NCBI GenBank assembly: GCA_021372615.1
Contig: JAJFUB010000018.1
Coordinates: forward strand, 8,193-72,192
From: a bacterium
GTDB taxonomy: Bacteria > Armatimonadota > Zipacnadia > Zipacnadales > UBA11051
Reading direction: 5' to 3'
DNA: 64,000 nt
Shown here: positions 1 through 64,000 of the stretch, one piece after another
Position numbering within the stretch: the first letter of the stretch is position 1
Layout of the letters: every line of letters starts with the position of its first letter
The notes under the pieces: model-generated
Told to the model about the DNA's origin: nothing
Database searches by the model: none
The model's input: only the letters and a program-made list of their open reading frames with translations
Made by a program: the position numbers and the translations under genes

Positions 1-1
1 G

Positions 2-310
2 GTGTGCGTGGCGTGCTATGAGGCGGAGATGAACGTGGTGCTGCACGCGCGTTCGGGGTATGTGGCCGTGGACCTGTTCCCCGACCGCGTGGTGCTGCAG
101 ATCCTGGACCAGGGGCCGGGGATCGAGGACGTGGCGTTGGCGATGACGCCGGGGTGGTCGTCGGCCTCCGAAGAGGCCCGGGCACTCGGGTTCGGCGCGG
201 GCATGGGGCTGCCGAACATCAAGGCGCAGGCGGACGCGATGGAGATCGAGAGCGAGCCAGGGCAGGGCGTGAAGATGCGCCTGGTGTTTGAAATGAGGGC
301 GAACCCGTGA
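2..310 (+). CDS. histidine kinase-like ATPase / anti-sigma-regulatory-factor-like protein, hydrogenase-associated (5' end truncated by window edge)
   Basis: HATPase_c-like C-terminal motifs (LDQGPGIED, GFGAGMGLPNIK, GQGVKMRLVFE). The stop overlaps the next start (translational coupling). It sits in a hydrogenase operon context. Confidence 0.55.
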   Translation: MCVACYEAEMNVVLHARSGYVAVDLFPDRVVLQILDQGPGIEDVALAMTPGWSSASEEARALGFGAGMGLPNIKAQADAMEIESEPGQGVKMRLVFEMRANP

Positions 311-648
311 GCGTGACCGTGTCCGCAGTGATCGAGCGGCTGGGCCTGCAGGCGGCGGGGGGCGCCGACAATACCGAGACCGAAGTCACCGGCGCGCAGG
401 TGTGCGACCTGCTGAGCCACGTCATGGCCCAGGGACGCGCGGGGCAAGTCTGGATCACGATCCAGACCCACGCCAACATCATCGCCGTGGCGGCGCTGGC
501 CAAGCTGGCGGCGGTGATCGTGGCCGGCGGTTTCGCGCCCGAGGAAGAGACGATCATGCGGGCCGAGGAGGAGGGCATTGCGCTGCTGCTGTCGCGGGAG
601 AAGGCGTACACGCTGGCGGGGCAGTTGTATGAGATGGGAGTGAGGTGA
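307..648 (+). CDS. DRTGG domain protein (hydrogenase-operon accessory)
   Basis: 113 aa with a DRTGG-like pattern (HVMAQGRAGQVWITIQTHANIIAVAALAKLAAVIVAGG). GTG start overlaps the upstream stop. Confidence 0.55.
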   Translation: MSVTVSAVIERLGLQAAGGADNTETEVTGAQVCDLLSHVMAQGRAGQVWITIQTHANIIAVAALAKLAAVIVAGGFAPEEETIMRAEEEGIALLLSREKAYTLAGQLYEMGVR

Positions 649-845
649 GGGGCGGGGGTTGGGGATTGGGCATTGGGGATTGGGGACGGCGGAGGCAACG
701 GCTCGGATCTGCCTCACCCCCGGCGGCGGGGCCCGCCGCACACGTGAGACCGCAAGCGGTCTCGGCGGCACCCGCCGCCTGAGTGTTGCCCTACATGCCC
801 GGCCTTCACCAATGCCCAGTACCCAATGCCCAATCCCTAATGCCC
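649..845. repeat. G-tract spacer GGGGTTGGGGATTGGGCATTGGGGATTGGGG (649-690) and an inverted C-tract copy (812-845) flanking an intergenic region that also carries the ATCTGCCTCACCCCCGGC and GGCACCCGCCGCCTGAGTG motifs
   Basis: Four or more G-runs of 3-4 with 1-4-nt loops (canonical G-quadruplex motif) immediately after the DRTGG stop. The reverse-complement arrangement occurs 120 bp downstream. Confidence 0.6.
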
Positions 846-1706
846 AACACCTCCCTAGACCTGCATATCCATTCGGCGCTGTCACCGTGCGCTGACGAGG
901 CGATGCGGCCACCAGCGGTGCTGCTGACAGCGGAGCGGCGGGGGCTGGACGTGGTGGGGATCGTGGACCACTCAACGGGGCGGAACGGGTGGGCGTTTCT
1001 GACGGCGGCGGCGGCGTTTGAGGTGCAGGTGCTGGCGGGCCTGGAGATCGAGAGCAGTGAGGGCGTGCACCTGCTGGCGCTGTTCGATGGTCGCGAGGCG
1101 TTGGAGGATTTCGACGGGCTGGTGGCGCAACATCTGCCCGGCGGGTTGAACCGGCCGGAGGTGCTGGGGCCGCAACTACTGCTAGATGAGTGGGGCGAAG
1201 TGATCGGGGAGGAGCAGCGGCTGCTCATCACGGCGGTGGACCTGGGGCTGGAGCGGCTGGTGGCCATGATCGCCGATCATGGGGGGCTGAGCATCGCTGC
1301 TCACGTGGACCGGAATGCGAACGGGCTCCTGCCGACGCTGGGGTTCGTGCCGCCGAAGCTGCAGGTGGACCTACTGGAAGTGTCGTGGCGCATGACGCCG
1401 GCGGAGGCGCGGCGGCGGTGGCCGGAACTGGAGGCGTGGCCGCTGATCCGTAGCTCGGATGCGCATGTGCTGGAGGAGATCGGGCAGGGGAGCACGGTGG
1501 TGGAGGGGGGAGGCAAAGGCGACGGCTCCTCACCCCTACCCCTCTCCCTCGCGCGCGGTGAGGCTGCGCGCTCCGGAGAGGGGAACGGCAACGGCAAAGG
1601 CAACGGCAGCGACAACGGCTTGCCGGCTGGAAGCCGGCGCTCCTACGGCCTGCGGCAGTGGGTAGGGGAACTGGCGGAGGCGGTGCGGGTGAGCGAGGAT
1701 GCGTGA
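840..1706 (+). CDS. PHP (polymerase/histidinol-phosphatase) domain protein. The C-terminal region carries an in-frame palindromic repeat insertion.
   Basis: N-terminal LDLHIHSALSPCAD, VGIVDHST and later AAHVDRN motifs typical of PHP metal sites. The six-frame ORF starts at 783 but an internal Met at 840 precedes the PHP motif. The ORF runs through repeat element 1528-1650. Confidence 0.6.
   Translation: MPNTSLDLHIHSALSPCADEAMRPPAVLLTAERRGLDVVGIVDHSTGRNGWAFLTAAAAFEVQVLAGLEIESSEGVHLLALFDGREALEDFDGLVAQHLPGGLNRPEVLGPQLLLDEWGEVIGEEQRLLITAVDLGLERLVAMIADHGGLSIAAHVDRNANGLLPTLGFVPPKLQVDLLEVSWRMTPAEARRRWPELEAWPLIRSSDAHVLEEIGQGSTVVEGGGKGDGSSPLPLSLARGEAARSGEGNGNGKGNGSDNGLPAGSRRSYGLRQWVGELAEAVRVSEDA
1528..1650. 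repeat. family-1 palindromic element (CCTCACCCCTACCCCTCTCCCTCGC...GCTCCGGAGAGGGGAACGGCAACGGC) plus family-2 element (GCCGGCTGGAAGCCGGCGCTCCTACGG), lying inside the PHP ORF
   Basis: Near-identical copies at 10560-10650, 11440-11500, 20090-20150, 27860-27900 and 27990-28050. Family-2 copies at 34875-34905, 53600-53650, 30775-30810 and 56672-56700. Confidence 0.8.
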
Positions 1707-2244
1707 GCTGGCCCTGCACCTGTTGGATATCGCGCGGAACTCGATCGAGGCCGGGGCGACGGCGCTGGAGCTCGAGGTGTGTGAGGAGCCGGCGGCCGAT
1801 GAGTTGACATTCCGCGTGCGGGACAATGGGCGGGGGATGGACGCGGAAGCCCTGCGGCGAGCGACCGATCCTTTTTTTTCAACTCGCACGACGAGGAAGC
1901 AGGGATTGGGTCTCTCGTTGTTGAAGGAAGCCTGCGAGCGGAGCGAGGGGGGGCTCGAGGTGGAGTCGGCGCCAGGGGTCGGAACTACGGTGCGCGGGCG
2001 GATGCGCCTGTCGCATTTGGATCGGCCGCCGCTGGGGAAGATGGGGGGCGTGATCCAGGCGCTGGCATGTGAGGGGGAGCGGGTGAGCTTGCGGTACCGG
2101 CACGTGGTGGGGGGCCGGGAGTTCGTGCTGGATACCGAGGCAGTACGCCGGGAGCTAGGCGGGGGGAGGGTGGATGACCCGGCGGTGCTATGCTGGATTG
2201 AGCGGAGTGTAGAGGAGGGACTGACCGCGCTACACTCGGTTTGA
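1699..2244 (+). CDS. histidine kinase-like ATPase (HATPase_c only, no sensor domain), hydrogenase-operon accessory
   Basis: N/G1/G2-box-like motifs (LLDIARNSIEAGA, VRDNGRGMD, GLGLSLLKEACE, GVGTTV). Its start overlaps the PHP stop. Confidence 0.65.
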   Translation: MRELALHLLDIARNSIEAGATALELEVCEEPAADELTFRVRDNGRGMDAEALRRATDPFFSTRTTRKQGLGLSLLKEACERSEGGLEVESAPGVGTTVRGRMRLSHLDRPPLGKMGGVIQALACEGERVSLRYRHVVGGREFVLDTEAVRRELGGGRVDDPAVLCWIERSVEEGLTALHSV

Positions 2245-2362
2245 GACGGCAGGCGGTGGGGTCGGCAACAGGCGTGAAAGTCGTGGATCAGCGACTGTGA
2301 CCGTGCTCGCAGAAGGGTGTATGCGAGCCGGGAGCAGTCGCTACGGTTGGTGGTGTAGCCAC

Positions 2363-2380
2363 TTGTGACTTTTTTCACAA
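2363..2380. promoter_or_regulatory. Rex-type (redox-sensing repressor) operator-like palindrome upstream of the hydrogenase structural genes
   Basis: TTGTGAC-TTTT-TTCACAA has one mismatch to the Rex consensus TTGTGAA-N4-TTCACAA. It also contains TGTGA-N6-TCACA (CRP-like). It lies 47 bp upstream of the ferredoxin/hydC/hydB/hydA block. Confidence 0.5.
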
Positions 2381-2426
2381 TCTCAATCAGTTTGCATCGC
2401 ACCGTATCGGAAGGAGGCAGTACCAG

Positions 2427-2801
2427 GTGAAAACGCGTCAAGACCTGCAGGCTCTGCGTGAGAAAGCCAGAGCGGCCCTGGCTGTCCGAGACAGCCAGGG
2501 CGGGGCACGGGTGGTTATCGCCATGGGCACGTGCGGGATCGGGGCCGGGGCCCGAGAGGTGCTGGGAGCGCTGCTGGACGAGCTGTCCTTGCGGGGCCTG
2601 AGCGAGGTGACGGTGTCCCAGACAGGCTGCAAGGGGCTGTGCGACCAGGAGCCGCTGGTGGAGGTGCACATGCCGGGGATGCCGTCGGTGAGCTACGGGC
2701 GGGTGACGCCGCAGATCATGCGGCGGATCGTGGCCGAGCAGATCGTGAATGGTCAGGTGGTATCGGAGTATGCCATCGCGACCGGAACGGAGGCGGGTTA
2801 G
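2427..2801 (+). CDS. thioredoxin-like [2Fe-2S] ferredoxin (small hydrogenase subunit, HydD-like)
   Basis: 124 aa with a CxxxxC...CxxC pattern (GTCGIGAGA...GCKGLCDQEP) as in the NuoE C-terminal/2Fe-2S Trx-like fold. GTG start with GGAAGGAGG RBS at 2411-2419. Confidence 0.7.
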   Translation: MKTRQDLQALREKARAALAVRDSQGGARVVIAMGTCGIGAGAREVLGALLDELSLRGLSEVTVSQTGCKGLCDQEPLVEVHMPGMPSVSYGRVTPQIMRRIVAEQIVNGQVVSEYAIATGTEAG

Positions 2802-3281
2802 ATGGCTGCGGCCGAGAACATCTGTTGCGAGACCTTCGGCAAGATTGACGAGATCATCGCCCGCAAGGGGAGCACCCCGGACAGCCTGATCGAGGTGCTG
2901 CACGGGGTGCAGGAGGAGCTGGGCTACCTACCCCAGGCGGTGCAGGAGTATGTGGCCGGGAAGCTGGGGCTGGCCGTGGGGGCCGTGGAAGGGGTCATCA
3001 CCTTCTACAGCTTCTTCACGACCGTGCCGCGCGGGCGGCACAGCATCAAGGTCTGCCAGGGCACGGCCTGCTATGTGCGCGGCGGCAAGCGGGTGCTGGA
3101 GGCGGTGGCGAAGCACTGCGGGTGCGGCGTGGGCGAGACCTCCGAGGACATGCGCTACAGCCTGGACGTGGTGCGCTGCGTCGGGGCGTGCGGGCTGTCA
3201 CCGGTGATGACGGTCGGCGAGGACATCTACGAGCGGGTCAAGCCGACGAAGGTCACGGACATTCTGAACAAGTACGAGTGA
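2802..3281 (+). CDS. hydC: NADH:quinone oxidoreductase subunit E-like [2Fe-2S] protein (hydrogenase HydC/gamma)
   Basis: NuoE signature CQGTACYVRGG...CGCGVGETSEDMRYSLDVVRCVGACGLSPVMTV. ATG immediately follows the upstream stop. Confidence 0.85.
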   Translation: MAAAENICCETFGKIDEIIARKGSTPDSLIEVLHGVQEELGYLPQAVQEYVAGKLGLAVGAVEGVITFYSFFTTVPRGRHSIKVCQGTACYVRGGKRVLEAVAKHCGCGVGETSEDMRYSLDVVRCVGACGLSPVMTVGEDIYERVKPTKVTDILNKYE

Positions 3282-3332
3282 GGTGGGGGTTAGGCATTGG
3301 GGATTGGGCTTTGGGGCTTTGGGATCGGCAAT
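3282..3332. repeat. G-tract spacer (GGTGGGGGTTAGGCATTGGGGATTGGGCTTTGGGGCTTTGGG) between hydC and hydB
   Basis: Same motif family as 649-690, directly after a stop codon and before the RBS. Confidence 0.6.
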
Positions 3333-3345
3333 CAGGAGGATACAG

Positions 3346-6300
3346 ATGCCTGCGTTTAGATCACATGTGCTGGTGTGCGCCGGGGCCGGTTGCGTCTCGT
3401 CGGGGTCACAAGCCGTGGCGGACGCGCTGGAACAGGCGATTGTCGAGAGCGGCCTGAGCGGAGAGATCAAGGTCATCCGCACGGGCTGCATGGGATCGTG
3501 CGACCTGGGGCCGGTGGCCGTGGTGTATCCCGAGGGCGTCTTCTATCAGAAGCTGACGCCGGACGACTGCGCGGTGCTCGTCGAGGAGCACCTGCTGAAG
3601 GGGCGACCGGTGGAGCGGCTGATGTACATGCCGACCGAGGAGTACAAGCCGGCGCTAAGCATGGACGAGATCCCCTTCTTCTCGCTACAGCAGAAGGTCG
3701 TGCTGCGCAACTGCGGCGAGATTGACCCGGGGAACATCGAGGAATACATCGCGCGCGACGGCTACGAGGCGCTGGCCAAGGCGCTGACCGAGATGACGCC
3801 GCAGCAGGTCATCGAGGAGGTCAAGCAGTCGGGCCTGCGCGGGCGCGGGGGCGGCGGCTTCCCGACGGGGCTGAAGTGGGAGCTGACCGCCAAGAGCGCA
3901 GAGACGCCCAAGTACGTGGTGTGCAATGCGGACGAGGGCGACCCGGGCGCGTTCATGGACCGGAGCGTGCTGGAGGGCGACCCGCACAGCGTCATCGAGG
4001 CGATGACCATCGCGGGCTACGCCATCGGGGCGAACAAGGGCTATGTGTACGTGCGGGCGGAGTACCCGCTGGCCATCGCGCGGCTGGGCATGGCGCTGGA
4101 ACAGGCGCGGCAGTTGGGCCTGCTGGGGCAGAACGTCTTCGGGTCGGAGCACAGCTTCGACATCGAGATGCGCATGGGCGCCGGGGCGTTCGTGTGCGGC
4201 GAGGAGACGGCGCTGATGGCCTCCATCGAGGGCCGGCGCGGCGAGCCGCGGCCCCGTCCCCCCTTCCCCGCCCAGAAGGGCCTCTACAACAAGCCCACGC
4301 TGCTCAACAACGTGGAGACGTACGCGAACATCGCGCCGATCATCCTCCACGGCGGGCAGTGGCTGGCGAGCATCGGCACCGAGAAGAGCAAGGGGACGAA
4401 GGTGTTCGCGCTGGCCGGGCATGTGAACAACACGGGCCTGGTGGAGGTGCCCATGGGCACGCCGCTGGGCACGATCATCTACGAGATCGGCGGCGGCATC
4501 CGCAACGGGCGGAAGTTCAAGGCGGCGCAGTCGGGCGGGCCGTCGGGCGGGTGCATCCCCAAGGAGCACCTGAACACGCCGGTGGATTACGAGAGCCTCA
4601 AGGAGCTGGGCTCGATCATGGGCTCCGGCGGCCTGATCGTGATGGATGACACGACGTGCATGGTGGACCTGGCGCGGTTCTTCCTGGAGTTCGTGCAGGA
4701 CGAATCGTGCGGCAAGTGCCCGCCGTGCCGCATCGGGACCAAGCGGATGCTGGAGATTCTCGAGCGCATCTGCGCCGGGCAGGGGCGGGAAGGCGACATC
4801 GAGCTGCTCATCGAGCTGGGCGAGCAGATCAAGCTGACCAGCCTGTGCGGCCTGGGGCAGACAGCGCCGAACCCGGTGCTGAGCACCATCCGGTACTTCC
4901 GCGATGAGTATGAGGAGCACATCCGCGACAAGCACTGCCGCGCGGGAGTGTGCACCGAGATGATGAAGGCGCCGTGCGAACACGCCTGCCCGGCCGGGGT
5001 GGATGTGCCGGCGTACGTGGCGCTGATCGCCGAGGGGCGCTTCGACGAGGCCTACGACGTGATCCGCGACACGAACCCCTTCCCGTCGGTGTGCGGGCGG
5101 GTGTGCACGGCGTACTGCGAGCTGCAGTGCCGGCGGGGGCAACTGGATGACCCGGTGGCCATCCGGCTGCTGAAGCGGGCAGCGGCGGACCACCACACGC
5201 GGCCGTGGCAGCCGCCCCTGGAGCCGCAGCGGCACCAGCGGGTGGCCATCGTGGGAGGAGGCCCGGCGGGGCTGACGGCGGCGGCGGACCTGGTGCGCAA
5301 GGGGTACGAGGTGACGGTGTTCGAGAAGGAGGCGCTGCCGGGCGGGATGATGATGCTCGGAATCCCCGAATACCGCCTGCCCCAGGATGTGCTGCAGCAG
5401 GAGATCCAGGAGATCGTGAACCTGGGCGTGGAGCTGAAGACCGGGGTGAGCTTCGGACGGGACATCACGCTGCAGAGCCTATCTGACGACGGATACGGGG
5501 CGATCCTGCTGGCGGTCGGATGCCAGGAGGGCATGCCCCTGGAGGCGCCCGGCAGCGAGGCTGAGGGCGTCATGGACGCAGTCAAGTTCCTGCGGGACGT
5601 GAACCTGCAACGCCCGCCGGCGATCGGCAAGCGGGTGGCGGTGATCGGGGGCGGAGACACGGCCATCGACTCGGCGCGGTCGGCGCTGCGGTTGGGGGCC
5701 GACGAAGTGCACCTGGTGTACCGGCGGACCGAGGAGGAGATGCCGGCCCATGCGGCCGAGATCGCCGAGGCGCGGCATGAGGGAGTGCAGTTCCACTTCC
5801 TGGCAGCGCCCAAGGAGGTCACGGTCGAGGACGGCAAGGTGGTCGGGATGGTGTGCCAGCAGATGCGGCTGGGCGACTTCGACCGCAGTGGCCGGCGGCG
5901 GCCCGAGCCCGTAGAGGGCGCGGACTTCGCGCTGGAGGTGGACACGATCATCCCGGCCATCGGCCAGAAGATCACCACCGACTGCCTGTGCGTGGAGGCG
6001 TCGCGCGGGAAGCTGTGCGCCGACCCGCGGACCCTGGTGACCAACCTGCCGCACGTGTTCGCGGCGGGCGACGCGACCGACGGGCCGATGACCGTCGTGG
6101 ACGCGATCGCGGACGGGCACAAGGCGGCCCGGGCCATCCACAGCTTCCTGTCCGGCGAGCCGCTGCCGGAGCCGAAGCGGCGAGCCAAGACGAAGGTGAT
6201 GGCCGAGGCGATGGCGGCGCTGGAGGAGGCGACGGAGGAGGAGCCCGCGGCGGAGCCGCAGCGTGTGTCGGATGCCTACCGGCGCTCAGGGTTCTGCGAG

Positions 6301-6387
6301 GTGGAGCTGGGGTACTCGATGCCGGTGGCGTGCCGAGAGGCGTCGCGGTGCCTGCACTGCGACTTCGTGATGGTGGAGGAGGAGTAG
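3346..6387 (+). CDS. hydB: NuoF-like flavoprotein subunit of [FeFe] hydrogenase (HydB/beta). It has an N-terminal Trx-like [2Fe-2S] domain and a C-terminal glutamate-synthase-small-subunit (GltD/NfnB/DPD-like) FAD/NAD(P)H domain.
   Basis: The ATG at 3346 has an AGGAGG RBS; the six-frame ORF start at 3283 lies in a G-tract spacer. NuoF motifs are present (GRGGGGFPTGLKWE, CGKCPPCRIG, SLCGLGQTAPNPV). GltD/DPD-like Fe-S helical domain (CEHACPAGVDVPAYV, CGRVCTAYCELQC). Rossmann folds VAIVGGGPAGLTAAADL and VAVIGGGDTAIDSAR. Confidence 0.85.
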   Translation: MPAFRSHVLVCAGAGCVSSGSQAVADALEQAIVESGLSGEIKVIRTGCMGSCDLGPVAVVYPEGVFYQKLTPDDCAVLVEEHLLKGRPVERLMYMPTEEYKPALSMDEIPFFSLQQKVVLRNCGEIDPGNIEEYIARDGYEALAKALTEMTPQQVIEEVKQSGLRGRGGGGFPTGLKWELTAKSAETPKYVVCNADEGDPGAFMDRSVLEGDPHSVIEAMTIAGYAIGANKGYVYVRAEYPLAIARLGMALEQARQLGLLGQNVFGSEHSFDIEMRMGAGAFVCGEETALMASIEGRRGEPRPRPPFPAQKGLYNKPTLLNNVETYANIAPIILHGGQWLASIGTEKSKGTKVFALAGHVNNTGLVEVPMGTPLGTIIYEIGGGIRNGRKFKAAQSGGPSGGCIPKEHLNTPVDYESLKELGSIMGSGGLIVMDDTTCMVDLARFFLEFVQDESCGKCPPCRIGTKRMLEILERICAGQGREGDIELLIELGEQIKLTSLCGLGQTAPNPVLSTIRYFRDEYEEHIRDKHCRAGVCTEMMKAPCEHACPAGVDVPAYVALIAEGRFDEAYDVIRDTNPFPSVCGRVCTAYCELQCRRGQLDDPVAIRLLKRAAADHHTRPWQPPLEPQRHQRVAIVGGGPAGLTAAADLVRKGYEVTVFEKEALPGGMMMLGIPEYRLPQDVLQQEIQEIVNLGVELKTGVSFGRDITLQSLSDDGYGAILLAVGCQEGMPLEAPGSEAEGVMDAVKFLRDVNLQRPPAIGKRVAVIGGGDTAIDSARSALRLGADEVHLVYRRTEEEMPAHAAEIAEARHEGVQFHFLAAPKEVTVEDGKVVGMVCQQMRLGDFDRSGRRRPEPVEGADFALEVDTIIPAIGQKITTDCLCVEASRGKLCADPRTLVTNLPHVFAAGDATDGPMTVVDAIADGHKAARAIHSFLSGEPLPEPKRRAKTKVMAEAMAALEEATEEEPAAEPQRVSDAYRRSGFCEVELGYSMPVACREASRCLHCDFVMVEEE

Positions 6388-6404
6388 GTGGCAAGTGGGG
6401 CGCG

Positions 6405-6495
6405 ACGGTCGCGGTCGGTGACCGACATCTGCCTCACCCCCGGCCCCTCTCCTTCGCGCTCGATACGGCTGAGCGCTCAGGAGAGGGGGGAGCGA
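6405..6495. repeat. family-3 palindrome (GTCGCGGTCGGTGACCGAC) plus a family-1-like hairpin (CCCCTCTCCTTCGCGC...GCGCTCAGGAGAGGGG)
   Basis: Intergenic region between hydB and hydA. Shared motif ATCTGCCTCACCCCCGGC also at 706-723. Confidence 0.7.
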
Positions 6496-6567
6496 CGTGG
6501 AACGGCCCCGCCCACTGCGGCACCTCAGCCGAGCGCCGGCGGGGAGAAAGGCAAAGGAGACTGATCC

Positions 6568-8304
6568 ATGTCAGGATTGAGCATAACGATCAACGGTCAG
6601 GCCGTGCAGGCAGAGCCCGGGATGACCGTGTTGCAGGCAGCCAAGGGCGCCGGGCTGAAGATCCCGACGCTGTGCCACCACCCGGACCTGCCGCCGATGG
6701 GGGCGTGCCGGGTGTGCCTGGTCGAGATCGAGGGCGAGCGCGCACTGCAGCCCTCGTGCACGTACCCGGTGCGGGAGGGGATGGTCATTCAGACCCACTC
6801 GCCGACGGTGCGGCAGGCGCGGCGTACGGTGGTGGAGCTGCTGCTGTCGGACCACCCGTCGGACTGCACGGCGTGCGCGCGCAACAAGAACTGCGAACTA
6901 CAGTCGCTGGCGGAGGAGTTGGGGATTCGCGAGGTGCGAGTGAAGGCGCCGGCGCCAGGCCACGCGGTGGATGACTCGAGTCTGGCCGTGGTGCGCGACC
7001 CGGACAAGTGCATCCTGTGCCGGCGGTGCCTGCAGACGTGCGACCAGATCCAGGGCGTGTCGGGGCTGCGCATCAAGGGCCGCGGGTATGATAGCGTGGT
7101 CGGGGCGCCGTTCGATACGCCGCTGGGCCACGCGCTGTGCGTGAACTGCGGGCAGTGCATCAACCGGTGCCCGACCGGGGCGCTGACAGAGAAGACGCAG
7201 ATCCCCGAGGTCTGGGCGGCGCTGGAAGACCCGACCACGTTCACCGTGGTGCAGACGGCGCCGGCCGTGCGCATCGCGCTGGGCGAGGCGCTGGGGATGC
7301 CGGTGGGCGAGATCGTGACCGGGAAGATGACCTCGGCGCTGCGGCTGCTCGGGTTTGACCGAGTGTTCGACACGGACTTCACGGCCGATCTGACCATTAT
7401 GGAAGAAGGCTTCGAGCTGATCAAGCGGGTGAAGGAGGGCGGGGTGCTGCCGCAGCTCACCTCGTGCAGCCCGGGCTGGATCAAGTTCATCGAGCACTTC
7501 TACCCGGAACTGCTGCCGAACGTGTCGAGCTGCAAGTCGCCGCAGCAGATGTTCGGCGCCCTGGCCAAGACGTATTTCGCCGAGCAGGCGGGTGTGGACG
7601 CGGCGAAGATGAAGGTCGTGTCCATCATGCCATGTGTGGCCAAGAAGTTCGAGGCCGCCCGACCGGAGATGTGCGACTCGGGCTACCAGGACGTGGACTA
7701 TGTGCTGACCACCCGCGAGTTGGCGCAAATGATCAAGGAGAAGGGCATCGAGTTCGCGGCGCTGCCGGAGAGCGACTACGACGACCCGCTGGGCGAGTCC
7801 ACCGGGGCGGCGGTGATCTTCGGGGCGACCGGGGGCGTGATGGAGGCGGCGCTGCGTACGGCGTACGAGGTGCTCACCGGCGAGAAGCTGGAGGATGTCA
7901 ACATCGAGGCGGTGCGCGGGATGGAGGGCGTCCGCGAGGCGACGGTGATGGTCGGCGACCTGCCGGTGAAGGCGGCAGTGGCGCACGGGCTGTCCAACGC
8001 GGCGCAGGTGCTCGACAAGATCGTGGCGGGTGAAGCGGACTACCACTTCATCGAGATCATGTGCTGCCCGGGCGGGTGCCTGGGCGGGGGCGGGCAGCCG
8101 ATCCCCACGTCCCCGGAGATCCGGAAGCAACGGGCGGCGGCGATCTACCAGGCGGACCGTGACCTGCCCATCCGGCGCTCGCACGAGAACCCGTCCATCA
8201 AGGCGATCTATGAGAAGTTCCTGGGTGAGCCGCTGAGCCACAAGTCGCACCACCTGCTGCACACGGAGTATACGCCGCGGACGCGGGAGGCGGTGCAGGA
8301 GTAG
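6568..8304 (+). CDS. hydA: [FeFe] hydrogenase catalytic subunit (M3-type, HydA/alpha)
   Basis: N-terminal 2Fe-2S (CHHPDLPPMGACRVC). His-ligated and 2x[4Fe-4S] motifs (CTACARNKNCELQ, CILCRRCLQTC, CVNCGQCINRCP). H-cluster motifs L1 TSCSPGW (7459-7479), L2 MPCVAKKFEAARPEM and L3 EIMCCPGGCLGGGGQP (8053-8100). Confidence 0.9.
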   Translation: MSGLSITINGQAVQAEPGMTVLQAAKGAGLKIPTLCHHPDLPPMGACRVCLVEIEGERALQPSCTYPVREGMVIQTHSPTVRQARRTVVELLLSDHPSDCTACARNKNCELQSLAEELGIREVRVKAPAPGHAVDDSSLAVVRDPDKCILCRRCLQTCDQIQGVSGLRIKGRGYDSVVGAPFDTPLGHALCVNCGQCINRCPTGALTEKTQIPEVWAALEDPTTFTVVQTAPAVRIALGEALGMPVGEIVTGKMTSALRLLGFDRVFDTDFTADLTIMEEGFELIKRVKEGGVLPQLTSCSPGWIKFIEHFYPELLPNVSSCKSPQQMFGALAKTYFAEQAGVDAAKMKVVSIMPCVAKKFEAARPEMCDSGYQDVDYVLTTRELAQMIKEKGIEFAALPESDYDDPLGESTGAAVIFGATGGVMEAALRTAYEVLTGEKLEDVNIEAVRGMEGVREATVMVGDLPVKAAVAHGLSNAAQVLDKIVAGEADYHFIEIMCCPGGCLGGGGQPIPTSPEIRKQRAAAIYQADRDLPIRRSHENPSIKAIYEKFLGEPLSHKSHHLLHTEYTPRTREAVQE

Positions 8305-8345
8305 AAACCAGGGTTCAGGGGTCAGGGGTCAGGTATCAGAGCAAC
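8305..8345. repeat. G-tract spacer (CAGGGTTCAGGGGTCAGGGGTCAGG) directly after the hydA stop
   Basis: Seen directly. Confidence 0.6.
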
Positions 8346-8508
8346 GGCGAGGATTGGGTGAGGGGGCGCGCTACGCGAGTGGCGCGCCCCCCTTTGTGTG
8401 TGCGGGAGCAGGAAAAGCGGATGAGGATAGCGAAAGGCTGCAATAGCAGTGAACCAGACGACCGGTCCAGTGAGGGGTACGCCCCCCACCATCCAAGGAG
8501 GAGTTGCC

Positions 8509-9180
8509 ATGAGCAGGCGTGGGTTCACACTGATTGAGTTGCTGGTGGTCATAGCTATCATCGCAATCCTGGCGTCCATCCTCTTCCCAGTGTTCGCGCG
8601 GGCGCGGGAGAAGGCGCGGCAGACGGCATGCGTGTCGAACATCAAGCAGCTCGGCATGGCGTGCGCGATGTATACTCAGGACTACGATGAACTGATGCCA
8701 ACGGAGGACTACGACATCAACAGCAACGGGGACGGCAACGAGGTAGGGATTGACGCGAGCTGGCGCGGCGTGATCATGCCGTACTGCAAGAATGCCCAAC
8801 TCTTCCAGTGCCCCAGCTACCGGCCCTCGCCCGGGACGTATGGCCTGTTCGACGGCCGCATCAATGACAAGGGGCAGGTCGGCGGCTACGCCATCAATGA
8901 CGCGCACCAGGACTCGGGCTCGCCAACCCCGCCAGAGGCCCAGGCCCTGGGCTCGGTCGAGGACGCCTCTTCGTGCATCTTCCTGGTAGAGGGCAACGGC
9001 AGCGAGGCCGAGATCATGCCGAACGCGAACGAGCATGTGACCCTCAACATTGCGTCGCTGCGGCGACACAACGACGGCGCCAACTACGCCTTCGTGGATG
9101 GTCACGCCAAGTGGCTGAAGCAGACGGTCGTGTGCAAGGCGTCCGGGGACTGCCTGCTGAGCATGGAGATCGAGCCGTAA
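8509..9180 (+). CDS. prepilin-type N-terminal cleavage/methylation domain protein, DUF1559 (H-X9-DG) family
   Basis: GFTLIELLVVIAIIAILASILFPVFARAREKARQTACVSNIKQLGMA is the classic type IV pilin-like N-terminus. C-terminal HNDGANYAFVDGH is the H-X9-DG motif. RBS AAGGAGGAG. The family is typical of Planctomycetota/PVC genomes. Confidence 0.8.
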   Translation: MSRRGFTLIELLVVIAIIAILASILFPVFARAREKARQTACVSNIKQLGMACAMYTQDYDELMPTEDYDINSNGDGNEVGIDASWRGVIMPYCKNAQLFQCPSYRPSPGTYGLFDGRINDKGQVGGYAINDAHQDSGSPTPPEAQALGSVEDASSCIFLVEGNGSEAEIMPNANEHVTLNIASLRRHNDGANYAFVDGHAKWLKQTVVCKASGDCLLSMEIEP

Positions 9181-9204
9181 GTAGACAGAGAGACAGGACA
9201 CGCA

Positions 9205-9240
9205 GCGCCGGAGGAGAGATCCTCCGGCGCTTTCGTTTCC
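9205..9240 (+). terminator. rho-independent terminator after the DUF1559 gene
   Basis: GCGCCGGAGGAGAGATCCTCCGGCGC hairpin followed by TTTCGTTTCC. Confidence 0.65.
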
Positions 9241-9440
9241 CGAGGGGGCGGGCGGGGCAACGGCGGCCCACCCCCTGGCCCCCTCCCCGCGGGGGAGGGG
9301 GGGAAGGCCAACGGCGACCCACCCCCTGCCCCCTCCGGAGACGCTGCGCGTCTCACGGGGAGGGGGAACGGCAGACGGCACCCGCCGCCTGCCCCCTCCC
9401 CGCAGGAGAGGGGAACGGCAACGGCGGACGGCAGTCAGGG
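9241..9440. repeat. three tandem family-1 hairpin modules (CCACCCCCTGGCCCCCTCCCCGCGGGGGAGGGG / ...CTCCGGAGACGCTGCGCGTCTCACGGGGAGGGGG / ...CCCCCTCCCCGCAGGAGAGGGG), each followed by AACGGC hexamers
   Basis: Seen directly. Related copies throughout the window. Confidence 0.8.
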
Positions 9441-9546
9441 AGGTGGAGGATTCTTTGTGAAACTTCGTTCACAAATGCTAGTTCTGGGGTTTTGCTGTAC
9501 CTGCGATTATGGAGAGACGAATCAACACACACGCCGGGGACCTGTG

Positions 9547-11313
9547 ATGGAGCATGTGGATGAAGCGCGCACCAGAGCTGAACATGGGGGGCGGCACCGG
9601 AGGGTCTATGACGAGTGGCCGGTCGGGGTGCGGAGGTTCACGCAGGAGCGGCAGTACCTGGGGCTCGGCGACGAAGTGTACCCCCGCATCCTTGATACGC
9701 TGAGCCGCATCTTCCACGGGAAGTATGAGGAAGCAGCGCTGTGCTGGGGGATTGGATCGGGGAAGTCGTTCCTGTGCTCGCTGGCGCTGCTGTACATGGT
9801 GTACCGCACGCTGTGTCTGCGGGACCCGCAGCAGTACTACGGCCTGGCCGAGGGGAGCCCGATCCATATCGTGACGGTCGGGCCCACGGCACGCGTGGCC
9901 GAGAAGGCGATCTATGGCCAGATCCGCGGCATGGTGTCGCGGTCGCCGTGGTTCGCCGACAAGTACCCGGCCGACACCCGGACACGCCGCGAACTGCACT
10001 TCCCCAAGCATGTGGAGGTGCTGCCCGGGAACTCCAGCGACCTGTTCCCGCTGGGGCTCAATGTGCTGTGTGCGACCATGGACGAGGCAGCCTTCTTCGT
10101 CGAGACCCAGAGCGGCGGGCAGGAGGCAGCCGAAGAGGTGTACCTCGCACTGCAGCGGCGCATCAAGTCGCGGTTCGGTAGCCGGGGGCTCGTGCTAATC
10201 GCGTCCTCCCCACGGCACGGCGAGGACTTCATCATGCAGAAGCTGGCCGAGGCTGAGACGAACCCGACCGTCTTCGCGTCGCGCAAGGCCACCTGGGAAG
10301 TCAAGCCCGGCTTCAGCGGAGAGACGTGCGTCGAGGGCGGCCTGGAGGTGCCTGTGGAGCTGGCCGGGGAGTTCCGGCGCAACCCGCAGAAAGCGCGCCG
10401 TGACCTGGCCGCCCAGCCCGGAGCGGCGTACCAGCCGTTCTTTGTGGACATGGGGGCGCTGGAGGCGGCGTGCGGTGGGGCGCGGGACGGCGACGGCAAC
10501 GGCGTCCCACCCCCTGCCCCCTCCGCACGGGGGAGGGGGAACGTCAACGAGAACGTCAACGTCAACGGCGACGGCGTCCTCACCCCTACCCCTCTCCCTC
10601 GCCCGCCTTCGCCCTCCGGGCTACGGCAGGCTCCGGAGAGGGGAACGGCTGACGACAACGGCGGCCTACCCCGTCAGCGCTGCGCGCTGACACCCCTCCC
10701 TGGTAGGGAGGGGAAGGGCAACGGCGTGGAGGTGCGGCATCCGTTTGCGGAGGAGGGGAGGCTGGCGGATTGGTTCCGGCCTGATGATGCGGTGCCGCGC
10801 TATGTCCATATAGACCTGGGCCTCAAGAAGGACGCCTGCGGCATGGCCATGGCCAAGGTAGTCAGCGAGGGCGGGCAGCCTGTCGCGGTGGTCGAGCTGA
10901 TGCTGCAACTAACGGCACCGGCGGGCGGTGAAGTGAACCTCGCCACGCCACGGGAAATCGTGCTCGCTCTGCGCCGGCGAGGGTTCCCCATCGGCCAGGT
11001 GAGCTACGACGGATGGCAGAGCGCCGATAGCCTGCAGATCCTGCGCCGACACGGCGTGCGCGCGGTGACCGTGTCCGTGGACCGCGACCTGGGAGCGTAT
11101 GAGACGCTCAAGGAGCTGGCCAATGACGGGCGGCTGCGCATGTACCCCTTCAAGCCGTTCCTGGAGGAGTGCCGTCGGCTCGAACTGATCCAGGGGACCA
11201 AGGTGGATCACCCGGCCCATGGGTCCAAGGATGTGGCCGACGCGGTGGCCGGGGCGGTGAGCGAGGCGGTGAAGGCCTGGGGGGGGACGGATGTGAGGGG
11301 GAGGATCGTGTGA
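9547..11313 (+). CDS. terL: phage terminase large subunit (ATPase plus RNaseH-like nuclease). The inter-domain linker carries an in-frame palindromic repeat insertion.
   Basis: Walker A GIGSGKS, Walker B/catalytic VLCATMDEAAFF, C-terminal nuclease-like domain (YVHIDLGLKKDACGMAMAKV...DGWQSADS...DHPAHGSKDVADAV). The ORF track starts at 9457 and the first ATG is at 9475. An internal Met at 9547 (MEHVDE) is preferred but the start is uncertain. Repeat segment 10486-10725 translates as a low-complexity G/N/P-rich linker. Confidence 0.8.
   Translation: MEHVDEARTRAEHGGRHRRVYDEWPVGVRRFTQERQYLGLGDEVYPRILDTLSRIFHGKYEEAALCWGIGSGKSFLCSLALLYMVYRTLCLRDPQQYYGLAEGSPIHIVTVGPTARVAEKAIYGQIRGMVSRSPWFADKYPADTRTRRELHFPKHVEVLPGNSSDLFPLGLNVLCATMDEAAFFVETQSGGQEAAEEVYLALQRRIKSRFGSRGLVLIASSPRHGEDFIMQKLAEAETNPTVFASRKATWEVKPGFSGETCVEGGLEVPVELAGEFRRNPQKARRDLAAQPGAAYQPFFVDMGALEAACGGARDGDGNGVPPPAPSARGRGNVNENVNVNGDGVLTPTPLPRPPSPSGLRQAPERGTADDNGGLPRQRCALTPLPGREGKGNGVEVRHPFAEEGRLADWFRPDDAVPRYVHIDLGLKKDACGMAMAKVVSEGGQPVAVVELMLQLTAPAGGEVNLATPREIVLALRRRGFPIGQVSYDGWQSADSLQILRRHGVRAVTVSVDRDLGAYETLKELANDGRLRMYPFKPFLEECRRLELIQGTKVDHPAHGSKDVADAVAGAVSEAVKAWGGTDVRGRIV
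10486..10725. repeat. family-1 composite element inserted inside terL
   Basis: CCACCCCCTGCCCCCTCCGCACGGGGGAGGGGG. (AACGTC/AACGGC) hexamers. CCTCACCCCTACCCCTCTCCCTCGCCCGCCTTCGCCCTCCGGGCTACGGCAGGCTCCGGAGAGGGG. CACCCCTCCCTGGTAGGGAGGGG. Confidence 0.8.
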
Positions 11314-11319
11314 AGGAGG

Positions 11320-11570
11320 AGGCCGACCCTCACCCCCGGCCGCTCTCCCAGAGGGAGAGGGGAGCAGACGGCGGGGGTTGAAACCCCCGCCTGACGGGGA
11401 GGCGTCCCTCCGGGACGCCGGGACGGCAACGGCAACGGCGTCCTCACCCCTACCCCTCTCCCTCGGCCCGCTGCGCGGGCCTCCGGAGAGGGGAACGGCA
11501 ACGACGGCCTACCCCAGCCCTGCGGGCCACCCCTCCCTGAAGGGAGGGGGGAACGGCAACGACGGTGACG
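11320..11570. repeat. family-1 composite element between terL and portal (modules A, B and C)
   Basis: GGGGGTTGAAACCCCCGCCTGACGGGGAGGCGTCCCTCCGGGACGCC (module A, two short hairpins). AACGGC hexamers. CCTCACCCCTACCCCTCTCCCTCGGCCCGCTGCGCGGGCCTCCGGAGAGGGG. CCACCCCTCCCTGAAGGGAGGGGGG. Confidence 0.8.
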
Positions 11571-11719
11571 ACGGCGGTGTACGGGCGGCTCGGAAGCGAG
11601 GCGCTCTGTTCGGTTCTGGTGGGACGATGTGATGCTCTGACGGGGTCAGCCCCCCAGAGGACCGGATGCAGCCGGTCTTCCGGGGACGGACCCCACCCCG
11701 TACAGGTGGAGGCGAGGCA

Positions 11720-13090
11720 ATGTCGGATCTCGTGAAGGCGCAGGTTGTGGGGACGGACGGCAGAGGCGTGAGCAAGCAGTTGCCCGACTCGCCCTGGCAT
11801 GAGGCCTACGCACGGGGGGAAGTGGTGGAGCCCCCGTATGATCTGGAAGCGCTGGCAGCGCTGTATGAGACGAACTCGACCCACAAGGCGTGCGTGGACG
11901 CCAAGACCATCAACATCGTGGGGCTCGGGTACCGGTTCGTGCCCGTCGGGGGCGAGCGTGAGGCCGACAGCGGCAACCTGGCGCTGCTGCAGCACCTGTT
12001 CGACAACTCCAACCCCGAGATGACCTTCACCGAGGTGCTGCGGGCCGTGTGGACCGATGTGGAGTGCCTCGGGAATGGGTACCTGGAGTTGACCCGCAAC
12101 AGCCGGGGGCAGATTGACGGGATGTACCACGTGCCCGGGACGACGGTGCGGGTGCTGGCCGACCGATCCGGGTTCGTGCAGGTGCGCGACGGGAGGAAGC
12201 GGGTCTTCCGGAATGTGGGTGGAGAGCCGGTCGCGGTCGGTGACCGCTCCCACAACAGCACACAGGACGGGGGCGACGGGGGGCGGGGGGCGACTGCCAG
12301 CCTGGCAGATCATAGCGGGCGGGGTACGAGCGCCGCCCTGGCAGACCACAGTGGGCGGGGTACAAGCCCCCGCCCTACAGGGGACGCGGGCGAACAGAAT
12401 GAGGTGCTGCACTTCATGAAGTACACGCCGCAGTCCTCGTACTACGGGGTGCCCGACATCATCCCGGCGGTGTCCGCAGTGGCCGGCGATAAGGCGGCGC
12501 GCGAGTACAACATTGACTTCTTCAGCCACAACGCAGTGCCCCGGATGGCGATCATCGTCGAAGGGGGCGAGCTGTCCGAGGGCGTGGTGACGCAACTCAA
12601 GCACTTCATGGAGAGTGAGATCAAAGGGCATGGGCACAAGACGCTGGTGCTCGAGGTGCCCGGCGGCGGCGCCAACGTGAGGCTCGAGAAGCTCACCGTC
12701 GGAGGCTGCGAGGATGCGGCGTTCCTGGAGTACCGTCGGGCCAACCGGGATGAGGTGCTGCTGGTGCACCGCGTCCCGCCCAGCAAAGTGACCGTGGTCG
12801 AGAACGCCAACCTGGCCAACAGCAATGACCAGGACAAGACCTTCCGCGAGCAAGTCGTGCGGCCGGAACAGCGGCGGATCGAGTACCGGTTGAACCGGCT
12901 GGTGCGCGAGCAGCTCGGGATCGGGGACTGGGCCTTCCAGTTCAGGGAGATGGACCTGTCCGAGGCGCGCGAGGAGGCCGAGGTGGCTGCCATCTATGCC
13001 GGGATCGGAGTGCTGAGCGCGGAGGAAATCCGGGGGCGGCTCGGGATGGTGGCGTCGCCTGTGGCCCAGGCCGTCAGCGCTGGGCGGTGA
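11720..13090 (+). CDS. phage portal protein (HK97-like family)
   Basis: Immediately downstream of terL. 457 aa with a portal-like central region (KTINIVGLGYRF, YYGVPDIIPAVSAVAGDKAAREYNIDFFSHNAVPRMAIIVEGG). GGTGGAGG RBS before the ATG at 11720. The ORF contains a family-3 palindrome and an imperfect 36-bp tandem duplication (12234-12375). Confidence 0.7.
   Translation: MSDLVKAQVVGTDGRGVSKQLPDSPWHEAYARGEVVEPPYDLEALAALYETNSTHKACVDAKTINIVGLGYRFVPVGGEREADSGNLALLQHLFDNSNPEMTFTEVLRAVWTDVECLGNGYLELTRNSRGQIDGMYHVPGTTVRVLADRSGFVQVRDGRKRVFRNVGGEPVAVGDRSHNSTQDGGDGGRGATASLADHSGRGTSAALADHSGRGTSPRPTGDAGEQNEVLHFMKYTPQSSYYGVPDIIPAVSAVAGDKAAREYNIDFFSHNAVPRMAIIVEGGELSEGVVTQLKHFMESEIKGHGHKTLVLEVPGGGANVRLEKLTVGGCEDAAFLEYRRANRDEVLLVHRVPPSKVTVVENANLANSNDQDKTFREQVVRPEQRRIEYRLNRLVREQLGIGDWAFQFREMDLSEAREEAEVAAIYAGIGVLSAEEIRGRLGMVASPVAQAVSAGR
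12234..12375. repeat. family-3 palindrome (GGTCGCGGTCGGTGACCGCTCCCACA) plus an imperfect about 36-bp tandem duplication, inside the portal ORF
   Basis: Encodes ...SLADHSGRGTSAALADHSGRGTS... Family-3 copies at 6405, 35704, 37690-37765 (two inverted copies) and 51395. Confidence 0.7.
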
Positions 13091-13300
13091 GGGGCGGGGG
13101 GCAAGGGCGGGGGTTGAAACCCCCGCCTGACGGGGAAGCGTCCCTCCGGGACGCGGACGGAGGACGGCAACGGCGGCCCACCCCCTGCCCCCTCCCCACA
13201 GGGGAGGGGGAACGGCAACGGCAACGGCAGCAACGACGACCTACCCCCTGCCCCCTCCCTACAGGGAGGGGGGACGGCAACGACAACGGCGAACGGCGGT
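13091..13300. repeat. family-1 composite element (modules A, B and C twice) between portal and protease
   Basis: GGGGGTTGAAACCCCCGCCTGACGGGGAAGCGTCCCTCCGGGACGC. CCACCCCCTGCCCCCTCCCCACAGGGGAGGGGG. CTACCCCCTGCCCCCTCCCTACAGGGAGGGGGG. Confidence 0.8.
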
Positions 13301-13324
13301 GGCGCGCAGGCGAGCTGAGAGACA

Positions 13325-13801
13325 TTGGCGGGCTTGGAAGGTGATGGAGTGGCGGACGAGACGACCGCGGCGGAGTGGCAGTTCGAGGGCGTCGCGTCCA
13401 GCACCAGGCTGGACCGGCAACGGGAGAAGATCAGTAAGGGGGCGCTGCGACAGGTAGCGCAGAGAGGGCCCGTGGACCTGGTCGCGGCGCATAACGAGCG
13501 AGAGGTTGTGGTCGGCAGAATCGAGACGTGTGAGGTCGAGGGGGAGCTGCTGCGGGTCCGCGGGCGGCTGCGCGTGGACGCGCCCGAGGCCCGGGAGCTG
13601 CGACAACGGCTCGCGCGGGGCGAGAGGCTGGGGCTCAGCCTGGGCGGCAAAGTGAGCCGGGCCCACTGGGGCTGGGACAGCAATACCGAGGGACCCGTCC
13701 GGCATCTGGATGAGGTGGCCGTCGAGCATGTGGCGGTGTGCCGAGCGGAGCAAGCCGTGAACCCGGATGTGCGAGTACGACTAGTTGAGGGTGAGCAGTG
13801 A
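13325..13801 (+). CDS. prohead protease, HK97/U35-S78 family (start uncertain)
   Basis: FEGVASSTRLDRQREKISKGAL and LVAAHNEREVVVGRIE resemble the conserved S/H blocks of HK97 gp4-type proteases. It sits between the portal and major capsid genes. Confidence 0.5.
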   Translation: MAGLEGDGVADETTAAEWQFEGVASSTRLDRQREKISKGALRQVAQRGPVDLVAAHNEREVVVGRIETCEVEGELLRVRGRLRVDAPEARELRQRLARGERLGLSLGGKVSRAHWGWDSNTEGPVRHLDEVAVEHVAVCRAEQAVNPDVRVRLVEGEQ

Positions 13802-14217
13802 ACGGTGTGGTGCGCCGGATAGCCGAGAAGCTGCGGTGGGCGTGGCGGAGGCGACGAGGTGAGGACAAACGAGGGGACGACCTGGCCGAACGGCTCGGAC
13901 AGATCGAGGAGAAGCTGAGGGAGATCGAGGCGAGCATGCAAGCCGATGGCGGAGGCGCGACAGTGACGACGGGCAGCCAGCAGGCGCAGGAAGAGCGGGG
14001 ACCGGAGGTGTGGGAGGCGGCGGGGACGACGCCCCGGCCGCTGGTGGAGCGCACCGCAGTGCTGGCGAAGGCACAGCGGGCCGGAGACATCGTCCTGGCG
14101 GGCGATGAGGACGTGGCAGACGAGACGATGGTCGAGGTCAGGCCCGGAATGCCCCAGGGGCTACCGGGACAGCAGGCGCGGCGGAAGGCGGCGCGATTCT
14201 GGGAAGGGGTGCTGTGA
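13798..14217 (+). CDS. hypothetical phage protein (possible scaffold/decoration), charged and helical
   Basis: GTG start overlaps the protease stop (GTGA). Stop overlaps the capsid ATG (TGAATG). EKLREIEASMQ coiled-coil-like segment. Confidence 0.35.
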   Translation: MNGVVRRIAEKLRWAWRRRRGEDKRGDDLAERLGQIEEKLREIEASMQADGGGATVTTGSQQAQEERGPEVWEAAGTTPRPLVERTAVLAKAQRAGDIVLAGDEDVADETMVEVRPGMPQGLPGQQARRKAARFWEGVL

Positions 14218-15159
14218 ATGAGTGTCGAGGAGATGCTGCAGAAGGCCATTGACACGACGGATCTGGCGGCCGGTGGGCTGCTGGGGCCGGAGCAGTCGCG
14301 GAAGTTCACCGACTTGGTCATTGACCAGTCGGTGATGCTGCAGGAGGCGCGCGTGGTGCGGATGCGGTCGGCAGTGACCGAGATCGACCGCATCGCCACC
14401 GCCGGCCGGGTGAGCCAGCTCAAGAGCGAGGGCGTGGCGCCGAGCACGCTGGCCGAGCCCGCGTTCTCGAAGGTGACGCTGACGGCGGTGGATATCATCA
14501 CCCCGTTCGAGCTGACCTTCGAGGCGCTCGAGGACAACGTCGCAGGCGGGAACCTGGAGGATACGGTGATCCGGGTCATGGCCAAGCAGACGGCGACGGA
14601 CCTGGAGGAGCTGGCGATCAAGGGCGACGTCACGTCGGGCGACACGTTCCTGGCGGGCATGAACGGCTGGCGCGTGCTGGCTGACGGCGGCCACGTGGAG
14701 GACCTGGCGGGCGCGACGCTGGACAAGGGCGCGCTGAGCGCGATGTTCCGGGCATTGCCCGACAAGTACAAGCGCAACTACGGGGACCTGCGCTTCTACT
14801 TCGCGCCGACAGTGACCCAGGACTGGCATGACACGTTCGCCGACCGCGGCACCAGCGCGGGCGACAAGGCGCTGCTGGGCGCCCAGGTGCCGCCGTACAT
14901 GGGCGTGCCGCTGGTGACCGTGCCGACCATCCCCACGAACCTGGCCGGGGTGAGCGGGACCACGGGCACGAACCTGAGCTACGGGTTCCTGACCCCGCGC
15001 GACAACCTGATCTTCGGCATCCACCGGGAGATCCGCATCGACAAGGACCGCGACGTGCTGCGCGGTGTGAACATCTACGCGATCACCACCCGTGTGGCCG
15101 TGGAGTTCGAGAATGACGATGCGGTGGTGCTGGCGGTGAATGTCGGGAAGACGGCGTAG
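14218..15159 (+). CDS. phage major capsid protein, HK97 fold
   Basis: 313 aa. Gene order is terminase, portal, protease, capsid. HK97-MCP-like blocks are present (TATDLEELAIKGD, GMNGWRVLADGG, PTVTQDW, DVLRGVNIYAITTRVAVEFENDDAVV). Confidence 0.75.
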   Translation: MSVEEMLQKAIDTTDLAAGGLLGPEQSRKFTDLVIDQSVMLQEARVVRMRSAVTEIDRIATAGRVSQLKSEGVAPSTLAEPAFSKVTLTAVDIITPFELTFEALEDNVAGGNLEDTVIRVMAKQTATDLEELAIKGDVTSGDTFLAGMNGWRVLADGGHVEDLAGATLDKGALSAMFRALPDKYKRNYGDLRFYFAPTVTQDWHDTFADRGTSAGDKALLGAQVPPYMGVPLVTVPTIPTNLAGVSGTTGTNLSYGFLTPRDNLIFGIHREIRIDKDRDVLRGVNIYAITTRVAVEFENDDAVVLAVNVGKTA

Positions 15160-15335
15160 GGGCGGGAGAGGGAGAGGGCGGGGGTTGGCCCCCCCGGGAA
15201 GCGGGGCGGCAACGGCGGCCCACCCCCTGGCCCCCTCCGGAGACGCTGCGCGTCTCGCAGGGAGGGGGAACGGCAACGGCGACGACAAGGGCGGGGCCTG
15301 CGGCTCGTTCTGGGCCGCAGGCCTCTGCATGAGTG
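15160..15335. repeat. family-1 element plus an extra hairpin (GGCCTGCGGCTCGTTCTGGGCCGCAGGCC) after the capsid gene
   Basis: CCACCCCCTGGCCCCCTCCGGAGACGCTGCGCGTCTCGCAGGGAGGGGG. Confidence 0.75.
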
Positions 15336-15345
15336 GAGATGCGTG

Positions 15346-15729
15346 ATGAGACGGAAGCGATGGGCAGGACTGATTGCGGCAGTGTTGGTGCTGAGCTGTA
15401 GCGTCGGGCTGGCTGAGGATCTGGTGCTGTCGGTAGGGGCGGTTGGTGGGATCGCGCCGGATGGTGTGGTGGGGCCTGAGCTGTCGCTGCGGCTCCTGCC
15501 GCTGAAGGGCAGCACGACAGGACAGGGAACGCCATATCTGTGGCTCGATGTGGCGGCGACGACTGACGACTTCTCGCAGTGGGGCGTGATGACAGGACTG
15601 AGCGCGGACCTCGCGGCGGTGAGCAGTCTGACAGCCGGGATCGCACAGCGAGGCGGGTTCGGACGGGACTGGACGCGCGAGGTGTGGGTGCTGTATGTCA
15701 GCCGGAGCTTCTCGTCGCTGTTTGAGTAG
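15346..15729 (+). CDS. small secreted hypothetical protein (signal peptide)
   Basis: N-terminal MRRKRWAGLIAAVLVLSCSVGLA signal-peptide-like segment. GGAG RBS. Confidence 0.4.
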   Translation: MRRKRWAGLIAAVLVLSCSVGLAEDLVLSVGAVGGIAPDGVVGPELSLRLLPLKGSTTGQGTPYLWLDVAATTDDFSQWGVMTGLSADLAAVSSLTAGIAQRGGFGRDWTREVWVLYVSRSFSSLFE

Positions 15730-15762
15730 TACCGGCTTGCGGGAGTTCGCGTCACAAGGGCG

Positions 15763-15851
15763 GTGGGTGTCGCGGCGAGGACGCGCAGCGGTCTCCGAGC
15801 GGCGGCCCCACCGCTGGTCGTGGGGCCCGTCGCACACGACGCGACACCCAC
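15763..15851 (+). other. nested stem-loop structure (GGTGGGTGTCGCG...CGCGACACCCAC enclosing GGCCCCAC...GTGGGGCC) upstream of the LamG structural gene. Candidate structured RNA, attenuator or terminator.
   Basis: Two nested inverted repeats of 12 and 8 bp seen in sequence. The intergenic region spans 230 bp. Confidence 0.35.
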
Positions 15852-15958
15852 GACCTGTCACCGTTAGCATGCGAACCTAGTCAAGTCGGCACCAGGCCGG
15901 TGGCGAGGCGAGTCGGGACGAGCGGACGGACCGAGCTTGAGCGGAGGATCAGTCGAAC

Positions 15959-18900
15959 ATGCGTAAGCAATTCCTGTATCTGGATAAGGCAGGCTTCTAC
16001 TACAACGCGCCGGGCAACATCAGCATGGGCTCGGGAGCGAAGGGGAGCGTGTTCTTCTGGTACCATCCGGCGCCGTGGAACGACGGCAACCAGCCGGTCT
16101 GGGAGGCCACGTTCGACAGCAGCAACTACCTGCGGTGTGGCTTTACGGGCAACTCGCGCTTCAGCTTCGTGAGCTGCTCGAACGGCGTATGGTACGCCGC
16201 ACACTGGAACGACTTCTTTGTGAAGGACTACCAGCGCTGGCTGCCAGTGCTGTGCACGTGGGACTTCACCACGGCCGGCGCCGGACAGCTGCGGCTGTAT
16301 CTGGACGGCCAGGAAGCGCCGACGCAGTCGAACACCGCCGAGGCGCCCCTCGGCGAGGCTCTGCGGCTGTACCTGGGGGCGCGGTCGGACACCACGGCGG
16401 TGGGACTGGACGGGTACCTGGACAACATCGCGATATGGGACGGGGTCATGACGGCGACCCAGTACGCGGCGCTGACCCGGGGCGCTGCCACGTACGCCGA
16501 GCGGCAAGCGGCGCGACGACGCCTGCCCCGACAGAGCGACGGGAATGGGACGCTGACTTTCCTGGCACCGTTCGACGGGACGTTCGCGGCGCAGATCGCC
16601 GGGGGCGACCCGCAGGCGTACTGGATGGTGGGGGCCAGCGACTACCACCACTTCGCGCGGCTGGATGACGGCTCGCGGAGCCGGGGTCGGCGGCAGATGT
16701 TCCGGTTTGGCATCCCGCGTCACGATGATTCGGATGACGACCGGGTGCCGCTGCGCGCGGTGCTGGGGCTGCTGCGCGACCAGGGCGCGTCGCAGTACAC
16801 GACGCTCGTGGACCAGGCGACGCACTCGGAGATCAACGTCAGCCAGTACAAGGCGATCTCGGGCTATGGGCAGGGCGTGGGATGGCTGCGCTCGGCCATA
16901 GACCCCGGTGACCTGCCGTACCCGACGACGGTGCGCATGCGCGTGAACCTGCCGGATGCGACGAACCCCAAGAACACGAGGATCTGCCTGGGCCCGCTGA
17001 CGTACATCAGCGGCGGGATGCACGGGAACAACTTCACGACCTGGGGCACGGGCGAGAGCTTCATGGTCGTCGCCGACGCCGGGAACACCGCGGGGACGAT
17101 CAAGACGAGCCTGAGCGCCCGGACGGATGGATACTGGGCGGCGGCCGAGATCTCCATGCAGACGGGGGCGTGCGCCGGCTGCCGGCTGAAGGTGAGCGGG
17201 TACACGGCGAGCACCGGAGTGCTGACGCTGTCGGGGACGTTGCCGGCCACGCCGGCGGCGGGCGATGTGGGCGTGGTGGACTTCCGGGGCCGGCTGGTGC
17301 CGACCGGCAATCCGTGCGATGAGACCCAGAGCATGGAGGCGTGGCTGTGGGAGGAGTATGGGGAGGACAGGCCGTGGATCGAGCTGGAGGCGGTGTACGG
17401 GGCGACCAGCGGCTTTGGGATGGCGCGCTACCAGCGGGGCCGGTCCACATGGATGAACCTGACGCGAGCGAACGGCGGCCTGCAGGGCGCGTACCTGATG
17501 ATGGGGCGGAACGCCTGGGAGACGCCGGAGAGCTTCAGCTGCAACATCCTGATCGAGAGCCTGGCCATTGACGGGCCGGGCAGCTACCAGGTGATGTCGC
17601 CGGAGACGACGCGTTCGGGGCGGGGGTTCGAGCTGGCGGACCACTTCCTGCTGCGCGACATGGGCAACGGGCATAGCTGCCGGGTGTGGCGGGCGGAGAA
17701 CTGCGGGTGGAACAGTGCGGCCCCCACCGTGAACGCCGACGCGAGCACGGCGGTCGCGGACCTGCAAGTCGCAGGGACGTGGCGGGAGGAGGCCTTCTTC
17801 CACAGCGCAGTGCGGACAGGCGAGGGGACCGACGCGGTCGTGGCGGTGGTCAGAGGTACGAGTTCTGAGGGGATTGACCGGCTGGGATACGTGCGAGGGC
17901 AGTGGAATGCGTCCACCCAGCGCATCACCTGGCAAGACGAGACACCGCCGACGGGCAAGAGCAACCCGTTCCTGGACATGAGCCTCCTGCGGCCGTGGGA
18001 AAACCGTGACTCTACCTGGGGCCTGGAGGGCGACCCCGGGCTGGCGCGGATCTTCAGCAACGCGGGGAGCGAATGGGCGCTGCTGCTGGGCGGGAACGAG
18101 GACAACCCGGATCATTACTATGTGCGGGCATATCACGGCGCTCCGGACCGCTGGAGCTTTGACCCGCAGCAGCACTGGTGGCCTGAGAACCCGGTGGTGC
18201 CGGGGTTCGGGGGCGTGGACATGATGCCGCCGAGCGGCGGTGGGGTGAACTGCTTCGGCAACCGGGACGCGGAATGGATGGTGCTGCAGAACCCGTACGC
18301 GCGGGACGCGAGCCGGCGCTTCGCGGCCTACGCCCGGTTCAAGACGATCCTGCCGCTGACGGGGATGATCGGGGGCAACCGGCGCCCGTTGGCGGGGTGG
18401 ACCAGCCCAGACCTGAAGAGCTTCTTCCTGCTGCCCCATGGCAACAGCCTGTCGCCGCTGGGGATCGGCGAGGGGTTCACGATGTGCCCCTATGCCGTGA
18501 GCGATGACGTGATCGCGATGGTGGTGCAGTTCTACGGCGGCGTGGATCGGCTGTGGGCGTCGGATGATGACCGGCACTTCCAGCAGGTGATCTACAGCTT
18601 CATGCCCGACAGCAACCCGCTGGACGTGTTCCGGCTGGGCGACAGGCGGATCTACTACTCTGCTACCTCCGGCAGCGTCTTCAACCTAGCGTACCAGGAC
18701 TACAACCGCGAGACGTTCTACCAGCTCAGCTCGGGGCAGGTAAGCGGGACCCTGGAGACAGCAGCGCTGGTCAAGCCGGCGGACGGATGGGGCGGCCTGA
18801 TCGTGAACGTCGCGCCGCAGCAGGGCGCAGTGCGGGTCGAGGTGCTGAACGCCCTGACGGACGAGGTGGTCGCGGGGTTCGGCACCGAGGACTGCGACAG

Positions 18901-19369
18901 CCTGACGGACGGCGTGGAGCGCCAGGTGACGTGGGGCACGCTGGCGCTGTCGGAGCTGACGACCGAGGCGGTGCGCCTGCGGTTCGTGCTGACGCGGAGC
19001 AGCGCCGATGATACCTCGCCGCAGCTGTTCAGTTGGCAGATCGGGGAGGCGGAGGGCATTGCGGCGCCCCAGGTCAGCAGCCTGCAGGTGGAGGGTAAGG
19101 CGAACCCCACGGGGATCCTGGACGACACGCCAACGCTGAGCTGGAGCTATGCGGATGCGCAGGGGTACGCGCAGGCCGCCTACCAGGTGCTGGTGGCATC
19201 CAGCCAGGGCAGTCTGGACCTGAACGAGGGCGACCTGTGGGATAGCGGTGTGGTGGCGGGGCCGGCGACGTCGGTGGTGTATGCCGGCACGGCGCTGGGC
19301 GATGAGGCGATGTACTTCTGGAAGGTGCGGGTGCAGAACTCCGAAGGGGTGTGGTCCGAGGAATGGTAG
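15959..19369 (+). CDS. large phage structural protein with an N-terminal LamG/concanavalin-A-like lectin domain and a C-terminal rhamnosidase-N-terminal-like (FN3-like) domain. Candidate receptor-binding or fibre protein.
   Basis: LamG pattern (RLYLDGQEAP...GYLDNIAIWDGVMTATQY). C-terminal PTLSWSYADAQGYAQAAYQVLVASSQ...YFWKVRVQNSEGVWSEEW resembles the Bac_rhamnosid_N family. GGAGGA RBS. 1136 aa. Confidence 0.55.
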   Translation: MRKQFLYLDKAGFYYNAPGNISMGSGAKGSVFFWYHPAPWNDGNQPVWEATFDSSNYLRCGFTGNSRFSFVSCSNGVWYAAHWNDFFVKDYQRWLPVLCTWDFTTAGAGQLRLYLDGQEAPTQSNTAEAPLGEALRLYLGARSDTTAVGLDGYLDNIAIWDGVMTATQYAALTRGAATYAERQAARRRLPRQSDGNGTLTFLAPFDGTFAAQIAGGDPQAYWMVGASDYHHFARLDDGSRSRGRRQMFRFGIPRHDDSDDDRVPLRAVLGLLRDQGASQYTTLVDQATHSEINVSQYKAISGYGQGVGWLRSAIDPGDLPYPTTVRMRVNLPDATNPKNTRICLGPLTYISGGMHGNNFTTWGTGESFMVVADAGNTAGTIKTSLSARTDGYWAAAEISMQTGACAGCRLKVSGYTASTGVLTLSGTLPATPAAGDVGVVDFRGRLVPTGNPCDETQSMEAWLWEEYGEDRPWIELEAVYGATSGFGMARYQRGRSTWMNLTRANGGLQGAYLMMGRNAWETPESFSCNILIESLAIDGPGSYQVMSPETTRSGRGFELADHFLLRDMGNGHSCRVWRAENCGWNSAAPTVNADASTAVADLQVAGTWREEAFFHSAVRTGEGTDAVVAVVRGTSSEGIDRLGYVRGQWNASTQRITWQDETPPTGKSNPFLDMSLLRPWENRDSTWGLEGDPGLARIFSNAGSEWALLLGGNEDNPDHYYVRAYHGAPDRWSFDPQQHWWPENPVVPGFGGVDMMPPSGGGVNCFGNRDAEWMVLQNPYARDASRRFAAYARFKTILPLTGMIGGNRRPLAGWTSPDLKSFFLLPHGNSLSPLGIGEGFTMCPYAVSDDVIAMVVQFYGGVDRLWASDDDRHFQQVIYSFMPDSNPLDVFRLGDRRIYYSATSGSVFNLAYQDYNRETFYQLSSGQVSGTLETAALVKPADGWGGLIVNVAPQQGAVRVEVLNALTDEVVAGFGTEDCDSLTDGVERQVTWGTLALSELTTEAVRLRFVLTRSSADDTSPQLFSWQIGEAEGIAAPQVSSLQVEGKANPTGILDDTPTLSWSYADAQGYAQAAYQVLVASSQGSLDLNEGDLWDSGVVAGPATSVVYAGTALGDEAMYFWKVRVQNSEGVWSEEW

Positions 19370-20016
19370 CACAGGGCGTATTCACGACCGGCAACCTGAG
19401 TTCGTACTGTACGGCCGAGGACGTGGTCCGGGTCCTGACGGGCTATGATCTCGAGCCGCTCGGCGGCGAGGAGGAGCTGGTAGCCCGCGTGGCCGAGCTG
19501 CTCCCCCTGACGCACGGGATGGTGGACAGCAGCGCCGGGCGGGACTTCCGCTGGCACGCGGACCAGACGATCGTTGTGGACGGGAACGGGATGGATCGGC
19601 TCCTGCTGACCGAGGCCGCGGTGGCCCTGCCGGTGCAGGTGCGGGCGCTGCGCGTGGAAGGCACGACGCTCGAGGCGGAGGCCTACCACGCGTATCCCGA
19701 GACGGGGCTGCTGAGGCTCAAGCCACAAGCGACGCCGACACGGTTCCCCGCGGGCGTGCAGAATGTGGCGGTGGACCTGGACTGGGGGTTCGAGCAGACG
19801 CCCACGGAGATCGCGCTGGCCCAGGCGAAGCTGACCGCGGCGGAGCTGCTGGCGGAGCTGAGCGGCGAGGGCGGCGCCGTGCGGGAGACGCGGATCGGGG
19901 ACTACACGGTGCGGTACGCCGAGGAGGGTCGGTACGGCGCGGCGGTCCGGCGGCTGTGCGCCGAGGCGATGGAGTTGCTGCGGCGGTACCGGGTGGTGCG
20001 CGTGGCGGCGGTGTAG
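19363..20016 (+). CDS. hypothetical phage protein
   Basis: ATG overlaps the upstream stop (ATGGTAG), suggesting coupled translation within the structural operon. Confidence 0.4.
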   Translation: MVAQGVFTTGNLSSYCTAEDVVRVLTGYDLEPLGGEEELVARVAELLPLTHGMVDSSAGRDFRWHADQTIVVDGNGMDRLLLTEAAVALPVQVRALRVEGTTLEAEAYHAYPETGLLRLKPQATPTRFPAGVQNVAVDLDWGFEQTPTEIALAQAKLTAAELLAELSGEGGAVRETRIGDYTVRYAEEGRYGAAVRRLCAEAMELLRRYRVVRVAAV

Positions 20017-20018
20017 AC

Positions 20019-20190
20019 GAGGGCGGGGGTTGAAACCCCCGCCTGTCGGAAGCGTCCCTCCGGGATGCTGACGGAGGACGGCGACGGCAACGGCGTCCTC
20101 ACCCCTACCCCTCTCCCGCGCTACGCGCCGGAGAGGGGAACGACTGCAGCAGCGGCGGGCTACGGAGAGGGGAACGCCAACGGCGGAAGG
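20019..20190. repeat. family-1 composite element
   Basis: Module A GGGGGTTGAAACCCCCGCCTGTCGGAAGCGTCCCTCCGGGATGC followed by CCTCACCCCTACCCCTCTCCCGCGCTACGCGCCGGAGAGGGG. Confidence 0.8.
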
Positions 20191-20200
20191 GACTGCGAGT

Positions 20201-20548
20201 ATGGAGGATGTGAATCTGAGGATGGTGCTCAGTCAGGCGGCGTATGTGGACCGGGCCGAGACCGCTATCGGGACTGGACTTGATCCGCTCAGCCCGCGGT
20301 ATGCCAGAGACGCTGCGGCGCTGCCCGCGCTCGTACAGCCGCTGCGCGGGGACCTCGTGGTGACCGTGGCCGGGAAGCTGCCCGAGGCGACCCATGTGGT
20401 GTACCTCGAAGGCGGAGTGCAGCTCAGGCCGGGCGATGTGCTGGCCGTGGCGGAGGGTGCGTCGGAGAGGAAGTATGAGGTGCTGGACGTGGAGGATGAG
20501 GGAGGACAGGGGCACCATCTGCGGGTGGTCGTGAGGAGCAGGGGGTAG
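20201..20548 (+). CDS. hypothetical phage protein (possible head-tail adaptor size class)
   Basis: 115-aa ORF between two palindromic repeat islands, in the structural operon. Confidence 0.3.
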   Translation: MEDVNLRMVLSQAAYVDRAETAIGTGLDPLSPRYARDAAALPALVQPLRGDLVVTVAGKLPEATHVVYLEGGVQLRPGDVLAVAEGASERKYEVLDVEDEGGQGHHLRVVVRSRG

Positions 20549-20800
20549 GACGGCGGCCCACCCCCTGCCCCCTCCCCGCAGGGGAGGGGGAACGGCTAAT
20601 GGCGGCCTCGCCCGGCAGCGGAACGCGGGGGTTCAAGCCCCCGCCTGTCAGAAGCGTCCCTCCGGGACGCAGGACGGCGACGGCGGCCTACCCCGGCCCT
20701 GCGGGCTACCCCTCCCTGAAGGGAGGGGTAAAGGCAACGGCGGCTCAGCCTCTGGCCCCCCTCCGGAGACGCTGCGCGTCTCACAGGGAGGGGGGACGGC
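20549..20800. repeat. family-1 composite element (module C, module A variant GGGGGTTCAAGCCCCCGCC, module C twice)
   Basis: CCACCCCCTGCCCCCTCCCCGCAGGGGAGGGGG. CTACCCCGGCCCTGCGGGCTACCCCTCCCTGAAGGGAGGGG. GGCCCCCCTCCGGAGACGCTGCGCGTCTCACAGGGAGGGGGG. Confidence 0.8.
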
Positions 20801-20829
20801 ATGGCACACGATAGCATGCGGAGGGACGT

Positions 20830-21513
20830 ATGGGACTGGACATGTATCATCACAACGAGATCGCGCGGGCGCTGCGGATGCTGGTGCAGGGGGCGTCGGG
20901 GCTGACCGCGGATGCTGACGGCAGCGACCTAGTGAACATCGAGGCCAGCCCGCTCTTCGAGGTGGGGGCGGCGGTACGGTTAGTGGATGACCACGGCGTG
21001 ATCGAGAACCACACGGTGGCGGAGAGGCTGTCGGGGCTTCAGGTGCGGCTGGAGGCGCCCGTGGCGGGGGCGTTCACCGTGGCGGCCGGGGCGCGGCTGC
21101 AGCTCGCCACCGGGGCCGGAGCAGGGCTGAAGTGGGTAGCGCAGGGGCGCCCGGAACTGATGCCGCGGGCGCAGGCCATGCAGTTGCCGGCGGTGGTCGT
21201 CGAGCCGGTGTCGCTGGAGCAGCCGCCGCAGGCCGGGACGAACCGGACCTATCAGCAGGACTACACCTTCCACCTCTACTACATCCGCAAGATCGCGGAG
21301 GGGGAGCAGGCGAGTGTGGAGCTGCAAGACGAACTCGCCGACCTGTTCAACCTGGTGATGGCCGACCCGTACCTGGGCGAGACGTGCTGGCATGCGCAGG
21401 TGACCGGGGTGCAGATGCGGCCCCCGGAGGAGGAGAAGCTGCGGGCAGTCGCGCCCGGCGTGCAGGCGGTGCGGATGGAGGTCGTGGCGCGGCGGTCGGA
21501 GGTGTGGGGGTGA
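20830..21513 (+). CDS. hypothetical phage structural protein
   Basis: GGAGGGA RBS. 227 aa. Followed by a G-tract spacer. Confidence 0.4.
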   Translation: MGLDMYHHNEIARALRMLVQGASGLTADADGSDLVNIEASPLFEVGAAVRLVDDHGVIENHTVAERLSGLQVRLEAPVAGAFTVAAGARLQLATGAGAGLKWVAQGRPELMPRAQAMQLPAVVVEPVSLEQPPQAGTNRTYQQDYTFHLYYIRKIAEGEQASVELQDELADLFNLVMADPYLGETCWHAQVTGVQMRPPEEEKLRAVAPGVQAVRMEVVARRSEVWG

Positions 21514-21585
21514 GGCAGGGGCGAGGGTCGAGGGGCGAGGGTCAAGGGTAACGGCGACGGCGGAGGCGACGGCAGGGGCGACGGG
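21514..21585. repeat. G-tract spacer (GGCAGGGGCGAGGGTCGAGGGGCGAGGGTCAAGGGTAACGGC...) after the stop of 20830-21513
   Basis: Seen directly. Confidence 0.55.
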
Positions 21586-21659
21586 GACTGACACGGAGAG
21601 AGGCGATCTGCGGATCGGCTCTCTTCGCACTTCTGGTAGACGGCAAGGTGGTGCGGACA

Positions 21660-22562
21660 ATGGCAGTGGCACTGGCCCAGGAGGGCGCTTTCGGGTTTGG
21701 CTTGCAGACGCAACAGGGGACGGCTGTCGCGCCCAGTGTGTGGCTGCCGCTCATGGGCGGCGGCAACCGGGGCGAGACGCTCAAATGGCACAAGAACTAC
21801 GTGACGCTGGACATGGCGGACACGAACGACTTCGAGAGCCGGTACTTCAGCGTGGGCGAGTGGGTGGAGGGGCAGATCACCGTGCCCATGGTGCCCGGGT
21901 CGCTGACGGCCCTGCTGTCCTGGATCCAGGACCGAGACCAGGACAACCAGGGGAAGTGGGCGTCGCTGGTCGTGGACTGCGTGAATGAGGTCAAGCAGGT
22001 GACCGATGCCAAGGTGCGGCGGGTGACGCTGGACATGCTCAAGGGGCAGCCCGTGACCTGCACGCTCGACGTCGTGGCGCTCAAGATGCAGAGCGGGGCG
22101 GCGGCAGCGGTGACCATGCCGACGGCGGCGCCGTATCTGTACCGCGAGGCGATGGTGCAGATCGGCGATACCGGCGGCACGCTGGCGGAGGACGTGTCCT
22201 GCGAACAGATCCGCATCGTGATCGAGAACATGGTCGAGCCGCCGGCAGAGGGGCTGCGGCTGGTCAGCGGCGTCAACCCCCGGCACCTGTATAACCTCAG
22301 CGGCGTGCGGTGCCGCGGGGCCATCAGCCGCGACTTCGCGGACACGACGCTCTACGCCGACTTCGCGGCCGGGCAGGAGGCGGCGCTGCGGCTCGACCTG
22401 ACCCGCGGGGCCAGCACCGCGAGCATCTCCCTCCCGCGCGTGCTGTACACCGAGAGCGACCTGGGGCTGCCCGGCTCGCACGAGCAGCGGATCGTCGAGA
22501 CAGTGCAGTTCCTGGCACTCGGCAGTACGGATGGGCTGACGGCGCCGGTGGTGTTGGCCTAG
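21660..22562 (+). CDS. hypothetical phage structural protein (candidate major tail/tube protein by position)
   Basis: AAGGTGG RBS before the ATG at 21660. 300 aa. Positional inference only. Confidence 0.35.
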   Translation: MAVALAQEGAFGFGLQTQQGTAVAPSVWLPLMGGGNRGETLKWHKNYVTLDMADTNDFESRYFSVGEWVEGQITVPMVPGSLTALLSWIQDRDQDNQGKWASLVVDCVNEVKQVTDAKVRRVTLDMLKGQPVTCTLDVVALKMQSGAAAAVTMPTAAPYLYREAMVQIGDTGGTLAEDVSCEQIRIVIENMVEPPAEGLRLVSGVNPRHLYNLSGVRCRGAISRDFADTTLYADFAAGQEAALRLDLTRGASTASISLPRVLYTESDLGLPGSHEQRIVETVQFLALGSTDGLTAPVVLA

Positions 22563-22597
22563 CGGTCACCCCCGGCTCTGCCTGGTGGCGGGGAGGG

Positions 22598-22705
22598 TCG
22601 GCGGTTGAAGCCCCCGCCTGTGGGAAGCGTCCCTCCGGGACGCGGGACGGCAACGGCGTCCTACCCCCTGCCCCCTCCCTGAAGGGAGGGGGAACGGCAA
22701 CGGCA
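22598..22705. repeat. family-1 composite element (modules A, B and C)
   Basis: GGCGGTTGAAGCCCCCGCCTGTGGGAAGCGTCCCTCCGGGACGC. CTACCCCCTGCCCCCTCCCTGAAGGGAGGGGG. Confidence 0.8.
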
Positions 22706-23196
22706 TGCGGGATGCGGAAGGGTGGCGGTGGAGGGTGATGAGTTGGGCGGCGTGGGGTGACGGGGTTGAGGAGGCGGTGGTGGTGGAGGCGTCTGTTGAG
22801 ATCAGCGGGTGGGCGCGGAAGCCCTGGTTGAGGCTGCGGGCCCTGACTGAGGCGGAGGCGCTGGAACGAGAGAGCCTGGGGCTGGCGGAGGAGTATGAGC
22901 TGGTGAGCGGGGGCCTGCAGGAGCCCGCGGTGCGCGTGCGGCGGACGTATGACCTGCTCGTGATGGCTGAGTACGACTACGAGCACTGCGTCCTGGAGTT
23001 CTGCCTGCCGGAGCTGCAACGGGATGGGAGCGTGGCCGAACGGTGGATGGGGCGGGACGCTGAGCCCGGTGAGAAGGCGGCGTTCCTGGGACGGATGCAG
23101 CCGGCGATGGCGGAGTGGGTGCGCACCGAGATCGAGCGCGTGAACCATAGGCAGCCGGCGCAACGGGCGGCCATGGAGCTGGCGAAAAAAAACTGA
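22705..23196 (+). CDS. hypothetical phage protein
   Basis: 163 aa, acidic. Position is compatible with a tail assembly chaperone. Confidence 0.3.
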   Translation: MRDAEGWRWRVMSWAAWGDGVEEAVVVEASVEISGWARKPWLRLRALTEAEALERESLGLAEEYELVSGGLQEPAVRVRRTYDLLVMAEYDYEHCVLEFCLPELQRDGSVAERWMGRDAEPGEKAAFLGRMQPAMAEWVRTEIERVNHRQPAQRAAMELAKKN

Positions 23197-23234
23197 GGGG
23201 CCTCGCCCGCCAGGAGCATGGAACGGCGGCGGGG

Positions 23235-23519
23235 TTGGCGGAGGTGCTGGAGGGTGAGCTGCCGGCCCCGACCGTGCGTGTGCACGAGGGGGTGGACTTC
23301 ACCGACGCCCGGGAGGCGGCGGCGCTGCTGGGGACGGAGAAGCCAGTGGCTGTGCGCGTGCCGGCGTGGGCGCTGATGACGGTGGCGGTGCTGCGCGAGC
23401 TGTGGAGGCATGAGGTGACGGGGCAGTTGCCCGGAGGCAGGGCGTGCACGGAGCAGCCGGCGTGGAAGGTGGCGCTGTGGGAAGCGTACTGGCAGGCAAG
23501 GGGAGTGAGGCTGAGGTGA
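23235..23519 (+). CDS. hypothetical phage protein (candidate upstream ORF of a -1 frameshift pair)
   Basis: 94 aa. Its 3' end overlaps ORF 23444-24187, which lies in the -1 frame relative to it. Confidence 0.3.
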   Translation: MAEVLEGELPAPTVRVHEGVDFTDAREAAALLGTEKPVAVRVPAWALMTVAVLRELWRHEVTGQLPGGRACTEQPAWKVALWEAYWQARGVRLR

Positions 23520-24187
23520 GAGTACAGGCCACGATCAGTCCCCGCGCGCCGGCCCTGATGCTGCCCCGGTGGCTGCCGACTGGGGTCCGTGAGGCGCGCA
23601 GTGAGGCGGAGGCAGCGGCGGCGGAGGAGAGTGCGGAGGCGATCCAGGTCGCTGACGCACGGCCGAGGGCGGCGGGGGAGGGGGCGGCAGTGGGACGAGG
23701 GGCGCCAGGGAAGGCTCTCGCCCCGGGCAGTGTGGCCGAGAGGCTCACCCCCGGAGAAGGCGCCCCTCTCCCCCACTCCCGGGCGTGGCAAACGAGGCGG
23801 CGGGAGCTGACGGAGCTGCGCGAGAGGCTGCGGGCGCGGGCGATGCGGCGAGCGGCGGAGCCAGGCGGGCAGCGCGGGGTCGTCAGGCGCGGTGAGGCGG
23901 ACGAGGATGGGCGGAGTCTGGAAGGGCACGCTGTGCCGGACGTGGCGGCGGCGGCGTCCGTCGCGCCGCCGCCGAGCGCTGATGACGGCGGCCGCAGCGT
24001 GGCCGGAGGCTACGGCCATGGGGTGGCGGAGCGACGGCAGGTGACGCCGCTCGAGCCTGGAGGGCTCAGTGTGGCTGAGCGGGCTGCGGCAGGCGCGGCG
24101 ACCTGCGGCGGGCGTGAGGCAGCGGCGGCGATGCGGCGGGCTGTGTTTGACCACGATGGGGATGTGCGGCTGGAGCTGAGTCGGTAG
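23444..24187 (+). CDS. Ala/Arg/Gly-rich ORF, possibly the frameshifted extension of 23235-23519. It may be non-coding.
   Basis: Low-complexity translation, so a GC-driven spurious ORF is plausible. It is retained only because of the classic overlapping -1 frame geometry. Confidence 0.15.
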   Translation: MHGAAGVEGGAVGSVLAGKGSEAEVRVQATISPRAPALMLPRWLPTGVREARSEAEAAAAEESAEAIQVADARPRAAGEGAAVGRGAPGKALAPGSVAERLTPGEGAPLPHSRAWQTRRRELTELRERLRARAMRRAAEPGGQRGVVRRGEADEDGRSLEGHAVPDVAAAASVAPPPSADDGGRSVAGGYGHGVAERRQVTPLEPGGLSVAERAAAGAATCGGREAAAAMRRAVFDHDGDVRLELSR

Positions 24188-24274
24188 CGGGGTGGTGGTA
24201 GTAGGCGGCAGGCGAGGCGGGCAGGCGGGGTGGAGCCCCGTCCCGGCGCAGTCGGCGCGAGCGGCGCGGGAGGG

Positions 24275-24450
24275 GTCGGGGGTTGAAACCCCCGCCTATG
24301 GGAAGCGTCCCTCCGGGACGCGGACGGCGACGGCGACGGCAACAGCGACGGCGGCCTACCCCGGCCCTGCGGGCCACCCCTCCCTGAAGGGAGGGGTAGA
24401 GGCAACGGCTGCCTACCCCCTCCCTGAAGGGAGGGGGGAACGGCAACGAC
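24275..24450. repeat. family-1 composite element upstream of the large structural gene
   Basis: GGGGGTTGAAACCCCCGCCTATGGGAAGCGTCCCTCCGGGACGC. (GGCGAC)n. CTACCCCGGCCCTGCGGGCCACCCCTCCCTGAAGGGAGGGG twice. Confidence 0.8.
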
Positions 24451-24479
24451 GGGAGCTTGTGAGAGGCGGTGGCGATGGC

Positions 24480-27329
24480 ATGGCACCTGAGGGGCCCGGG
24501 CAGTGGGAGCAGGAAGTGGTGCGGCTGGGATCGGCGCAGGGCGTGACGGTGCTCCGAGACTTCACCACGGCCGGGCAGGTCACGTTCACCACGGCGGGGG
24601 GGGGCATCGCGGCGACCGTGTACAAGGCGCGGACGCCGGATGTGACGCTGGAGAACGTCGCGGTCTATCTCGTGCAGAAGCTGGCGGATGACTGGCAGAC
24701 GGGGCAGCCGTATGCACTCGTCGAGCAGTATGTGGTGATGGTGGATGACCCGTACTGGGGTCGGTGCATTCAGCCGGCGGGATTCGCAGCGGCGCCGCTG
24801 AGCCAGACGTTCGTGATGGGGTACCGCGTCAAGGGGCGCATTCTGCAGGACGGGGAGGCCGTGGCGGAGGCCAACGTGAGCCTGGAGGGGGTGTGCGCCG
24901 GAGGCGGCGGTGAGGCGGTCTTCTGGGACAGCCAGGAGTTCAATGAGCTGATCTGGTCAGATACGCTCGCGACGTACGTGGAGGGGTCCACTGTCCATGC
25001 GCCGATCATGACGGATGCGGAGGGACGGTGGTCGTTCATCTGCCCCAAGGGCCACGGGGCAATCTACCAACGCGAGGGCGACCGGCGCGATGGTACGCCG
25101 GAGACGGCGGCGGAGGCATTGCCCCGGCAGCTCACGAGGCTGTCGGCAGTGTACCACGGGCGGCGCGCGGAGCTGACCGAAGAGGTGGAAGCGGTCATTG
25201 ACGTGCTGAGTGGCAAGCTGAACGTCAGTGGCGAGCCGGGGGCATGGGTGAAGGTCGGGGCGCTCGATGAGGATGGCGAGGGGTACCCGATCCCCGAGGG
25301 GGGCAGCGTGCTGGTCGAGGGGCTGCCCGCCGGGGAACATGCGGTGGTGCAGTTCAAGCTGGCCGACGGGTGGGACTCGTCGTGGGGGTGCGCGCGGCAG
25401 GTCCTCGAGGTGGTCGAAGGCGCGACGGCCAGCGTGGCGATGGGGGCCATGCAGCAGTATGACCCCGGTGGTAACACGATCGCCGGGCGGGTGTATGAGC
25501 GACCAGGGGTGCCGGCCGCCGGCATCGCGATCGTGCCGATCAACTTCGAGACGATGGAAGTGCTGGACCCGATCGCCAGCACGGACGGCGGGGGGTACTG
25601 GGAGGTCGAGATCCCCGAGGAGGGCCTGGGGGGCGACCCGTGGGTGTATGACGGGACGTGGGGGTGTGTGCCACTGATCGGCTTCCCGTACTCGGATGTG
25701 GTGCTGGGGGCGAGGGCGTACAGCGGGTTCGCCGAGATCTACAAGCCGGAGGCGTGGCGGAAAGGGACGCGCGGTCACGCGAACTTCCAGTATGTGCCAG
25801 AGGGCGTGTGGGTCCAGGACAACGAGACGAACGAGGTGTTCGCCACCGAGGAGGCGGCGCACGGGGGGTACGTCACCACCGAGACGTTGCCGAAGTTCAA
25901 GTTCGTGGGCGATGTGAACGCGCTGCTGACGTCGGGGCCGCAACTGCGGGAGTATAGCCTGCGGACGAACGGCGAGGTGCTGCTGCCCGAGTTCACGCTG
26001 CGGTCGCAGAACTTCGAGGGGTATGAGACGCTGGCCGGGCAATACCGGGCGGCGGGGTTCTACCCGGAGATCAAGTTCCTGATCGGCGGGAAGGTCCACG
26101 GGGGCGTGGTGACGGGGTGCCAGGCGGAGATTGGCCTGACGCTGCCGGAGGCGTACCGAATCGGGCTGGAGTTCGGGGAGCATGAGTGGTTCACCCAGGT
26201 GACGGCAGTGTCCGGGGGGCGGCGGGCATGCTTCGCCGACCTGCTGTGCCCGTATTGCGGGGGGCCCACGTGGCGGGACCCGGACGCCAATGGCTATGTG
26301 CGCGGGTTCTGCTGGCAGTGCGCGCAGATGTTCGGGACCGGGGAGGCCATGGACGGGCGGACGCATTTCCAGACGCCGACGCTGGCGCCCGGGGTCGGGA
26401 AGACGCTGCAAGGCCTGTGTGTGCCGAGGAACGGGGGGAGCCGGGCGTACCCGGTCAACTACCACTGGCGGCCCGACCTGTATGACGAGAACGACAACTA
26501 CCTGGTGCAGAGCGGCACCGGGCAGACGACCAATGCGCCACGGTGGTTCGCCAGGCATGTGAGTGAAGTTGGCGATGGGCTGGGGTTCGGGCGGCTCGAT
26601 ACGAGCCTCTCCCCTGCCTTCACCGCCGGGCATGACCTGGAGTGGTTCGGAGCGCTGCCGGAAGTGGATCGTGACCTGGGGGTCACGCAGATGAAGCTGG
26701 TCTTCGCCGCGGGATACACCCAGGCCGAGGACGTCACCGTTGAGTTGGTCTGCCGGCTGCTGGCCGGGGGGACGGAGACCGTGCGGGTCGCCATCCCGGC
26801 AGGGACGGCGGGGCCCAGCGAGAGCCAGGCGATCAGTGACGTGGTGCGGATCAAGAAGGTCGGGAAGTGGACGGCCGAGCGGCGGGGGGCGCCGTACACG
26901 GGGTCGGGGCTGTATGTGGCCGTGACGGAGGCCCGAGTGGTCGAGCCGGCCGGGGCGACGTGTGAGTTCGTCATCGTCAACGATGCGCCGCTGCTGGCCA
27001 GCGCAGATGGGGTGCCCGTGGAGAGACAACGGGCTACGCCAGCGGCGCTGCAACTGGGGGCCAGCGGCGCGAGCGGGCCGCACCTGATGGATGACGCCGT
27101 GGGGCAGGTGTTCCTGTTCTACGCGCGCGAGGGTGAGGTGTGGATGCGCCGGCGAGCGGGACTGCCCGCCGCGTGGCGTGGGGCGGTGCAGGTGACGAGC
27201 GACGGGGACAACTCGGAGCCGTGCGCGGAGAAGGATGACGCGGGGCGGCTACGGCTGCTGTGGCAGCATGGCGGCGACGTGCGCAATGCCGTGTCGGTGG
27301 ATGACGGCGCGAGCTGGGTGGAGGTCTGA
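24480..27329 (+). CDS. large phage structural protein (about 950 aa) with an internal zinc ribbon and a C-terminal BNR-like repeat. Fibre/spike-like, not tape-measure-like.
   Basis: Start moved to the ATG at 24480 (MAPEGPGQW) because the upstream part of ORF 24192 translates repeat elements. CPYCGGPTW...CWQCAQ zinc-ribbon. Terminal SVDDGASW BNR-like motif. Beta-rich and W/Y/G-rich composition. Confidence 0.5.
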   Translation: MAPEGPGQWEQEVVRLGSAQGVTVLRDFTTAGQVTFTTAGGGIAATVYKARTPDVTLENVAVYLVQKLADDWQTGQPYALVEQYVVMVDDPYWGRCIQPAGFAAAPLSQTFVMGYRVKGRILQDGEAVAEANVSLEGVCAGGGGEAVFWDSQEFNELIWSDTLATYVEGSTVHAPIMTDAEGRWSFICPKGHGAIYQREGDRRDGTPETAAEALPRQLTRLSAVYHGRRAELTEEVEAVIDVLSGKLNVSGEPGAWVKVGALDEDGEGYPIPEGGSVLVEGLPAGEHAVVQFKLADGWDSSWGCARQVLEVVEGATASVAMGAMQQYDPGGNTIAGRVYERPGVPAAGIAIVPINFETMEVLDPIASTDGGGYWEVEIPEEGLGGDPWVYDGTWGCVPLIGFPYSDVVLGARAYSGFAEIYKPEAWRKGTRGHANFQYVPEGVWVQDNETNEVFATEEAAHGGYVTTETLPKFKFVGDVNALLTSGPQLREYSLRTNGEVLLPEFTLRSQNFEGYETLAGQYRAAGFYPEIKFLIGGKVHGGVVTGCQAEIGLTLPEAYRIGLEFGEHEWFTQVTAVSGGRRACFADLLCPYCGGPTWRDPDANGYVRGFCWQCAQMFGTGEAMDGRTHFQTPTLAPGVGKTLQGLCVPRNGGSRAYPVNYHWRPDLYDENDNYLVQSGTGQTTNAPRWFARHVSEVGDGLGFGRLDTSLSPAFTAGHDLEWFGALPEVDRDLGVTQMKLVFAAGYTQAEDVTVELVCRLLAGGTETVRVAIPAGTAGPSESQAISDVVRIKKVGKWTAERRGAPYTGSGLYVAVTEARVVEPAGATCEFVIVNDAPLLASADGVPVERQRATPAALQLGASGASGPHLMDDAVGQVFLFYAREGEVWMRRRAGLPAAWRGAVQVTSDGDNSEPCAEKDDAGRLRLLWQHGGDVRNAVSVDDGASWVEV

Positions 27330-27331
27330 GG

Positions 27332-27640
27332 ATGGCGACCATAGCCGGCCTGACGTACCCCACGATGGTCGAGCACAACGGGGTCATGTATGTGACCGGG
27401 TACCGCGAGGGCGGGGTGTATGTACGGCGGACCGCGGACGGCGGGGTGACGTGGCTGAAGTTCAGCGACGGAGCGGAAGAGCGGCTGGTGTGCGCGCCGG
27501 CGGATGAGGCACGGGCGGGGCTGGTCAAGATGGAGAGCCAGGGGCGGCGCCTGATGGCCGCGGTGTCGGTGGCGCCGGATATCGCCATCTATGTGAGTGC
27601 GGATGATGGGGAGACGTGGGGGTTCGAGGCGACGGTGTGA
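27332..27640 (+). CDS. BNR/Asp-box repeat protein. Possibly a C-terminal continuation of the upstream gene, separated from it by a single TGA.
   Basis: TADGGVTW and SADDGETW Asp-box repeats. The ATG lies 2 nt after the stop of 24480-27329, which itself ends in an Asp-box. Confidence 0.4.
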   Translation: MATIAGLTYPTMVEHNGVMYVTGYREGGVYVRRTADGGVTWLKFSDGAEERLVCAPADEARAGLVKMESQGRRLMAAVSVAPDIAIYVSADDGETWGFEATV

Positions 27641-28115
27641 GGGCCCTCACCCCCTGGCCCCCTCTCCCAGGGGGAGAGGGGGGAAAGGCGAACGGCGGGA
27701 GCGGGATGCCATGGCACAGCGTGCAGAGGACTCTTGACGCGACTCCGCCCGTCTTCGCCCTGTGGCTACTACGGCGGAGCGCGGGGGTTGAAACCCCCGC
27801 CTGTCGGAAGCGTCCCTCCGGGACGCGGGACGGCAACGGCAACGACAACGGCGTCCTCACCCCTACCCCTCTCCCTCGCCCGCCTTCGCCCTGCGGGCTA
27901 CGGCGGCGGAGCGCGGGGGTTGAGACCCCCGCCTGTCGGAAGCGTCCCTCCGGGACGCGGGACGACAACGGCAACGACAACGGCGTCCTCACCCCTACCC
28001 CTCTCCCTCGCCCGCCTTCGCCCTGCGGGCTACGGCGGGCTCCGGAGAGGGGAACGGCAACGACGGCCTACCCCGGCCCTGCGGGCCACCCCTCCCTGAA
28101 GGGAGGGGAACGGCA
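27641..28115. repeat. largest family-1 repeat island, containing a near-perfect tandem duplication of an about 127-bp unit (27769-27900 and 27896-28030)
   Basis: The unit is CTACGGCGGAGCGCGGGGGTTGA[A/G]ACCCCCGCCTGTCGGAAGCGTCCCTCCGGGACGCGGGACG[G/A]CAACGGCAACGACAACGGCGTCCTCACCCCTACCCCTCTCCCTCGCCCGCCTTCGCCCTGCGGG. Only 2 mismatches between copies. Confidence 0.8.
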
Positions 28116-28157
28116 GGCGGTGACGATGGACTGCGGTGACGAGGATTGGAGGGGCTT

Positions 28158-30449
28158 GTGAGTTCACGAGTGCATCCCATAGCGCGGTTGCGGGTGTATG
28201 AGGCCGGGGCGGAGCCGCGGGTGCGGTATGACGGCTTCGGTCAGTATGATGTGGCCGGGGAAGTGATGCAGAACGCCGAGACGCTCGTCAGCCCGGTGGA
28301 CCCCGTGGCCCTCGGGCTGTGGGAAGGCATGGGCTATCCGGCGCTGCTGCCGTCCGCGCTCCATGTGCCCGCCGAGGGCATCAACAGCGTGATCTGTCGG
28401 CCCTTCGCCGACACGTCGCAGAGCATCGGCCTGGGGCACTTCGACACGGTGGGGGGCACGTGGGAGGCGCTGCGCGGACTGGGGCTCAACCAGGAAGTCA
28501 AGCTGTACCAGTCCGACGGCACGAGCAACATGACCACCGGGCTGGTGAGCCGGTTTGCCTTGCCGCGCAACCCCATCTTCGCCGTGTCGCTCTACCGGGC
28601 CGAGCCCGGGCCCGACCATGACTGGTCGCAGCCACCATACACGGAGATCCACTTCGGGGTGAATGGCAACGACGAGTGGGCGATCCTGCTGCCGTACACG
28701 CAGAGCCTGGAGGTGCTGCGACGCACGCAGGCGGGATGGCGGGTGGTGCCCAGCCGGCGGACCAGCGCACCGCTGGGGCTGACGGAAGGCCATGCGCGCG
28801 GGCAGCGGCTGGTGCTGTGGGTGGCGGTGCTGCGCAACAAGCTGGCGCTGTCCACGGATGGGTTCCAGCGGCATGTGTGGACCTATGAAGACAGCGAGCC
28901 GGCCGTGGTGAAGAGCGGGAAGCTGACCGTGTGGCACAACGCCGGACAGTGGGCCGTGTCGCTGCTGCCGGCCAAGATGGCGCCGGCGGTGGTCTACAGC
29001 CCGCCGATTGAGACGGGGTTCCTGACCCGGGCGTCGAGCGGAGCAGTGCTGGTCGAGGGGCGGATGATGCCGGTGCTCGATGACGACCTGCAGATCCTGG
29101 CCACGCCCCTCATCATTGATGACAGTGGGACGCGAGCGGGGCTGAGCGAAACGCAGCGGTCGTGGAAGGTGCAGATCAACCCGTTCCGGTACCGGCAAGA
29201 GGCGGTGGGGGTGGACCCGGACACCGAGGAGACGGTGGACTTCGAGACGTGGCTGTCGCCGGAGTGGCTGTCGGCGCAAGTGGCCCAGGCGGCAGAACTG
29301 AGCGCCGGCGAGGAGCCCGTGTATCAAGACCTATCGGCCGATGCGCTGGCCGTGGAGGGGGAACACGCGGCAGACAAGGTGACCGCGAAGTACCGAGTGG
29401 CGCTGGACAACCAACAGGGGCAGCACAGCACGCTGCAGGAGAACCGGCGGACCAGCCTAGCGCTCGGGTGGCGGATGAGTGACGGAACGGAGGCGCTGGC
29501 GGGGATCGTGGACGGGCACCTGGTGGAGCCGCCGGTGCGGATGGCCGCCGGCGGGATGAGCGAAGCGGTCATCAACGTGCTGGACCCGATGCTGCGCCTG
29601 CGGGACGAGAAGGCCGATGGCCGCACGCCAGTGTTCGACGGGTGGCTGGTGCGCGAGGTGTTCCGGTGGGTGCTGGGGCGGTGCGGTGTGCCCGAGAGCG
29701 AGCAGGACCTGGAGGACACCGGGACCGTGCTGAGCACCGGCACGGTGGAGGAGCCAGCCTGGCAGGTGGAGCCTGGGCGGTCGTGGGCGGAGTTCCTCGA
29801 GCAGGTGGCTGAGTTCGACTACGGCGCCGCGATCCACTTCGATGAGGTCGGCGCGTTCCGCAAGACCTGCGGGTACTGCCGGCAGAAGCGCACCGCCGCC
29901 AATGTGACGACCCATGACGGGACGCTGACCGGGGCGTGCGACAATCAGGTGCGTTGGGAGCTGTACACGCGCGCGCAGGCCGCGCCCCAGAGCCAGGCGC
30001 CGGGCGAGGTGCTCGGTCTGCGGCGGACCCGGCGAAGCCTGGCGCCCGAGGAGTACGCCAACTACGTCGTGGTGTGCGGCGTGGACGAGGACGGGCGGCC
30101 AGTGCGCGCCACGGCGTTCGACGCGGCGTCGCTCTATGACCCGCAGTCCGAGCGGTATGTCGGCTGGCGGAAGATGGATGTGACGACCGTGCCGGGGTAC
30201 ATGACGCCGGCGGAGGTCAACCGTCTGGCGCTCGACCGCCTGCAGGAGCTGGGCACGCGGCCCGAGCACGTGACCGTCGTGACGCCGCTGCTGCCGGAAG
30301 TGCGGATCGGCCAAGTCATGCGGATCCACGGCGGCGAGACCGTGGGCGTCGCCGGAGAGCTGTACCGGGTGCAGGCGGTGCGGCATGAGGTGCGGCGGCG
30401 ACCGCATGAGGTGGCGGTGACGACGTTGGAGGGGCGCTGGCTGGGGTGA
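28158..30449 (+). CDS. large hypothetical phage structural protein (about 760 aa)
   Basis: GGAGGGG RBS then GTG at 28158; the ORF track uses TTG at 28146. Long ORF with ordinary, non-low-complexity amino-acid composition. Confidence 0.5.
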   Translation: MSSRVHPIARLRVYEAGAEPRVRYDGFGQYDVAGEVMQNAETLVSPVDPVALGLWEGMGYPALLPSALHVPAEGINSVICRPFADTSQSIGLGHFDTVGGTWEALRGLGLNQEVKLYQSDGTSNMTTGLVSRFALPRNPIFAVSLYRAEPGPDHDWSQPPYTEIHFGVNGNDEWAILLPYTQSLEVLRRTQAGWRVVPSRRTSAPLGLTEGHARGQRLVLWVAVLRNKLALSTDGFQRHVWTYEDSEPAVVKSGKLTVWHNAGQWAVSLLPAKMAPAVVYSPPIETGFLTRASSGAVLVEGRMMPVLDDDLQILATPLIIDDSGTRAGLSETQRSWKVQINPFRYRQEAVGVDPDTEETVDFETWLSPEWLSAQVAQAAELSAGEEPVYQDLSADALAVEGEHAADKVTAKYRVALDNQQGQHSTLQENRRTSLALGWRMSDGTEALAGIVDGHLVEPPVRMAAGGMSEAVINVLDPMLRLRDEKADGRTPVFDGWLVREVFRWVLGRCGVPESEQDLEDTGTVLSTGTVEEPAWQVEPGRSWAEFLEQVAEFDYGAAIHFDEVGAFRKTCGYCRQKRTAANVTTHDGTLTGACDNQVRWELYTRAQAAPQSQAPGEVLGLRRTRRSLAPEEYANYVVVCGVDEDGRPVRATAFDAASLYDPQSERYVGWRKMDVTTVPGYMTPAEVNRLALDRLQELGTRPEHVTVVTPLLPEVRIGQVMRIHGGETVGVAGELYRVQAVRHEVRRRPHEVAVTTLEGRWLG

Positions 30450-30828
30450 GAAGGCAGTGCAGAACGCTGAACGATGAATGATGAATGGGGTGGTGGGTGA
30501 TGGAGCTGGTGCAGATCGTGCGGCGGGTGGTGGACCGGCAGGTGCGGCCGGCGCTGGGCGGCGGGGCGACGACCGCCAGTGGGCGCGCTGCGGGCGCGGC
30601 CAAGGGGGGAGGGAACCGCTTCCTGATGCGGGTGGCGGCAGACGGGGCGGTGCTGAGGCGAGCGGTGTATGGGCGAGGGCGGTACGGGGTGGAGCGGTAC
30701 CTGTCGGGGTAGCGGCAGGTGAACGGCGGAGGCAACGGCGGGCGGGCTGGGAAGCCCGCGGTCCCAGTAACGACATGCGGCGTGCCGGCGGGAAGCCGGC
30801 GTGCCTACGGCACACGGCGAGGTGAGCC

Positions 30829-31530
30829 ATGGCGGGAACGACAGAGCATTACGGGTTGGCGGTCGGTGTAGTGACCGATGACATTGTGGAGCCGGACCAC
30901 CACAACCGGGTGGCGGCGACGCTGGACCGCGTGCTGGGCGGGGCGCTCAGAAGCCTGGTCGCCGACGGGGCGTACAGCGGGTGGCTGCTCAACACGTCAG
31001 GCGCGGTGACGGCGGGCGAGGGGCTGGTCGCGGGGTGCTGGTGCAAGACCACCGCCGACGCGGCCATTACCGGCCTGACGAGCGGGGCCACGAACCATGT
31101 GTTCGCCCGGAGCAACAGCGGGTCGGCGCCGGATGGGACGGTGGACTTCGCGGCGCAGTTGTCCGCGGAGAAGCCAGCCGGTGCGGTGTACCTGGGGACG
31201 GCCGAGGTGGACTCGGGCGGCGTGGTGACGGCCGTGGACAATGCGGCGGCCGGCGTGGACCGGAACTGCCTGAGGCTGGAGATCGGCCAGGCGGCCGGCA
31301 GCGGGACCGTCGCCAGTGTGCCGGCGGCGGGGACGTTCAGCGTTGAGATCACCCATGCGCTGAGTCTGCTGGTGCCCGGGGCCATCGCGTTCAGCTCGCA
31401 GAGCGCGAACTTCACCTGGGAGCTGCAGGAGACGTGGCGGGGCGATGGGTTCAAGGTGAGCGGCACGAACAACGGGGCCGAGGCCGCGGACCTCGTGTAC
31501 GCGTGGACGAGGCGAGGGCTGGTGGGGTAG
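30829..31530 (+). CDS. hypothetical phage protein (tail-fibre-like, G/A/S/T-rich)
   Basis: 233 aa, rich in small residues, last large gene before the lysis cassette. Confidence 0.35.
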   Translation: MAGTTEHYGLAVGVVTDDIVEPDHHNRVAATLDRVLGGALRSLVADGAYSGWLLNTSGAVTAGEGLVAGCWCKTTADAAITGLTSGATNHVFARSNSGSAPDGTVDFAAQLSAEKPAGAVYLGTAEVDSGGVVTAVDNAAAGVDRNCLRLEIGQAAGSGTVASVPAAGTFSVEITHALSLLVPGAIAFSSQSANFTWELQETWRGDGFKVSGTNNGAEAADLVYAWTRRGLVG

Positions 31531-31555
31531 CGAAGGCGAGTGGGGCGGGGGCAGT

Positions 31556-31610
31556 CGGGGGTTGAACCCCCCGCCTGGGGGGAAGCGTCCCTCCGGGACG
31601 CCGGGGGGAG
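31556..31610. repeat. family-1 module A solo copy
   Basis: GGGGGTTGAACCCCCCGCCTGGGGGGAAGCGTCCCTCCGGGACGCC. Confidence 0.75.
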
Positions 31611-31628
31611 GGCGGCGGGAGGTGAGAG

Positions 31629-31964
31629 ATGGCCGAGATGACGCGACTGTGGGAGCAAGTGGGGCCTGAGGTGCGGAGCTTCCTGTGGCTGACGCTGGCA
31701 GGGGTGCTCGGGGCGCTGGCGACCGTGGCGCTGGAGCGCAGGCCGATCGTGCCGCCACGGGTGCGACGCGGGGCGCTGCACCTGGGGTTCGCCGGCACAT
31801 GCATCATCTCGCTGGTGGCGGCGCATGCGGTGGATCACAGTTTCAGCACGGCGCTGGTGGCGGCGGTGTGCGGCGGGGCGACCCTGCGGCGACTGAAGGC
31901 ACAGATTGATCGGGGCTTTGAGCGGGAGCACCGGCGACTGGACGGTGAGGGCGATGGGACATGA
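31629..31964 (+). CDS. small membrane protein (holin/lysis-accessory candidate)
   Basis: Two hydrophobic segments (FLWLTLAGVLGALATVAL and LGFAGTCIISLVAAHAV). Stop overlaps the next ATG. Confidence 0.4.
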   Translation: MAEMTRLWEQVGPEVRSFLWLTLAGVLGALATVALERRPIVPPRVRRGALHLGFAGTCIISLVAAHAVDHSFSTALVAAVCGGATLRRLKAQIDRGFEREHRRLDGEGDGT

Positions 31965-32292
31965 GGCGCTCACGGCACTGGTGCCCGGGGCGGCGGAGGC
32001 GCTGCTGGTGGGGCTGGGCCTGGCCGTGTGGGCGAGGCTGCGGCAGCTCGGCGTCGGCGGCGTGTATCAGGTGACGGCGGCTGCCATCGTCACGGACGCC
32101 GTGAGCCAGACATGGCAGTTGTGGCTGCGACTGGGCCGGCCGGCCGGGGTAGTGTGGCTGCTGCACACCGCGGTGTGCGCCTTGCTGCTGTATGTGCTGT
32201 ACCGGCTAGGGTACCTGCTGGCGCGCAGGCGGCGGATGTGTCCGCCGGTGGCGCTGATCGAGGAGCAAGTGCTGGCGGAAGAAGGAGGCTAG
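31954..32292 (+). CDS. small membrane protein (holin/lysis-accessory candidate)
   Basis: Hydrophobic helices (ALLVGLGLAVWARL and VVWLLHTAVCALLLYVLYRLGYLL) followed by a basic tail. Start at 31954 is coupled to the upstream stop. Confidence 0.4.
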   Translation: MGHEALTALVPGAAEALLVGLGLAVWARLRQLGVGGVYQVTAAAIVTDAVSQTWQLWLRLGRPAGVVWLLHTAVCALLLYVLYRLGYLLARRRRMCPPVALIEEQVLAEEGG

Positions 32293-32296
32293 GCGA

Positions 32297-32590
32297 GTGG
32301 CTGAGATGGTGAAGGAGTGGTTGGTGCAGGTGGTCGTGCCGGGGCTGGGCGCGGCGCTGCTGGTGGCGGTGATCTCGTTCGTGCGGCAATACGCGGCGCA
32401 ACTGAAGGACGAGAAGATGCGCCAGGCGCTGCTGGCGCTGGTGCAGGCCGCCGAACAGCTCTATGGCGCAGGCAAGGGCGAGGCGAAGCGGCGGTTCGTG
32501 CGCGAGAAGATGAAGCAGAAGGGCCTGGAGGACCTGGGGCGTGAGGAGCTGGAGGCGGCGGTGTACAAGCTGAAGGCGGAAGGCAGTTAG
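32297..32590 (+). CDS. holin-like protein (N-terminal TM helix plus charged C-terminal helix)
   Basis: WLVQVVVPGLGAALLVAVISFV TM segment, then a Lys/Glu-rich tail. Immediately upstream of the endolysin. Confidence 0.45.
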   Translation: MAEMVKEWLVQVVVPGLGAALLVAVISFVRQYAAQLKDEKMRQALLALVQAAEQLYGAGKGEAKRRFVREKMKQKGLEDLGREELEAAVYKLKAEGS

Positions 32591-32625
32591 GAGTTAGGGG
32601 TTAGGAGTTGGGAGTGAAGGCGGGG
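32588..32625. repeat. G-tract spacer (TTAGGAGTTAGGGGTTAGGAGTTGGGAGTG) after the holin-like gene
   Basis: Seen directly. Confidence 0.5.
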
Positions 32626-32668
32626 CCGCTGCCGAGAGGTGGCGGCCCCGTATTGTTGGTTCCGGAGG

Positions 32669-33568
32669 ATGAGGATGATACGGCTTGAGGGGCTGTCGCT
32701 GGTGGTCGAGGCGTTCCTGCGCGACCAGGGCTTCCGCGTGGACAGCGAGGCGGCGGGGTCGGCGCAGATCGTCGGGATTCGGGGAGCGCGGATCGTGCGC
32801 GCGGCAGACGGGGAGGTCCAGGGCCTCAGCATCCTTCCGAGCCCGACGGCCATCACCGATCGCTATGATGACGCCATCTTCGTGTGTGGCCGCAAGGCCG
32901 GCGGCGAGCGCTACGCAGATGTGTTCCAGGCATCGCTGCAACCCGGCCGGGCGAGCTTCGCCCTGGCGCACTACCGGAACCGGGGCTGTCCCATCGTGCA
33001 GCCGGGGCAGTACCAGTATGGCAGAGGCCTGCACAACCCGCCCAGCGGTCAGTCCTACCCGGCGCTGCGGCAGCGGGCCGCCATCGTCGTCGTGCGCGAC
33101 TACGACCAGGATGCGCTGCAGGAGGCGACCGACCGGTGGGACTACCCGGCCAGCGGGCTGAACATCCACGCCGGCGGCGCGTCCGAGAGCGTGGGGCGCT
33201 GGTCAGAGGGCTGCCAGGTGATCCGGGGGGGACGCGGTGCCGGGAGTCCCTGGAGCCGGTTCCGCCGCCTCGTCTACGAGGTCGCGGCACCCCAGAGCGT
33301 GTTCCACTATGCGCTGGTGGACGGCGAGTTCTTCGGCAAGTGGTTTGACGCGGGGGGCGCATCGCGGAGCGATGCGGGCACGCGGAGAGCGGTGCGGCGG
33401 CTGTGGTTCGGGTCGCACGGGGAGCGTGTGGCGGAGCTGCAGGAGCGGCTGGTGAAGCTCGGGCACTACCATGCCGGCGGCGTGGACGGGGAGTTCGGCG
33501 TGAAGACCCACATGGCGGTACGGCGGTGGCAGGCGGCGGAGGGGAAGGCAGTGACGGGAGTCGTTTGA
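32669..33568 (+). CDS. endolysin: cell-wall hydrolase with a C-terminal peptidoglycan-binding (PG_binding_1) domain
   Basis: C-terminal RRLWFGSHGERVAELQERLVKLGHYHAGGVDGEFGVKTHMAVRRWQAAEGKAVTGVV matches the PG_binding_1 pattern. The N-terminal catalytic fold is not assigned. GGAGG RBS. Confidence 0.6.
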   Translation: MRMIRLEGLSLVVEAFLRDQGFRVDSEAAGSAQIVGIRGARIVRAADGEVQGLSILPSPTAITDRYDDAIFVCGRKAGGERYADVFQASLQPGRASFALAHYRNRGCPIVQPGQYQYGRGLHNPPSGQSYPALRQRAAIVVVRDYDQDALQEATDRWDYPASGLNIHAGGASESVGRWSEGCQVIRGGRGAGSPWSRFRRLVYEVAAPQSVFHYALVDGEFFGKWFDAGGASRSDAGTRRAVRRLWFGSHGERVAELQERLVKLGHYHAGGVDGEFGVKTHMAVRRWQAAEGKAVTGVV

Positions 33569-33690
33569 GGGTCAAGGGTCGAGGGTCTGGGGTGAAGGGT
33601 AGCGGCAACGGCAACGACAACGGCGCAGCCCCACCGTGAGGGACTGCGCCGTTACCCTAGACCCTATACCCCAGACCCTTCACCCTTTCC
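33569..33690. terminator. G-tract/C-tract imperfect palindrome between the convergent endolysin and oxidoreductase genes (bidirectional terminator candidate)
   Basis: GGGTCAAGGGTCGAGGGTCTGGGGTGAAGGGTAG ... CTACCCTAGACCCTATACCCCAGACCCTTCACCC. Confidence 0.4.
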
Positions 33691-33691
33691 C

Positions 33692-34735
33692 CTACTCCAC
33701 CTTCACCGCGCAGCCGGTGCGGGCCGATTCATAGCAGGCGTCGATGACCTTGTGGCTCCAGATGCCGTCTTCGCCCGGGATCGGCACGGGCGTATCGTTG
33801 GCGATGGCATCGCAGAAGGCCTGGACGTGGGCCTGGTACATGTTCGTCACTGCCGGCTCGATGATCTGCTCGCCGGTCTCCTCGCGCTTCTGGCCCGCGT
33901 CGTACCCCCTGTCGCCCTGCTCCACCACGGCGTGCAACTGCCCCGCTGAGCTCTGGCCGATGGTGCCGAAGGCGTAGACGCTACCCTTGGAGCCGTAGAC
34001 TTCCAGGGCGTTGCGCGCCGCCGCGTCCGGGACGTTGAAGAGCGCGTCCACCACCCCGATGGCCCCGTTCTCGAACTGCAGCATCGCCACCGCCGTGTCC
34101 TCGGTCGCGTAGTCCTGGACGAGGTTCCCGGTGTAGCACTTCACCTCGCGCACCCGGCCGAAGAACTGCTCCAGCAGGTCCACGCAGTGGTTCCCCATGT
34201 CAATGAAGCTGCCGCCGCCGCCCAGCTCGGGGTCCTGACGGAAGGCGCCGGGGATGGGCGGATACCAGCAGGTCAGCTCGGCGCGGCCCATGACCAGCGT
34301 GCCCAGGTCGCCGGCATCCACCATCTGCTTGAGCGCCAGGTGGCAGGCGTGGAAGCGCATCATGAAGTTGATGCCCAGCTTCACGCCGCGGGAAGCGCAC
34401 TCCTCGACGATCTCCTCACACTGCGGCAGCGTCAGCGCCAAGGGCTTCTCGCACAGTACGTGCTTGCCGGCCTCGGCAGCGGCCATGACCTGGCTATAGT
34501 GCAGATGGGTCGGGGTGGCGATGTAGACCGCTTGCACGTTGGGGTCGTTGAGCAGGTCGTACTCGCTGGTGTAGACCGCCTTGACGCCGTGCCTCTCGGC
34601 GACCGCCTTGACCCGATCTTCGGCGACATCCTGGACGGCGACGAGGGTGGCGTCGGGGCAGGGCATGATGCCCTCGGGTATGGTGCGGCGATCGGCGATG
34701 CCACCGGCTCCGATGACTCCCCAGTTGATGGACAT
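33692..34735 (-). CDS. Gfo/Idh/MocA family NAD(P)-dependent oxidoreductase
   Basis: N-terminal GVIGAGGIADRRTIP Rossmann motif and the EKPLALTLPQCEEI signature of the family. Confidence 0.85.
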   Translation of the reverse strand: MSINWGVIGAGGIADRRTIPEGIMPCPDATLVAVQDVAEDRVKAVAERHGVKAVYTSEYDLLNDPNVQAVYIATPTHLHYSQVMAAAEAGKHVLCEKPLALTLPQCEEIVEECASRGVKLGINFMMRFHACHLALKQMVDAGDLGTLVMGRAELTCWYPPIPGAFRQDPELGGGGSFIDMGNHCVDLLEQFFGRVREVKCYTGNLVQDYATEDTAVAMLQFENGAIGVVDALFNVPDAAARNALEVYGSKGSVYAFGTIGQSSAGQLHAVVEQGDRGYDAGQKREETGEQIIEPAVTNMYQAHVQAFCDAIANDTPVPIPGEDGIWSHKVIDACYESARTGCAVKVE

Positions 34736-34849
34736 GGTTGGATACCTCGCTCACATGACGTAACGACTGCAGCAGAAAGGAACTATTCGGCACGTTCCAG
34801 CGGTTTCCCTGCAGGGGGCGGATGTGTATAATGGGCAGGTTTGCCGGGC

Positions 34850-34925
34850 GGTGAGGGGGAAGGGAACGGCGAACGGCTTGCCGGCTGGAAGCCGGCGCTC
34901 CTACGACAACGGCAATGGCGAAAGG
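34850..34925. repeat. family-2 element (GCTTGCCGGCTGGAAGCCGGCGCTCCTACG) with flanking AACGGC hexamers, upstream of the aldolase gene
   Basis: Same sequence as 1618-1650. Confidence 0.75.
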
Positions 34926-34934
34926 CAGACGACG

Positions 34935-35708
34935 ATGATTGATCGGAAAGAACGGTTGGCGGAACTGGTGGCCATGTCGCGGGCGCTCGGACATCCGGCG
35001 GCCGACTGTGCCATGATGGGCGAGGGCAATACCTCCACGTGCGCCGGCGAGGGCACCTTCTGGGTCAAAGCCAGCGGGTTCCAACTGCCCTGCATTGACG
35101 AGGATGGCTTCACCGAGTGCCGCTTCGACAAGGTGCTGGAGTTGCTCGAGGCTGACGACATCTCCAACGAGAACGTCAAGCGCGTCCTGGCCGCCTCGCA
35201 GGTCAACCCCGAGGCGCCGCGGCCGTCGGTCGAGACGATCCTGCACGCCCTGCTGCTCCGCCTGCCCGGTATCGAGTTCGTCGCCCACACCCACCCGACG
35301 GCCGTCAACTCGATCCTGTGCGCCAAGAACGGCAAGGAAGCGTTCGCCGGCCGGATCTTCCCCGATGAGATCGTGTGCTGCGGGCCCAGGTACCTGTGGA
35401 TCCCCTTCACCGACCCGGGCGCACCGCTGGCGCGGGCCGTCAACCAGGCCGTGCGGCAGTTCATCGAGGACAACGGGATGCCGCCCAAGGTCATCCTGAT
35501 GCAGAACCATGGCTGCATAAGCCTGGGGCCGACGCGGGCCAGCGTCGAGAACGCCACGTTCATGCTCGTGAAGACGGCGCGGGTCATCCTGGGCACGTAC
35601 GCCCTGGGCGGCCCGAACTTCATGAGCGAGGAACTCGTGGACTACATCTACGCCCGGCCGGATGAGAAGTACCGCGAGGCGCTGCTCGAGGCGATCAAGA
35701 AGGGGTAG
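34935..35708 (+). CDS. class II aldolase/adducin-family protein (rhamnulose-/fuculose-1-phosphate aldolase-like)
   Basis: Start moved to the ATG at 34935 because the upstream ORF portion translates a repeat element. AHTHPTAVNSILC metal-binding His cluster typical of class II aldolases. Confidence 0.7.
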   Translation: MIDRKERLAELVAMSRALGHPAADCAMMGEGNTSTCAGEGTFWVKASGFQLPCIDEDGFTECRFDKVLELLEADDISNENVKRVLAASQVNPEAPRPSVETILHALLLRLPGIEFVAHTHPTAVNSILCAKNGKEAFAGRIFPDEIVCCGPRYLWIPFTDPGAPLARAVNQAVRQFIEDNGMPPKVILMQNHGCISLGPTRASVENATFMLVKTARVILGTYALGGPNFMSEELVDYIYARPDEKYREALLEAIKKG

Positions 35709-35916
35709 GTCGTCGCGGTCGGTGACCACTCCCGCAGGGCGGCGCCCGGAGGCCGCTTCTTCCCAGTAGGGCAGGCGGCCTCGCCTGCCTACCCGTCCCG
35801 CGCGGGCGGGGCCGCCCGCGCTACGCCGGGGGCGGCAGGAGTTGACTAATACTTGCGGCGGGGGCCATGTCTGCCTGAGGCAGACGCCCCGCCCTGATCG
35901 AGAGAGGCTGATTGGC

Positions 35917-37632
35917 ATGTCCAAGTTCTCTGATTTCCGCACGGGCGAGGGCCCGCTCAACGAGTTCCAGCAGGTCTGGCACCTGTATGGCCAGGGCCTC
36001 GACAAGCTGCAGCAGGACCCGCAGACGATGCCCTCCTACGGGCCGGATGAGCTGCTGGCGCGCATTGATGCCTGCGGCCTGTGTTTCTCGGATGTCAAGG
36101 TCATCCGGCAGGGCGGCGCGCACCCGCGGCTGTTTAGCCGCGACCTGGAGCATGACCCGGTCATCCTCGGGCACGAAGTGGCCCTGACGATCGTCGGCGT
36201 GGGCGCGAACATGGCGGACCAGTACGCGATCGGCCAGCGCTTCGTCGTGCAGGCCGAGATCTACTACCAGGGCAAGAACCTGGCGTTCGGGTATATGCTG
36301 CCGGGCGGACTCGAGCAGTATGTCACGCTGTCCAATGAGGTCCTGCGCGGCGACGACGGGTGCTACCTGATCCCCGTGCACGCCGACACGGGCTATGCCG
36401 AGGCGGCGCTGGCCGAGCCGTGGGCCTGCGTGGTGCGGGCCTATCGCGATACCCGGCGCAAGAGCCTCAAGCCCGGCGGGAAGGCCTGGGTCATCGGCAC
36501 CGCCGAGGGTGAGAAGCTGAGCTATGGGATGAGCGATTTGGACACGTCCGCGCTGCCGGCGGAGATCGTGCTGACCAATTGCCCGGCGTCCTTCGCCCAG
36601 ACCATCAAGACCATTGCCAGCGTCACGAGCATCAAGGTCACGACCGCTGACGGCGCGGACCTGCCGGCCATCGCCGCGGCGCAGGCCCCCGACGGCTTTG
36701 ACGAGATCTTCGTCCTGGGCGCGGACGTCGCGGTCGTCCAGGCAGTGGCCCCGTTGCTGGGCAAGGAGGGCGTGATGACCCTCGTCACCGAGGGCGCCCT
36801 CGACCAGATGATCGAGATTGACGTGGGCCGCGTGCACTATGACGCGCTGCAGTATGCGGCGACGAGCCCGGGCCGGCCGCTGGGCGGCTACAAGGCGCCG
36901 CGTCCGCTGAAGCTGCAGCAGGACGGCCAGTGCTGGATCTGCGGGGCTGGCGGGCCGATGGGCCAGATGCACGTGCAGCTCGCCATCGAGGCCTCCGATG
37001 GGCCGCGCACAGTCGTATGCACGGACATTGACACCGAGCGCCTCAGCCGCATCCCCATCCGCTTTGGCGAAGCTGCCCAGCGACGCGGCTGCAAGCTCGT
37101 GCTGCTCAACCCCAAGGAACTCGGCGACCAGTTTGAGGCCGAGCTGAACAAGATCGCGCCTGAGGGCTTCGACGATGTGGTCTGCCTGGTGCCTGTCCCG
37201 GCGATCATCAGCCAGTGCAGCCGCTTCGTGGGCAAGCGCGGGGTCTACAACATCTTCGCCGGCGTCGGCCGCGGCACGATGGCCCAGATGGACATGAACA
37301 AGGTCATCGCCAACAACGCTCGCTGGTTCGGGTCCAGCGGCTCGTTCATTGACGACCTGAAGATGACCCTGACGCTGGCCGAAAAGGGCGAGTTGTCGCC
37401 CAACATGGCCGTGGCGGCGGTCGGTGGGATCGAGGCCGTGCAGGACGGCCTGACCGCCGTGTCCGAGAGCGCCATGCCTGGTAAGATCGTCATCTACCCG
37501 CACATCGCGCACCTCCCGCTGACGACGCTGCCGCAGTTGCATCAGAAGATGCCGGCCGTGGCCGCGAAGCTGGGCCCCGACGACACATGGACCCGCGAAG
37601 CGGAGGAGGCGTTGCTGGAGGAGTTGCTGTAG
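35917..37632 (+). CDS. zinc-binding medium-chain dehydrogenase/reductase (polyol/sugar-phosphate dehydrogenase-like) with a C-terminal extension
   Basis: CGLCFSDVKV and GHEVALTIVGVG catalytic-zinc motifs. Rossmann fold CGAGGPMGQMHVQLAI. ATG at 35917. Confidence 0.7.
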   Translation: MSKFSDFRTGEGPLNEFQQVWHLYGQGLDKLQQDPQTMPSYGPDELLARIDACGLCFSDVKVIRQGGAHPRLFSRDLEHDPVILGHEVALTIVGVGANMADQYAIGQRFVVQAEIYYQGKNLAFGYMLPGGLEQYVTLSNEVLRGDDGCYLIPVHADTGYAEAALAEPWACVVRAYRDTRRKSLKPGGKAWVIGTAEGEKLSYGMSDLDTSALPAEIVLTNCPASFAQTIKTIASVTSIKVTTADGADLPAIAAAQAPDGFDEIFVLGADVAVVQAVAPLLGKEGVMTLVTEGALDQMIEIDVGRVHYDALQYAATSPGRPLGGYKAPRPLKLQQDGQCWICGAGGPMGQMHVQLAIEASDGPRTVVCTDIDTERLSRIPIRFGEAAQRRGCKLVLLNPKELGDQFEAELNKIAPEGFDDVVCLVPVPAIISQCSRFVGKRGVYNIFAGVGRGTMAQMDMNKVIANNARWFGSSGSFIDDLKMTLTLAEKGELSPNMAVAAVGGIEAVQDGLTAVSESAMPGKIVIYPHIAHLPLTTLPQLHQKMPAVAAKLGPDDTWTREAEEALLEELL

Positions 37633-37798
37633 GGATTGCTGGTTGTGCGGTCGGAAGCGGGAAGCGATGGCGCTGTTCGCTGCGGGCACGACGTGGGAGC
37701 GGTCACCGACCGCGACCGGCCCGGACGGCTGTCGCGGTGGGTGACCGCTCCCACAGCACACATTGCGGCAAGATGATCGCTGGAGCGTGGAGATAGAG

Positions 37799-38593
37799 AT
37801 GTCTGAACCGAAACTAGCAGGGAAGTTCGCACTCGTCACCGGTGGCGCGCAGGGCCTGGGGGCGGCGCTGTCGGAGCGTTTGGCCAAAGAGGGCGCGAAT
37901 GTGGCCGTCCTCGACCTCAACGGCGAGGGCGCGCAGGCAGTAGCCACGAAGCTGGCAGCCGACTACGGCGTCAAGACGCTCGGGGTCGGCTGCGACATCA
38001 CTGACGAGGCCAGCGTGGCGGCGGCGTTCGAGCAAGTCAGGAGTGCGTTCGGCCGCCTCGACCTGTGCATCAGCAATGCCGGGATCCTCATCTCGGGGCC
38101 GATCGCGGACTTCGATGTCGCCAAGTGGCACAAGGTCGTCGAGGTCAACCTCGTCGGCTACATGATCATTGCCAAGTACACGGCGCAGATCATGATCCCG
38201 CAGGGCTCTGGCGTCATCGTGCAGATCAACAGCAAGTCGGGCAAGAAGGGCAGCAACAAGAACAGCGCATACGCCGCCAGCAAGTTCGGCGGCATCGGCC
38301 TGACCCAGTCGCTGGCCCTGGAACTGGCCGAGTATGGCATCCGCGTGAACGCCCTGTGCCCGGGCAACCTGCTGGACTCGCCGCTGTGGCAGGACAGCCT
38401 GTACGAGCAGTACGCCAAGCGCTGGGGCCTCACCGTCGAGGAAGTGCGCCAGAAGTACGTGGATCAGGTGCCGCTCAGGCGCGGGTGTGTGTACGAGGAT
38501 GTCGCCAACGCGATGGTCTTCCTGTGCCTGGACGACAGCTCGTACATCACCGGCCAGGCGCTGAACGTGGACGGCGGGCAGACGATGCATTGA
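37799..38593 (+). CDS. short-chain dehydrogenase/reductase (SrlD/sorbitol-6-phosphate dehydrogenase-like)
   Basis: TGGAQGLGAALSERL cofactor motif, NAG and YAASKFGGIGLTQSLALEL (YxxxK) active site. Followed by a rho-independent terminator. Confidence 0.85.
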   Translation: MSEPKLAGKFALVTGGAQGLGAALSERLAKEGANVAVLDLNGEGAQAVATKLAADYGVKTLGVGCDITDEASVAAAFEQVRSAFGRLDLCISNAGILISGPIADFDVAKWHKVVEVNLVGYMIIAKYTAQIMIPQGSGVIVQINSKSGKKGSNKNSAYAASKFGGIGLTQSLALELAEYGIRVNALCPGNLLDSPLWQDSLYEQYAKRWGLTVEEVRQKYVDQVPLRRGCVYEDVANAMVFLCLDDSSYITGQALNVDGGQTMH

Positions 38594-38640
38594 CGGCAGG
38601 GGTCAGGTGACGGGGAACAGGGGACAGGAACGGCAACGAC
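38594..38640. repeat. G-tract spacer (GGCAGGGGTCAGGTGACGGGGAACAGGGGACAGG) after the SDR stop, preceding the terminator hairpin
   Basis: Seen directly. Confidence 0.55.
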
Positions 38641-38642
38641 AA

Positions 38643-38676
38643 GGCGCCCGGCGATGAGCCGGGCGCTTTCGTTTGT
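38643..38676 (+). terminator. rho-independent terminator after the SDR gene
   Basis: GGCGCCCGGCGATGAGCCGGGCGC hairpin followed by TTTCGTTTG. Confidence 0.65.
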
Positions 38677-38854
38677 GGGAGGAGGGTGGGAGGGGGGAGG
38701 CGAAGGCTGATCAGGTGTGGGAGATGCGGCGATTGCTGGCGCTATTCAACGCAGATTCTGCGGCGAATAGCTGTTCATGCGGCGAATAGGGGCGTTATTC
38801 ACCGCAAGAGACGCGGCGAAGGGCTTCTGAGCTACAACCCACGGGAGGGCGGTC

Positions 38855-41800
38855 ATGAGAAGCTGCGCTTGTCTGTTGGCGGTCATGCTGGCGGTGGGGG
38901 CCCTGGCGGCGCCGGGGGCGAAGCCCATCGGTAACGAGGTGTGGATCAACCACCTGCTGCCGCTGCCCAAGCAGGTCAAGATCGAGGGGGTCGTGACGGT
39001 GCGAGCCGCGGCCGTGGCTGTCCGCACGGCGGCCAATGCCACGGATGTGGAGCTGCAGGCAGCGAAGGAGGTCGAGGCGGCGCTCGCGGGCGCTCCGCCG
39101 ATCTCTCCTGCGAGCGCGGGCGCCACGTCCGCGCCGCCCCCTGCCCCTCCGGCGGCCGGCGGGGGAACGGCTGCGGCCGGGCCCGGGAAGGTGAAGCCTC
39201 AGTTCGAGATCACCCTGGGCCGGTGTGATGAGAAGGGACGCCTCGAGGGCAAGGTCATCCCGGAGGCCGCGACCCTCGCCAAGAAGCCCAACTCCGACCA
39301 GGCGTACTGCATCGTGCCCGCCGGGAAGGGCAGGCTGGTCATCACGGCGCTGAACCCCAAGGGGCTGTACTACGGAGCGCTGACGGTGGGGCAGCTAGTG
39401 ACGGCGGGCCGGATGATATCCGGCCCCTCCACTGTCACCCTTCCCCTGGTGCGCGTGGTGGACTGGCCGGACTTGTCCGAGCGCGGCGTGTGGGGCGGCT
39501 ATGCCGTCCCCGACCTGGAATGGATGGCCGCCCAGAAGCTCAACCTCATCGAGAACCACTCGACCCTCACGCTCGATGCCGACGGCAAGGGGGTGGCGAC
39601 GTTCGACCCCGAGGTGGTGACGCGCGGGCGGCTGCGGGCGATGAAGATCGTGCCCATCATCACCCACATGGACCAGATGCAGGGCAGCGGCATGTTCACC
39701 CGCTACCCGGAACTCAAGGGCGTCGGGCCCAAGACGCAACTGGTGCCCTCGCTGCAGACCGCGTGCTGGTCCCAGCCGCTGGCGGTCAAGATCCTTGGCG
39801 ACTGGGCCACCGACCTGGCGCGCAACCCCGACATCACCGACCTGTGCATCTGGCTGAGCGAGGACCCGGGGTACTGCGAGTGCGACAAGTGCAAGCAGAG
39901 CAACCAGTTCGTGCTGGAGACGCAGGCCTGCATCGCGGCGTGGCAGGCGGCCCAGCAGGTCAACCCCAGGCTGAAGCTGCGCATCCTGCTCACCCAGGGC
40001 ACCTACAGGGACAATGACAAGGTCCTGGCCGCCGTCCCCCCCGACGTCTACGTCAGCTACTATGACGGTGGGCGGACCTATGACTCCTCGCGCGACCCGA
40101 TGATCTACCCGCTGCTGGAGGACTACGCCAAGCAGGGCCGCTGGCTCGGCGTATACCCGCAGATCACCGCCTCGTGGCGCATCGTCTGCCCCTTCAGCTC
40201 CCCGCAGTTCATGCGCTCCCGCATGACTGAGTTCGTGGACAAGAAGCTGTCGTGCCTGTGCGGGTATGCCACGCCGAGCATGCGGTTGTGGGACTTCAAC
40301 TCCGCGGCCGCGGCCGAGTGGGGCTGGAACGCCCACGGCCGCGATGAGCGGCAGATGGCAGTGGCCTGGGCCACGACGCGGGGGCTGTCCGACCCGCAGA
40401 AGGCGGCGGACTGGGCCATGGCGCTCGGCGACGTGAGTTGGGATGTGTACGGCTCGCGGGTGCCCTATGGCGCGTTCTTCGGCGAAGCCGGGAACATGAT
40501 CAAGAACCGCGCCAGGCCGGTGCTGGGCAAGGGCATGTACCGGTACTTCGACTCCGAGCAGAAGCTGACGCAGAGCCTGGCGGCGTGTGAGAAGGCCGGA
40601 CAGCTTGCGGCGGCGCTGCAGTCGCCGGCCATCACGGCCGAGACGCAGGCCGTGACCGGGTATGTGAAGATGCTCGACCAACTGTACCGCATGGGCACGT
40701 TCATCACGCGCGCGACGCCGCCGACCGACGCCGAGCGCCTGGTCCTGCAGCAGGACCTGATGGCCTTCGCGGAGAGTGGCGAGAGCGTGAAAGCGGGCCT
40801 GCGGGCGTGGGCGGAGGCGTGCCTGCCCGGCCGGGCCATCGGCGGGCGCCTTACCGATACGCTCGACATCACCGACAAGACCGTTGCGACTGTCAGCGAG
40901 GCACTGGCGCCCTTCGGGGTGCGCAACCCGGTGTTGCCGTACCTGCGCAAGCGCGTCGGGGGCTGGCAGGACGACGACTTCGAGGCCAAGCAGCGGCTCA
41001 CCAAGAGGTGGGACGTGACACCGTACATCCAGGGGCCGGGGGAGTACCGCCTCGATCTCGTTCACGAGAGGGGCTGGCACGGGATCAGCGGGTACTCGGT
41101 AGCGTTGGCCACGGCGGCGGGGCCCGTCACAGGGATGTTACCAGACGGCGTCAACGTGACAACCACCGTCTTTACCGTTGTCGCGAAGGATGAGCACACC
41201 AGCTCCATCGGCTACACGCCGCGCGACCCGGTGTATGTGCTGAAGCTGCCGACCTATGACCCGCAGGCGAAGTACTTCATCGTGGCGGACATCCAGGGCG
41301 TGAAGTCCAGCGACAAGCCACCGGAACGGCGCGGCTGCCAGGGGAACGCGAACCTGTGGCGGGTCCGACAGCCGGACGAGAAGATCGAGATGCCACCGCT
41401 GCTGCCGATGTCCGACGGCGAGAAGGCGCGCTACGGCGGCCCGCAGTTCGGCAAGAGCGGGCTGCGCGTGGGCGTCGCCCAGGGCGGCTATGGGTCAGAG
41501 AGCCTCCTCCAGGCGGCACAGGCCCTCAGCGGCGTGGACGCCCAGCCGGTGTGGCTGATCTCGGACAAGAACCTGCAGAACTGCCAGGTGCTGATCGTGA
41601 CGCAGCCGCGCGCGGGCACGGCGATCAGCGAGGAGGCGGCCAAGGCGCTGGGACGCTTCGTGGAGCGAGGCGGCGGCCTGATCGCCACCCATGACGCGGT
41701 CGGCTATCGGCAGTGCCCGGTGGCCTTGCCGCAGGTAGCCAGGGGCATCCGGCACGTGCGCGTGGAGCAATGGGCGATGCAGGGAAGTCATCCGGTGTGC

Positions 41801-42061
41801 GCGGGCTTCACCGTCGGCCAGGGAGGCCGACAGAGCTACTACGACGCCATCGTGCTGGAGCCCGGGGCGGGGGCGACGGTCGTCGGCGTGGTCGGGGAGG
41901 AGAGCAGCCCGGTCATCGTCTGTGGCGAGGTCGGCAAGGGGCGCGCGGTGCTGTGCGGGCTGGGCCTGGCCTTTACGGCGACGGACGACGCGGACTGTGC
42001 GCCGACGGCCGACGAGGCACGACTGCTGGGCAACATGATCCACTGGTGCGGGCGGCAGTAA
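38855..42061 (+). CDS. large secreted protein: glycoside-hydrolase-like TIM-barrel region plus a C-terminal ThuA/class-I glutamine-amidotransferase-like domain
   Basis: Signal peptide MRSCACLLAVMLAVGALAAPGA. Low-complexity A/P linker. C-terminal ...QVLIVTQPRAGT...GGGLIATHDAVGY... ThuA/DJ-1-like pattern. Catalytic family not assigned. Confidence 0.5.
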   Translation: MRSCACLLAVMLAVGALAAPGAKPIGNEVWINHLLPLPKQVKIEGVVTVRAAAVAVRTAANATDVELQAAKEVEAALAGAPPISPASAGATSAPPPAPPAAGGGTAAAGPGKVKPQFEITLGRCDEKGRLEGKVIPEAATLAKKPNSDQAYCIVPAGKGRLVITALNPKGLYYGALTVGQLVTAGRMISGPSTVTLPLVRVVDWPDLSERGVWGGYAVPDLEWMAAQKLNLIENHSTLTLDADGKGVATFDPEVVTRGRLRAMKIVPIITHMDQMQGSGMFTRYPELKGVGPKTQLVPSLQTACWSQPLAVKILGDWATDLARNPDITDLCIWLSEDPGYCECDKCKQSNQFVLETQACIAAWQAAQQVNPRLKLRILLTQGTYRDNDKVLAAVPPDVYVSYYDGGRTYDSSRDPMIYPLLEDYAKQGRWLGVYPQITASWRIVCPFSSPQFMRSRMTEFVDKKLSCLCGYATPSMRLWDFNSAAAAEWGWNAHGRDERQMAVAWATTRGLSDPQKAADWAMALGDVSWDVYGSRVPYGAFFGEAGNMIKNRARPVLGKGMYRYFDSEQKLTQSLAACEKAGQLAAALQSPAITAETQAVTGYVKMLDQLYRMGTFITRATPPTDAERLVLQQDLMAFAESGESVKAGLRAWAEACLPGRAIGGRLTDTLDITDKTVATVSEALAPFGVRNPVLPYLRKRVGGWQDDDFEAKQRLTKRWDVTPYIQGPGEYRLDLVHERGWHGISGYSVALATAAGPVTGMLPDGVNVTTTVFTVVAKDEHTSSIGYTPRDPVYVLKLPTYDPQAKYFIVADIQGVKSSDKPPERRGCQGNANLWRVRQPDEKIEMPPLLPMSDGEKARYGGPQFGKSGLRVGVAQGGYGSESLLQAAQALSGVDAQPVWLISDKNLQNCQVLIVTQPRAGTAISEEAAKALGRFVERGGGLIATHDAVGYRQCPVALPQVARGIRHVRVEQWAMQGSHPVCAGFTVGQGGRQSYYDAIVLEPGAGATVVGVVGEESSPVIVCGEVGKGRAVLCGLGLAFTATDDADCAPTADEARLLGNMIHWCGRQ

Positions 42062-42128
42062 GGCCGCTGCGACGACACAGGTGTAGCCGGCGAGTAGGGA
42101 GCAGGACTGCGCAACCACATTCCGGGAG

Positions 42129-42584
42129 GTGTTAGTGATGGGACGCAGGCTGGTGTTGCTGATGGCCGTCCTGGTGGTCACGAGCAGTATGGCGATGGCC
42201 CAGGAGTGGATTCAGAACCCCGCGGGTTACATGGAGATCTCCATCCAGCGGGTGGAGGAGGGATCGCGCCTGCTGATCCAGATGCGTCCCATCTTCGAGG
42301 CGCTCGACTGGGTCGTGGACTGGGCGGCCGGCAGCCAGACGATCACCGCCACCCACCAGAGCGGCCAGTACCGCATGACCATGCAGATTGACAACCATCT
42401 GGTGCTCGTTAATGGCGAGCAGTTCAACCTCGACGTGCCGCCGCGCCTGATCTACGGCAGCACCTTTGTGCCGCTGCGCTTCGTGGCCGAGGTGACCGAC
42501 TGCCAGGTAGACTACATGGTGAGTGATGTGAAGATCACCGGGCAGGACGGGACGGTGCTGGTGGTGCACCTGATTGAGGACTGA
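42129..42584 (+). CDS. secreted protein with a copper-amine-oxidase-N-terminal-like (stalk) domain
   Basis: Signal peptide. IYGSTFVPLRFVAEV motif characteristic of the Cu_amine_oxidN1-type domain. Confidence 0.5.
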   Translation: MLVMGRRLVLLMAVLVVTSSMAMAQEWIQNPAGYMEISIQRVEEGSRLLIQMRPIFEALDWVVDWAAGSQTITATHQSGQYRMTMQIDNHLVLVNGEQFNLDVPPRLIYGSTFVPLRFVAEVTDCQVDYMVSDVKITGQDGTVLVVHLIED

Positions 42585-42611
42585 CGCGATACGAGGGGAC
42601 GAACGCACTAC

Positions 42612-42640
42612 GAACGCCCGGCTGATGCAGCCGGGCGTTC
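42612..42640. terminator. bidirectional hairpin between convergent genes
   Basis: GAACGCCCGGCTGATGCAGCCGGGCGTTC is a perfect 10-bp stem between 42129-42584 (+) and 42656-43129 (-). Confidence 0.4.
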
Positions 42641-42655
42641 GCGTTCGGGAGGAGA

Positions 42656-43129
42656 CTACTTACTGCGGCTGCCCTGGGTGCCTGCCTTGCCGCCCGCTCC
42701 GCCCGGCCGCATGCGGCTGTGCATGGCGGCCTGCTCGGTCTGCCACCTCTTCCACGCCGTCTTCTGCGCGGCGGTCAGCACGTTGGGGATGCGAGCGTCC
42801 AGGGTGCTCTTCACGTAGTCAAGCGTCTTGGCCGCGCTCTGGAAGTCCCGCTTCTCACGGGCGGTCTTCAGAGCGGTGTTGCGGGTCTTGTAGGCCCAGG
42901 CGTAGCTGGGCTTGAGCTTGGCGATCTGCGCGGCGCTGAGGTTGACCTCAAAGCACAGCGCCGTCCACGACTGCTCGACGTACATCATCGAGCCCATCAT
43001 GCCTCGTCCCCCGCCGCCCGGTCCCTTGCCGCCGGGTGGCTGGGCGAAAGCCACCCCTGCCAAAGCAGACGCCGCCAGCACAGCGACGATGAGTCGCGTT
43101 CTCATTTCGAAACTCCTCCTGTGTTGCAA
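42656..43129 (-). CDS. secreted hypothetical protein
   Basis: N-terminal signal-like RLIVAVLAASALAGVAFA. Gly-rich then helical. Convergent with the upstream gene across a hairpin. Confidence 0.4.
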   Translation of the reverse strand: MQHRRSFEMRTRLIVAVLAASALAGVAFAQPPGGKGPGGGGRGMMGSMMYVEQSWTALCFEVNLSAAQIAKLKPSYAWAYKTRNTALKTAREKRDFQSAAKTLDYVKSTLDARIPNVLTAAQKTAWKRWQTEQAAMHSRMRPGGAGGKAGTQGSRSK

Positions 43130-43133
43130 GACC

Positions 43134-44396
43134 TCATCGGTATGACGCGGGTCGGGTTACCGCCATTCCCCCTCCCGCGGGGAGCCGCGGGGTCGCCCGC
43201 TCCAGCTCCAGGTACAGTAGCGCCACCATCGCCAGGCTGACGAGATCGGTCAGGCCGCCGATGAGATGCCCGATGATGCTGGCGCCCATGGGAGCCTCGA
43301 ACGGCGAGAGCGTGGCGTGGAGGGCCTGCAGGGGGAAGAGGATGAGTAGGGCGCGGAGGGCGAAAACCAGCAGATCGGGAGCGTGCGCCCGAAGCAGTTG
43401 CCAGTGGCGCCGTAGCGCGCACGTGATGTCGGCGCGGTCGCGCAGGATGATCCAGGGCACGAAGAGCAGGGCGAGCTGCAGCAGCACCGGCAAATGCCAT
43501 AGCAGCCCGGCGCTCCCCGCGAGGGAGTCACTGCGCACGGGAAGGGCGCCCTGAAGCAGCGACCACGCCAGGGCCGGGGCGACGAGGACGAGGGCCAGGA
43601 ACCCCGTGAGGGGTATGAGGCACGCCATGGTCCCGCGGAGGGCCAACCCCAGCGACAGGTGGCGCCGCCCCTGGGCGACTTGCAGCAAGACGTGCCACAA
43701 CGGCCCGTACAGCGGGATACACGCCAGCATGGTCAGCGCGTGCACCAGGGGTGGCAGCCACCCGGGGAACCCCTGGCCCTGCAGGCGCACGAGCACGGCC
43801 ATCAGGGCCAGCGGAACCAGCAGGTAAGCCAGCGCAAGGCGTGGCTGCAGCACGTTGGCCCGGCCCAGCCAGTCAGGACGATGCCAGACCAGGGAGGCGA
43901 GGCACAGGAGCACGAGGGTGGTGAACAGCAGTTGCGAGTAGCCGCCCCACAGGTCAGCGCGCAGGGAGTTGGGGCCGGGTACGCTGTCGTCGAGTGCCTG
44001 TCCCGGTAGCCTGCCGTGGAGGGTGCGGAACTGCTCCCAGCCGTCCCTGAGCAGCACCCCTACCGGCCTCTCCTCGAAGCGGAAGCCGCCGAGGCGACGC
44101 TGTGCCATGTCGGGTCGGTGGGGCCGGGAGTCGTGCGCCGGGGCTCCGAGCTGGCGCATGAGTGCGGGCCGCTGGAAGCCCCAGTAGACCACCCCCGAGA
44201 GCAGCCAGAAGCCCAGCAGCGGAAGCATGAACTGGCGCGCGCGGGCCAGTTTGCCGATGGCCTGCACGAAGAGGAGGGCCGGGTGGCGCAGCGGCGAGAG
44301 GCGCCTGCCGCCGGACCGCGCCTGGTCCCATTCGGCGAGATACCACAGGAGGATCGCAACGGCGGCCAGCGCGAGCCATGGTCCGGGGCCGGGCAC
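43134..44396 (-). CDS. polytopic membrane protein, function unknown
   Basis: 420 aa with at least 8 hydrophobic helices. Confidence 0.45.
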   Translation of the reverse strand: MPGPGPWLALAAVAILLWYLAEWDQARSGGRRLSPLRHPALLFVQAIGKLARARQFMLPLLGFWLLSGVVYWGFQRPALMRQLGAPAHDSRPHRPDMAQRRLGGFRFEERPVGVLLRDGWEQFRTLHGRLPGQALDDSVPGPNSLRADLWGGYSQLLFTTLVLLCLASLVWHRPDWLGRANVLQPRLALAYLLVPLALMAVLVRLQGQGFPGWLPPLVHALTMLACIPLYGPLWHVLLQVAQGRRHLSLGLALRGTMACLIPLTGFLALVLVAPALAWSLLQGALPVRSDSLAGSAGLLWHLPVLLQLALLFVPWIILRDRADITCALRRHWQLLRAHAPDLLVFALRALLILFPLQALHATLSPFEAPMGASIIGHLIGGLTDLVSLAMVALLYLELERATPRLPAGGGMAVTRPASYR

Positions 44397-44577
44397 AGGC
44401 TCTCCCCCCTTCGGGGCGATAGTAGTGAGACTGTGTTCACTTGCAGTGTAGACTGCGCCGGGCGGCGGGCAAGGCAGCGCCAGCGGCGCGAAGCTGCCTT
44501 GCCCGGTCGCGGGGCCCCGCCCGCCTGCGCGCTGCGCGCTACGGCGGGCACCCCGCGACTCTCCTACTGCTGCCCTC

Positions 44578-45693
44578 TCAGCCTCTCCGCGCCTCCCACG
44601 GCTCGGGCTCGGGGATGCCGAACATCGCGCGCTTCTCGCGCAGGTAGTACAGATAGTCCTCGTAGGTCACGTCGGGCGGGCAGCGGTGGTCGCAGTGCGG
44701 GATGAGGCCGCCCTCGTTCACCAGCGGCTCCAGGCGGCGCAGCTCGGTGTCAATGGCCTCCTGGCCCGCGGCCATGGCGCGCTTGTTGACCCCGCCCATC
44801 ATCGGGCAGTCCTTGCCGTAGAGGCGGCGGATCGCCAGCGGGTCGCTGCCGCCGGCCACCTCGACCGGGAACATCACGTTCACGCCGCCCTCGAGCCAGC
44901 AGGGCAGTACGTCCATGATGTTGCCGTCGCAGTCCACGTAGAACAGGTCGCAGCCCGACTGGCGCACGAAGTCGGTGATGCGCTTGTAGCGCGGGGTGAG
45001 GAACTCGCGGAACATCTTGGGGCTGATGATGCAGCCGTGGTTGAAGCAGATGTCTTCCCAGAAGGCGCCGGCGTCAATCCGGACCTCGCGGACGGCGCGC
45101 TCGAGGACCTTGAGGACCAGGTTGGTGTGGGTCTCAACCATGTCCTCGATCAGGTCGGGCTGGTCCAGGCACATCATGGCGATGTTCTCGAAGCCGACCC
45201 AGTTGCGGAAGGTGCCGAAGAGCGAGCCGAGGCCGACGACGACGGGGCAGTCGGAGGCATTGAGCTGGGGGACGATCTCGTCCCAGTTGTCCGGGTAGCG
45301 GCCCGGCGTGTCGGGGTCCATGCGCTCCTTGAAGCGCTTCCAGCTGTCCCAGTCCTTGATGGGGAACTCCAGGTAGCGCGGGATGGACGAGTGGCCGTCC
45401 TTGAAGGTGATCTTCTTCACCCCGTCGGCGTCCTGGCTGATGATGTGCTCGTCGGTCTCTTCCAGAACCTGTCCGCCCTGGAAGCCGGGGAGCAGTCCGA
45501 CATTCACCGGCACGCCACGGCGCGGGGCAAAGCCGAAGAAGCGGTCAGCGATACCGTTGTTATTGATCTCGCGGGGGAGGCCCTGTTCATGCCAGACGGG
45601 GAAGGTCTCCTCCCAGTAGCCGAATTCCTCGTCGGGGACGTGATCCACAGGCTGGAAATGCAGGGCGTTCAGCCAACGTTCGCGATGGGTCAT
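44578..45693 (-). CDS. uroporphyrinogen decarboxylase (URO-D)-family protein (MtaA/CmuA-like methyltransferase fold)
   Basis: 371 aa with a URO-D-family-like organisation. Paralog of 60873-61943. Confidence 0.7.
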   Translation of the reverse strand: MTHRERWLNALHFQPVDHVPDEEFGYWEETFPVWHEQGLPREINNNGIADRFFGFAPRRGVPVNVGLLPGFQGGQVLEETDEHIISQDADGVKKITFKDGHSSIPRYLEFPIKDWDSWKRFKERMDPDTPGRYPDNWDEIVPQLNASDCPVVVGLGSLFGTFRNWVGFENIAMMCLDQPDLIEDMVETHTNLVLKVLERAVREVRIDAGAFWEDICFNHGCIISPKMFREFLTPRYKRITDFVRQSGCDLFYVDCDGNIMDVLPCWLEGGVNVMFPVEVAGGSDPLAIRRLYGKDCPMMGGVNKRAMAAGQEAIDTELRRLEPLVNEGGLIPHCDHRCPPDVTYEDYLYYLREKRAMFGIPEPEPWEARRG

Positions 45694-45881
45694 GGCAGTG
45701 TAGGTTCCTCTTCGCCGGGTTGTGGACGCTGGTTCGCTGTCCGTGCGACAGGCACCTGCCGGGATCGGGGGCTACGGAGGACCGCAGCGGAGTTGTGCGG
45801 AAATGCCATATGTAACCCTGGCGTCGCCGGAGGCTCATCGCCATCCACGTATGTCACACTAGCTACTGGAAGCAGCGTCCC

Positions 45882-47300
45882 GTGTTAGGCCTGTTGTGCC
45901 TGGCGGCATGGGCCGGCAGCGCGAGCGGCGGGCCGGCGCAGGCGCGCTGGGCGGTGGAGGGCGCGGAACTGGCGCCCATCCACGCCAGCTTCCACGTCCA
46001 CACCCAGTGGGGCGCCTGGCGGCACGGGGAGGGACAGGTGGACACCGTGGACCACGGACAGTGCGAGACCCCTGACCGCGTGCGGGTCCGGGCGGCGGCC
46101 ACCGGTTTGCAGCTCATCGCCTTCACCGACCACTGCTTTCAGCTAGACCCGTGGGAGTGGGGGCTGCGGCCGTGGAATGCGGTCCGGCTGCCGCACCCGG
46201 AAGCGGATTGGCGCAGGCTCACTATCCTGGGCAACAGCGGCGGCGAGAGCAACCCCGACCAGTGCCTCGCCCTGGCGGGCTTCGAGTGGACACCCGGGGC
46301 AGACTGGTGGGACATCGCCAACCTGCGCTGGGGACATGGCAGAGTCGGGCACATCAACGTCTTCTATCCCGATCTGGGCGCGGACGACATCGGCAACGAC
46401 GCGAAGGCCAGGACCCACCCGGTGCTGTACGGGCGACGGGTGAACTCCGGCAGCAAGGCCTTCGCTCGCGAGGCGCCCATGGCGGCCGTGGACTGCCCGG
46501 ACCTCAAGTCCCTGTATGCTCGCCTGCGGGAGCAGGTGAAGCGCGGCAGCAAGCCGTTGGCGCAGTTCAACCACCCCGTGACGAGGCTGGGCGGCGGACA
46601 GCGCAGCCGCTCGGTCGAGGCGTTCCCCGGTCACTTCAATGACTTCGCCTTCGACCCTCAGCTCGTGGACTGCTTCGTGCTGCTGGAGATCGCGACGACC
46701 ACCGCACGCAAGCTCGGCACCAAGCGCATCGTCTGGTGCGACATGCTGGACAATGAACCGGCGTACCAGCGAGCGCTGGCGGCCGGGTGGCGCCTGGGGC
46801 CCGCGATCGGGGTGGACAACGACGACGAGCGATTGGCTGCGGCCGCCTCGTCCTACACCGGGGTGTGGCTGCCCCCAGGCCCCTTCACCCTTGCCGACGT
46901 GGCGGCGGCGCTGCGGCAGCGCCGCGTGTTCGCGACCGAGATCCCCGGCCTGGCAGTGACCCTCCAGGCCACGGACGGTAGCGGCAAGGTCACGCCCATG
47001 GGGGGAGAAGCCCAGGCGCCGCAGGAGGGCAAGCTGCAGCTGCAGGCGGACTTCCTGATGGAGGACGGCAGTGCCGTCCCGACGCTCCTGTACGTGCGGG
47101 TCGTCGAGGTGCGGTCCAGCGGCGACAGCGCCGTGACCGACACACAGGTGGAGGACGGCCGGGCCACCGCCGAGGTCACCCCCGGCGCGCACACCCGCTG
47201 CTACTACGTGCGCGCGGCGTGCGCACCCGCAGACCACGGCCCGGAGCGGGGCCTCATCTCGGCGCCGATCTGGGTCAGGAGGCCGGCTCCCCGTCGGTAG
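45882..47300 (+). CDS. secreted PHP-like / CehA-McbA-family metallohydrolase-like protein
   Basis: Signal peptide. HASFHVHTQWG and IAFTDHCFQLD His motifs reminiscent of the PHP fold. Weak assignment. Confidence 0.4.
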   Translation: MLGLLCLAAWAGSASGGPAQARWAVEGAELAPIHASFHVHTQWGAWRHGEGQVDTVDHGQCETPDRVRVRAAATGLQLIAFTDHCFQLDPWEWGLRPWNAVRLPHPEADWRRLTILGNSGGESNPDQCLALAGFEWTPGADWWDIANLRWGHGRVGHINVFYPDLGADDIGNDAKARTHPVLYGRRVNSGSKAFAREAPMAAVDCPDLKSLYARLREQVKRGSKPLAQFNHPVTRLGGGQRSRSVEAFPGHFNDFAFDPQLVDCFVLLEIATTTARKLGTKRIVWCDMLDNEPAYQRALAAGWRLGPAIGVDNDDERLAAAASSYTGVWLPPGPFTLADVAAALRQRRVFATEIPGLAVTLQATDGSGKVTPMGGEAQAPQEGKLQLQADFLMEDGSAVPTLLYVRVVEVRSSGDSAVTDTQVEDGRATAEVTPGAHTRCYYVRAACAPADHGPERGLISAPIWVRRPAPRR

Positions 47301-47315
47301 GGCGCGTGCCTTCCC

Positions 47316-48698
47316 CTAAGCCCACAATTCCCCGATCATCTCCAGCAGCCGGTCCACCAGCACCTGCCCGCCGATGGGCCCCACGGGCCCGTCCACGACC
47401 TCGGCCCCATAGCTGCGCGAGGCGAGGGCGCGCGCGGTGGGCAGATAGCCGCCGGAGCGGGGCCCGGCCACCTCCGAGAGCTGGACGACGAAGGTCTGTG
47501 TGGCCGGGCTGCGCGCCTTGATCCTCTGGCCATGGTCCAGGAACAGTTCGAACGGGCACGTGCACATGGCGATGTCGCCCAGGCGCAGGACGTGCACCCG
47601 CACGGCGTAGGTGGGCTCGGCGTCCTGGCTCATGTAGCGATCCATGACGCGGCGGTTGCGGTTCAGCATCATCATCCGGGTCGAAACCTGGGCCAGGTTG
47701 TCGGGGTCCACCTCGCGCTGTTCGTGCTCAGCGTGCTGCTGGGCGGCTTCCTCGTACTGGGCCCGCGTCACGCGCCGGACGGGCAGATCGAGCGTCCGCG
47801 TCACGTGCGCGAAGGGCGGGTCCTGCTGGACATCCGCAGCGACCAGGGGCAGCACGTCATCCACGGCGTTGGCGATGCGCCGGCCGATCTCCTGGCGCTC
47901 CGTCAGCCCGCGCCGCTGCAGCATCAGCTTCTCCGCCGGTTTGTTGAGTAGCAGGTGGGGCGACTGGTCGCCGGCGGCGGCACACTGGGGGAGGACGAAG
48001 AAGTCGCTGCCGTGCCGCTGCCATAGCTCTTCGCGCACCTCGTGCCAGAAGTCGGCCGAGACGTACAGGGCGCCCTCGGTCTCCTGCGACGGGCAGGCGA
48101 GGTTCACGAGGACGCCCGTCGGCTTGCCGGTGGAGTCCCACGTATAGAGCAAGTCTACCCCGTGGTCTTCGTAGCCCTCGATGCACTCAAAGTCGGGCAC
48201 GGCGGTCTGGCCGTACATCTTGGAGAAGCCGCCGGCGTAGTGCGCGCGGCGGTTGTGGCCGACGACAGCCTGTCCGTAGCCCCAGCTCACGCCGCCGGGC
48301 GCCCGACCTTCCCAGGCGCGGACCGCGGCGTCCGCCATGCCTTCGATCAGCAACTGGGCGTACTCGGTGGGCGTCATGGCCCCGGCCGGAGGCGGCGGGT
48401 AGATGCCCTCGGTGACGCACGAGGCGGTATGGGCGTGCGTCGCACTGGCGGTAACGCACTCCGGATCGAGGCCCGGCAGGCGCTCGGCCAGCTTCGCCCG
48501 CACGCCGCTGATGATGTGCGCGGGGACGCTGACCGAATCGATGGAGAGGATGATGGCCTGACCGTCCTGGCTCTCCAACGCCAGGGCCGTGGCCCGCAGC
48601 GGGTCGTTGACATGAGTGGAGATGCGCGAGTGAAACTGCCCGTGCAGGATCACGGGCCTGTCCGGTGTGACGTCTGCCATGGCCCAACCGATGTGCAT
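47316..48698 (-). CDS. hypothetical hydrolase (possible neutral/alkaline ceramidase-like N-terminal domain)
   Basis: Start set at the ATG at 48696-48698 (MHIGWAMADVTPD), since the upstream ORF part covers a repeat. Weak family resemblance only. Confidence 0.4.
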   Translation of the reverse strand: MHIGWAMADVTPDRPVILHGQFHSRISTHVNDPLRATALALESQDGQAIILSIDSVSVPAHIISGVRAKLAERLPGLDPECVTASATHAHTASCVTEGIYPPPPAGAMTPTEYAQLLIEGMADAAVRAWEGRAPGGVSWGYGQAVVGHNRRAHYAGGFSKMYGQTAVPDFECIEGYEDHGVDLLYTWDSTGKPTGVLVNLACPSQETEGALYVSADFWHEVREELWQRHGSDFFVLPQCAAAGDQSPHLLLNKPAEKLMLQRRGLTERQEIGRRIANAVDDVLPLVAADVQQDPPFAHVTRTLDLPVRRVTRAQYEEAAQQHAEHEQREVDPDNLAQVSTRMMMLNRNRRVMDRYMSQDAEPTYAVRVHVLRLGDIAMCTCPFELFLDHGQRIKARSPATQTFVVQLSEVAGPRSGGYLPTARALASRSYGAEVVDGPVGPIGGQVLVDRLLEMIGELWA

Positions 48699-48723
48699 GT
48701 GCGTGCTCCCTGGTGCTTGTGTG

Positions 48724-48795
48724 AACGGCGGCCTACCCCCCAGCCCCCTCCCTAAAGGGAGGGGGAACGGCAACGGCAGACGGCGACGGCTCAGT
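48724..48795. repeat. family-1 module C solo copy
   Basis: CTACCCCCCAGCCCCCTCCCTAAAGGGAGGGGGAACGGCAACGGC. Confidence 0.75.
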
Positions 48796-50182
48796 ACGCG
48801 CCCTTGCCCAGGATCACGATGGGGAGGGTGCGCAAGAAAATGGCCAGGTCCAGCAGCAGCGACTGGTTGCGGATGTAGTAGAAGTCGTACTCGATGTTGT
48901 CGCGCAAGGGCAAGTCCTTGCGGCCCAGGATCTGCCACAGGCCCGTCAGGCCCGGCAGGGCTTCCAGGCGGCGGCGCTGCCAGGGCTCGTACTGGCTCAC
49001 CAGAAAGGGCATCTCCGGCCGCGGGCCAACGATGCTCATGTCGCCCTTGAGGACGTTGAGCAACTGCGGCAGCTCATCCAGGCTGTACCGCCGCAGCCAC
49101 CGACCCACCGAAGTGATGCGCTCATCGTCGGGCGTGTCGGGCGAGGGCGCATAGGCGTCGGTGTCCGAGCGCATGGTGCGGAACTTGTACATCGTGAACT
49201 CCCGGCCGTGCAGGCCCACCCGCTGCTGCAGGAAGAGTGCCGAGGCGCCGGTCTGGCGGCGGATGGCCAGCGCAATGCCGAGCAGGAGCGGCCCCGTCAG
49301 GACGAGCAGGATCGCGGCGCCCAGGACGTCGCACAGGCGCTTGGCGGTCTGCTGCACCGGGCCGAAGGCGCGCCGCCGCATCTCCAGAACCGGCAGGTCG
49401 GCCGGCCCGGCCAGCTCAGTGGCGGCGGTCAGCACCTGCAGCGGCCCGGCGATGATGAGGAAGTCCACATGCGCGACGTCGCTCTCGCCGATCGCCCGCA
49501 TCAGCGCCTGGCCGGGCAGCTCGGGGTCAGCCACCAGCACCTCGTCCACGCGATGCTCGGCGATGAGCCGCGGCAGATCGTGTAGGACGCCCAGCACCGG
49601 TACCCCCTCGATGGTGGCAGGGGCGCTCTCGCTCACGGTCACGAATCCGGCAACGTCCATGCCAAAGCGGCGATCCTGCAGGCGTGAGAGCACGATGCGG
49701 CCCAGATCTCCGGCGCCGATGATGATGGTGCGCGAGAGCATCTGGCCGCCGGTCAGTACCCGCTGGCGGTAGCGCCCCAGCGTGTAGCGCTCCGCCCACG
49801 TGAGCAGCAGACCCAGGGCCCAGAACTCCAACAGGATGGCGCGCGAGTAGTTGTGGTGGGCCAGGAAGCTGGCGGCGGCGATCATCAACACCGCCAGCGA
49901 GACGGCGCGCAGGTCATCGCCACGGGCGGCGATGGCGTTGAGCGTCCGCCGGGGCTCATACATGCCGACCAGGGCGAACACCACGAACCAGATGGCCATG
50001 ACGATGGGCAGGGCGCGCAGATAGTGGGTGACGGGGTGGCGCAGGGGCTCGAGGAACCAGGGGGCGTAGTAGGCCCGCAAGGCGAAGGCCAGTAGCACCG
50101 CCAGGGCGCAGACGACCAGATCGCTGAGCACCAGGAGCGCGATGAAGTTGTTCTCGAATTGCCGGCGCGGAGAGGCCAACAT
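48791..50182 (-). CDS. polyprenyl-phosphate glycosyl-1-phosphate transferase (bacterial sugar transferase, WcaJ/EpsB-like). Exopolysaccharide or glycan initiation enzyme.
   Basis: Multi-TM N-terminus. C-terminal bacterial sugar transferase signature (LDELPQLLNVLKGDMSIVGPRPEMPF...GLTGLWQI). Confidence 0.8.
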   Translation of the reverse strand: MLASPRRQFENNFIALLVLSDLVVCALAVLLAFALRAYYAPWFLEPLRHPVTHYLRALPIVMAIWFVVFALVGMYEPRRTLNAIAARGDDLRAVSLAVLMIAAASFLAHHNYSRAILLEFWALGLLLTWAERYTLGRYRQRVLTGGQMLSRTIIIGAGDLGRIVLSRLQDRRFGMDVAGFVTVSESAPATIEGVPVLGVLHDLPRLIAEHRVDEVLVADPELPGQALMRAIGESDVAHVDFLIIAGPLQVLTAATELAGPADLPVLEMRRRAFGPVQQTAKRLCDVLGAAILLVLTGPLLLGIALAIRRQTGASALFLQQRVGLHGREFTMYKFRTMRSDTDAYAPSPDTPDDERITSVGRWLRRYSLDELPQLLNVLKGDMSIVGPRPEMPFLVSQYEPWQRRRLEALPGLTGLWQILGRKDLPLRDNIEYDFYYIRNQSLLLDLAIFLRTLPIVILGKGAY

Positions 50183-50196
50183 GACGGGTCAGGGCC

Positions 50197-51384
50197 CTAC
50201 CACTGCTCTTTGGTGGCGCGATCCAGCTCGCTGCCCAGGGCACTGAACATGCCGTCGAGCGCTGCATTGGACAGGCCGTCGCCGATCGTCTGCTTGAGGC
50301 GGTCGGCCAGATCGCGCGGGTGCTCCGCCGCGAACTTCTCATCGAGCACGACCGGCAACAGACGGTCCCACAACTGGTGGAACTGCAAGGCGGTGCCGGG
50401 CGCGCGCAGCTTCAGATCAGCCAGTTCGGCGTGCATGTCCTGCTCCTGCTTGACGCCCTTGACGCTCTCGGCCATGCGCTGGAGCCCCTCGGCCACGCCC
50501 TTCGTGATGCCCATGAGCTCGGCCACCTGCGCGATGCCCCGCTGCAGGTCCTGGGTCTGGTCGTGCAGGCTGACCATCTGCGCCAACAGGGCGTCGAAGT
50601 CCGGCGCGTCCCCGTGCTTGGCCTCGGCGATGGCCTCAAGGATCTCATCCAGGGCCGCCTCGCGGCAGGCGCCTTCCAGGTCGGTCTGCAGGCGGTGTTG
50701 CTCGCGCTTGAGGCGCGCGATCTCGGCGGTGCGCAGCCGCCAGGCCTGCTGGAGGTTGGTTTCCTCCTCCGCGACGTTGGTTTCCATGGTGTGCCACGAG
50801 TTGCGCACTTCGGTCAGGCGAGCGTTGGCGTCGGCAAGCTGGCCGCCGAGGGCCTCGGCCTGGTTGCGTAGCTGCTTCACCTTGCCGGACTGCAGGAGCC
50901 AGCCCAGGCCGCTGCCGGCGGTACGCCATTCGGCCATCTTCGCTTCGAGGGCCTGCTGCAGGTCGCGCTCCTTGACCTTGAGCTCCTCTTCGCGGGCGTT
51001 GAGGCGGGGGTTGTTGGTCTTCAGAGCGGTCAGGCGGGCCCCGTTCTGGTCTTCCACGGCCCCCCGCTGCTCCTCCAGGCCGGAGAGCTCCCGGGCCAGG
51101 TCGTCCAGGCGCTGACGCTTGGCCTGCTCCACTTTGGGCAGACGCTCAGCGATGGCTGCGGCCAGCCACGCCGGTTGCTGCCAGCCGTGCTGCTCCACCC
51201 AGACGGCCACCTGCGCCTTGGTGTTCTCGAACTGCTGCTGGGAGTCCACCAGCCGGGTCTCGAAGGCGCGCTGAATCTCGTCAATCTCCTTCACCAGGCC
51301 GGTGATCTTCTGGCCCTGCGCGTCCATGTACTGCAGCATGGTGGCGAGGTCGTGGAAGGCCTCGGGGGTGGCAGTGGTTGTCAT
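50197..51384 (-). CDS. coiled-coil protein of unknown function, co-operonic with the rSAM enzyme
   Basis: Start at MTTTATPEAF; the upstream ORF portion covers a family-3 palindrome. Long heptad-like Q/E/A/L/R-rich sequence. 14-bp gap to the sugar transferase and 37-bp gap to the rSAM gene. Confidence 0.5.
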   Translation of the reverse strand: MTTTATPEAFHDLATMLQYMDAQGQKITGLVKEIDEIQRAFETRLVDSQQQFENTKAQVAVWVEQHGWQQPAWLAAAIAERLPKVEQAKRQRLDDLARELSGLEEQRGAVEDQNGARLTALKTNNPRLNAREEELKVKERDLQQALEAKMAEWRTAGSGLGWLLQSGKVKQLRNQAEALGGQLADANARLTEVRNSWHTMETNVAEEETNLQQAWRLRTAEIARLKREQHRLQTDLEGACREAALDEILEAIAEAKHGDAPDFDALLAQMVSLHDQTQDLQRGIAQVAELMGITKGVAEGLQRMAESVKGVKQEQDMHAELADLKLRAPGTALQFHQLWDRLLPVVLDEKFAAEHPRDLADRLKQTIGDGLSNAALDGMFSALGSELDRATKEQW

Positions 51385-51472
51385 GTCAGATCGTCCTTCG
51401 CCGGTGGTCGCGGTCGGTGACCGCTCGTACAGCAAGGCCAGGCGGCATCCGCGTGGGCGGCTCAGTTGCGTA

Positions 51473-52861
51473 TTAGCTTACGTTCACGCCCTGTAGGCGG
51501 CCGATCAGCCGCCGCTTCAGTTTCCACTTCAGCTCCGCCAGCGGGCTCTTGCGCGCGGCGCAGGGCAGCTCGCCGAAGCCATGCTGCTCGTCCCAGTACA
51601 GCGGGCACGCGCCGCAGCAGATACGGCTCATGTCGCAGTCCTCGCAGGCGGGTGGCAGGTACTCCTTGTTGCGCCAGTACTTCGCGGCGCGGCGGTTCCA
51701 GATCGTCGCGAAGGGCTCATGCACCAGGTTGCCCAGCCCGTGCTCGAACGAGGAGCAGGGCAGCACCTGCCCATCCGGCGCCACCGATAGCAAGCCGCTG
51801 GCCGCCGCGCAACTGTTGCTCCCCAGGCCGATGCTGAGGGGGTTGAACAGGCAGTACGGCAGCGGCGAATACCAGACCATCTTCAGGCTCAGGGCCTGCG
51901 CGCGCTCGTGAACGCGCGTGACGATGTCACCGATCTGTGTGTAGCCGACCTCGTTGCCATCGCCCGCCGCGCCGCCGGTGCGGATGACCATGTTCATCGA
52001 GAAGTAGCCGTTGCCCAACCCGCAGGCGAGGTCGGGCAAGTTGACTACATCCTCCACGTTCTGCGGGCAGATGGTCGTGTTCGTGTGCGTGTGGATGCCC
52101 CGCGCCTTGAGGTTGCGGATGCCCTGCAGATTTCTGTCGAACGAGTCGGGCGTACCGGTGACAGCGTCGTGCACCTCTGCCGTCGAGCCCTCGATGCTGA
52201 CCTGGGCCGAGTCGAGGCCGGCTGCGGCGAGGGCGTCGGCCAGCGTCTCATCGCTGCAGCGCACGCCGTTGGTGATGAGGTTGGCCCTCATGCCGAGGCT
52301 CTTGGCGTAGGCGATGAAGTCGGGCAGCTCGCGCCGCAGTGTCGGCTCGCCGCCGGTGAAGGAGACGGTCGGCACATGGGCCTCGTGGCGGATGCGGTCC
52401 AGGACCCGCCGCACCTCATCGGCCGTCATCTCCGGCACTTGCCGCCCGCGCTGGGGCGCATCGGCATAGCAGAACGGGCACTTGTGCTGACAGCGATAGG
52501 TCAGCGCGATCTCCGAGAGCACCGGGTACTTGATCTCGTGGCTGCCAAAAGGCGTGAACTTCACGGCCTCGGCGCGCGACCAGTCCTCCTGCAGCAGGCC
52601 CGAGAGGGTGCTCAGCAACTTGCGCAGGTCCTCGGCTACGCGCTCGGGCGCGGTGTCATACTCGGCCGCGACGTCGGCGACGAGGCGAGCCGTGTCCACT
52701 TCCTCCTGCGCATACAGGCGGCCGAGCAGCTCGCAGGCCGTCTCGTTCAGATGGTGCGTCTTGTTCGGACGCATGATGACCAGCCGGTCCTGCGGCCGGA
52801 TGAAGATGTAGTCGCGGGTGGAAGCGACGAACTGTTGGGCGAAGCGTTGTAGGTCGGTCAT
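51473..52861 (-). CDS. radical SAM/SPASM-domain enzyme with an N-terminal PqqD-like RRE-type domain (peptide/protein-modifying maturase)
   Basis: CQHKCPFCYA is the CxxxCxxC rSAM motif at about residue 95. Cys-rich C-terminal SPASM region (CAAASGLL...CSSFEHG...CEDCDMSRICCGACP). The about 85-aa N-terminal leader-binding-like domain is inferred from its PqqD-like pattern and position. ATG at 52859-52861 (MTDLQRF). Confidence 0.85.
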   Translation of the reverse strand: MTDLQRFAQQFVASTRDYIFIRPQDRLVIMRPNKTHHLNETACELLGRLYAQEEVDTARLVADVAAEYDTAPERVAEDLRKLLSTLSGLLQEDWSRAEAVKFTPFGSHEIKYPVLSEIALTYRCQHKCPFCYADAPQRGRQVPEMTADEVRRVLDRIRHEAHVPTVSFTGGEPTLRRELPDFIAYAKSLGMRANLITNGVRCSDETLADALAAAGLDSAQVSIEGSTAEVHDAVTGTPDSFDRNLQGIRNLKARGIHTHTNTTICPQNVEDVVNLPDLACGLGNGYFSMNMVIRTGGAAGDGNEVGYTQIGDIVTRVHERAQALSLKMVWYSPLPYCLFNPLSIGLGSNSCAAASGLLSVAPDGQVLPCSSFEHGLGNLVHEPFATIWNRRAAKYWRNKEYLPPACEDCDMSRICCGACPLYWDEQHGFGELPCAARKSPLAELKWKLKRRLIGRLQGVNVS

Positions 52862-52973
52862 GTTCTGAATGCGGAACGATGAATGATGGGGGCGGAGGCC
52901 GTTGGAGCGCGGCTCTCCAGAGCCGCACCTGGGCCGCAAACGGCTGCGGCTCTGGAGAGCCGCGCTCCGACGA

Positions 52974-53543
52974 CTAGGCCTGTGCCATCTCCACGCACTT
53001 CCCCCCCAACTCGCGTGCCGCCGCCAGGACCTCCGGCTTGCTCGCCACGAGGCCCTTCTTCTGCGCCACCACTGACACGTGGCCGGCCCACGGCGCCTCG
53101 AAATGCGCCGCCCATACCTGGATCGGGTCGGTCACCCACTTGTGGTGGTGCGGGTCCGGCGCGCCATGCGCGACGAGGGCCGCAAAGATCTTGCCCTTCA
53201 TGCCGTCCACCAGCAGCGGGTTGACGTAGTAGCACGACCAGCGGTCCACGAAGGCCTTCAGTTGCGCCGGCAGGCCCTGCCAGTACACGGGCGCGCCGAA
53301 GACGAGGATGTCGGCGGCCAGCACGCGCTCCAGTGTGGGCATGAAGTCGTCATCGGCGTGCACGTCCACGCGTTCGGAGAGCACATCGCCCACCGGACCG
53401 ATGGGGTGAATGTTCAGATCATCCACGAAGATCTTCTCCCCGTCGCCGCCGGCCTCGCGGACGCCCTCGAGGAAGGCGTCGGCGAGTAACTCGGTATTGC
53501 CGCCCTTGCGGGGTGAGCCGATGAGGATGATGGCGGTGGGCAT
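52974..53543 (-). CDS. flavodoxin-like fold NAD(P)H-dependent FMN reductase
   Basis: MPTAIILIGSPRKGGNTELLADAF is the flavodoxin-like P-loop for FMN. 34-bp gap to the rSAM gene. Confidence 0.75.
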   Translation of the reverse strand: MPTAIILIGSPRKGGNTELLADAFLEGVREAGGDGEKIFVDDLNIHPIGPVGDVLSERVDVHADDDFMPTLERVLAADILVFGAPVYWQGLPAQLKAFVDRWSCYYVNPLLVDGMKGKIFAALVAHGAPDPHHHKWVTDPIQVWAAHFEAPWAGHVSVVAQKKGLVASKPEVLAAARELGGKCVEMAQA

Positions 53544-53574
53544 GGTTGGGTCTCCTTGCGTCGCGGTGCCGTAG

Positions 53575-53655
53575 GAGCGCCAGCATCCTGCTGGCAGCCG
53601 TTGCCGTCCGCGCTTGCCGACGGCCTGTGCCGGCTGGCAGCCGGCGCTCCTACGG
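53575..53655. repeat. family-2 element variant (GCCGGCTGGCAGCCGGCGCTCCTACGGC) between the flavodoxin-like gene and the DUF2207 gene
   Basis: Perfect 8-bp stem GCCGGCTG/CAGCCGGC. Related to 1618-1650 and 34875-34905. Confidence 0.7.
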
Positions 53656-53656
53656 C

Positions 53657-55387
53657 TCAGAAGCTACTCACACAAGCACTGTGGCACGCGCTATGGCACG
53701 CCGAATGGCATACACAGGCGCTATGGCACGCGCTGTGGCAGGCATCGTGGACACAGGCGCTGTGGCAGGCGTCGTGGACGCAGGCGCTGTGACAGGCCGA
53801 GTGGCAGGCGCTGTGGCAGGCGTCGTAGCCGACGGCGGAGGCCACGCGGTCAGCCAGGCTCTGGGCGCTGTCGGCGACGGCTGCCGCCGTGCTCTCGACC
53901 TTCTGGGCCGCGCCGCGCGCGAAGTCCTCGACGCCGCTAGCGATGCTGTCGGCACCACGGGTGAGGGCGTTGTCGCCGCCAGTGTACACCGTGTCCAGGT
54001 TGTTGTCGCGCCAGCGCTGGTCGTAGTCGTCGTGCAGGATCAGCCACGGCAGGTTCTGGTTCCAGCCGTCCTGCGACCGCGTCCAGGTGTCGCGGCGTCG
54101 CGCTTCGTCCCAGCGCCGCTCGATCTCGTCCTGGTAGTGCTGCCGCGTGGCCGCCTTGTCGGCGTTCCAGACCTTGATCTCCAGTGACTTCGCTACGGCG
54201 TCGAGCACATAGGGCACCCGCGCCTTGTCCAGCGTGCCGTCCTCGGCCACAGAGGCCAGCAGAGCCTTCTCGTAGTCGGCCAGGTCCGGCGCCTGCGGCT
54301 GAAGGATCTCCAGTTGCATGGGCCGCCGGTTGACGATGTTGACGATCCCGCGCGCCGCCAGCGACATCACGAGCAGCGTGAGGACCTTCGCCGAGTCGCC
54401 CAGGTACATCGCCGCCTCAATGGCGTTGAGGTCCGGCACGACGCCGGGGGTCTCGTACGTCTCGATCTCGATCTCCGGCGCCTCGTAGAGCTTCTTGGTC
54501 GGCGGGGGCTTGTGCCCCAGCACCCACAGGCGCGAGACGCCGACGGTCAGGAAGGTGAGCAGGCCGAGGGCCAGCAGTATCTCCAGGGGGCTCAGGCCCG
54601 GGCCGCGGCGGCCCTTCTCGGCCTGCTCGCCCTGCGGGTGCCGCCGCATGTCCTCGATCTGCCCCTGCGTCGGCACGGAGAGGCCTGCGGCGGGGACGTA
54701 GAACTTGACGACAGCGTCGGCGCGCAGCGAGGTGTTCCGCTGCTTGAGTTGCACCGACAGGTATGCCTTGCCGGTGTTGTCGGGCGTGGGGTAGAAGTCC
54801 ACGTCGTCGAAGCCGCCAAACGCCTGCTTCTCGGTCAGCAGCCCTGCCGCCTCGACGACCTGCTGGGTCACTTGCTCGGGCTTGTCTATCCCGGCGGGCA
54901 GCTCGAAGGGGGTGATGAGGTCAATCTGCTGCAGCGTGATGGGCAGGTCCCACTGCGGAGGCGACCAGGCGACGGCCAGGTAGTCCTTGCCGTTGACGGT
55001 GGTGTGGTCCACGATGGGTGTGACAGCGAGGTACTTGATGGTGACGGTGTAGACGGTGCCGCGCTCGGTGGTGAGGCCCAGGTCCGCGCGGTACTTGCCG
55101 TCACCCAGGGGCTCCAGCGTGACCTTGGAGGTGCCGCTGTCGGACGCGATGGTGCTGCTGACGATCTTGTGGGAGGGGCGGAAGGGCCCGAGGGTCTTGA
55201 TCTGCGAGCGCCCGCCCTCGAGGTCCTTGAACACCAAGTCATACGCCACGGTGCAGGCGCCGTCGGAGTGGATGACCACGCGGCTGTGGGTCTTCTGCAG
55301 CTCGACCGGGGCGGCGTGCACGAGGCCGCTCGCCACCGTGAGGAGGATGAGGGTGAGCAGGCAGAGCCTCAGGTGTGACATGCGCAT
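53657..55387 (-). CDS. DUF2207-like membrane protein (signal peptide, extracellular domain, TM helices) with a C-terminal Cys/His-rich (A-C-H-S)n tandem-repeat tail
   Basis: Signal peptide MRMSHLRLCLLTLILLTVASGLVHA. Central hydrophobic helices (LEILLALGLLTFLTVGVS, VLTLLVMSLAARGIV). The last about 50 residues, DACHSACHSACHSACVHDACHSACVHDACHSACHSACVCHSACHSACHSACVSSF, are encoded by a 12-nt tandem repeat at 53676-53826. Confidence 0.6.
   Translation of the reverse strand: MRMSHLRLCLLTLILLTVASGLVHAAPVELQKTHSRVVIHSDGACTVAYDLVFKDLEGGRSQIKTLGPFRPSHKIVSSTIASDSGTSKVTLEPLGDGKYRADLGLTTERGTVYTVTIKYLAVTPIVDHTTVNGKDYLAVAWSPPQWDLPITLQQIDLITPFELPAGIDKPEQVTQQVVEAAGLLTEKQAFGGFDDVDFYPTPDNTGKAYLSVQLKQRNTSLRADAVVKFYVPAAGLSVPTQGQIEDMRRHPQGEQAEKGRRGPGLSPLEILLALGLLTFLTVGVSRLWVLGHKPPPTKKLYEAPEIEIETYETPGVVPDLNAIEAAMYLGDSAKVLTLLVMSLAARGIVNIVNRRPMQLEILQPQAPDLADYEKALLASVAEDGTLDKARVPYVLDAVAKSLEIKVWNADKAATRQHYQDEIERRWDEARRRDTWTRSQDGWNQNLPWLILHDDYDQRWRDNNLDTVYTGGDNALTRGADSIASGVEDFARGAAQKVESTAAAVADSAQSLADRVASAVGYDACHSACHSACHSACVHDACHSACVHDACHSACHSACVCHSACHSACHSACVSSF
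53676..53826. repeat. 12-nt tandem repeat (about 12.5 units; consensus plus-strand GCGCTGTGGCAG / GCACTGTGGCAC), coding for the (A-C-H-S)n tail of the DUF2207 protein on the minus strand
   Basis: Seen directly. The unit length is a multiple of 3, so the reading frame is preserved. Variant units encode ACVHD. Confidence 0.85.
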
Positions 55388-55610
55388 GGTTGTGCCTCGC
55401 GGTTGATTGCCGGTGGCCGAGTGCCTGACGGAGGGAGGAACGCGAAGGGCTGCGGGGTGATGGGGCCGCCGCCGCGTACGTAGTGCGGGCTTCCAGCCCG
55501 CCGCAGGTCAGGCCCGAGGACTCAGGGCGGGCTGGAAGCCCGCACTACAACCTCCCCGCTGACCGCGTTCCCGCCTCACCGTTCCCGCCTCACCGTTCCC
55601 GCCGTCGCCG

Positions 55611-56654
55611 CTACACTGCCTTGCCGCACTCCGGGCAGAACTTCGCGCCCGCCGGCATGGGCTTGCCGCAGCCGGCGCAGAAGGCCTGGCCGACGGGCTT
55701 GCCACACTGCGGGCAGAACTTGGCCCCCGCTGGGACCGGATGGCCGTCGGGGCATGTTCCCCCGCCGGCAGCGGGCGCGGTGGGGGCCGCTGCCGGAGCC
55801 GGGGCGAAGGCGTCCTTCATGGCCCCGGCCATGGCGGCGCCCATGCCCACGCCTGCGCCCATGCCCACGCCGACGGAGGCCGCATCGCCTGCGCCGCCCC
55901 CGGCCTGCGGCATGTCGCCGATGGCCTGGGCGGTGCGGAACTGCAGGAACTTGCGCAGATCGCCCGCCGCCTCCATCCCGGCGCGCTGGTCAATCATCGC
56001 CATGACTTCCTCGGGCGGGGTGATCGCCTCGACGAGGAAGTCCACCAGCTCCAGACCGTAGTTCTCGAAGTCCTCGCCCACGCGGGTCTTCACCCCGGCG
56101 GCGATCTCATCGTACTGGGTGGGCAGGTCGAGGATCGTCTTGAGCTGGCTGCCCAGGATGTCATTGAAGCGCGAGACGATGAAATCGCGCAGCCAGGAGG
56201 TGATGCTGTCGGTGTCGTAGCGGTTCTCGGTGCCCACGACCTCGTTGACGAAGAGCTGCGGGTCCTGCACACGGCAGGTGTACGCCCCCAGGGCGCGCAG
56301 GCGCACCATGGCCAGCTCACTGTCGCGGAAGATGATCGGCTGGGCCGTGCCCCACTTCAGCCCCGTCAGCGTGCGCATGTTGACGAAGTAGACCTCGGCC
56401 TGGAAGGGCGTCTGGCCGCCGAAGGGGATCTTGATGAGCTGCTCGAGGAGGGGGATGTTGCCGGTGGCCAGCGTGTGCCGTCCGACCCCAAGCACATCGA
56501 GGGCCTTGCCGTCGCGGAAGAACACGGCAGTCTGGCTCTCGCGCACGGTGAGCTGCGCGCCCAGACGGATCGTGCCCGGCCCGTACGGTGGCCAGCGATG
56601 CACGATCTCCTGGCCGCTGACGTCCTGCCATTCTATGACATCGAGAAGGTCCAT
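55611..56654 (-). CDS. SPFH (band-7/flotillin-like) domain protein with C-terminal tandem zinc-ribbons (YdjI-like)
   Basis: Start at MDLLDVIEWQ with a GGAGG RBS. SPFH core. The C-terminus CPDGHPVPAGAKFCPQCGKPVGQAFCAGCGKPMPAGAKFCPECG has two zinc ribbons. Confidence 0.75.
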   Translation of the reverse strand: MDLLDVIEWQDVSGQEIVHRWPPYGPGTIRLGAQLTVRESQTAVFFRDGKALDVLGVGRHTLATGNIPLLEQLIKIPFGGQTPFQAEVYFVNMRTLTGLKWGTAQPIIFRDSELAMVRLRALGAYTCRVQDPQLFVNEVVGTENRYDTDSITSWLRDFIVSRFNDILGSQLKTILDLPTQYDEIAAGVKTRVGEDFENYGLELVDFLVEAITPPEEVMAMIDQRAGMEAAGDLRKFLQFRTAQAIGDMPQAGGGAGDAASVGVGMGAGVGMGAAMAGAMKDAFAPAPAAAPTAPAAGGGTCPDGHPVPAGAKFCPQCGKPVGQAFCAGCGKPMPAGAKFCPECGKAV

Positions 56655-56739
56655 CGTGTGCCTCCTGGGAGCGCCGGCTGGCAGCCGGCGAGGTCGTCCT
56701 CCGTAATGGTCGCGGCGCGTCACCGCCCACACAGTGCGG

Positions 56740-57204
56740 CTAGTCGTATACCCGGAGTACCCGCAGGTCCATCTCCTCGCCGCCCAGGCGCTGTACCACG
56801 CCGTGCACATCCATGAACAGCAGCACGTGGCCCTCGCGCTCATAGTGGCGGTACTGGCCGACCCAGAAGTCGGCGTGGCCGTCGCGGCCGGAGCGCTCGC
56901 CCCGGGCCTCGCCATGATGGCGCAGGCGGTAGATCATGTGCTCGACCGTCAGCTCGGCCTCATCGGGCAGTGTCTCGACTTCGGTCGCGGTGATGCTGTA
57001 GAGGCGGTCACCGATGAGGGCGAGGGTGGAGACGGCGGGCGGGCTGGTAGCCGGCCCCGCCAACGGTTCCGCCCCCTGCTCCGCCGCCAGTCCGAAGACG
57101 AGCCAGGTCAGGGCCGTGGCGCGGCAGTGCATGACGCTGTCCAGGGCGTAGACCCCCTCGGGCAGCTCGATGGCATCGCCTGGGCGCGCGGCTGTGAGGT
57201 CCAT
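56740..57204 (-). CDS. hypothetical protein
   Basis: 154 aa. Start overlaps the upstream stop (operon with the SPFH gene). Confidence 0.35.
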   Translation of the reverse strand: MDLTAARPGDAIELPEGVYALDSVMHCRATALTWLVFGLAAEQGAEPLAGPATSPPAVSTLALIGDRLYSITATEVETLPDEAELTVEHMIYRLRHHGEARGERSGRDGHADFWVGQYRHYEREGHVLLFMDVHGVVQRLGGEEMDLRVLRVYD

Positions 57205-57205
57205 G

Positions 57206-57724
57206 TCAGGGCGCCAGTTCCGCCGCGACTTCGCTGCGCTGGTCGAGCATGCTGCTGAACTCCTCGATCTCATCGCCGAGCTGGCGCAGCATCTGGTCGA
57301 AGTTCTGCTGGGTCCCGCCGGTCACGGCGTCGGCGGCGGCCTCAATCTGCGCCAGAGTCTCCTTGAGGGACAGGTCGTAGTCATACATGCGGCCCAGCTC
57401 GGCTTCGTTCACCTGCGCGGCGTCCAGGAAGCCGGCATAGCCGTAGGGCGCATGGTCGAGGCGGTCGCGGGCGCGCGTGAGGCGCCGGCCGATGCGGTCC
57501 AGATCCGTCACCGGCTTGAACTCCCCGCGCGATTGCAGCTCGCGCTGGAAGCCGATCAGCTTCTGCCGAATGCCGTCCACCAGCCCGACCAGGTGGTCGC
57601 GCAACAGGCGGTCGGCGGTGCGGCGCTCCTCGCGCTCGCGGTACCCCTTGTAGCCGGGGATGCGGTCCAGCAGCTTCTTCAGGGCGTTTGCATCGTGGGG
57701 AATGCGGTCGAGCAGGTCTGCCAT
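57206..57724 (-). CDS. hypothetical helical protein
   Basis: 173 aa, charged and helical (ADLLDRIPHDANALKKLLDRIPGYKGYREREERR). Confidence 0.35.
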   Translation of the reverse strand: MADLLDRIPHDANALKKLLDRIPGYKGYREREERRTADRLLRDHLVGLVDGIRQKLIGFQRELQSRGEFKPVTDLDRIGRRLTRARDRLDHAPYGYAGFLDAAQVNEAELGRMYDYDLSLKETLAQIEAAADAVTGGTQQNFDQMLRQLGDEIEEFSSMLDQRSEVAAELAP

Positions 57725-57788
57725 GGACGCGGCCTCCTCACGTCGTGCTGGGAGGCTGTTCGCCGGGGCGGGCGGGAGGACCTGCCTG

Positions 57789-58601
57789 TCAGGGCGACGC
57801 ACCGTCGTCGCCAGGGCGATGCACCCAACGGCAGTGCCCGTCCACGTAGCCGACGTTGTAGCCCTCGCTGTGCGGCGGCGGAGCAGAGCCGTCCAGGAAG
57901 CCCTTGTCGAACAACTGAAGGACCTCGGAGGGGGTCTTCACGCTCCTGGCCTCAAGGCCATAGAGCTGCTCGCCGAACCCGTAGCTGTCGGGAGCCTGGC
58001 TGGTCGGGCACAGGAAGATCTCGCGGTTCCTGACATAGGGGTAGATGCGTTGCCGCCAGTCATCTGGTGCGAAGGGCGCGGGCGTGGCCCCCGCTGCGGG
58101 ACGCGGCGGGAGGCAGCCGTCGTTGTCCGCGCAGTACTGAAGCATGGCGAGGGACAACTGCTTGACGTTGCTCAGGCAAGACGACTGACGCGCCTTCTCC
58201 CGTGCCTTGGCGAAGACCGGAAAGAGGATGGCGGCGAGTATGGGGATGAACACCAGCGCCAGGAAGCACACCGCCCCGACAATGATGAGCGCCTGCATGC
58301 TGTCCCGCTGCCGCGGGCGCGACGCGGCATACTGCACCGGCGGGGGCGGCGCGACCGGGGGCAGGCTGGCGGCCTTCAGGACCGCCGCCAGAGGCTGCCA
58401 TTCGCCCTGACCGATCTTCACCTGATCCCCCGGCGCGAGCCGCCGCTGGACTCGGGCCTCCTCGAGGTCCTGCCGCGTGTACGGGCCGTATACCTGACCC
58501 GCCCGCGCGAGCCAGAACGACACCTCGGCCTGGCAGGCAGGGCAGGTGGCGGATGTTGGCGGCAGCTCGGTGCCGCACTGCGGACAGGTGGCCATCGTCA
58601 T
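57789..58601 (-). CDS. fusion protein: N-terminal zinc ribbon, GYF-like/DUF4339-like segment, then a prepilin-like TM helix with a DUF1559 (H-X9-DG) C-terminal domain
   Basis: MTMATCPQCGTELPPTSATCPACQ zinc ribbon. GQVYGPYTRQDLEEA. LIIVGAVCFLALVFIPILAAILFPVFAKAREKARQSSCLSNVKQLSLAMLQY pilin-like segment. C-terminal HSEGYNVGYVDGH. AAGGGGG RBS. Confidence 0.6.
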   Translation of the reverse strand: MTMATCPQCGTELPPTSATCPACQAEVSFWLARAGQVYGPYTRQDLEEARVQRRLAPGDQVKIGQGEWQPLAAVLKAASLPPVAPPPPVQYAASRPRQRDSMQALIIVGAVCFLALVFIPILAAILFPVFAKAREKARQSSCLSNVKQLSLAMLQYCADNDGCLPPRPAAGATPAPFAPDDWRQRIYPYVRNREIFLCPTSQAPDSYGFGEQLYGLEARSVKTPSEVLQLFDKGFLDGSAPPPHSEGYNVGYVDGHCRWVHRPGDDGASP

Positions 58602-58618
58602 GTCCCCCTTGGTGATGG

Positions 58619-59521
58619 TCAGTCGGCTGGCAGTCTGAGCAGGCGGGCTGCGTTGTCCCACGCGATCATGCGCACAGTGTCCTCGTCGGCCCCCGCCGCG
58701 CGCAGCAGGTCGGCCATCGCGGCGACGCTGGGCGGGTAGGGGTTGTCCGCGGCGCTGGTGGCCGGGAAGAGCACGCCGTAGGGCGGGAAGGGCGGGCCGA
58801 CGCGCGTGACCCAGTCCGTCCCTGCGATGATCCGGTCGTGCGGGATGCGGTCCAGGGCGCTCTTCACGCCGGGCGAGCTGAAGTCGCGGATCTCCGCCCA
58901 CATGTTGTCCGGGAAGCGCCCGTAGCGGCGGTCGAGGTCATCCAGGTAGCCATCCACGACCGGCGGGAGCTTGTCGGTGCCCACGAAGTGGGCCAGGATG
59001 TACCGCGCCTCCGGGACCTTGTCAACCAGGTCGCACAGGTCAGCGAGTTCCTCGTTCCCCGAGGTGAAGAGCCCCTGCGCGCTGTTGGAGGTGGAGATGT
59101 GCACCTGCACCGGCACGCCAAACTCCACGGCCCGCCGCACGAGCGTCTCGACCGCCGGGCTGTCCATGCGGAAGTCCATCATGTACTGGAGCATCTCGCC
59201 AAGCAGCGGGAAGGCGAACTCGCCGCAGCACAGGTCCATGGCCTGCAGCGCGAAGTCCAGGTGATGCGGGTTGACGCAGCACGCGCCGTAGAGGCGGCCG
59301 GGAGCGCGGCTGACCAGACTCTGGATGAAGCGCGCGGTATGGAGCTGCCCGTCGGGCTCGTTGATGATGCGGGAGAGATCGGCACTGTCGGGGCTGATGA
59401 CAAGCCGCAGGTCGGCCTCGTCGGCGTCGAGGACAGCCAGCAGGTCCTCCAGCAGGTGCTCGCGCCGGCTGTCGTCGGGACCGAAGCTGCTGACGTGGAC
59501 ATGGGTGTCAAGCCAGGTCAT
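58619..59521 (-). CDS. amidohydrolase-family (TIM-barrel metal-dependent hydrolase) protein
   Basis: MTWLDTHVHV N-terminal HxH metal motif. Later HISTS... and D residues typical of Amidohydro_2. Confidence 0.7.
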   Translation of the reverse strand: MTWLDTHVHVSSFGPDDSRREHLLEDLLAVLDADEADLRLVISPDSADLSRIINEPDGQLHTARFIQSLVSRAPGRLYGACCVNPHHLDFALQAMDLCCGEFAFPLLGEMLQYMMDFRMDSPAVETLVRRAVEFGVPVQVHISTSNSAQGLFTSGNEELADLCDLVDKVPEARYILAHFVGTDKLPPVVDGYLDDLDRRYGRFPDNMWAEIRDFSSPGVKSALDRIPHDRIIAGTDWVTRVGPPFPPYGVLFPATSAADNPYPPSVAAMADLLRAAGADEDTVRMIAWDNAARLLRLPAD

Positions 59522-59634
59522 GCCTCTCGTTTCGGCCTCCGGGCCTCGGGGACCTTGCGGCCGAGAAGACAAGTCGCCCCATGGCGGGCGCCATGGGGCG
59601 ATCTGGGAGGTCAGGTGCGGCAGTCAGGAGGCGG

Positions 59635-60177
59635 CTACGCGCCGAAGTAGCGCTTCAGCAGGCCGTAGAACCCGGCCGCATGGCGCGCCTCGTCCTTGCA
59701 GGCCTCGTGGACGCAGTCGTGGATGGCGTCCTGGTTCTCGGCCTTGCTGCGGGTCGCGATGTCCTTCTTGCCAGCGTTGGCGCCCGACTCGCCGGCCACG
59801 AGCTTCTCCAGGTTCTCCTTAGTGCTCTCGGACACGCCGCCGAGCAGTTCGCAGAACTGGGCGGCATGGTGCGCCTCTTCCCACGCCACGCGCTTCATGG
59901 CGTCGGCGATCTCCGGATAGCCCTCACGCTCGGCCTGCCGGGCCATGGCGATGTACATCCCCACTTCGGCGCACTCGCCCTGGAACTGCATCGTGAGGTC
60001 CTGCTCAAAGCCCGTGCCCTTGGCCACGCCGAGCTTGTTCCAGTCCACGAGCTGCAGCAACTCAGCCGCCGCGGCCAGTTGCTCGAACTTGGTGCTCGGG
60101 GCCTTGCAGTTCGGGCACTCCTTCGGCGCCTCCGACCCTTCGTGAACATACCCGCAAACAGTGCAGCGCCACTTCAT
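59635..60177 (-). CDS. reverse rubrerythrin (N-terminal rubredoxin-like, C-terminal ferritin-like di-iron domain)
   Basis: N-terminal CTVCGY...CPNC rubredoxin-like site. Di-iron E...ExxH motifs (ECAEVGMY, EEAHHA, EACKDEARHA). Confidence 0.85.
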   Translation of the reverse strand: MKWRCTVCGYVHEGSEAPKECPNCKAPSTKFEQLAAAAELLQLVDWNKLGVAKGTGFEQDLTMQFQGECAEVGMYIAMARQAEREGYPEIADAMKRVAWEEAHHAAQFCELLGGVSESTKENLEKLVAGESGANAGKKDIATRSKAENQDAIHDCVHEACKDEARHAAGFYGLLKRYFGA

Positions 60178-60204
60178 GTTCGTTCCGTCTCCCTTGTGTG
60201 TGGT

Positions 60205-60648
60205 CTATGGTGTCTCGTGGGCGCAGCGCCCACATGTTCCCTGGATCAGGATGTCGCGGACCGTGAAGCCTTCCGGCACATCGGGCGGCTCGGCCATGGG
60301 CCCCAGGTCCCAGACGGTCCCGCACTCGGTGCAGATCGCGTGCTGGTGGTCGGAGGTGTCGGGGTCGAAGTGGGCCTTGCTCTCCAGGCCGTCCAGACGG
60401 CGCACGAAGCCCAGTTGCTCCAGCGTGTCCAGCGTATTGTAGATCGTGGCCGGCGCGACACACCCAAGCCGCTCCCGCACCTCGGCCACGACGGCCTCGG
60501 CGGTCGGGTGGGTGCGGTTCCCGGCCAGTATGTTGAGCACCGCCCGCCGTTGGGGGGTCATGCGCGCCCCTCGCTCGCGGAGCCGCTTCTCGGCTTCCCG
60601 GGGGCTCAGCATCGTGCCGTAGACATTCGCTCGTTCACTGTTGGGCAT
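60205..60648 (-). CDS. Fur-family transcriptional regulator (PerR-like peroxide sensor by context)
   Basis: Winged-helix Fur fold (TPQRRAVLNIL...HPTAEAV). C-terminal HxH...CxxC...CGRC metal sites. Adjacent to rubrerythrin. Confidence 0.8.
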   Translation of the reverse strand: MPNSERANVYGTMLSPREAEKRLRERGARMTPQRRAVLNILAGNRTHPTAEAVVAEVRERLGCVAPATIYNTLDTLEQLGFVRRLDGLESKAHFDPDTSDHQHAICTECGTVWDLGPMAEPPDVPEGFTVRDILIQGTCGRCAHETP

Positions 60649-60699
60649 GTTCGATCAGCGCCTTGAGGGTTGCGTCATCTACTGAGGCTTGCACAACTC

Positions 60700-60870
60700 A
60701 GGGAGCCAGGCCGTGGGTGCCGCGTCGTGTGCGGCGGCACCCGCCGCCTGAGTGCTTCCTTACTTATCTGGATGGCTTCTTTAATTAGAACGACTTCATC
60801 TTAGCGCCAGCAACCGGGGCTGTCAAGGGCTTTTCTGCGGCAGGTGCGGCGGGCGTCGGGGCCGCCCTGG
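60700..60870 (-). promoter_or_regulatory. promoter/operator region of the Fur(PerR)-rubrerythrin-amidohydrolase minus-strand gene string
   Basis: The only AT-rich stretch of the window (CTTACTTATCTGGATGGCTTCTTTAATTAGAACGACTTCATCTTAG) lies upstream of the Fur-like gene. It also holds a copy of the GGCACCCGCCGCCTGAGTG motif seen at 750-780 and, without the terminal GAGTG, at 9378-9393. Confidence 0.3.
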
Positions 60871-60872
60871 GT

Positions 60873-61943
60873 TCAGAAGGAAGCGGCGAAGTCGTGGATG
60901 GCGCGGACGATCTCGGGATAGCTCGTGCGCCAGACGCCGGGCGGAACGTTCTCGGAGATCTGGATCTGCAGCCGTCCCGAGTTACCCGCCTGCTGCACAA
61001 GGCCCAGGGCCACCTCGTAGATGTGCTGCGGCTCGGCTATGTGGACGGACGAGGGGAAGTTGGCGAACAGACGCATGTGTGGCCACATCGCCAGGGCCTG
61101 CGCGACCGAAGTGTCGTTGTCCGGCGGCGGGGAGAACGAGTCAATGCCCTGCAGGCCCGACTCGCCGATGGCCGCCCACAGCGGCTGCAGGTCGCCATCC
61201 ATGTGGCAGAACGTCCTGATGTCCTGTTCGGCGAGCATGGCGGCAAAGCGCTGGTACAGCGGGAGGCAGTACTGGCGGAAGTAGCGCTGGCCGATGGTCG
61301 GGGCGGTGATGTTGTCGGGAATGTCCACGAAGGGGACCGGGACTGTCCGCGCGGCCGCGCAGACGGCCTCGAAGACCTGCACCTCGATGCGCTCCAGTTC
61401 GCCCGTGACCTCTGCCATCAGCTCCGGTTCGTCTACCAGGTGCAGTGCCAGGTCCGTCAGGCTGACCCACTGAATCCAGAGCTGCTGGTAGGGCGTGCGC
61501 ATCACGGCGGCCATGGGGAGGCCGTCCTCGCCGAGCGCCTGCCATGCGGACAGGTAGCCGTCCGCGTTCACCGTCACCGACACGTCGCGCAGGTAGGACA
61601 GCAGGAGGTGGTAGTCCGCGACCTCGGTGACGTAGTGCTTGTGAGCGGCGGTGGTGTTGTAGGTCGGCTCGTAGAGGCGCTCCTCGGTCAGCGCACCGGC
61701 GGGGGTGATGAGCGTGTTGCGGACGGCGCGGCGGCCCCCGCTCTCGAACTGCTCGGTCTCGGTGTGGCAGTGGGGGGCATGGAGCGCATGGAGCGCCGAC
61801 CACTGCAGCACGCCCATGTTCCCGCGGCCCACGTGCGCCCAGACTTCCTCATTGGGCGCCGCGATGCCGCTGTACTGCACGAAGGGCACGCGGTCCACCT
61901 CGTGCCCGGCGATGACGGCGAGAATGCGCTCACGGTTGGTCAT
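60873..61943 (-). CDS. uroporphyrinogen decarboxylase (URO-D)-family protein
   Basis: ATG at 61941-61943 (MTNRERIL). URO-D-family-like sequence. Paralog of 44578-45693. Confidence 0.65.
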   Translation of the reverse strand: MTNRERILAVIAGHEVDRVPFVQYSGIAAPNEEVWAHVGRGNMGVLQWSALHALHAPHCHTETEQFESGGRRAVRNTLITPAGALTEERLYEPTYNTTAAHKHYVTEVADYHLLLSYLRDVSVTVNADGYLSAWQALGEDGLPMAAVMRTPYQQLWIQWVSLTDLALHLVDEPELMAEVTGELERIEVQVFEAVCAAARTVPVPFVDIPDNITAPTIGQRYFRQYCLPLYQRFAAMLAEQDIRTFCHMDGDLQPLWAAIGESGLQGIDSFSPPPDNDTSVAQALAMWPHMRLFANFPSSVHIAEPQHIYEVALGLVQQAGNSGRLQIQISENVPPGVWRTSYPEIVRAIHDFAASF

Positions 61944-62038
61944 GGTTGGGTGTAGCGGCGCCATTCATGGCGCCCCTTGGTGTGTTGGGCGCGATGAATC
62001 GCGCCGCTACGGCACGCCCGGCAGGGCAGGTCGTGCCA

Positions 62039-62911
62039 TTAGGAGCCCACAGCGTCGTGCAGCCACTCCAGGAACGAAGGGACGCTGAACCACTGCTCCG
62101 GCTCGGCTTTGAGGATGGCCAGGATGTTGTCCACCATCACTTGCGCGCGGACGCAGCGCAGTGTCGCCGAGCCGATCTTGCCGAAGCGCACCAGGCCCAT
62201 CTCGGCGAGCCTCTCCCCCATCTTCTGGAACGGGTAGCGCGCCCACACCAGCGGCGGCACGTTCGGGTCGCCGCTGCTCAGCATGGGGTACCACTTCATG
62301 AGCGTCTCGAGGTCCCACAGCCGGGCCGCCAGCGCCTCGCGCTGCTCGGGCGGGGCCTGCTTTAGTGCCCACTCCTGGAACCGCACCTCGCAGTAGTGGC
62401 TCATGGTGTTGACGGTGAAGTCTACACCGATGAAGCAGTAGGCCGCGTTCCAGTCGTAGAGCCGCTGCCACGGGCTGGCCTCGGCGAAGGCCTTGTCGCC
62501 GTAGACGCAGTGGCGCAGCCCGTAGGCGCCGTGATCGGCGGTCAGCTCGGCGGCGCGCTTCCCGATGGCCGAGACCGAATGCGTGGGGTTGTTGCTGCGG
62601 ATACTGTCGGGGCGCTGGCGGAAGGTCTCGGTGATGATCCCCGGATACGAGGGGGAGGTGTTCACATCGAAGTCGGCCAGGTTCTGCTTGCCGGTCCACC
62701 ACAGCGTCGGACAGGCGACCGTGCCCTCGGGCCCCACCGCCTGCAGGAAGCCCTCGATGACGGTGTTCGGCCCGCCGACGACATCGCCCATGGACGACAA
62801 CGAGCTGTGGAACATGACGGTGTCGCCGGGCACGACGCCGACCTCGCGCAGTCCCTCCGCGACGGTGTCGGCGGTTACCTTGAGCTGCTTGTCTCCGCGT
62901 TCGGGGTCCAT
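62039..62911 (-). CDS. AAC(3)-family aminoglycoside N-acetyltransferase-like protein
   Basis: VMFHSSLSSMGDVVGGPNTVIEGFLQAVGPEGTVACPT matches the conserved N-terminal block of AAC(3) enzymes. Confidence 0.65.
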   Translation of the reverse strand: MDPERGDKQLKVTADTVAEGLREVGVVPGDTVMFHSSLSSMGDVVGGPNTVIEGFLQAVGPEGTVACPTLWWTGKQNLADFDVNTSPSYPGIITETFRQRPDSIRSNNPTHSVSAIGKRAAELTADHGAYGLRHCVYGDKAFAEASPWQRLYDWNAAYCFIGVDFTVNTMSHYCEVRFQEWALKQAPPEQREALAARLWDLETLMKWYPMLSSGDPNVPPLVWARYPFQKMGERLAEMGLVRFGKIGSATLRCVRAQVMVDNILAILKAEPEQWFSVPSFLEWLHDAVGS

Positions 62912-62992
62912 GTTGCCTCCTGAAGGCGCCGGCTCGCCGCCGGCCTGCCAGTGTCTCGGTCGCTCGTGCGGACAGTTCGCGTCTGTGGCCTG

Positions 62993-63880
62993 TCAGTCCT
63001 CGAAGAACCCCCGCAGGAAACCATCCATCGGCCCGTCGTACGTCGCTTCGGCGAGGAACTCCGTGCCCCGCTGGTTGCCCCAGGAGTACGTGATGACCGT
63101 GCGCCCCGCAAACTCGCAGAAGTCAATGTCCGAGTTGTTGATGTTCAGCGCGCCCGCGATGCGCTCCCGCTCGGCAGCGGTCAGGCGGTCGTTCGCGATG
63201 ACCTTGTCTTCATCCGAGGCGGCCAGCACCGGGTTGAGCGGACTCGCCTCCCATGTGATGAGATCGCGGGAGCGGACGACCCGCTGGTCATACTGCGGCC
63301 CTGGCAGGGCCTCCAGGTAGAAGTTGTAGTAGAAGCCGTCGAGGTAGCGCAGGGCGTGGGGCGCGGTGTAGCGGTCCTTGGAGTAGGTGCACTCCGGGGG
63401 CGTCAGCGTCCACGTCCGCAGGTCGCGCGAGGTCGCGAAGCGCGCGGTGAAGGGCACCCCGGCGACCTCCGGCGGCTTGCCGACCTCGAACATGAGCACA
63501 TACTCGTCCTCGGCCCGGCACATCGAGGTGTTGAATATGCCCCAGCCGGGCAGGTTCAGCGCCGGGCGCGTCTCCCAGTTCTCCATGTCGTCCGAGACGA
63601 ACAGGTCCACGCGCTCCCCGTCCCAGATGTTGGTCCCGGTGACGTACAGAACGTCGTCCTCAGCAAACACATTGCCCAGATGGTAGCCGACTGCGAAGCC
63701 AGCCGACGGCGCCCCGGTCGCGTGGTCCACGAAGCGGAAGTACGAGTCACCCGTGGTGTTGCCCGCATAGCGGGCGCGGACGTACTCGAAGCGGTAGAGG
63801 CGCTCGCGGAAGACGACGGGCGTGGTCTCCACGAGGTCACAGTCAATGGTGCCGAGTTTGCGGATGAGGGGTGCGGGCAT
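62993..63880 (-). CDS. glycoside-hydrolase-like five-bladed beta-propeller protein (GH43/GH32/GH130-like), family not resolved
   Basis: 295 aa. Repeated blades inferred from recurrent aromatic/Asp-containing beta-strand motifs (TNIWDGERVDLFVSDD, ITWEASPLNP, TVITYSWGNQRG). Confidence 0.4.
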   Translation of the reverse strand: MPAPLIRKLGTIDCDLVETTPVVFRERLYRFEYVRARYAGNTTGDSYFRFVDHATGAPSAGFAVGYHLGNVFAEDDVLYVTGTNIWDGERVDLFVSDDMENWETRPALNLPGWGIFNTSMCRAEDEYVLMFEVGKPPEVAGVPFTARFATSRDLRTWTLTPPECTYSKDRYTAPHALRYLDGFYYNFYLEALPGPQYDQRVVRSRDLITWEASPLNPVLAASDEDKVIANDRLTAAERERIAGALNINNSDIDFCEFAGRTVITYSWGNQRGTEFLAEATYDGPMDGFLRGFFED

Positions 63881-63888
63881 GTCGGTGC

Positions 63889-64000
63889 CTTTCTCCCCCT
63901 CCCTGCAGGGAGGGGGTCGGGGGGTAGGACGCCGTTCATCACCGCCACCAACGGCTGCCCACCCCCGCCGCTGCGCGGCGACCCCTCCCTAAGGGGAGGG
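63889..64000. repeat. family-1 module C copies at the window edge
   Basis: CCCCCTCCCTGCAGGGAGGGGG and CGACCCCTCCCTAAGGGGAGGG. Confidence 0.7.

Follow-up and report, generated by a model that had tools for sequence, protein, structure and literature searches.

Tandem heptamer arrays stand immediately beside the ends of about ten genes in a 64-kb stretch of DNA (the window) from an uncultured Armatimonadota lineage, and this stop-adjacent pattern is real and non-random. With somewhat more confidence than doubt, the arrays can be regarded as heptanucleotide SSRs of the same kind as the GGGAATC repeats of Xanthomonas and the GGGGAYT repeats of Nostoc, the latter being the classic STRRs of cyanobacteria. 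Such arrays would arise and turn over fast through slippage or conversion, and their likeliest role would be that of a tolerated spacer unable to pair with itself in Watson-Crick hairpins. Folding into a G-quadruplex (G4) is chemically plausible for five to seven arrays and is probably incidental. It is probably not the selected property because the stop-adjacent repeats of close relatives cannot form quadruplexes, and the arrays would then have no G4-specific function.

The placement and periodicity of the arrays are directly visible in the window. TRF detected period-7 arrays at 654-686, 3284-3325, 8309-8339, 21517-21549, 32585-32615 and 33568-33600, as well as inverted array copies at 809-851 and 33654-33685; these eight loci consist of 3.6-6 head-to-tail copies of a 7-nt unit. 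All 11 arrays of the window lie in intergenic gaps of 28-261 nt; read along the G-rich strand, each starts 0-12 nt from the ORF that lies 5' of it. [quoted passage not shown] The ORFs on either side are genuine genes, encoding DRTGG, PHP, NuoE-like HydC, HydB, HydA, holin, PG-binding lysin, GFO/IDH/MocA oxidoreductase (minus strand) and SDR proteins. The first-pass annotation had reported G-rich runs past the DRTGG, hydC, hydA, 20830-21513, holin-like, endolysin and SDR genes, and each of these is present, the one past the SDR gene (38597-38631) being irregular. Its statement that the runs lie on the coding strand in every case is true of the stop-adjacent arrays but not of the 806-855 copy, which is C-rich on that strand. 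The usual order of modules is stop codon, array, (RACGGC)n hexamers, and a terminator or REP-like hairpin; given this layout, the arrays would be transcribed as a stop-proximal 3' UTR or intercistronic spacer. The arrays are set among densely packed REP-like hairpins and hexamer linkers, whose copies all point the same way (e.g. 7:0, 9:0 and 15:0).

The array at 649-686 (plus strand; TRF and motif scan) begins at the first base past the TGA of the DRTGG gene, contains GGGGATT and GGGCATT units with six G3+ tracts, and provides the left arm of the first inverted pair. The interior of the paired element (687-805, plus strand) has GACGGC, GGAGGC and AACGGC hexamers followed by nested GC-rich hairpins (722-738/763-779); a 23-nt sub-module of this interior is found again at 60732-60754. 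The inverted copy at 806-855, G-rich on the minus strand, pairs with 649-686 and overlaps the ATG (840) of the PHP-domain gene. An array of the same GGGSATT family occupies the hydC-hydB spacer (3282-3325, plus strand) and ends 8 nt upstream of the hydB AGGAGG RBS (hydB ATG at 3346); the exact sequence of 3282-3345 is also present in an independent assembly, L001. Four nucleotides past the hydA TAG is a (CAGGGKT)n array (8309-8343, plus strand) with only three G3+ tracts, downstream of which are AACGGC and an intrinsic terminator (8362-8391).

Some of the arrays are within a prophage. A (GAGGGKC)n array (21514-21549, plus strand) directly follows the TGA of the prophage ORF 20830-21513, with (RACGGC)n hexamers 3' of it at 21550-21588. 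The first unit of the (AGTTAGG)n array at 32585-32619 (plus strand) includes the holin stop codon (TAG, 32588-32590), and a terminator-like hairpin (32620-32651) lies 3' of the array. The second inverted pair has as its left arm a (GGGTCNA)n array directly past the lysin TGA (33569-33600, plus strand), followed by hexamers (33603-33624) and a central hairpin (33619-33653), and as its right arm a GGGTCNA-family array on the minus strand (33654-33691) directly past the stop codon (33692-33694) of the convergent GFO/IDH/MocA gene. The irregular (CAGGGGW)n array at 38597-38631 (plus strand), with three G4 tracts, begins 3 nt past the SDR TGA; 3' of it are the hexamer-like GGCAACGACAA and, at 38644-38666, a hairpin whose TTTCGTTTG tail is T-rich on the plus strand as read from the sequence. 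Two further arrays are (GAAYGAT)n at 30462-30485 (plus strand), which begins 12 nt past a stop at 30449 and is placed like the others but is not G4-capable, and (CGGGAACGGTGAGG)x2.7 at 55566-55610 (minus strand), just past the stop of the minus-strand gene 55611-56915 and G-rich on the sense strand of that gene. Stop-adjacent G-rich runs also occur on the plus strand at 13091-13113 (GGGGCGGGGGGCAAGGGCGGGGG), where there is no heptamer array and the run merges into the 5' arm of a REP-like hairpin, and at 15160-15184, where a (GGGAGA)n-type run leads into a GC hairpin. The unit families are found at unlinked loci: GGGSATT at 649, 806 and 3282, GGGTCNA at 21514, 33569 and 33654, and CAGGGGT at 8309 and 38597.

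Enrichment of these sequences past stop codons is likewise directly observed in the window; in all, the lineage sequence covered amounts to about 64 kb plus about 70 kb. The pattern (GGGN4)4GGG with at most one mismatch has 14 matches at six sites in the window, as compared with 0.36 expected from dinucleotide shuffles of the window. A sense-strand G4Hunter window of at least 1.5 occurs within +1 to +50 of 13 of the 55 stops in the window versus 21 of 984 coding windows (odds ratio 14, p=2e-9), and within +1 to +30 of 12 of 55 stops versus 23 of 1657 coding windows (p=2e-10), so that G-rich windows are about 14-20 times commoner just past stops than within genes. Only one array of this kind was found in 1.37 Mb of hydA loci from other taxa. 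It is extremely improbable that the G runs arose by chance from the 68% GC content and the strong G-over-C skew of the sense strand. The GC skew is indeed +0.1 to +0.25 over 1-34 kb, and generic G4 motifs are present inside genes too, but the shuffle result and the post-stop enrichment over same-strand coding windows (p ~1e-9) effectively refute this explanation, which also does not account for the clear 7-nt tandem periodicity. On the coding strand, C-tract motifs are about as common elsewhere in intergenic DNA as G-tract motifs (12 versus 15 across the window); most of the C-tract motifs are arms of REP-like hairpins, and one begins 4 nt past the stop at 27640. All 12 G-rich stop contexts fall before 42.6 kb, where there are 37 stops, almost all in plus-strand genes; past that point there are 18 stops, 17 in minus-strand genes, and no such context. 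Because nearly all informative genes are on the plus strand, the strandedness of the arrays is not attributable to transcription as opposed to replication.

The capacity to form a G4 is not general among the arrays. The canonical motif (G3+ N1-7)x4 is present in six of the 11 arrays (649, 806-855 on the minus strand, 3282, 21514, 33569, and 33654 on the minus strand), which have G4Hunter scores of 1.3-2.5, and is absent at 8309, 32585, 38597, 30462 and 55566 (minus strand). The claim that every site has four or more G3+ tracts was correct for five of the eight sites to which it applied, those at 8309, 32585 and 38597 being the exceptions; of the stop-adjacent runs, five to seven fit the G4 motif. 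When G4s are allowed in ViennaRNA, they are predicted at 3282 and 21514, and the unpaired arrays are predicted to be single-stranded. At the two inverted pairs (654-684/815-845 and 33568-33606/33648-33686), which had been noted before together with the suggestion of a long hairpin, hairpins of -130 and about -79 to -86 kcal/mol are predicted and keep the same fold when the model permits G4s. The facing arrays would pair as the stem of a long, very stable hairpin, probably a bidirectional terminator or an insulator between genes. None of the arrays has the GC-rich hairpin and T-run of an intrinsic terminator, and the arrays themselves are predicted to be unpaired. Instead they are upstream of ordinary intrinsic terminators and not part of them: the terminator-like hairpins at 8362-8391 and 32620-32651 lie 29-57 nt beyond their stop codons, and another hairpin is at 38644-38666. 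A role as an insulating spacer that aids folding of the terminator found no support: swapping each array in silico for 200 random coding segments gave hairpin pairing probabilities of 0.95-0.99, versus 0.95-0.998 for the native sequence.

Four sets of related contigs have 7-8-nt arrays near ORF ends, with units such as AGTGGTTG, CAGAGGT and CAGTAGA. Eight such arrays were collected, of which five were checked against an adjacent long ORF of high GC3; none of the eight has a canonical G4 motif, and their G4Hunter scores are 0.2-0.9. The closest relative, L002, whose HydA is 92% identical, shares with the window the terminator hairpin and T-run at the hydA end but has (AGTGGTTG)n, which lacks a G3 tract, in place of (CAGGGGT)n. 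Past hydB, L002 has a (GTGGTTG)n array, and variation of unit and length at the same loci is thus observed directly at the hydA and hydB ends. The loss of G tracts in relatives, and the replacement of the array unit at hydA beside a conserved terminator, argue that period, composition and placement are maintained or mutationally generated and that a quadruplex is not. Neither L002 nor L003-L007 has a heptamer array between hydC and hydB, L003-L007 being more distant relatives with plain spacers of similar length, and coupling therefore does not need the array. Accordingly, the comparison with relatives does not support the earlier proposal of G4-based termination, 3' end protection or translational coupling. 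Elsewhere, an IMG/VR prophage contig has (CAGAGGT)n 3 and 9 nt past ORFs of 582 and 974 codons, L313 has (GAGTGGTT)x4 located 4 nt past a 347-codon ORF and upstream of a terminator, and L326/L327 have (CAGGTGA)n as well as (CAGTAGA)n, the latter after TGA CGG, a frame in which no long ORF was confirmed. Some units recur across genomes (TTGAGTGG, CAGRGGT and CGGGAACG), and genomes with flanking genes of about 85% identity are very different in intergenic content. Across the lineage the arrays share a 7-8-nt period, few C and many G, T or A residues, and a start adjoining the ORF; G3 tracts are not among the common traits.

Heptamer repeats of cyanobacteria, the STRRs, were reportedly described by Mazel et al. 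1990 (reference 39 of PMC4692102). The closest counterparts of the arrays are the G-rich heptameric SSRs, GGGAATC in Xanthomonas and GGGGA(C/T)T in Nostoc, described by Rehm et al. 2015 in PLoS One (PMC4692102), which likewise are intergenic 7-nt units with a G3-4 tract, typically four to six per array, placed near the 5'-neighbouring ORF, frequently in convergent inverted pairs able to form stem-loops (two pairs here), and extensively variable in unit and length between close relatives. [quoted passage not shown] Further marks of that class are high abundance of one unit type across the genome, K+-dependent G4 formation by the oligonucleotides in vitro (CD) and signs of transcription; for the window arrays the G4 evidence consists of motif and energy predictions. 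They differ in belonging to another phylum, in having several unit families within 64 kb (GGGSATT, GGGTCNA, CAGGGGT and AGTTAGG) instead of one dominant unit, in being followed by (RACGGC)n hexamers and REP-like hairpins, in occurring partly within a prophage, and in that close relatives have non-G4 units at the stop-adjacent position. Like the STRRs, long SSRs of 5-11 nt (Mrazek et al. 2007, as summarised in PMC4679880) include tandem heptanucleotide repeats, overrepresented in intergenic DNA of large, high-GC or cyanobacterial genomes, for which polymerase slippage has been proposed as the source; their units are different, and the stop placement and hexamer/hairpin modules are apparently specific to the lineage of the window. 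The TAACTGA repeats of marine Beggiatoaceae (MacGregor 2015, PMC4679880) also form arrays of 2-6 heptamers a few nucleotides from an ORF boundary and are scattered across phyla, but they are A/T-rich, consist of a single conserved unit and lie upstream of start codons, where they were proposed to be binding sites of a translational regulator.

Several points speak against the SSR explanation. Recurrence of unit families at unlinked loci, in some cases across genomes, is not predicted by purely local slippage and hints at selection at the sequence level, conversion or mobility; nor does neutral slippage explain the tight start beside the ORF. The four-unit preference reported by Rehm et al. (PMC4692102) fits selection for G4, and the spacer role lacks positive support, random spacers letting the terminators fold equally well in silico. 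It is conceivable, though unlikely, that the arrays are functional G4s in 3' UTR RNA or in the non-template DNA strand, which might make RNA polymerase pause before it reaches the terminator, stop 3'-to-5' exonucleases where the ORF ends, or influence re-initiation at hydB. The canonical motifs and G4Hunter scores of six of the 11 arrays, the ViennaRNA predictions at 3282 and 21514, and the strong sense-strand enrichment past stops favor such a function, as does the in vitro folding of similar Xanthomonas and Nostoc heptamer oligonucleotides as G4s, together with the preference for four units (PMC4692102). Against it are the absence of G4-capable arrays among the eight from related contigs, the orthologous hydA site that retains its terminator without G tracts, the three of eight sites that lack four G3 tracts, the C-rich coding-strand copy at the PHP start and the C-tract motif past the stop at 27640. 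At the paired sites, moreover, the Watson-Crick hairpin is predicted to be far more stable than a G4. Guo and Bartel 2016 (summarised in PMC8191793) are also reported to have found bacteria depleted of RNA G4s, and their artificial insertion deleterious.

Arrays could be the terminal inverted repeats or linkers of mobile or recombining mosaic elements (REP/BIME-like or MITE-like) spread by a transposase or gene conversion, a reading that is rather improbable. The elements at 649-855 and 33569-33692 are MITE-sized, with 31-39-nt inverted terminal arrays around an internal hairpin; arrays are embedded in the dense, singly oriented hairpin/hexamer system (7:0, 9:0, 15:0); unit families are common to unlinked loci and different genomes; and intergenic content diverges widely while flanking genes are about 85% identical. 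Yet the two elements differ in arm sequence and show no evident target-site duplication, the majority of arrays have no partner, and Rehm et al. (PMC4692102) found no link of such repeats with IS or transposable elements. In the small sample of the window and the fetched loci, neither element has the second full-length copy expected of a MITE, and only 20-27-nt sub-modules recur. The arrays, as direct repeats, also do not fit the REP/BIME description, which is based on imperfect palindromic units of about 20-40 nt repeated in extragenic DNA; the neighboring hairpin families, which are separate modules, do fit it, and enterobacterial REP/BIMEs are similarly modular intergenic hairpin/linker mosaics 3' of genes with variable content between strains.

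Doubtful as well is the broader proposal that the lineage uses a 7-8-nt stop-adjacent repeat as a pad, in which period and composition, not G4 folding, are functional. Such a pad could be a C-rich, G-poor antisense Rho-loading site or a periodic platform for a 3'-UTR protein. In that case the arrays of this genome that can form G4s would represent one form of it, as perhaps would the repeats of Xanthomonas and Nostoc. Rho prefers C-rich, G-poor RNA. That the antisense strand is the relevant one, with the arrays serving as Rho loading pads at the 3' edge of genes against antisense or read-in transcription, is a decidedly remote prospect. Since C makes up 0-20% and G 31-65% of the sense strand of the arrays, the complementary strand is rich in C and poor in G; antisense transcripts would be unstructured, with a pyrimidine-C motif every 7-8 nt. 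Relatives retain this composition and period but not the G tracts, and placement at the ORF boundary is suitable. The proposal is nevertheless entirely inferential, the arrays (30-45 nt) are shorter than typical Rho loading sites, the 806-855 copy is C-rich on the sense strand just ahead of a start codon, and arrays are missing from the 18 stops past 42.6 kb, of which 17 end minus-strand genes.

Knowledge of stop-adjacent G-rich heptamers dates from 2015 for Xanthomonas and Nostoc and, as cyanobacterial STRRs, reportedly from 1990. With the present data the class also includes an uncultured lineage of Armatimonadota, as well as a prophage of that lineage, and no new category is created. The comparative clue is that relatives retain a 7-8-nt, C-poor, stop-adjacent array and lose the G tracts, and future experiments would be better aimed at swaps of array units than at G4 ligands.

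Other ideas and searches were set aside. The 7-nt period would place a stop in all three frames for AGTTAGG, GAAYGAT, AGTGGTTG, CAGTAGA and CAGGTGA but not for GGGGATT, CAGGGGT or GAGGGTC, and about half of units containing a stop is, by rough estimate, the expectation from base composition. Shine-Dalgarno-like and RNase E-site readings fit only some unit families and were dropped. The window had no match in Rfam, megablast of 13.0-33.7 kb gave none among GenBank phages, and two protein-based scans and one composite DNA pattern returned no related prophages from viral contigs. Among 96 G3 heptamer arrays in IMG/VR, a long ORF ends just upstream for 9 in the G orientation and 14 in the C orientation, versus 4.8% of random positions; this set is uninformative on strand because it is mixed (telomere-like repeats and homopolymer artefacts) and the test crude. 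A metagenome scan with the hairpin core GGGGGTTGAAACCCCCGCC retrieved mostly an unrelated repeat family from peat contigs of 55-64% GC, along with L295, L304 and L313 as the only representatives of the lineage.

The G-rich runs that the first-pass annotation had placed directly after stop codons are real and statistically robust. Period-7 arrays were located with Tandem Repeats Finder at 654-686, 3284-3325, 8309-8339, 21517-21549, 32585-32615 and 33568-33600, along with inverted copies at 809-851 and 33654-33685. Reading the 110 nt 3' of each stop codon in the orientation of the gene showed that the arrays start 0-5 nt past the stop codons, that of the minus-strand oxidoreductase gene included, and the holin stop codon sits inside the first unit (AGTTAGG) of the array at 32585. 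Likewise stop-adjacent are a (GAAYGAT)n array after the stop at 30449 and a (CGGGAACGGTGAGG)n array after the minus-strand stop at 55611. With up to one mismatch allowed, (GGGN4)4GGG occurs 14 times in the window, spread over six sites, where dinucleotide-preserving shuffles give 0.36. Sense-strand G4Hunter scores of at least 1.5 within +1 to +50 were obtained for 13 of the window's 55 stops versus 21 of 984 coding windows (odds ratio 14, p=2e-9), and at +1 to +30 the G-rich windows were 12 of 55 versus 23 of 1657. Across 1.37 Mb of hydA loci from other taxa, a single comparable array was found. The interval 2135-3654 is 100% identical in an independent Logan assembly (L001), which indicates that the repeats are no assembly artefact.

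The arrays belong to a repeat class that has already been described, and they extend it to a new phylum with several unit families. Rehm et al. 2015 (PMC4692102) reported repeats of GGGAATC in Xanthomonas and of GGGGA(C/T)T in Nostoc that are intergenic, have four units as the modal size, lie on average 28 nt away from the ORF on their 5' side, form 70-75 convergent inverted pairs per genome and vary among closely related species. G4 formation of these repeats was shown by CD and their transcription was shown in Xanthomonas, but no function was identified (PMC4692102), and the later literature that was searchable settles on none. All testable features of the class are found in the window, including an antisense copy adjacent to a start codon (806-855). 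In a scan dominated by peat metagenomes, (GGGAAYA)n or (GGGATCA)n arrays occur a few nt past TGA or TAG triplets in contigs L214, L252, L264, L316, L323 and L279, the (GGGAAYA)n arrays being in unrelated peat-metagenome contigs, which suggests that G-rich heptamer SSRs are widespread outside the phyla they were described in.

Describing the arrays as G4 motifs is only partly accurate. Four or more tracts of at least three G, the textbook motif claimed in the first-pass annotation, are present at five of the eight sites it listed, but not at 8309, 32585 and 38597. Its claim that the motif is always on the coding strand fails at 806-855, which is C-rich on that strand and covers the ATG of the PHP gene at 840. 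A C-tract motif also starts 4 nt past the stop at 27640, and across the window C-tract and G-tract motifs are about equally frequent (12 versus 15), most of the former being arms of REP-like hairpins. The 12 G-rich stop contexts all belong to the 37 stops that precede 42.6 kb, nearly all of them stops of plus-strand genes, and none was found among the 18 stops beyond that point (17 of minus-strand genes); coding-strand and leading-strand orientation are therefore inseparable in the window. The minus-strand gene block at 42600-64000 has ordinary intergenic regions and other hairpins, with almost no arrays or REP modules.

Relatives of the window carry arrays of other units. The closest relative by HydA (L002) keeps, at the orthologous hydA end, the coding sequence, an AACGGC element, and the hairpin and T-run of the terminator, but has (AGTGGTTG)n in place of the window's (CAGGGGT)n array. 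The hydB gene is followed in L002 by a (GTGGTTG)n array and in the window by a REP-like insert of 180 nt with no array. A prophage about 75% nucleotide-identical to that of the window (IMGVR_UViG_3300037692_000675; loci L081-L083) bears (CAGAGGT)n 3 and 9 nt past ORFs of 582 and 974 codons, as well as (TTGAGTGG)n and (CGGGAACG)n arrays; its repeat system is the same and its array units differ. Among other related contigs, L313 has (GAGTGGTT)x4 located 4 nt past a 347-codon ORF and ahead of a terminator, and L326/L327 have a (CAGGTGA)n array and a (CAGTAGA)n array, the latter after 'TGA CGG' without a confirmed long ORF in frame. Plain spacers of similar length, with no array, were found in the more distant L003-L007. 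None of the eight arrays from the related contigs has a canonical G4 motif, and their G4Hunter scores are 0.2-0.9 versus 1.2-2.5 for the nine window arrays at the sites of the first-pass annotation. All of these arrays are C-poor (0-20% C). What the lineage shares is thus a 7-8-nt C-poor tandem array beside an ORF, and not G tracts.

The explanation we lean towards, by a little over even chances, is that the arrays are heptanucleotide SSRs in which G4 folding is incidental. Such SSRs would arise and turn over through slippage or conversion, and would be either tolerated or of mild use as a non-self-pairing spacer from the stop codon to the hairpins, with inverted arrays pairing as the stem of a hairpin that is long and bidirectional. 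An in silico test of the spacer idea was negative. Pure neutrality is opposed by the sharing of unit families by unlinked loci and by several genomes, by array starts that lie exactly at the ORF, and by the four-unit preference in Xanthomonas (PMC4692102).

A true G4 function is unlikely; the comparison with relatives does not support the roles in termination, 3' end protection or translational coupling raised in the first-pass annotation. It is quite improbable that the arrays are modules of mobile mosaic elements, as no second full copy was found in the window and the fetched loci. Antisense Rho-loading pads, put forward purely as a proposal, are very improbable. Base composition alone is practically excluded as a cause, being refuted by the shuffles (0.36 versus 14) and by the enrichment at stops relative to coding windows.

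In the usual order, the stop codon is followed by a heptamer array, (RACGGC)n hexamers and a hairpin. GC-rich hairpins with T-rich tails, scored as terminator-like on the plus strand, follow hydA (8362-8391) and the holin gene (32620-32651), and another follows the SDR gene (38644-38666), its T-rich tail being read from the sequence. Upstream of these hairpins, the unpaired arrays are single-stranded in the predicted RNA folds. The two inverted pairs, for which a long hairpin had been suggested as an alternative, are both predicted to fold into long hairpins, at -130 kcal/mol for the pair in 646-860 and, in 33560-33700, at -79 kcal/mol on one strand and -86 kcal/mol on the other. With G4s permitted in the energy model, 3282 and 21514 are the only sites whose fold changes.

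The arrays lie among densely spaced hexamer linkers and REP-like hairpins of several families, which crowd the intergenic DNA at 6390-6560, 9180-9460, 11310-11660, 13090-13320, 15160-15300, 20017-20830, 22563-22700 and 27641-28145. The families (GGCGGGGGTTGAAACCCCCGCC, GCGTCCCTCCGGGACGC, CCCCCTGCCCCCTCCCC..GGGGAGGGGG and CCTCACCCCTACCCCTCTCCC..GGAGAGGGG) are linked by (RACGGC)n hexamers, and all REP-like and hexamer copies are on the plus strand (7:0, 9:0, 15:0, 9:0, 6:0 and 6:0). A hexamer-and-hairpin module at 48739-48790 lies downstream of a minus-strand gene yet is plus-strand like all others, a single case, hinting that modules are oriented by the DNA (replication) strand rather than by the gene. 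At 10480-10740, about 250 nt of hexamers and REP-like hairpins lie in frame and stop-free inside the terminase large-subunit ORF (9457-11313) and encode a low-complexity insert (..GDGNGVPPPAPSARGRGNVNENVNVNGDG..). At 27746-28038 a composite REP-and-hexamer module is itself tandemly duplicated (132 bp, 2.2 copies, 95% identical).

The window has a GC content of 68% and a strongly positive GC skew across 1-34 kb; close to 34 kb the skew, about 0.2 before, falls to about 0.03. HydA places it in an uncultured Armatimonadota lineage, the best genome match being the MAG contig L002 (92% amino-acid identity), followed by five matches at 80-84% (L003-L007). The gene names assigned earlier (DRTGG, PHP, NuoE-like HydC, HydB, HydA, holin, PG-binding lysin and SDR) agree with Pfam, which also identifies the minus-strand gene as a GFO/IDH/MocA oxidoreductase. 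HydB (1013 aa; 3346-6387) is a NuoF-like FMN/4Fe-4S module fused to a C-terminal GltD-like Fer4_20 and pyridine-nucleotide-disulphide oxidoreductase module, a fusion kept in Armatimonadota relatives. A prophage at 9.4-33.6 kb (9457-33568) encodes terminase, portal, protease, capsid (phrog_1623) and minor tail proteins (PHROGs), and the holin and PG-binding lysin genes lie within it. An imperfect tandem repeat at 53670-53826, CAGGCGCTGTGG-like and with periods of 12, 27 and 39 nt, spans the 5' end of a minus-strand ORF (53657-55387). A different and very abundant repeat (..GGCTAAAGCCC..TTATGC-core-TCCCTCCG..) in peat-type metagenome contigs of 55-64% GC (L204-L323) has the 19-nt hairpin core GGGGGTTGAAACCCCCGCC at its centre too, and in L205, L251 and L318 this core is also present in tandem units of roughly 65-170 nt.

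Follow-up and report, generated by a model that had tools for sequence, protein, structure and literature searches.

A candidate Rex-type operator before the ferredoxin-hydC-hydB-hydA operon of an uncultured Armatimonadia bacterium

Which regulator, if any, reads the palindrome that stands before the [FeFe] hydrogenase genes of this Armatimonadia bacterium? The 18-bp site, TTGTGACTTTTTTCACAA, can be taken in two ways: it departs from the Rex consensus TTGTGAA-N4-TTCACAA by a single mismatch, a C at position 7, and it matches the CRP/FNR-type pattern TGTGA-N6-TCACA with no mismatch at all. Both fits had been put forward in an earlier note on this DNA and both were confirmed, the Rex match being expected by chance only some 0.0005-0.001 times per window, by which we mean the whole 64-kb stretch of DNA that was analysed (for one mismatch or fewer, 3000 mononucleotide shuffles gave 0.001 per window and an analytical estimate 0.0005). 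None of 100 dinucleotide shuffles of the window gave a match with up to one mismatch, and positions 2363-2380 were the sole match to the Rex consensus in the window even with three mismatches allowed. As the window has a G+C content of 68.5%, a match of 14 specified A+T-rich bases is rare. The palindrome is a real regulatory site, beyond what chance would supply. We found no second Rex box before the other redox genes of the 64 kb with up to three mismatches, a small sample in which the genes for an alcohol dehydrogenase, a short-chain dehydrogenase and rubrerythrin had no box upstream.

Genes were called from third-position G+C together with Pfam matches, and all genes of the hydrogenase region lie on the plus strand (Table 1). 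The placement given in the earlier note stood as regards the gap, which measures 182 bp and precedes the ferredoxin-hydC-hydB-hydA block; the genes upstream of it, there called accessory genes, proved to be of signalling type (HATPase_c, DRTGG and PHP) and not maturases. The GTG at 2427 is the earliest possible start of the ferredoxin in its frame, and six orthologues that begin with MK(T/S)RE confirm it. HydC, HydB and HydA are as had been described, except that HydB carries in addition a C-terminal NfnB/GltD-like module: residues 25-563 match electron-bifurcating HydB (7q4v_B, E-value 3e-249), and residues 562-1027 find their matches among FAD/NAD(P)H modules of the NfnB/GltD-like type (9n5u_A NfnA, 4ylf_B and 9bov_A). 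The same HydB fusion occurs in metagenome-assembled genomes labelled Spirochaetales, Victivallales, Thermoguttaceae and Chloroflexota, and suggests that the hydrogenase may be coupled to NADP(H) in addition to NAD(H).

Table 1. Features of the window around the candidate operator, with the boxes of related loci and the downstream prophage-like genes
Feature	Position	Strand	Remarks
Candidate operator	2363..2380	.	18-bp palindrome TTGTGACTTTTTTCACAA = TTGTGAC-TTTT-TTCACAA; minus strand TTGTGAA-AAAA-GTCACAA
Left half-site TTGTGAC	2363..2369	.	Rex-contacted G3, G5 and A6 kept; position 7 deviates
Right half-site TTCACAA	2374..2380	.	perfect Rex 7-nt half; invariant in 5/5 Armatimonadia sites
HATPase_c fragment	2-310	+	third-position G+C, Pfam
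DRTGG gene	307-648	+	third-position G+C, Pfam
PHP gene	783-1706	+	third-position G+C, Pfam
HATPase_c (kinase-like) gene	1699..2244	+	last gene of signalling block 2-2244; Pfam
Non-coding gap holding the box	2245-2426		182 bp
Strong stem-loop	2290..2342	+	seen in the centroid fold; z = -3.4 over 2280-2400
Shine-Dalgarno sequence	2410..2417	+	GAAGGAGG; 9 nt before GTG; conserved in L001, L081 and L082
Thioredoxin-like [2Fe-2S] ferredoxin gene	2427..2801	+	124 aa; first gene of the operon; weak PF01257 match
hydC	2802..3281	+	NuoE-like; PF01257
hydB	3283..6387	+	NuoF-like, fused to NfnB/GltD-like FAD/NAD(P)H module; 1034 aa
hydA	6568..8304	+	[FeFe] hydrogenase catalytic subunit; H-cluster motifs
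Prophage-like block, terminase large subunit	9457		
Prophage-like block, portal	11666		
Prophage-like block, prohead protease	13325		
Prophage-like block, capsid	14218		
Prophage-like block, tail tube	21648		
Prophage-like block, endolysin	32639		
Box, window and L081	-64 before start		TTGTGACTTTTTTCACAA; L081 ferredoxin 98% identical
Box, L001 and L082	-68 before start		ATGTGATTTTTTTCACAA
Box, L005 (same contig as L106)	-118 before start		TTGTGACGGCGTTCACAA
Box, L103	-134 before start		TCGTGACGGCGTTCACAA
Box, L101	-322 before start		TTGTGAACGGTTTCACAA; perfect Rex consensus
T-rich block and box, example	L131:1800-1855		
T-rich block and box, example	L139:1970-2022		
T-rich block and box, example	L155:1425-1476		
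T-rich block and box, example	L147:3905-3959		

The box occupies the positions 47-64 nt before the ferredoxin start codon, its centre lying 55.5 nt before it, and the ribosome-binding site extends from -17 to -10. This ribosome-binding site (2410-2417) would put the transcription start upstream of approximately 2405 and within about 35 nt of the centre of the box, and a start so close to the box makes this a repressor position. As a consensus scan recognised no sigma-70-type promoter in the gap, we infer the overlap of box and promoter from these distances alone.

Rex operators (ROP; consensus TTGTGAANNNNTTCACAA) stand before [FeFe] hydrogenase operons in Caldicellulosiruptor, Thermoanaerobacterales and Thermotogales, and the present site shares with them its length as an 18-bp palindrome, its 7-nt half-sites and its place tens of bp before the first gene of a HydABC-type operon. 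The earlier note's statement that Rex control of such operons is well documented is borne out by C. bescii, where gel-shift work verified a Rex box that lies 39 bp before the five-gene hyd operon (PMC6391272); the C. bescii operon likewise includes small ferredoxin and kinase-like genes (PMC6391272). The structure of T. maritima Rex with DNA shows contacts to the bases equivalent to G3, G5 and A6 of the 18-mer (PMC8836258), and all three are intact in both halves of 2363-2380 (GTGA/TCAC). The natural T. maritima operator of TM0201, TTGAGAA-ATTT-ATCACAA, is itself off consensus at positions 4 and 12, and natural Rex sites can depart from it at positions 4, 7 and 12 (PMC8836258). Unlike those ROP systems, the site here lies in DNA of 68.5% G+C from an uncultured Armatimonadia bacterium, whose phylum is without a described Rex regulon; the box is found in a minority of related lineages, and HydB has its extra NfnB/GltD-like module. 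What we describe is a candidate Rex box before a HydABC-type operon, that is, a known kind of element in a phylum for which it had no prior description.

The closest relatives of the HydB fusion (74-88% identity, in six genomes, five of them labelled Armatimonadia/Armatimonadetes and one candidate division WS1) have the same gene order in 6/6 genomes. The gap between the kinase-like gene and the ferredoxin gene carries the box in four Armatimonadia lineages, that of the window included (Table 1); the organism of L081, which shares the window's site, is probably of the same species, L001 (CAZZDO01) and L082 make up a second lineage, L005 (VGFC01) and L103 a third, and L101 the fourth. The half-sites are kept while the spacers vary (TTTT, GGCG, CGGT), the flanks of the boxes are unalignable between the three groups, and the T run is absent from the boxes of L005, L103 and L101. 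The right half is a perfect TTCACAA in all five Armatimonadia sites (TTGTGAA at the start of the other strand), T12 and A18 are likewise invariant in 5/5, and position 7 is A in 6/10 half-sites.

Some 20 Armatimonadia loci of comparable relatedness, each with at least 400 bp of upstream sequence, had no box, and a relaxed search, allowing up to two mismatches and reaching up to 6 kb upstream, brought no concealed box to light at the cluster's head in ~30 Armatimonadia loci. L094, with a HydB 90% identical to that of L005, is among those without a box, and CAYRFY01, JBDKRC01 and CAZRDB01 are boxless relatives. In L094 (4735-4775), L004 (702-778) and L006 (6214-6261) the gap has shrunk to ~30-80 bp and is boxless, so that the structural genes continue the upstream signalling operon. 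Because it is absent from most close relatives of the operon, the box is lineage-specific, which agrees with the description of Rex control of hydrogenases as taxon-specific and less conserved (PMC6391272). This comparison of near relatives shows a rapid rewiring of the hydrogenase control region, and the ~30 related loci show a fast turnover between two states, a separate promoter region with the box versus a lost gap with the genes fused to the signalling genes.

The wider set comprised 80 metagenome loci of the operon family, found with a ferredoxin alignment, in which we counted as a box any match to TTGTGA-N6-TCACAA with up to one mismatch, leaving position 7 out of the pattern and taking 500-bp windows as upstream sequence. 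There were 19 such boxes in 35.5 kb of upstream sequence versus 9 in 486 kb elsewhere, an enrichment of ~29-fold, with 0 in 20 shuffles; most of the boxes counted as elsewhere head a complete cluster of the order DRTGG-HATPase_c-HydS-like-DRTGG-PHP-HATPase_c-fdx-hydCBA, for instance that of L131, in which the box ends 13 nt before the ATG of the cluster's first gene. The distant boxes read TTGTGAA-N4-nTCAC(A/G)A, and position 7 is A in 22/34 of the distant half-sites, though it had no part in site selection. Two side observations concern the surroundings of the distant boxes: a conserved T-rich block (e.g., TTGTTTTTGTAC) lies 10-15 nt upstream of the Rex-like box in distant loci (Table 1), and L137, L138, L147, L151 and L157 have two boxes 144-168 bp apart. 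They may represent a promoter element, or paired operators.

In two loci, L066 (Spirochaetales) and L011 (Victivallales), a rex gene was found beside the hydrogenase genes, with 37-39% identity to B. subtilis Rex and E-values of 1e-36 to 1e-37 (39% and 2e-37 for L066). The rex of L066 is the first gene of the hydrogenase operon, with TTGTGAATAATATCACAT lying 80 bp before it, and in L011 rex abuts the operon. Both loci have the same hydrogenase operon family and the same type of box as the window; unlike these loci with rex in cis, however, the window and the loci of its Armatimonadia relatives are without rex. Three proteins, B. subtilis Rex, T. thermophilus Rex and E. coli CRP, served as tblastn queries against the window and 160 loci: for rex, only L011 and L066 matched, no Armatimonadia locus and not the window, and E. 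coli CRP had no match in the window or the 160 loci. Pfam searches of all called window genes recovered no rex or crp/fnr, and the sole DNA-binding regulator that they recognised in the window was a Fur-family gene. This gene (60205-60648, minus strand) adjoins the rubrerythrin gene (59635-60177, minus strand), and the two look like a PerR-type oxidative-stress pair. The best 120 matches of a protein search with Thermus Rex were all to Thermus, Meiothermus or unlabelled sequences, and our literature search found no paper linking Rex to Armatimonadota. The ambiguity of the cognate regulator, raised in the earlier note, persists to the extent that the window and the Armatimonadia loci have neither rex nor crp/fnr; it is lessened by the 7-nt half-site, which favours Rex over CRP.

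Taking these results together, we think it probable that the palindrome is the operator of a Rex-family dimeric redox-sensing repressor of fdx-hydC-hydB-hydA. The 7-nt half-site TTGTGAA, with A enriched at position 7, fits Rex better than the 5-nt CRP core, and as this sequence signature is that of the well-known NADH-sensing repressor Rex, the site would be an ordinary kind of switch. We infer the Rex identity, the promoter overlap and the NADH response, and draw the mechanism from the Rex family. By that analogy, the site would be placed on or just beside the promoter of fdx-hydC-hydB-hydA, and at low NADH/NAD+ Rex, NAD+-bound or free, would sit on TTGTGAC-N4-TTCACAA and block transcription. 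When fermentation raises NADH, Rex would bind NADH, its DNA-binding domains would move apart and it would leave the DNA; the hydrogenase would then be made, and surplus reducing power would be discarded as H2 with re-oxidation of the reduced carriers. To our knowledge, no transcriptional regulon has been described for the almost uncultured phylum Armatimonadota. If our reading is true, fermentative Armatimonadota are to be added to the bacteria in which Rex governs H2 production according to NADH/NAD+, and the box should help in the annotation of metagenome-assembled genomes and in reconstructing regulons; the understanding of Rex or of hydrogenase regulation is unchanged by it.

A regulator of the CRP/FNR family (CRP, ArcR or HcpR-like) might instead activate or repress the operon in response to cAMP, redox or another signal, which we regard as possible but doubtful. 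The box has the 5-nt cores and the 6-nt spacing of CRP-class sites, so that the match to TGTGA-N6-TCACA is perfect, and both the absence of rex from the Armatimonadia sequence examined and the lack of Rex literature found for the phylum speak for such a regulator. However, neither tblastn (window and loci) nor Pfam (window genes) detected a CRP/FNR gene, and no member of the family is encoded nearby. In addition, conservation extends beyond the 5-nt cores (T12 and A18 invariant in 5/5 sites, A7 enriched family-wide), and the box differs from CRP-class sites in the conserved T-T that precedes the core and the A that follows GTGA, which give the half-site TTGTGAA. In the E. coli CRP consensus TGTGA stands between an A and a T, and these flanks do not fit the box. 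The position is also unfavourable: with class II geometry (-41.5) transcription would begin near 2413, within the ribosome-binding site, and with class I geometry (-61.5) past the start codon, so that the box is too near the start codon for class I or class II activation. Finally, L066 has rex in cis with the same motif.

More broadly, Armatimonadia may be without Rex and the box may be read by another regulator, possibly the DNA-binding endpoint of the HATPase_c/DRTGG/PHP (HydS-type) block, a state of affairs that we consider distinctly unlikely. If a non-Rex regulator were the true reader, the box would report H2 or another signal and not NADH, and its patchy occurrence would mark the lineages in which the structural genes are uncoupled from the signalling operon. 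The specific version, in which the other regulator is fed by the adjacent HATPase_c, DRTGG and PHP signalling genes (joined in relatives by a HydS-like gene) and senses H2, not NADH, seems to us quite improbable. It draws on the fact that the box always accompanies a cluster of signalling plus hydrogenase genes and that in distant loci it stands at the head of the signalling genes; we know of no established output for such sensory clusters. Against it, the motif is indistinguishable from the Rex consensus, the cluster encodes no DNA-binding protein, and the same box is accompanied by rex in cis in L066.

That the box is merely A+T-rich intergenic sequence without function, arisen by chance, we judge very improbable. 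Most related loci are without the box and the A+T content of intergenic DNA is locally above that of the window as a whole, as chance would allow, but an expectation of ~0.001 per window, the independent recurrence of the box in the same gap between unalignable flanks, and the ~29-fold upstream enrichment across the family all argue against chance. Scarcely credible is the proposal that the palindrome is RNA or DNA secondary structure, whether as a small hairpin or within an intrinsic terminator of the upstream genes: an RNA fold does predict a 6-bp hairpin with a U-rich loop and a terminator scan flags 2349-2363 and the T run that follows, but the stem has only six A/U-rich pairs, the arms are conserved in sequence without covariation, L005 and L101 have GGCG or CGGT where the T run would stand, and an Rfam search of 2150-2500 returned no match. 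Hairpin and chance jointly keep a small share of the probability.

The gap does contain a strong stem-loop (Table 1), which follows the upstream gene's stop codon and precedes the operator. In its L001 counterpart the inner stem differs in sequence with the pairing kept, and in that of L081 there are two changes, both in the outer left arm. It may form the 3' end of the upstream transcript, without a U tract. Neither this hairpin nor a motif in the hydB-hydA gap was a dispersed repeat when tested as such. The weak terminator-like match at 2349-2363 plus T run was rejected as a terminator, because its stem is short (six pairs with G-T allowed, only three of them G-C) and L005 and L101 do not share the T run.

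Some further features of the locus lie within or beyond hydA. The first H-cluster motif of HydA (residues 298-304, window 7459-7479) reads TSCSPGW, the textbook form being TSCCPGW; as 65/77 HydA homologues of the fetched loci carry TSCSPGW, it is a common variant in this hydrogenase group. In L002, L004 and L006 a HydS-like sensory hydrogenase gene lies 3' of hydA, which was not seen in the window, where a DUF1559/N-methyl protein gene follows hydA. The window has no tRNA genes. Close 3' of hydA, after that one DUF1559 gene, there is a prophage-like block (9457-33568), the recognisable genes of which are given in Table 1.

Follow-up and report, generated by a model that had tools for sequence, protein, structure and literature searches.

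The analysed window, a 64,000-nucleotide stretch from an Armatimonadia bacterium, contains a hydrogenase operon with the gene order hydC-hydB-hydA, which is also found in loci L001-L009 and L013 (Table 1). The PHP-domain gene that opens the cluster is regulatory or accessory and typical of HydS-controlled hyd operons; it also lies upstream of hydC/hydB in L001, L002, L005, L006 and canonical Oscillospiraceae operons. The upstream position of the HATPase gene is conserved in both fusion-type and canonical loci. The small thioredoxin-like protein, whose GTG start is preceded by GGAGG, gave no Pfam match; its gene is kept in about 50 related operons, fusion-type and canonical, and it may represent a fourth, HydD-like subunit. 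HydC displays the Cys motifs CQGTAC and CVGAC, and HydA, with H-cluster motifs (TSCSPGW, MPCVAK and MCCPGGC) that agree with those of A. woodii HydA1, looks catalytically competent from its sequence. The hairpin downstream of hydA likely marks the end of the operon. Inspection of the operon by ORFs and Pfam revealed no ferredoxin gene, and the Pfam search of its genes found neither an NfnA/NfnS-type (PyrK-like, [2Fe-2S]/FAD) partner nor a GltB-like gene.

Table 1. Predicted features of the hydrogenase operon and of the HydB-GltD fusion protein, in coordinates of the window.
Feature	Position	Strand	Evidence
PHP-domain protein, first gene of the cluster	783..1706	+	Pfam PHP, PHP_C
Histidine-kinase-like ATPase, HATPase_c only, 181 aa	1699..2244	+	Pfam HATPase_c (1e-16)
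Small thioredoxin-like protein, 124 aa, three Cys (MGTCGIGAGA...TGCKGLC)	2427..2801	+	Weak similarity to HydB N-terminal domain
HydC/BfuC (NuoE-like), [2Fe-2S] cluster C1	2802..3281	+	Pfam 2Fe-2S_thioredx (2e-48) over residues 15-158
HydB-GltD fusion protein, 1013 aa	3346..6387	+	ORF, Pfam/NCBIfam, PDB-chain alignments, conservation, AF2, Foldseek
N-terminal thioredoxin-like [2Fe-2S] domain, cluster B5 (C11, C16, C48, C52)	3346..3600	+	Pfam 2Fe-2S_thioredx, residues 5-81
NuoF core: FMN/NAD(H) site, SLBB domain, [4Fe-4S] B1 (C455, C458, C461, C501)	3724..4923	+	NCBIfam nuoF_fam (TIGR01959), residues 127-526; Pfam Complex1_51K, 159-330 (8e-47), SLBB, 354-402, NADH_4Fe-4S, 441-525 (2e-37); motifs; invariance; PMC7311640 criteria
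B2 "Zn hinge", H525-x5-C531-x4-C536 plus upstream C438; fusion junction	4918..4953	+	
Helical 2x[4Fe-4S] domain of the GltD-like module (C544, C548, C583, C587, C591, C595)	4966..5199	+	Pfam Fer4_20, residues 531-618 (3e-23); aligns to NfnA 101-175 and StnC
FAD domain (GGGPAG 637) and NADP(H) domain (GGGDTA 768, YRR 792-794)	5239..6153	+	Pfam Pyr_redox_2, residues 632-924 (2e-36)
C-terminal segment FCEVELGYSMPVACREASRCLHC, giving C1002 and C1005 to the module clusters	6271..6363	+	phmmer
HydA, [FeFe]-hydrogenase catalytic subunit, M3 type, 578 aa	6568..8304	+	Pfam Fe_hyd_lg_C (3e-99), Fe_hyd_SSU, Fer2_4, NADH-G_4Fe-4S_3; NCBIfam NF040763, 896 bits (cut-off 765), and TIGR02512, above cut-off; motifs
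Terminator-like hairpin, 13 bp, 11 G-C	8362..8391	+	Consensus scan only

The hydB gene is a single uninterrupted ORF. Its ATG at 3346 is preceded by AGGAGG at 3334-3339 and corresponds to the position at which the homologues begin, and no ribosome-binding site of this kind accompanies the alternative start, GTG 3283. Full-length homologues of 1008-1024 aa, with 60-97% identity, form more than 120 clusters from independent contigs, distributed across several phyla; continuous fusion ORFs are present in MAGs of Armatimonadia, WS1, Spirochaetales, Victivallales, Thermoguttaceae and Chloroflexota. With a 181-aa junction probe, 171 representatives were matched at E<=1e-30. Most of the best 150, about 130 distant cluster representatives, extend across the junction, which sits within a conserved motif with invariant residues on either side. 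The metagenomic origin of the sequence makes a chimeric assembly, or two adjacent genes read through as one, conceivable a priori, but these independent occurrences of the same continuous ORF, joined inside a conserved motif, refute the assembly join that the initial annotation had named as a danger and leave such an artefact practically no probability. Judged by sequence, the architecture is real and widespread, occurring in many anaerobic lineages with both hydrogenase and formate dehydrogenase partners.

The protein is predicted to be the flavoprotein (B) subunit of a HydABC-type [FeFe] hydrogenase, in which residues 1-540 correspond to a bifurcating-type HydB/BfuB core and residues 541-1013 to a complete GltD-like 2x[4Fe-4S]/FAD/NADPH module. 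The chains of solved bifurcating HydB structures align to residues 4-542 only, including the hinge EYEEHIRDKHCRAGVC, which matches residue for residue the EYEAHIRDKKCPAGVC of A. woodii HydB, StnB, NfnB and T. kivui HydB; the GltD-like module starts 7 residues past the hinge, and residues 541-1006 align to the GltD-like part of NfnA/StnC. Neither a Fer4-type ferredoxin domain (Pfam search) nor a CxxCxxCxxxCP motif (motif scan) was found in the protein. The alignments thus indicate that a GltD-like module of 470 residues has taken the place of the ferredoxin-like B3/B4 domain, with the Zn hinge as the exact point of exchange. The single-chain AF2 model reaches a pLDDT of about 85-97 in the FAD/NADP(H) region and gives the NuoF half at moderate confidence only, and Foldseek superimposes the module with an rmsd of 3.2-3.3 Å on 9bov_A/8oh5_C and of 1.7 Å on 5jca_L. 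These results bear out the thioredoxin-like [2Fe-2S] domain, the NuoF core, the hydrogenase context and the GltD-type module in place of a 2x[4Fe-4S] tail that the initial annotation had recognised; its GltD-like C-terminus also passed domain annotation (Fer4_20, Pyr_redox_2, and PRK12771/PRK12814 over residues 498-1007). Of the two GxGxxG motifs that it had described, the first is GGGPAG; the second, GGGDTA, reads GxGxxA.

In an alignment of 21 fusion proteins with 60-84% identity (alignment A1), neither the ligands at B5, at B1, at the B2 hinge and in the two module clusters nor the two nucleotide sites vary; this covers all B5 and hinge residues given in Table 1 as well as R1001, C1002 and C1005. 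The NADPH-type YRR motif is also invariant among the homologues. The signatures of bifurcating-type HydB, namely A..M in GAFMD, F in GAGAFVCGEE, and GGPSG (PMC7311640), are present as a full set in the NuoF core. That these signatures, the B5 domain and the hinge have survived about 40% sequence divergence speaks for continued use of the Bfu machinery. According to the BfuB definition of Schut et al. 2022 (PMC9304861), the NuoF-type FMN/NAD(H), SLBB and B1 domains, the B2 hinge (His and three Cys), the thioredoxin-like B5 site and the co-encoded BfuC and BfuA homologues are all present. The C-terminal ferredoxin-type domain (IPR017896, B3/B4) is absent, the alignment to HydB structures stopping at the hinge; HydB2 of locus L059, by contrast, has two CxxCxxCxxxCP motifs. 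Since BfuB is defined by this domain, surveys of that kind would have left the fusion proteins out.

As for its type, the module is assigned to the circularly permuted, Lys-ligated class of the Stn/NfnABC A subunit and not to the Glu-ligated bifurcating NfnB class. It scores 408 bits against NfnA 101-567 and 348 bits against StnC 101-566, compared with 323 for NfnB and 236 for GltD; GltD proper is rejected by TIGR01317 (212, cut-off 448) and TIGR01318 (290, cut-off 483). In phmmer, the C-terminal segment aligns to NfnB 12-43 and NfnL 17-46, and also to the NfnA/StnC module end (540-567); its correspondence to the N-terminus of NfnB/NfnL indicates the permutation. K610, just downstream of the helical-domain cysteines, aligns with StnC K170. 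Among the fusion and Stn-type modules, the 31 that extend over this position all have Lys there, and the four stand-alone NfnL-type proteins have Glu. Cys583 is kept by the fusion modules and replaced by Ile or Val in four Stn-type loci, and R677 is equivalent to the FAD-site residues R239 of StnC and R201 of NfnB. The FAD of StnC has been demonstrated to be non-bifurcating (PMC10482914). The "NfnAB-like" transhydrogenase wording of the initial annotation is therefore less apt, given a permuted, Lys-ligated Stn/NfnABC module and an operon that encodes no NfnA/NfnS partner.

To our knowledge, ferredoxin is the low-potential partner of all characterised HydABC/Bfu enzymes, and the mobile B3/B4 domain is the exit by which it is reached. 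Ferredoxin receives the low-potential electrons from C1 by way of B3/B4, whose domain is attached at the Zn hinge (PMC12018979). From the domain architecture, cofactor ligands, module type, operon and distribution described above, we infer an electron route, a stoichiometry and an absence of ferredoxin for the fusion enzyme. The explanation that we tentatively prefer is that bifurcation stays at FMN/B1/C1, with the low-potential branch ending at FAD/NADP+ rather than at ferredoxin, so that NAD+ and NADP+ reduction are coupled. H2 would be oxidised at the H-cluster of HydA, and the HydA clusters would carry the electrons to the FMN/B1/C1 "flavobicluster" of HydB and HydC, where they would bifurcate as in other Bfu enzymes. 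The high-potential branch would reduce NAD+ at the FMN; the low-potential branch would run, probably via C1, to the two [4Fe-4S] clusters of the module and on to its FAD, which would collect two electrons and reduce NADP+. The net reaction, 2 H2 + NAD+ + NADP+ <-> NADH + NADPH + 2 H+, would be reversible and ferredoxin-independent.

The position of the module, which is that of the B3/B4 low-potential exit, counts in favour of NADP+ as the low-potential acceptor. The initial suggestion that the hydrogenase has a further, NADP(H)-type nucleotide site connected to its electron path is supported by the invariant sites and ligands and by YRR as far as the sequence goes, the coupling scheme being conjectural; the use of NADPH instead of NADH is unlikely, the FMN/NADH site being fully conserved. 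Cellular potentials lie near -370 mV for NADPH and near -280 mV for NADH, and low-H2 values come from the same source (PMC6288185). With these potentials the pair would be poised near -325 mV, which equates to H2 at roughly 100 Pa. As NAD+ and NADP+ do not differ in standard potential, the energetic logic of the scheme rests on the cellular nucleotide ratios of the host. Furthermore, because the module is about 8 times the size of the B3/B4 domain, the swinging-domain mechanism may not carry over.

Among the alternatives, it is unlikely that the protein belongs to a four-substrate enzyme, that is, a hydrogenase with a built-in Stn-like transhydrogenase interconverting H2, NAD(H), NADP(H) and ferredoxin. 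In such an enzyme ferredoxin would dock on the [4Fe-4S] clusters of the module as a stand-in for B3/B4, and FAD/NADP(H) would form an extra port on the same branch. The module clusters are homologous to those of NfnSL, the presumed electron donors of ferredoxin; in NfnSL the docking place of ferredoxin is close to the distal cluster of the homologous subunit, and hence binding to the fusion module is conceivable. A four-substrate enzyme would also agree with the transhydrogenase idea of the initial annotation, and for an archaeal hybrid hydrogenase ferredoxin has been guessed as the acceptor at the GltA-like (glutamate-synthase-like) domain of HydB (PMC11216029). However, the Stn/NfnABC-type module docks onto its enzyme by the distal-cluster face and its FAD is non-bifurcating, a branch ending in FAD/NADP+ has no obvious reason to feed ferredoxin too, and ORF and Pfam inspection of the operon shows no ferredoxin gene.

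It is likewise improbable that the operon encodes a non-bifurcating hydrogenase using either nucleotide, with the module acting as an independent second entry or exit and NAD+ or NADP+ reduced without coupling. Such a function has precedents in the NAD(P)H-linked non-bifurcating enzymes of S. wolfei and S. aciditrophicus (PMC7311640). The grouping of GltD-linked hydrogenases as A2 in HydDB is relevant here too, and having lost B3/B4 is among the traits that mark non-bifurcating homologues. Against it, the core retains all bifurcating-type signatures, the B5 domain and the Zn hinge, features that true non-bifurcating paralogues at the same loci have lost. Non-bifurcating-type hydrogenases are encoded beside fusion-type trimers in L081, L086 and L087; in the first two, the fusion HydB retains the bifurcating-type signatures, whereas a short HydB a few kb away carries the non-bifurcating set (GTFKD, GAGAYVCGE, no GGPSG). 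Assignment as the beta subunit of a non-bifurcating NADH-dependent [FeFe] hydrogenase was rejected: that type is defined by T/S and K/S/A in the NADH loop, Tyr near the FMN and no GGPSG (Losey et al. 2020), and the fusion has GAFMD, GAGAFVCGEE and GGPSG.

An NfnAB-like, FAD-based bifurcation within the module, which would be a second bifurcation site of the complex with NADPH oxidised at the FAD, one of its electrons entering the [4Fe-4S] pair and the other going to a different acceptor, is very improbable. The fold and the FAD-site residues, R677 included, are common to bifurcating NfnB/NfnL, but the discriminating ligand is the Stn-type Lys and not Glu in all fusions examined, no NfnA/NfnS-type [2Fe-2S]/FAD partner is encoded in the operon, and the same module type is the one demonstrated to be non-bifurcating in StnC.

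The fusion variant has exchanged the B3/B4 domain for a predicted NADPH port and retains all other parts of the bifurcating machinery. Related fusions partner formate dehydrogenases as well as hydrogenases, and it is quite possible that the Bfu "flavobicluster" here uses a pyridine nucleotide as low-potential acceptor, giving a ferredoxin-independent bifurcating/confurcating hydrogenase and, with FdhA, a formate dehydrogenase. Such a hydrogenase would divide the electrons of H2 between NAD+ and NADP+, or in the opposite direction form H2 from NADH and NADPH jointly. A joint coupling of H2 to the NAD(H) and NADP(H) pools, if true, would be a new reaction type in flavin-based electron bifurcation and a hydrogen-linked setting of the NADH/NADPH balance, biochemically undescribed so far. 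H2 thresholds and NADPH supply would then be modelled differently for fermenters and syntrophs, and the fusion would offer a natural domain swap for structural tests of the gating of the Bfu low-potential branch. No biochemical characterisation of an enzyme with this architecture was found in the literature, and the prior record consists of implicit binning in HydDB A3 and one mention for archaeal hybrids. HydDB assigns a NuoF-containing neighbour to A3 and a GltA/GltD neighbour without NuoF to A2. Here a group A HydA lies next to a NuoF-containing gene product, which fits A3 and excludes A2, and fusion-type enzymes are thereby silently placed under A3. The HydDB tool assumes hydB downstream of hydA; in the window it lies upstream.

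The closest known systems include the HydABC enzymes (Bfu type 1) of A. woodii, T. kivui and T. maritima (7q4v, 8a6t, 7p5h), which have the same hydC-hydB-hydA operon. The fusion core 4-542 matches 7q4v_B with 833 bits, sharing the FMN/NADH site, B1, B5, the hinge and the signatures, and the HydA of the window is closest to A. woodii HydA1, TSCSPGW motif included; where HydABC has its C-terminal B3/B4 ferredoxin-like domain, the fusion has the 2x[4Fe-4S]/FAD/NADP(H) module. The Stn/NfnABC (Nfn-Bfu) enzymes (S. ovata StnABC, 8oh5; C. saccharolyticus, 9bov; T. sibiricus, 9n5u) contain the same BC-type core and a module that shares the permutation, the terminal RCLxC motif (RCLHC in the fusion), the proximal-cluster Lys and YRR, and no PDB chains match residues 541-1006 better than their 9bov_A and 8oh5_C. 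In these enzymes, however, it is the A subunit that carries the module, as an insertion that follows the N-terminal [2Fe-2S] domain and supplies the mid-potential chain; an H-cluster is missing from this A subunit, and ferredoxin is reduced by a B subunit that still has B3/B4, whereas in the fusion system the module replaces B3/B4 on the B subunit and A is predicted to be a true hydrogenase with a complete H-cluster domain.

The NfnAB/NfnSL enzymes (T. maritima, 4ylf; P. furiosus, 5jca) share the large-subunit fold, the FAD, the NADPH site and two [4Fe-4S] clusters; NfnB/NfnL has its CxxC at the N-terminus, a proximal Glu and a need for NfnA/NfnS, while the fusion has a C-terminal CxxC, Lys and no such partner encoded. 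S. wolfei Hyd1ABC and S. aciditrophicus HydAB are trimeric or dimeric NuoF-type hydrogenases that likewise lack B3/B4, but their HydB shows T..K, Y and no GGPSG, in contrast to A..M, F, GGPSG, the B5 domain and the hinge of the fusion. The HydB of the archaeal group F hybrid [FeFe]/[NiFe] hydrogenases, modelled on 7e5z_B and 7mfm_I, also combines a NuoF-like part with a glutamate-synthase-small-subunit-like ("GltA") domain, proposed as the low-potential acceptor site (PMC11216029); that complex has five genes, a HydA-HyhS fusion and a NiFe large subunit, and is likened to the present fusion by description. Finally, the HydDB group A2 "glutamate synthase-linked" enzymes pair HydA with a GltD-like NAD(P)H module, which in that case is a separate subunit without NuoF.

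The window holds a single uninterrupted ORF ending at position 6387. AGGAGG (3334-3339) lies ahead of its start codon, ATG at 3346, and homologues start at the equivalent residue; the product is therefore 1013 aa long, as claimed in the initial annotation. The domain search likewise bears out the NuoF core and GltD-like C-terminal half described there, with NCBIfam in agreement with Pfam (see table). No ferredoxin-type Fer4 domain is found in this protein by Pfam. In structure comparison of the AlphaFold2 model (mean pLDDT 78.7; approximately 85-97 in the module, the GltD-like part), the first half matches HydB chains and the second half matches NfnA, StnC and NfnL. No solved chain spans both halves, as query-normalised TM-scores stay at or below 0.45.

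Features of the hydrogenase operon, the fusion protein and the adjoining region
Feature	Window position	Strand	Residues of fusion protein	Basis or remark
PHP protein	783-1706			neighbour gene
Kinase-like ATPase	1699-2244			neighbour gene
Small thioredoxin-like protein	2427-2801	+		neighbour gene; 124 aa
HydC/NuoE	2802-3281			neighbour gene
Thioredoxin-like [2Fe-2S] domain			5-81	Pfam
NuoF FMN domain			159-330	Pfam
SLBB			354-402	Pfam
NuoF [4Fe-4S] domain			441-525	Pfam
Fer4_20, DPD/GltD-type cluster domain			531-618	Pfam
Pyr_redox_2			632-924	Pfam
nuoF_fam			127-526	NCBIfam
GltD-like models PRK12771/PRK12814			498-1007	NCBIfam
Complete [FeFe] HydA	6568-8304			above NCBIfam cut-off for trimeric-type HydA
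Terminator-like hairpin	8362-8391			
Pilin-like N-terminus, ORF	8449-9180	+		PHROG matches, ORF residues 21-78
Terminase large subunit	9457-11313	+		
Portal	11666-13090	+		Pfam 2e-40
Head maturation protease	13325-13801	+		
Laminin_G_3 and Rha78A-type Ig domain protein	15959-19369	+		1136 aa

The fusion is widespread. Among 5.8 billion proteins searched, over 120 clusters with lengths of 1008-1024 aa share 60-97% identity with it; they come from independent contigs whose assignments are Armatimonadota, WS1, Bacillota, Moorellales, Peptococcaceae and Syntrophobacterales. In a collection of species-representative genomes, continuous fusion ORFs occur in Armatimonadia (best 89%), WS1, Spirochaetales/Sphaerochaetaceae, Victivallales, Thermoguttaceae and Chloroflexota. 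The source of the window itself is most probably an Armatimonadia bacterium. Furthermore, a junction-centred probe of 181 residues matched 171 representatives (50% clusters) at E<=1e-30, and by our own count from the listed ranges the junction is spanned in about 130 of the best 150 of these 171. Collectively, these findings rule out an assembly artefact, including the join of two genes for which the initial annotation had allowed.

Four seemingly full-length matches, at the homologous loci L061, L071, L074 and L076, were rejected as fusions: they are loci of the StnABC type, in which the following gene encodes the module. Some proteins of 400-650 aa (P0221, P0233, P0257, P0258 and similar) carry the junction segment, that is, the end of the NuoF helix bundle, the hinge and the module start, at about residue 70; the PRK12771 alignment likewise begins at residue 498 of the window protein. 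They may be split or truncated forms whose module keeps the hinge, or fragments. At L016 (1894-9752, an Oscillospiraceae MAG), a canonical HydABC lies on one strand with HydC and a fusion-type HydB divergent from it, and therefore both types adjoin in one genome; the contig end falls 48 residues into the module of this HydB.

Among solved structures, the best matches to residues 4-542 are bifurcating HydB/BfuB chains, with A. woodii HydB (7q4v_B) at 833 bits and further BfuB-type matches to NiFe-HydB, StnB, NfnB, T. kivui HydB and T. maritima HydB. The similarity ends at the hinge, where EYEEHIRDKHCRAGVC of the window protein aligns with EYEAHIRDKKCPAGVC of the solved chains. In Bfu enzymes this His/Cys site, B2, is usually occupied by Zn and carries the ferredoxin-like B3/B4 domain (PMC12018979); here the GltD-like part starts 7 residues past it. 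Across 21 aligned fusion proteins (60-84% identity), the ligands of B5 (C11, C16, C48, C52) and B1 (C455, C458, C461, C501) and the hinge residues C438, H525, C531 and C536 are all invariant.

The residues reported by Losey et al. (PMC7311640) to separate bifurcating from non-bifurcating NuoF-type subunits are present in the window protein as the bifurcating set (GAFMD, GAGAFVCGEE, GGPSG). Loci L081 (1-19069), L086 (2900-15800) and L087 (4700-15700), from one 5.5-Mb genome and two Bacillota MAGs, carry a fusion-type hydC-hydB-hydA trimer in tandem with a second such trimer, whose HydB is short (526 aa in L081, 540 aa in L086; no call in L087). This arrangement offers a natural control: the two short sequences, both read, carry the non-bifurcating set (GTFKD, GAGAYVCGE, no GGPSG), and the fusion HydB of the same two loci carries the bifurcating set; thus the fusions kept the Bfu core and lost only B3/B4. 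Genes for a HydS-like sensor, PHP, HATPase, DRTGG or SpoIIE lie close by in the tandem loci.

For the module, the best match to residues 541-1006 is the GltD-like insert in the A subunit of NfnABC/StnABC; the scores are 408 bits for 9bov_A (101-567), 371 for 9n5u_A, 348 for 8oh5_C (101-566), 323 for NfnB, 301 for NfnL and 236 for GltD. The final 30 residues (FCEVELGYSMPVACREASRCLHC) align with the N-terminus of NfnB/NfnL and, in NfnA/StnC, with the last part of the insert. Compared with NfnB/GltD, the module thus has a circularly permuted order, which it has in common with the Stn/NfnABC type. K610 is equivalent to StnC K170, a proximal-cluster ligand position that is Glu in bifurcating NfnB (PMC10482914). 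Across the compared loci, every fusion- or Stn-type module covering these positions has this Lys and a C-terminal CxxC; in the four stand-alone NfnL-type proteins the residue is Glu and the C-terminal CxxC is absent. The cluster residues C544, C548, C583, C587, C591, C595, C1002 and C1005, together with K610, R677, the FAD and NADPH glycine motifs and YRR 792-794, are invariant in the 21 fusion proteins. A true GltD of glutamate synthase was rejected, with scores below the family cut-offs and no GltB; an NfnB-type bifurcating module is disfavoured by the Lys and by the permutation.

Downstream of the fusion gene, loci from Armatimonadia, WS1 and Spirochaetales encode a full [FeFe] HydA, as do several genomes from Bacillota and elsewhere. 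In the window HydA (residues 297-303 and 495-509), H-cluster motif L1 reads TSCSPGW versus the textbook TSCCP, and L3 reads MCCPGGC. A defective H-cluster site was considered and dropped, since TSCSPGW also occurs in A. woodii HydA1 (7q4v_A), a characterised enzyme, and in most trimeric HydAs of the compared loci. L3 comes in MCC, MAC and MTC forms. The 180-nt hydB-hydA spacer contains a G+C-rich inverted repeat at 6444-6488 (CCCCTCTCCT ... AGGAGAGGGG, with extra pairing within the loop); L001, the closest relative, has a spacer of only about 65 nt. The small thioredoxin-like protein has three of the usual four [2Fe-2S] cysteines (MGTCGIGAGA ... TGCKGLC) and no Pfam match. Since about 50 related operons, of fusion and canonical types, keep it next to hydC/hydB, it may act as a fourth subunit or in assembly.

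Other partners occur. At L049 (7734-13842), where the fusion gene has an apparent frameshift, the fusion is paired with an A subunit of the molybdopterin formate-dehydrogenase type, as is probably also the case at L011 and L014. At L059 (7968-17377), a canonical HydC/HydB pair and then an FdhA-like gene come after a fusion-type BC pair, so that one enzyme may carry two BC cores. Behind its fusion-type hydrogenase, L081 has an FdhA and a formate transporter; the FdhA call is divided into two genes, perhaps at a selenocysteine codon. In rough NJ trees, unreliable for counting events, the fusions take several positions (NuoF half) and Stn-type modules nest among fusion modules (module half), which hints at more than one fusion or swap and repeated domain shuffling.

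Directly downstream of the operon, phage packaging and head genes (9457-13801, + strand) look like a prophage or remnant, whereas a second, HydS-like hydrogenase gene follows hydA in the Armatimonadia loci L002, L004 and L006. Ten large ORFs elsewhere in the window gave mostly uninformative Pfam results; many large ORFs besides those at 8449-9180 and 15959-19369 have no Pfam match, and some may be wrong-strand calls (window G+C 68.5%).

In the current Bfu model, mid-potential electrons enter the FMN/B1/C1 flavobicluster, with NAD+ reduced at FMN, and low-potential electrons pass from C1 via B3/B4 to ferredoxin (PMC12018979). In the fusion, two [4Fe-4S] clusters take the place of B3/B4 and lead to an FAD that has an NADPH-type site; in the simplest reading, the low-potential branch would end in NADP+, giving 2 H2 + NAD+ + NADP+ <-> NADH + NADPH + 2 H+ without ferredoxin. 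We infer this whole scheme, with confidence slightly short of evenly balanced. In StnC, the FAD of the same module type does not bifurcate (PMC10482914). Taking cellular NADPH near -370 mV (PMC6288185) and NADH near -280 mV (PMC9304861), our Nernst calculation places the pair at a mean of about -325 mV, or roughly 100 Pa H2, and NADH alone at a few Pa; 2.2-40 Pa was measured for the NADH-only S. aciditrophicus enzyme. Within the scheme, and as tentatively, the poise might thus lie between the levels for NADH alone and for NADH plus ferredoxin.

Ferredoxin-free bifurcation between NAD+ and NADP+ is itself possible, if somewhat doubtful. Ferredoxin might still dock on the module clusters, making a four-substrate hydrogenase/transhydrogenase; this is unlikely, although a similar guess has been published (PMC11216029). 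A non-bifurcating enzyme using either nucleotide is also improbable, the conserved Bfu features speaking against it. NfnB-like FAD-based bifurcation inside the module is very unlikely in view of Lys610 and the missing NfnA partner.

The initial annotation, which had proposed H2-NADPH coupling and NfnAB-like activity, was thus correct in its observation and reasonable in an interpretation that needs refining. In full-text searches of the literature, no biochemical or structural study of the NuoF/HydB-GltD architecture was found, and the fusion is mentioned explicitly only for archaeal hybrid hydrogenases, whose HydB has a glutamate-synthase-like domain (PMC11216029), besides the HydDB rule 'A2 if GltD but not NuoF; A3 if NuoF' (PMC5037454). 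The wording of this rule suggests that neighbours with both NuoF and GltD may already have been encountered in 2016 and assigned to A3. The window protein is none of NfnAB, GltD or non-bifurcating HydB. By published definition, BfuB must have a ferredoxin-type 4Fe-4S domain (PMC9304861), which the window protein lacks, making it a variant rather than a canonical member of Bfu; the survey behind that definition presumably missed such proteins. In contrast to Stn/NfnABC, B carries the module and the A subunit is a genuine hydrogenase, so the window enzyme is not of that type. Its fusion protein belongs to a HydABC/Bfu variant that is large and catalogued, though uncharacterised.
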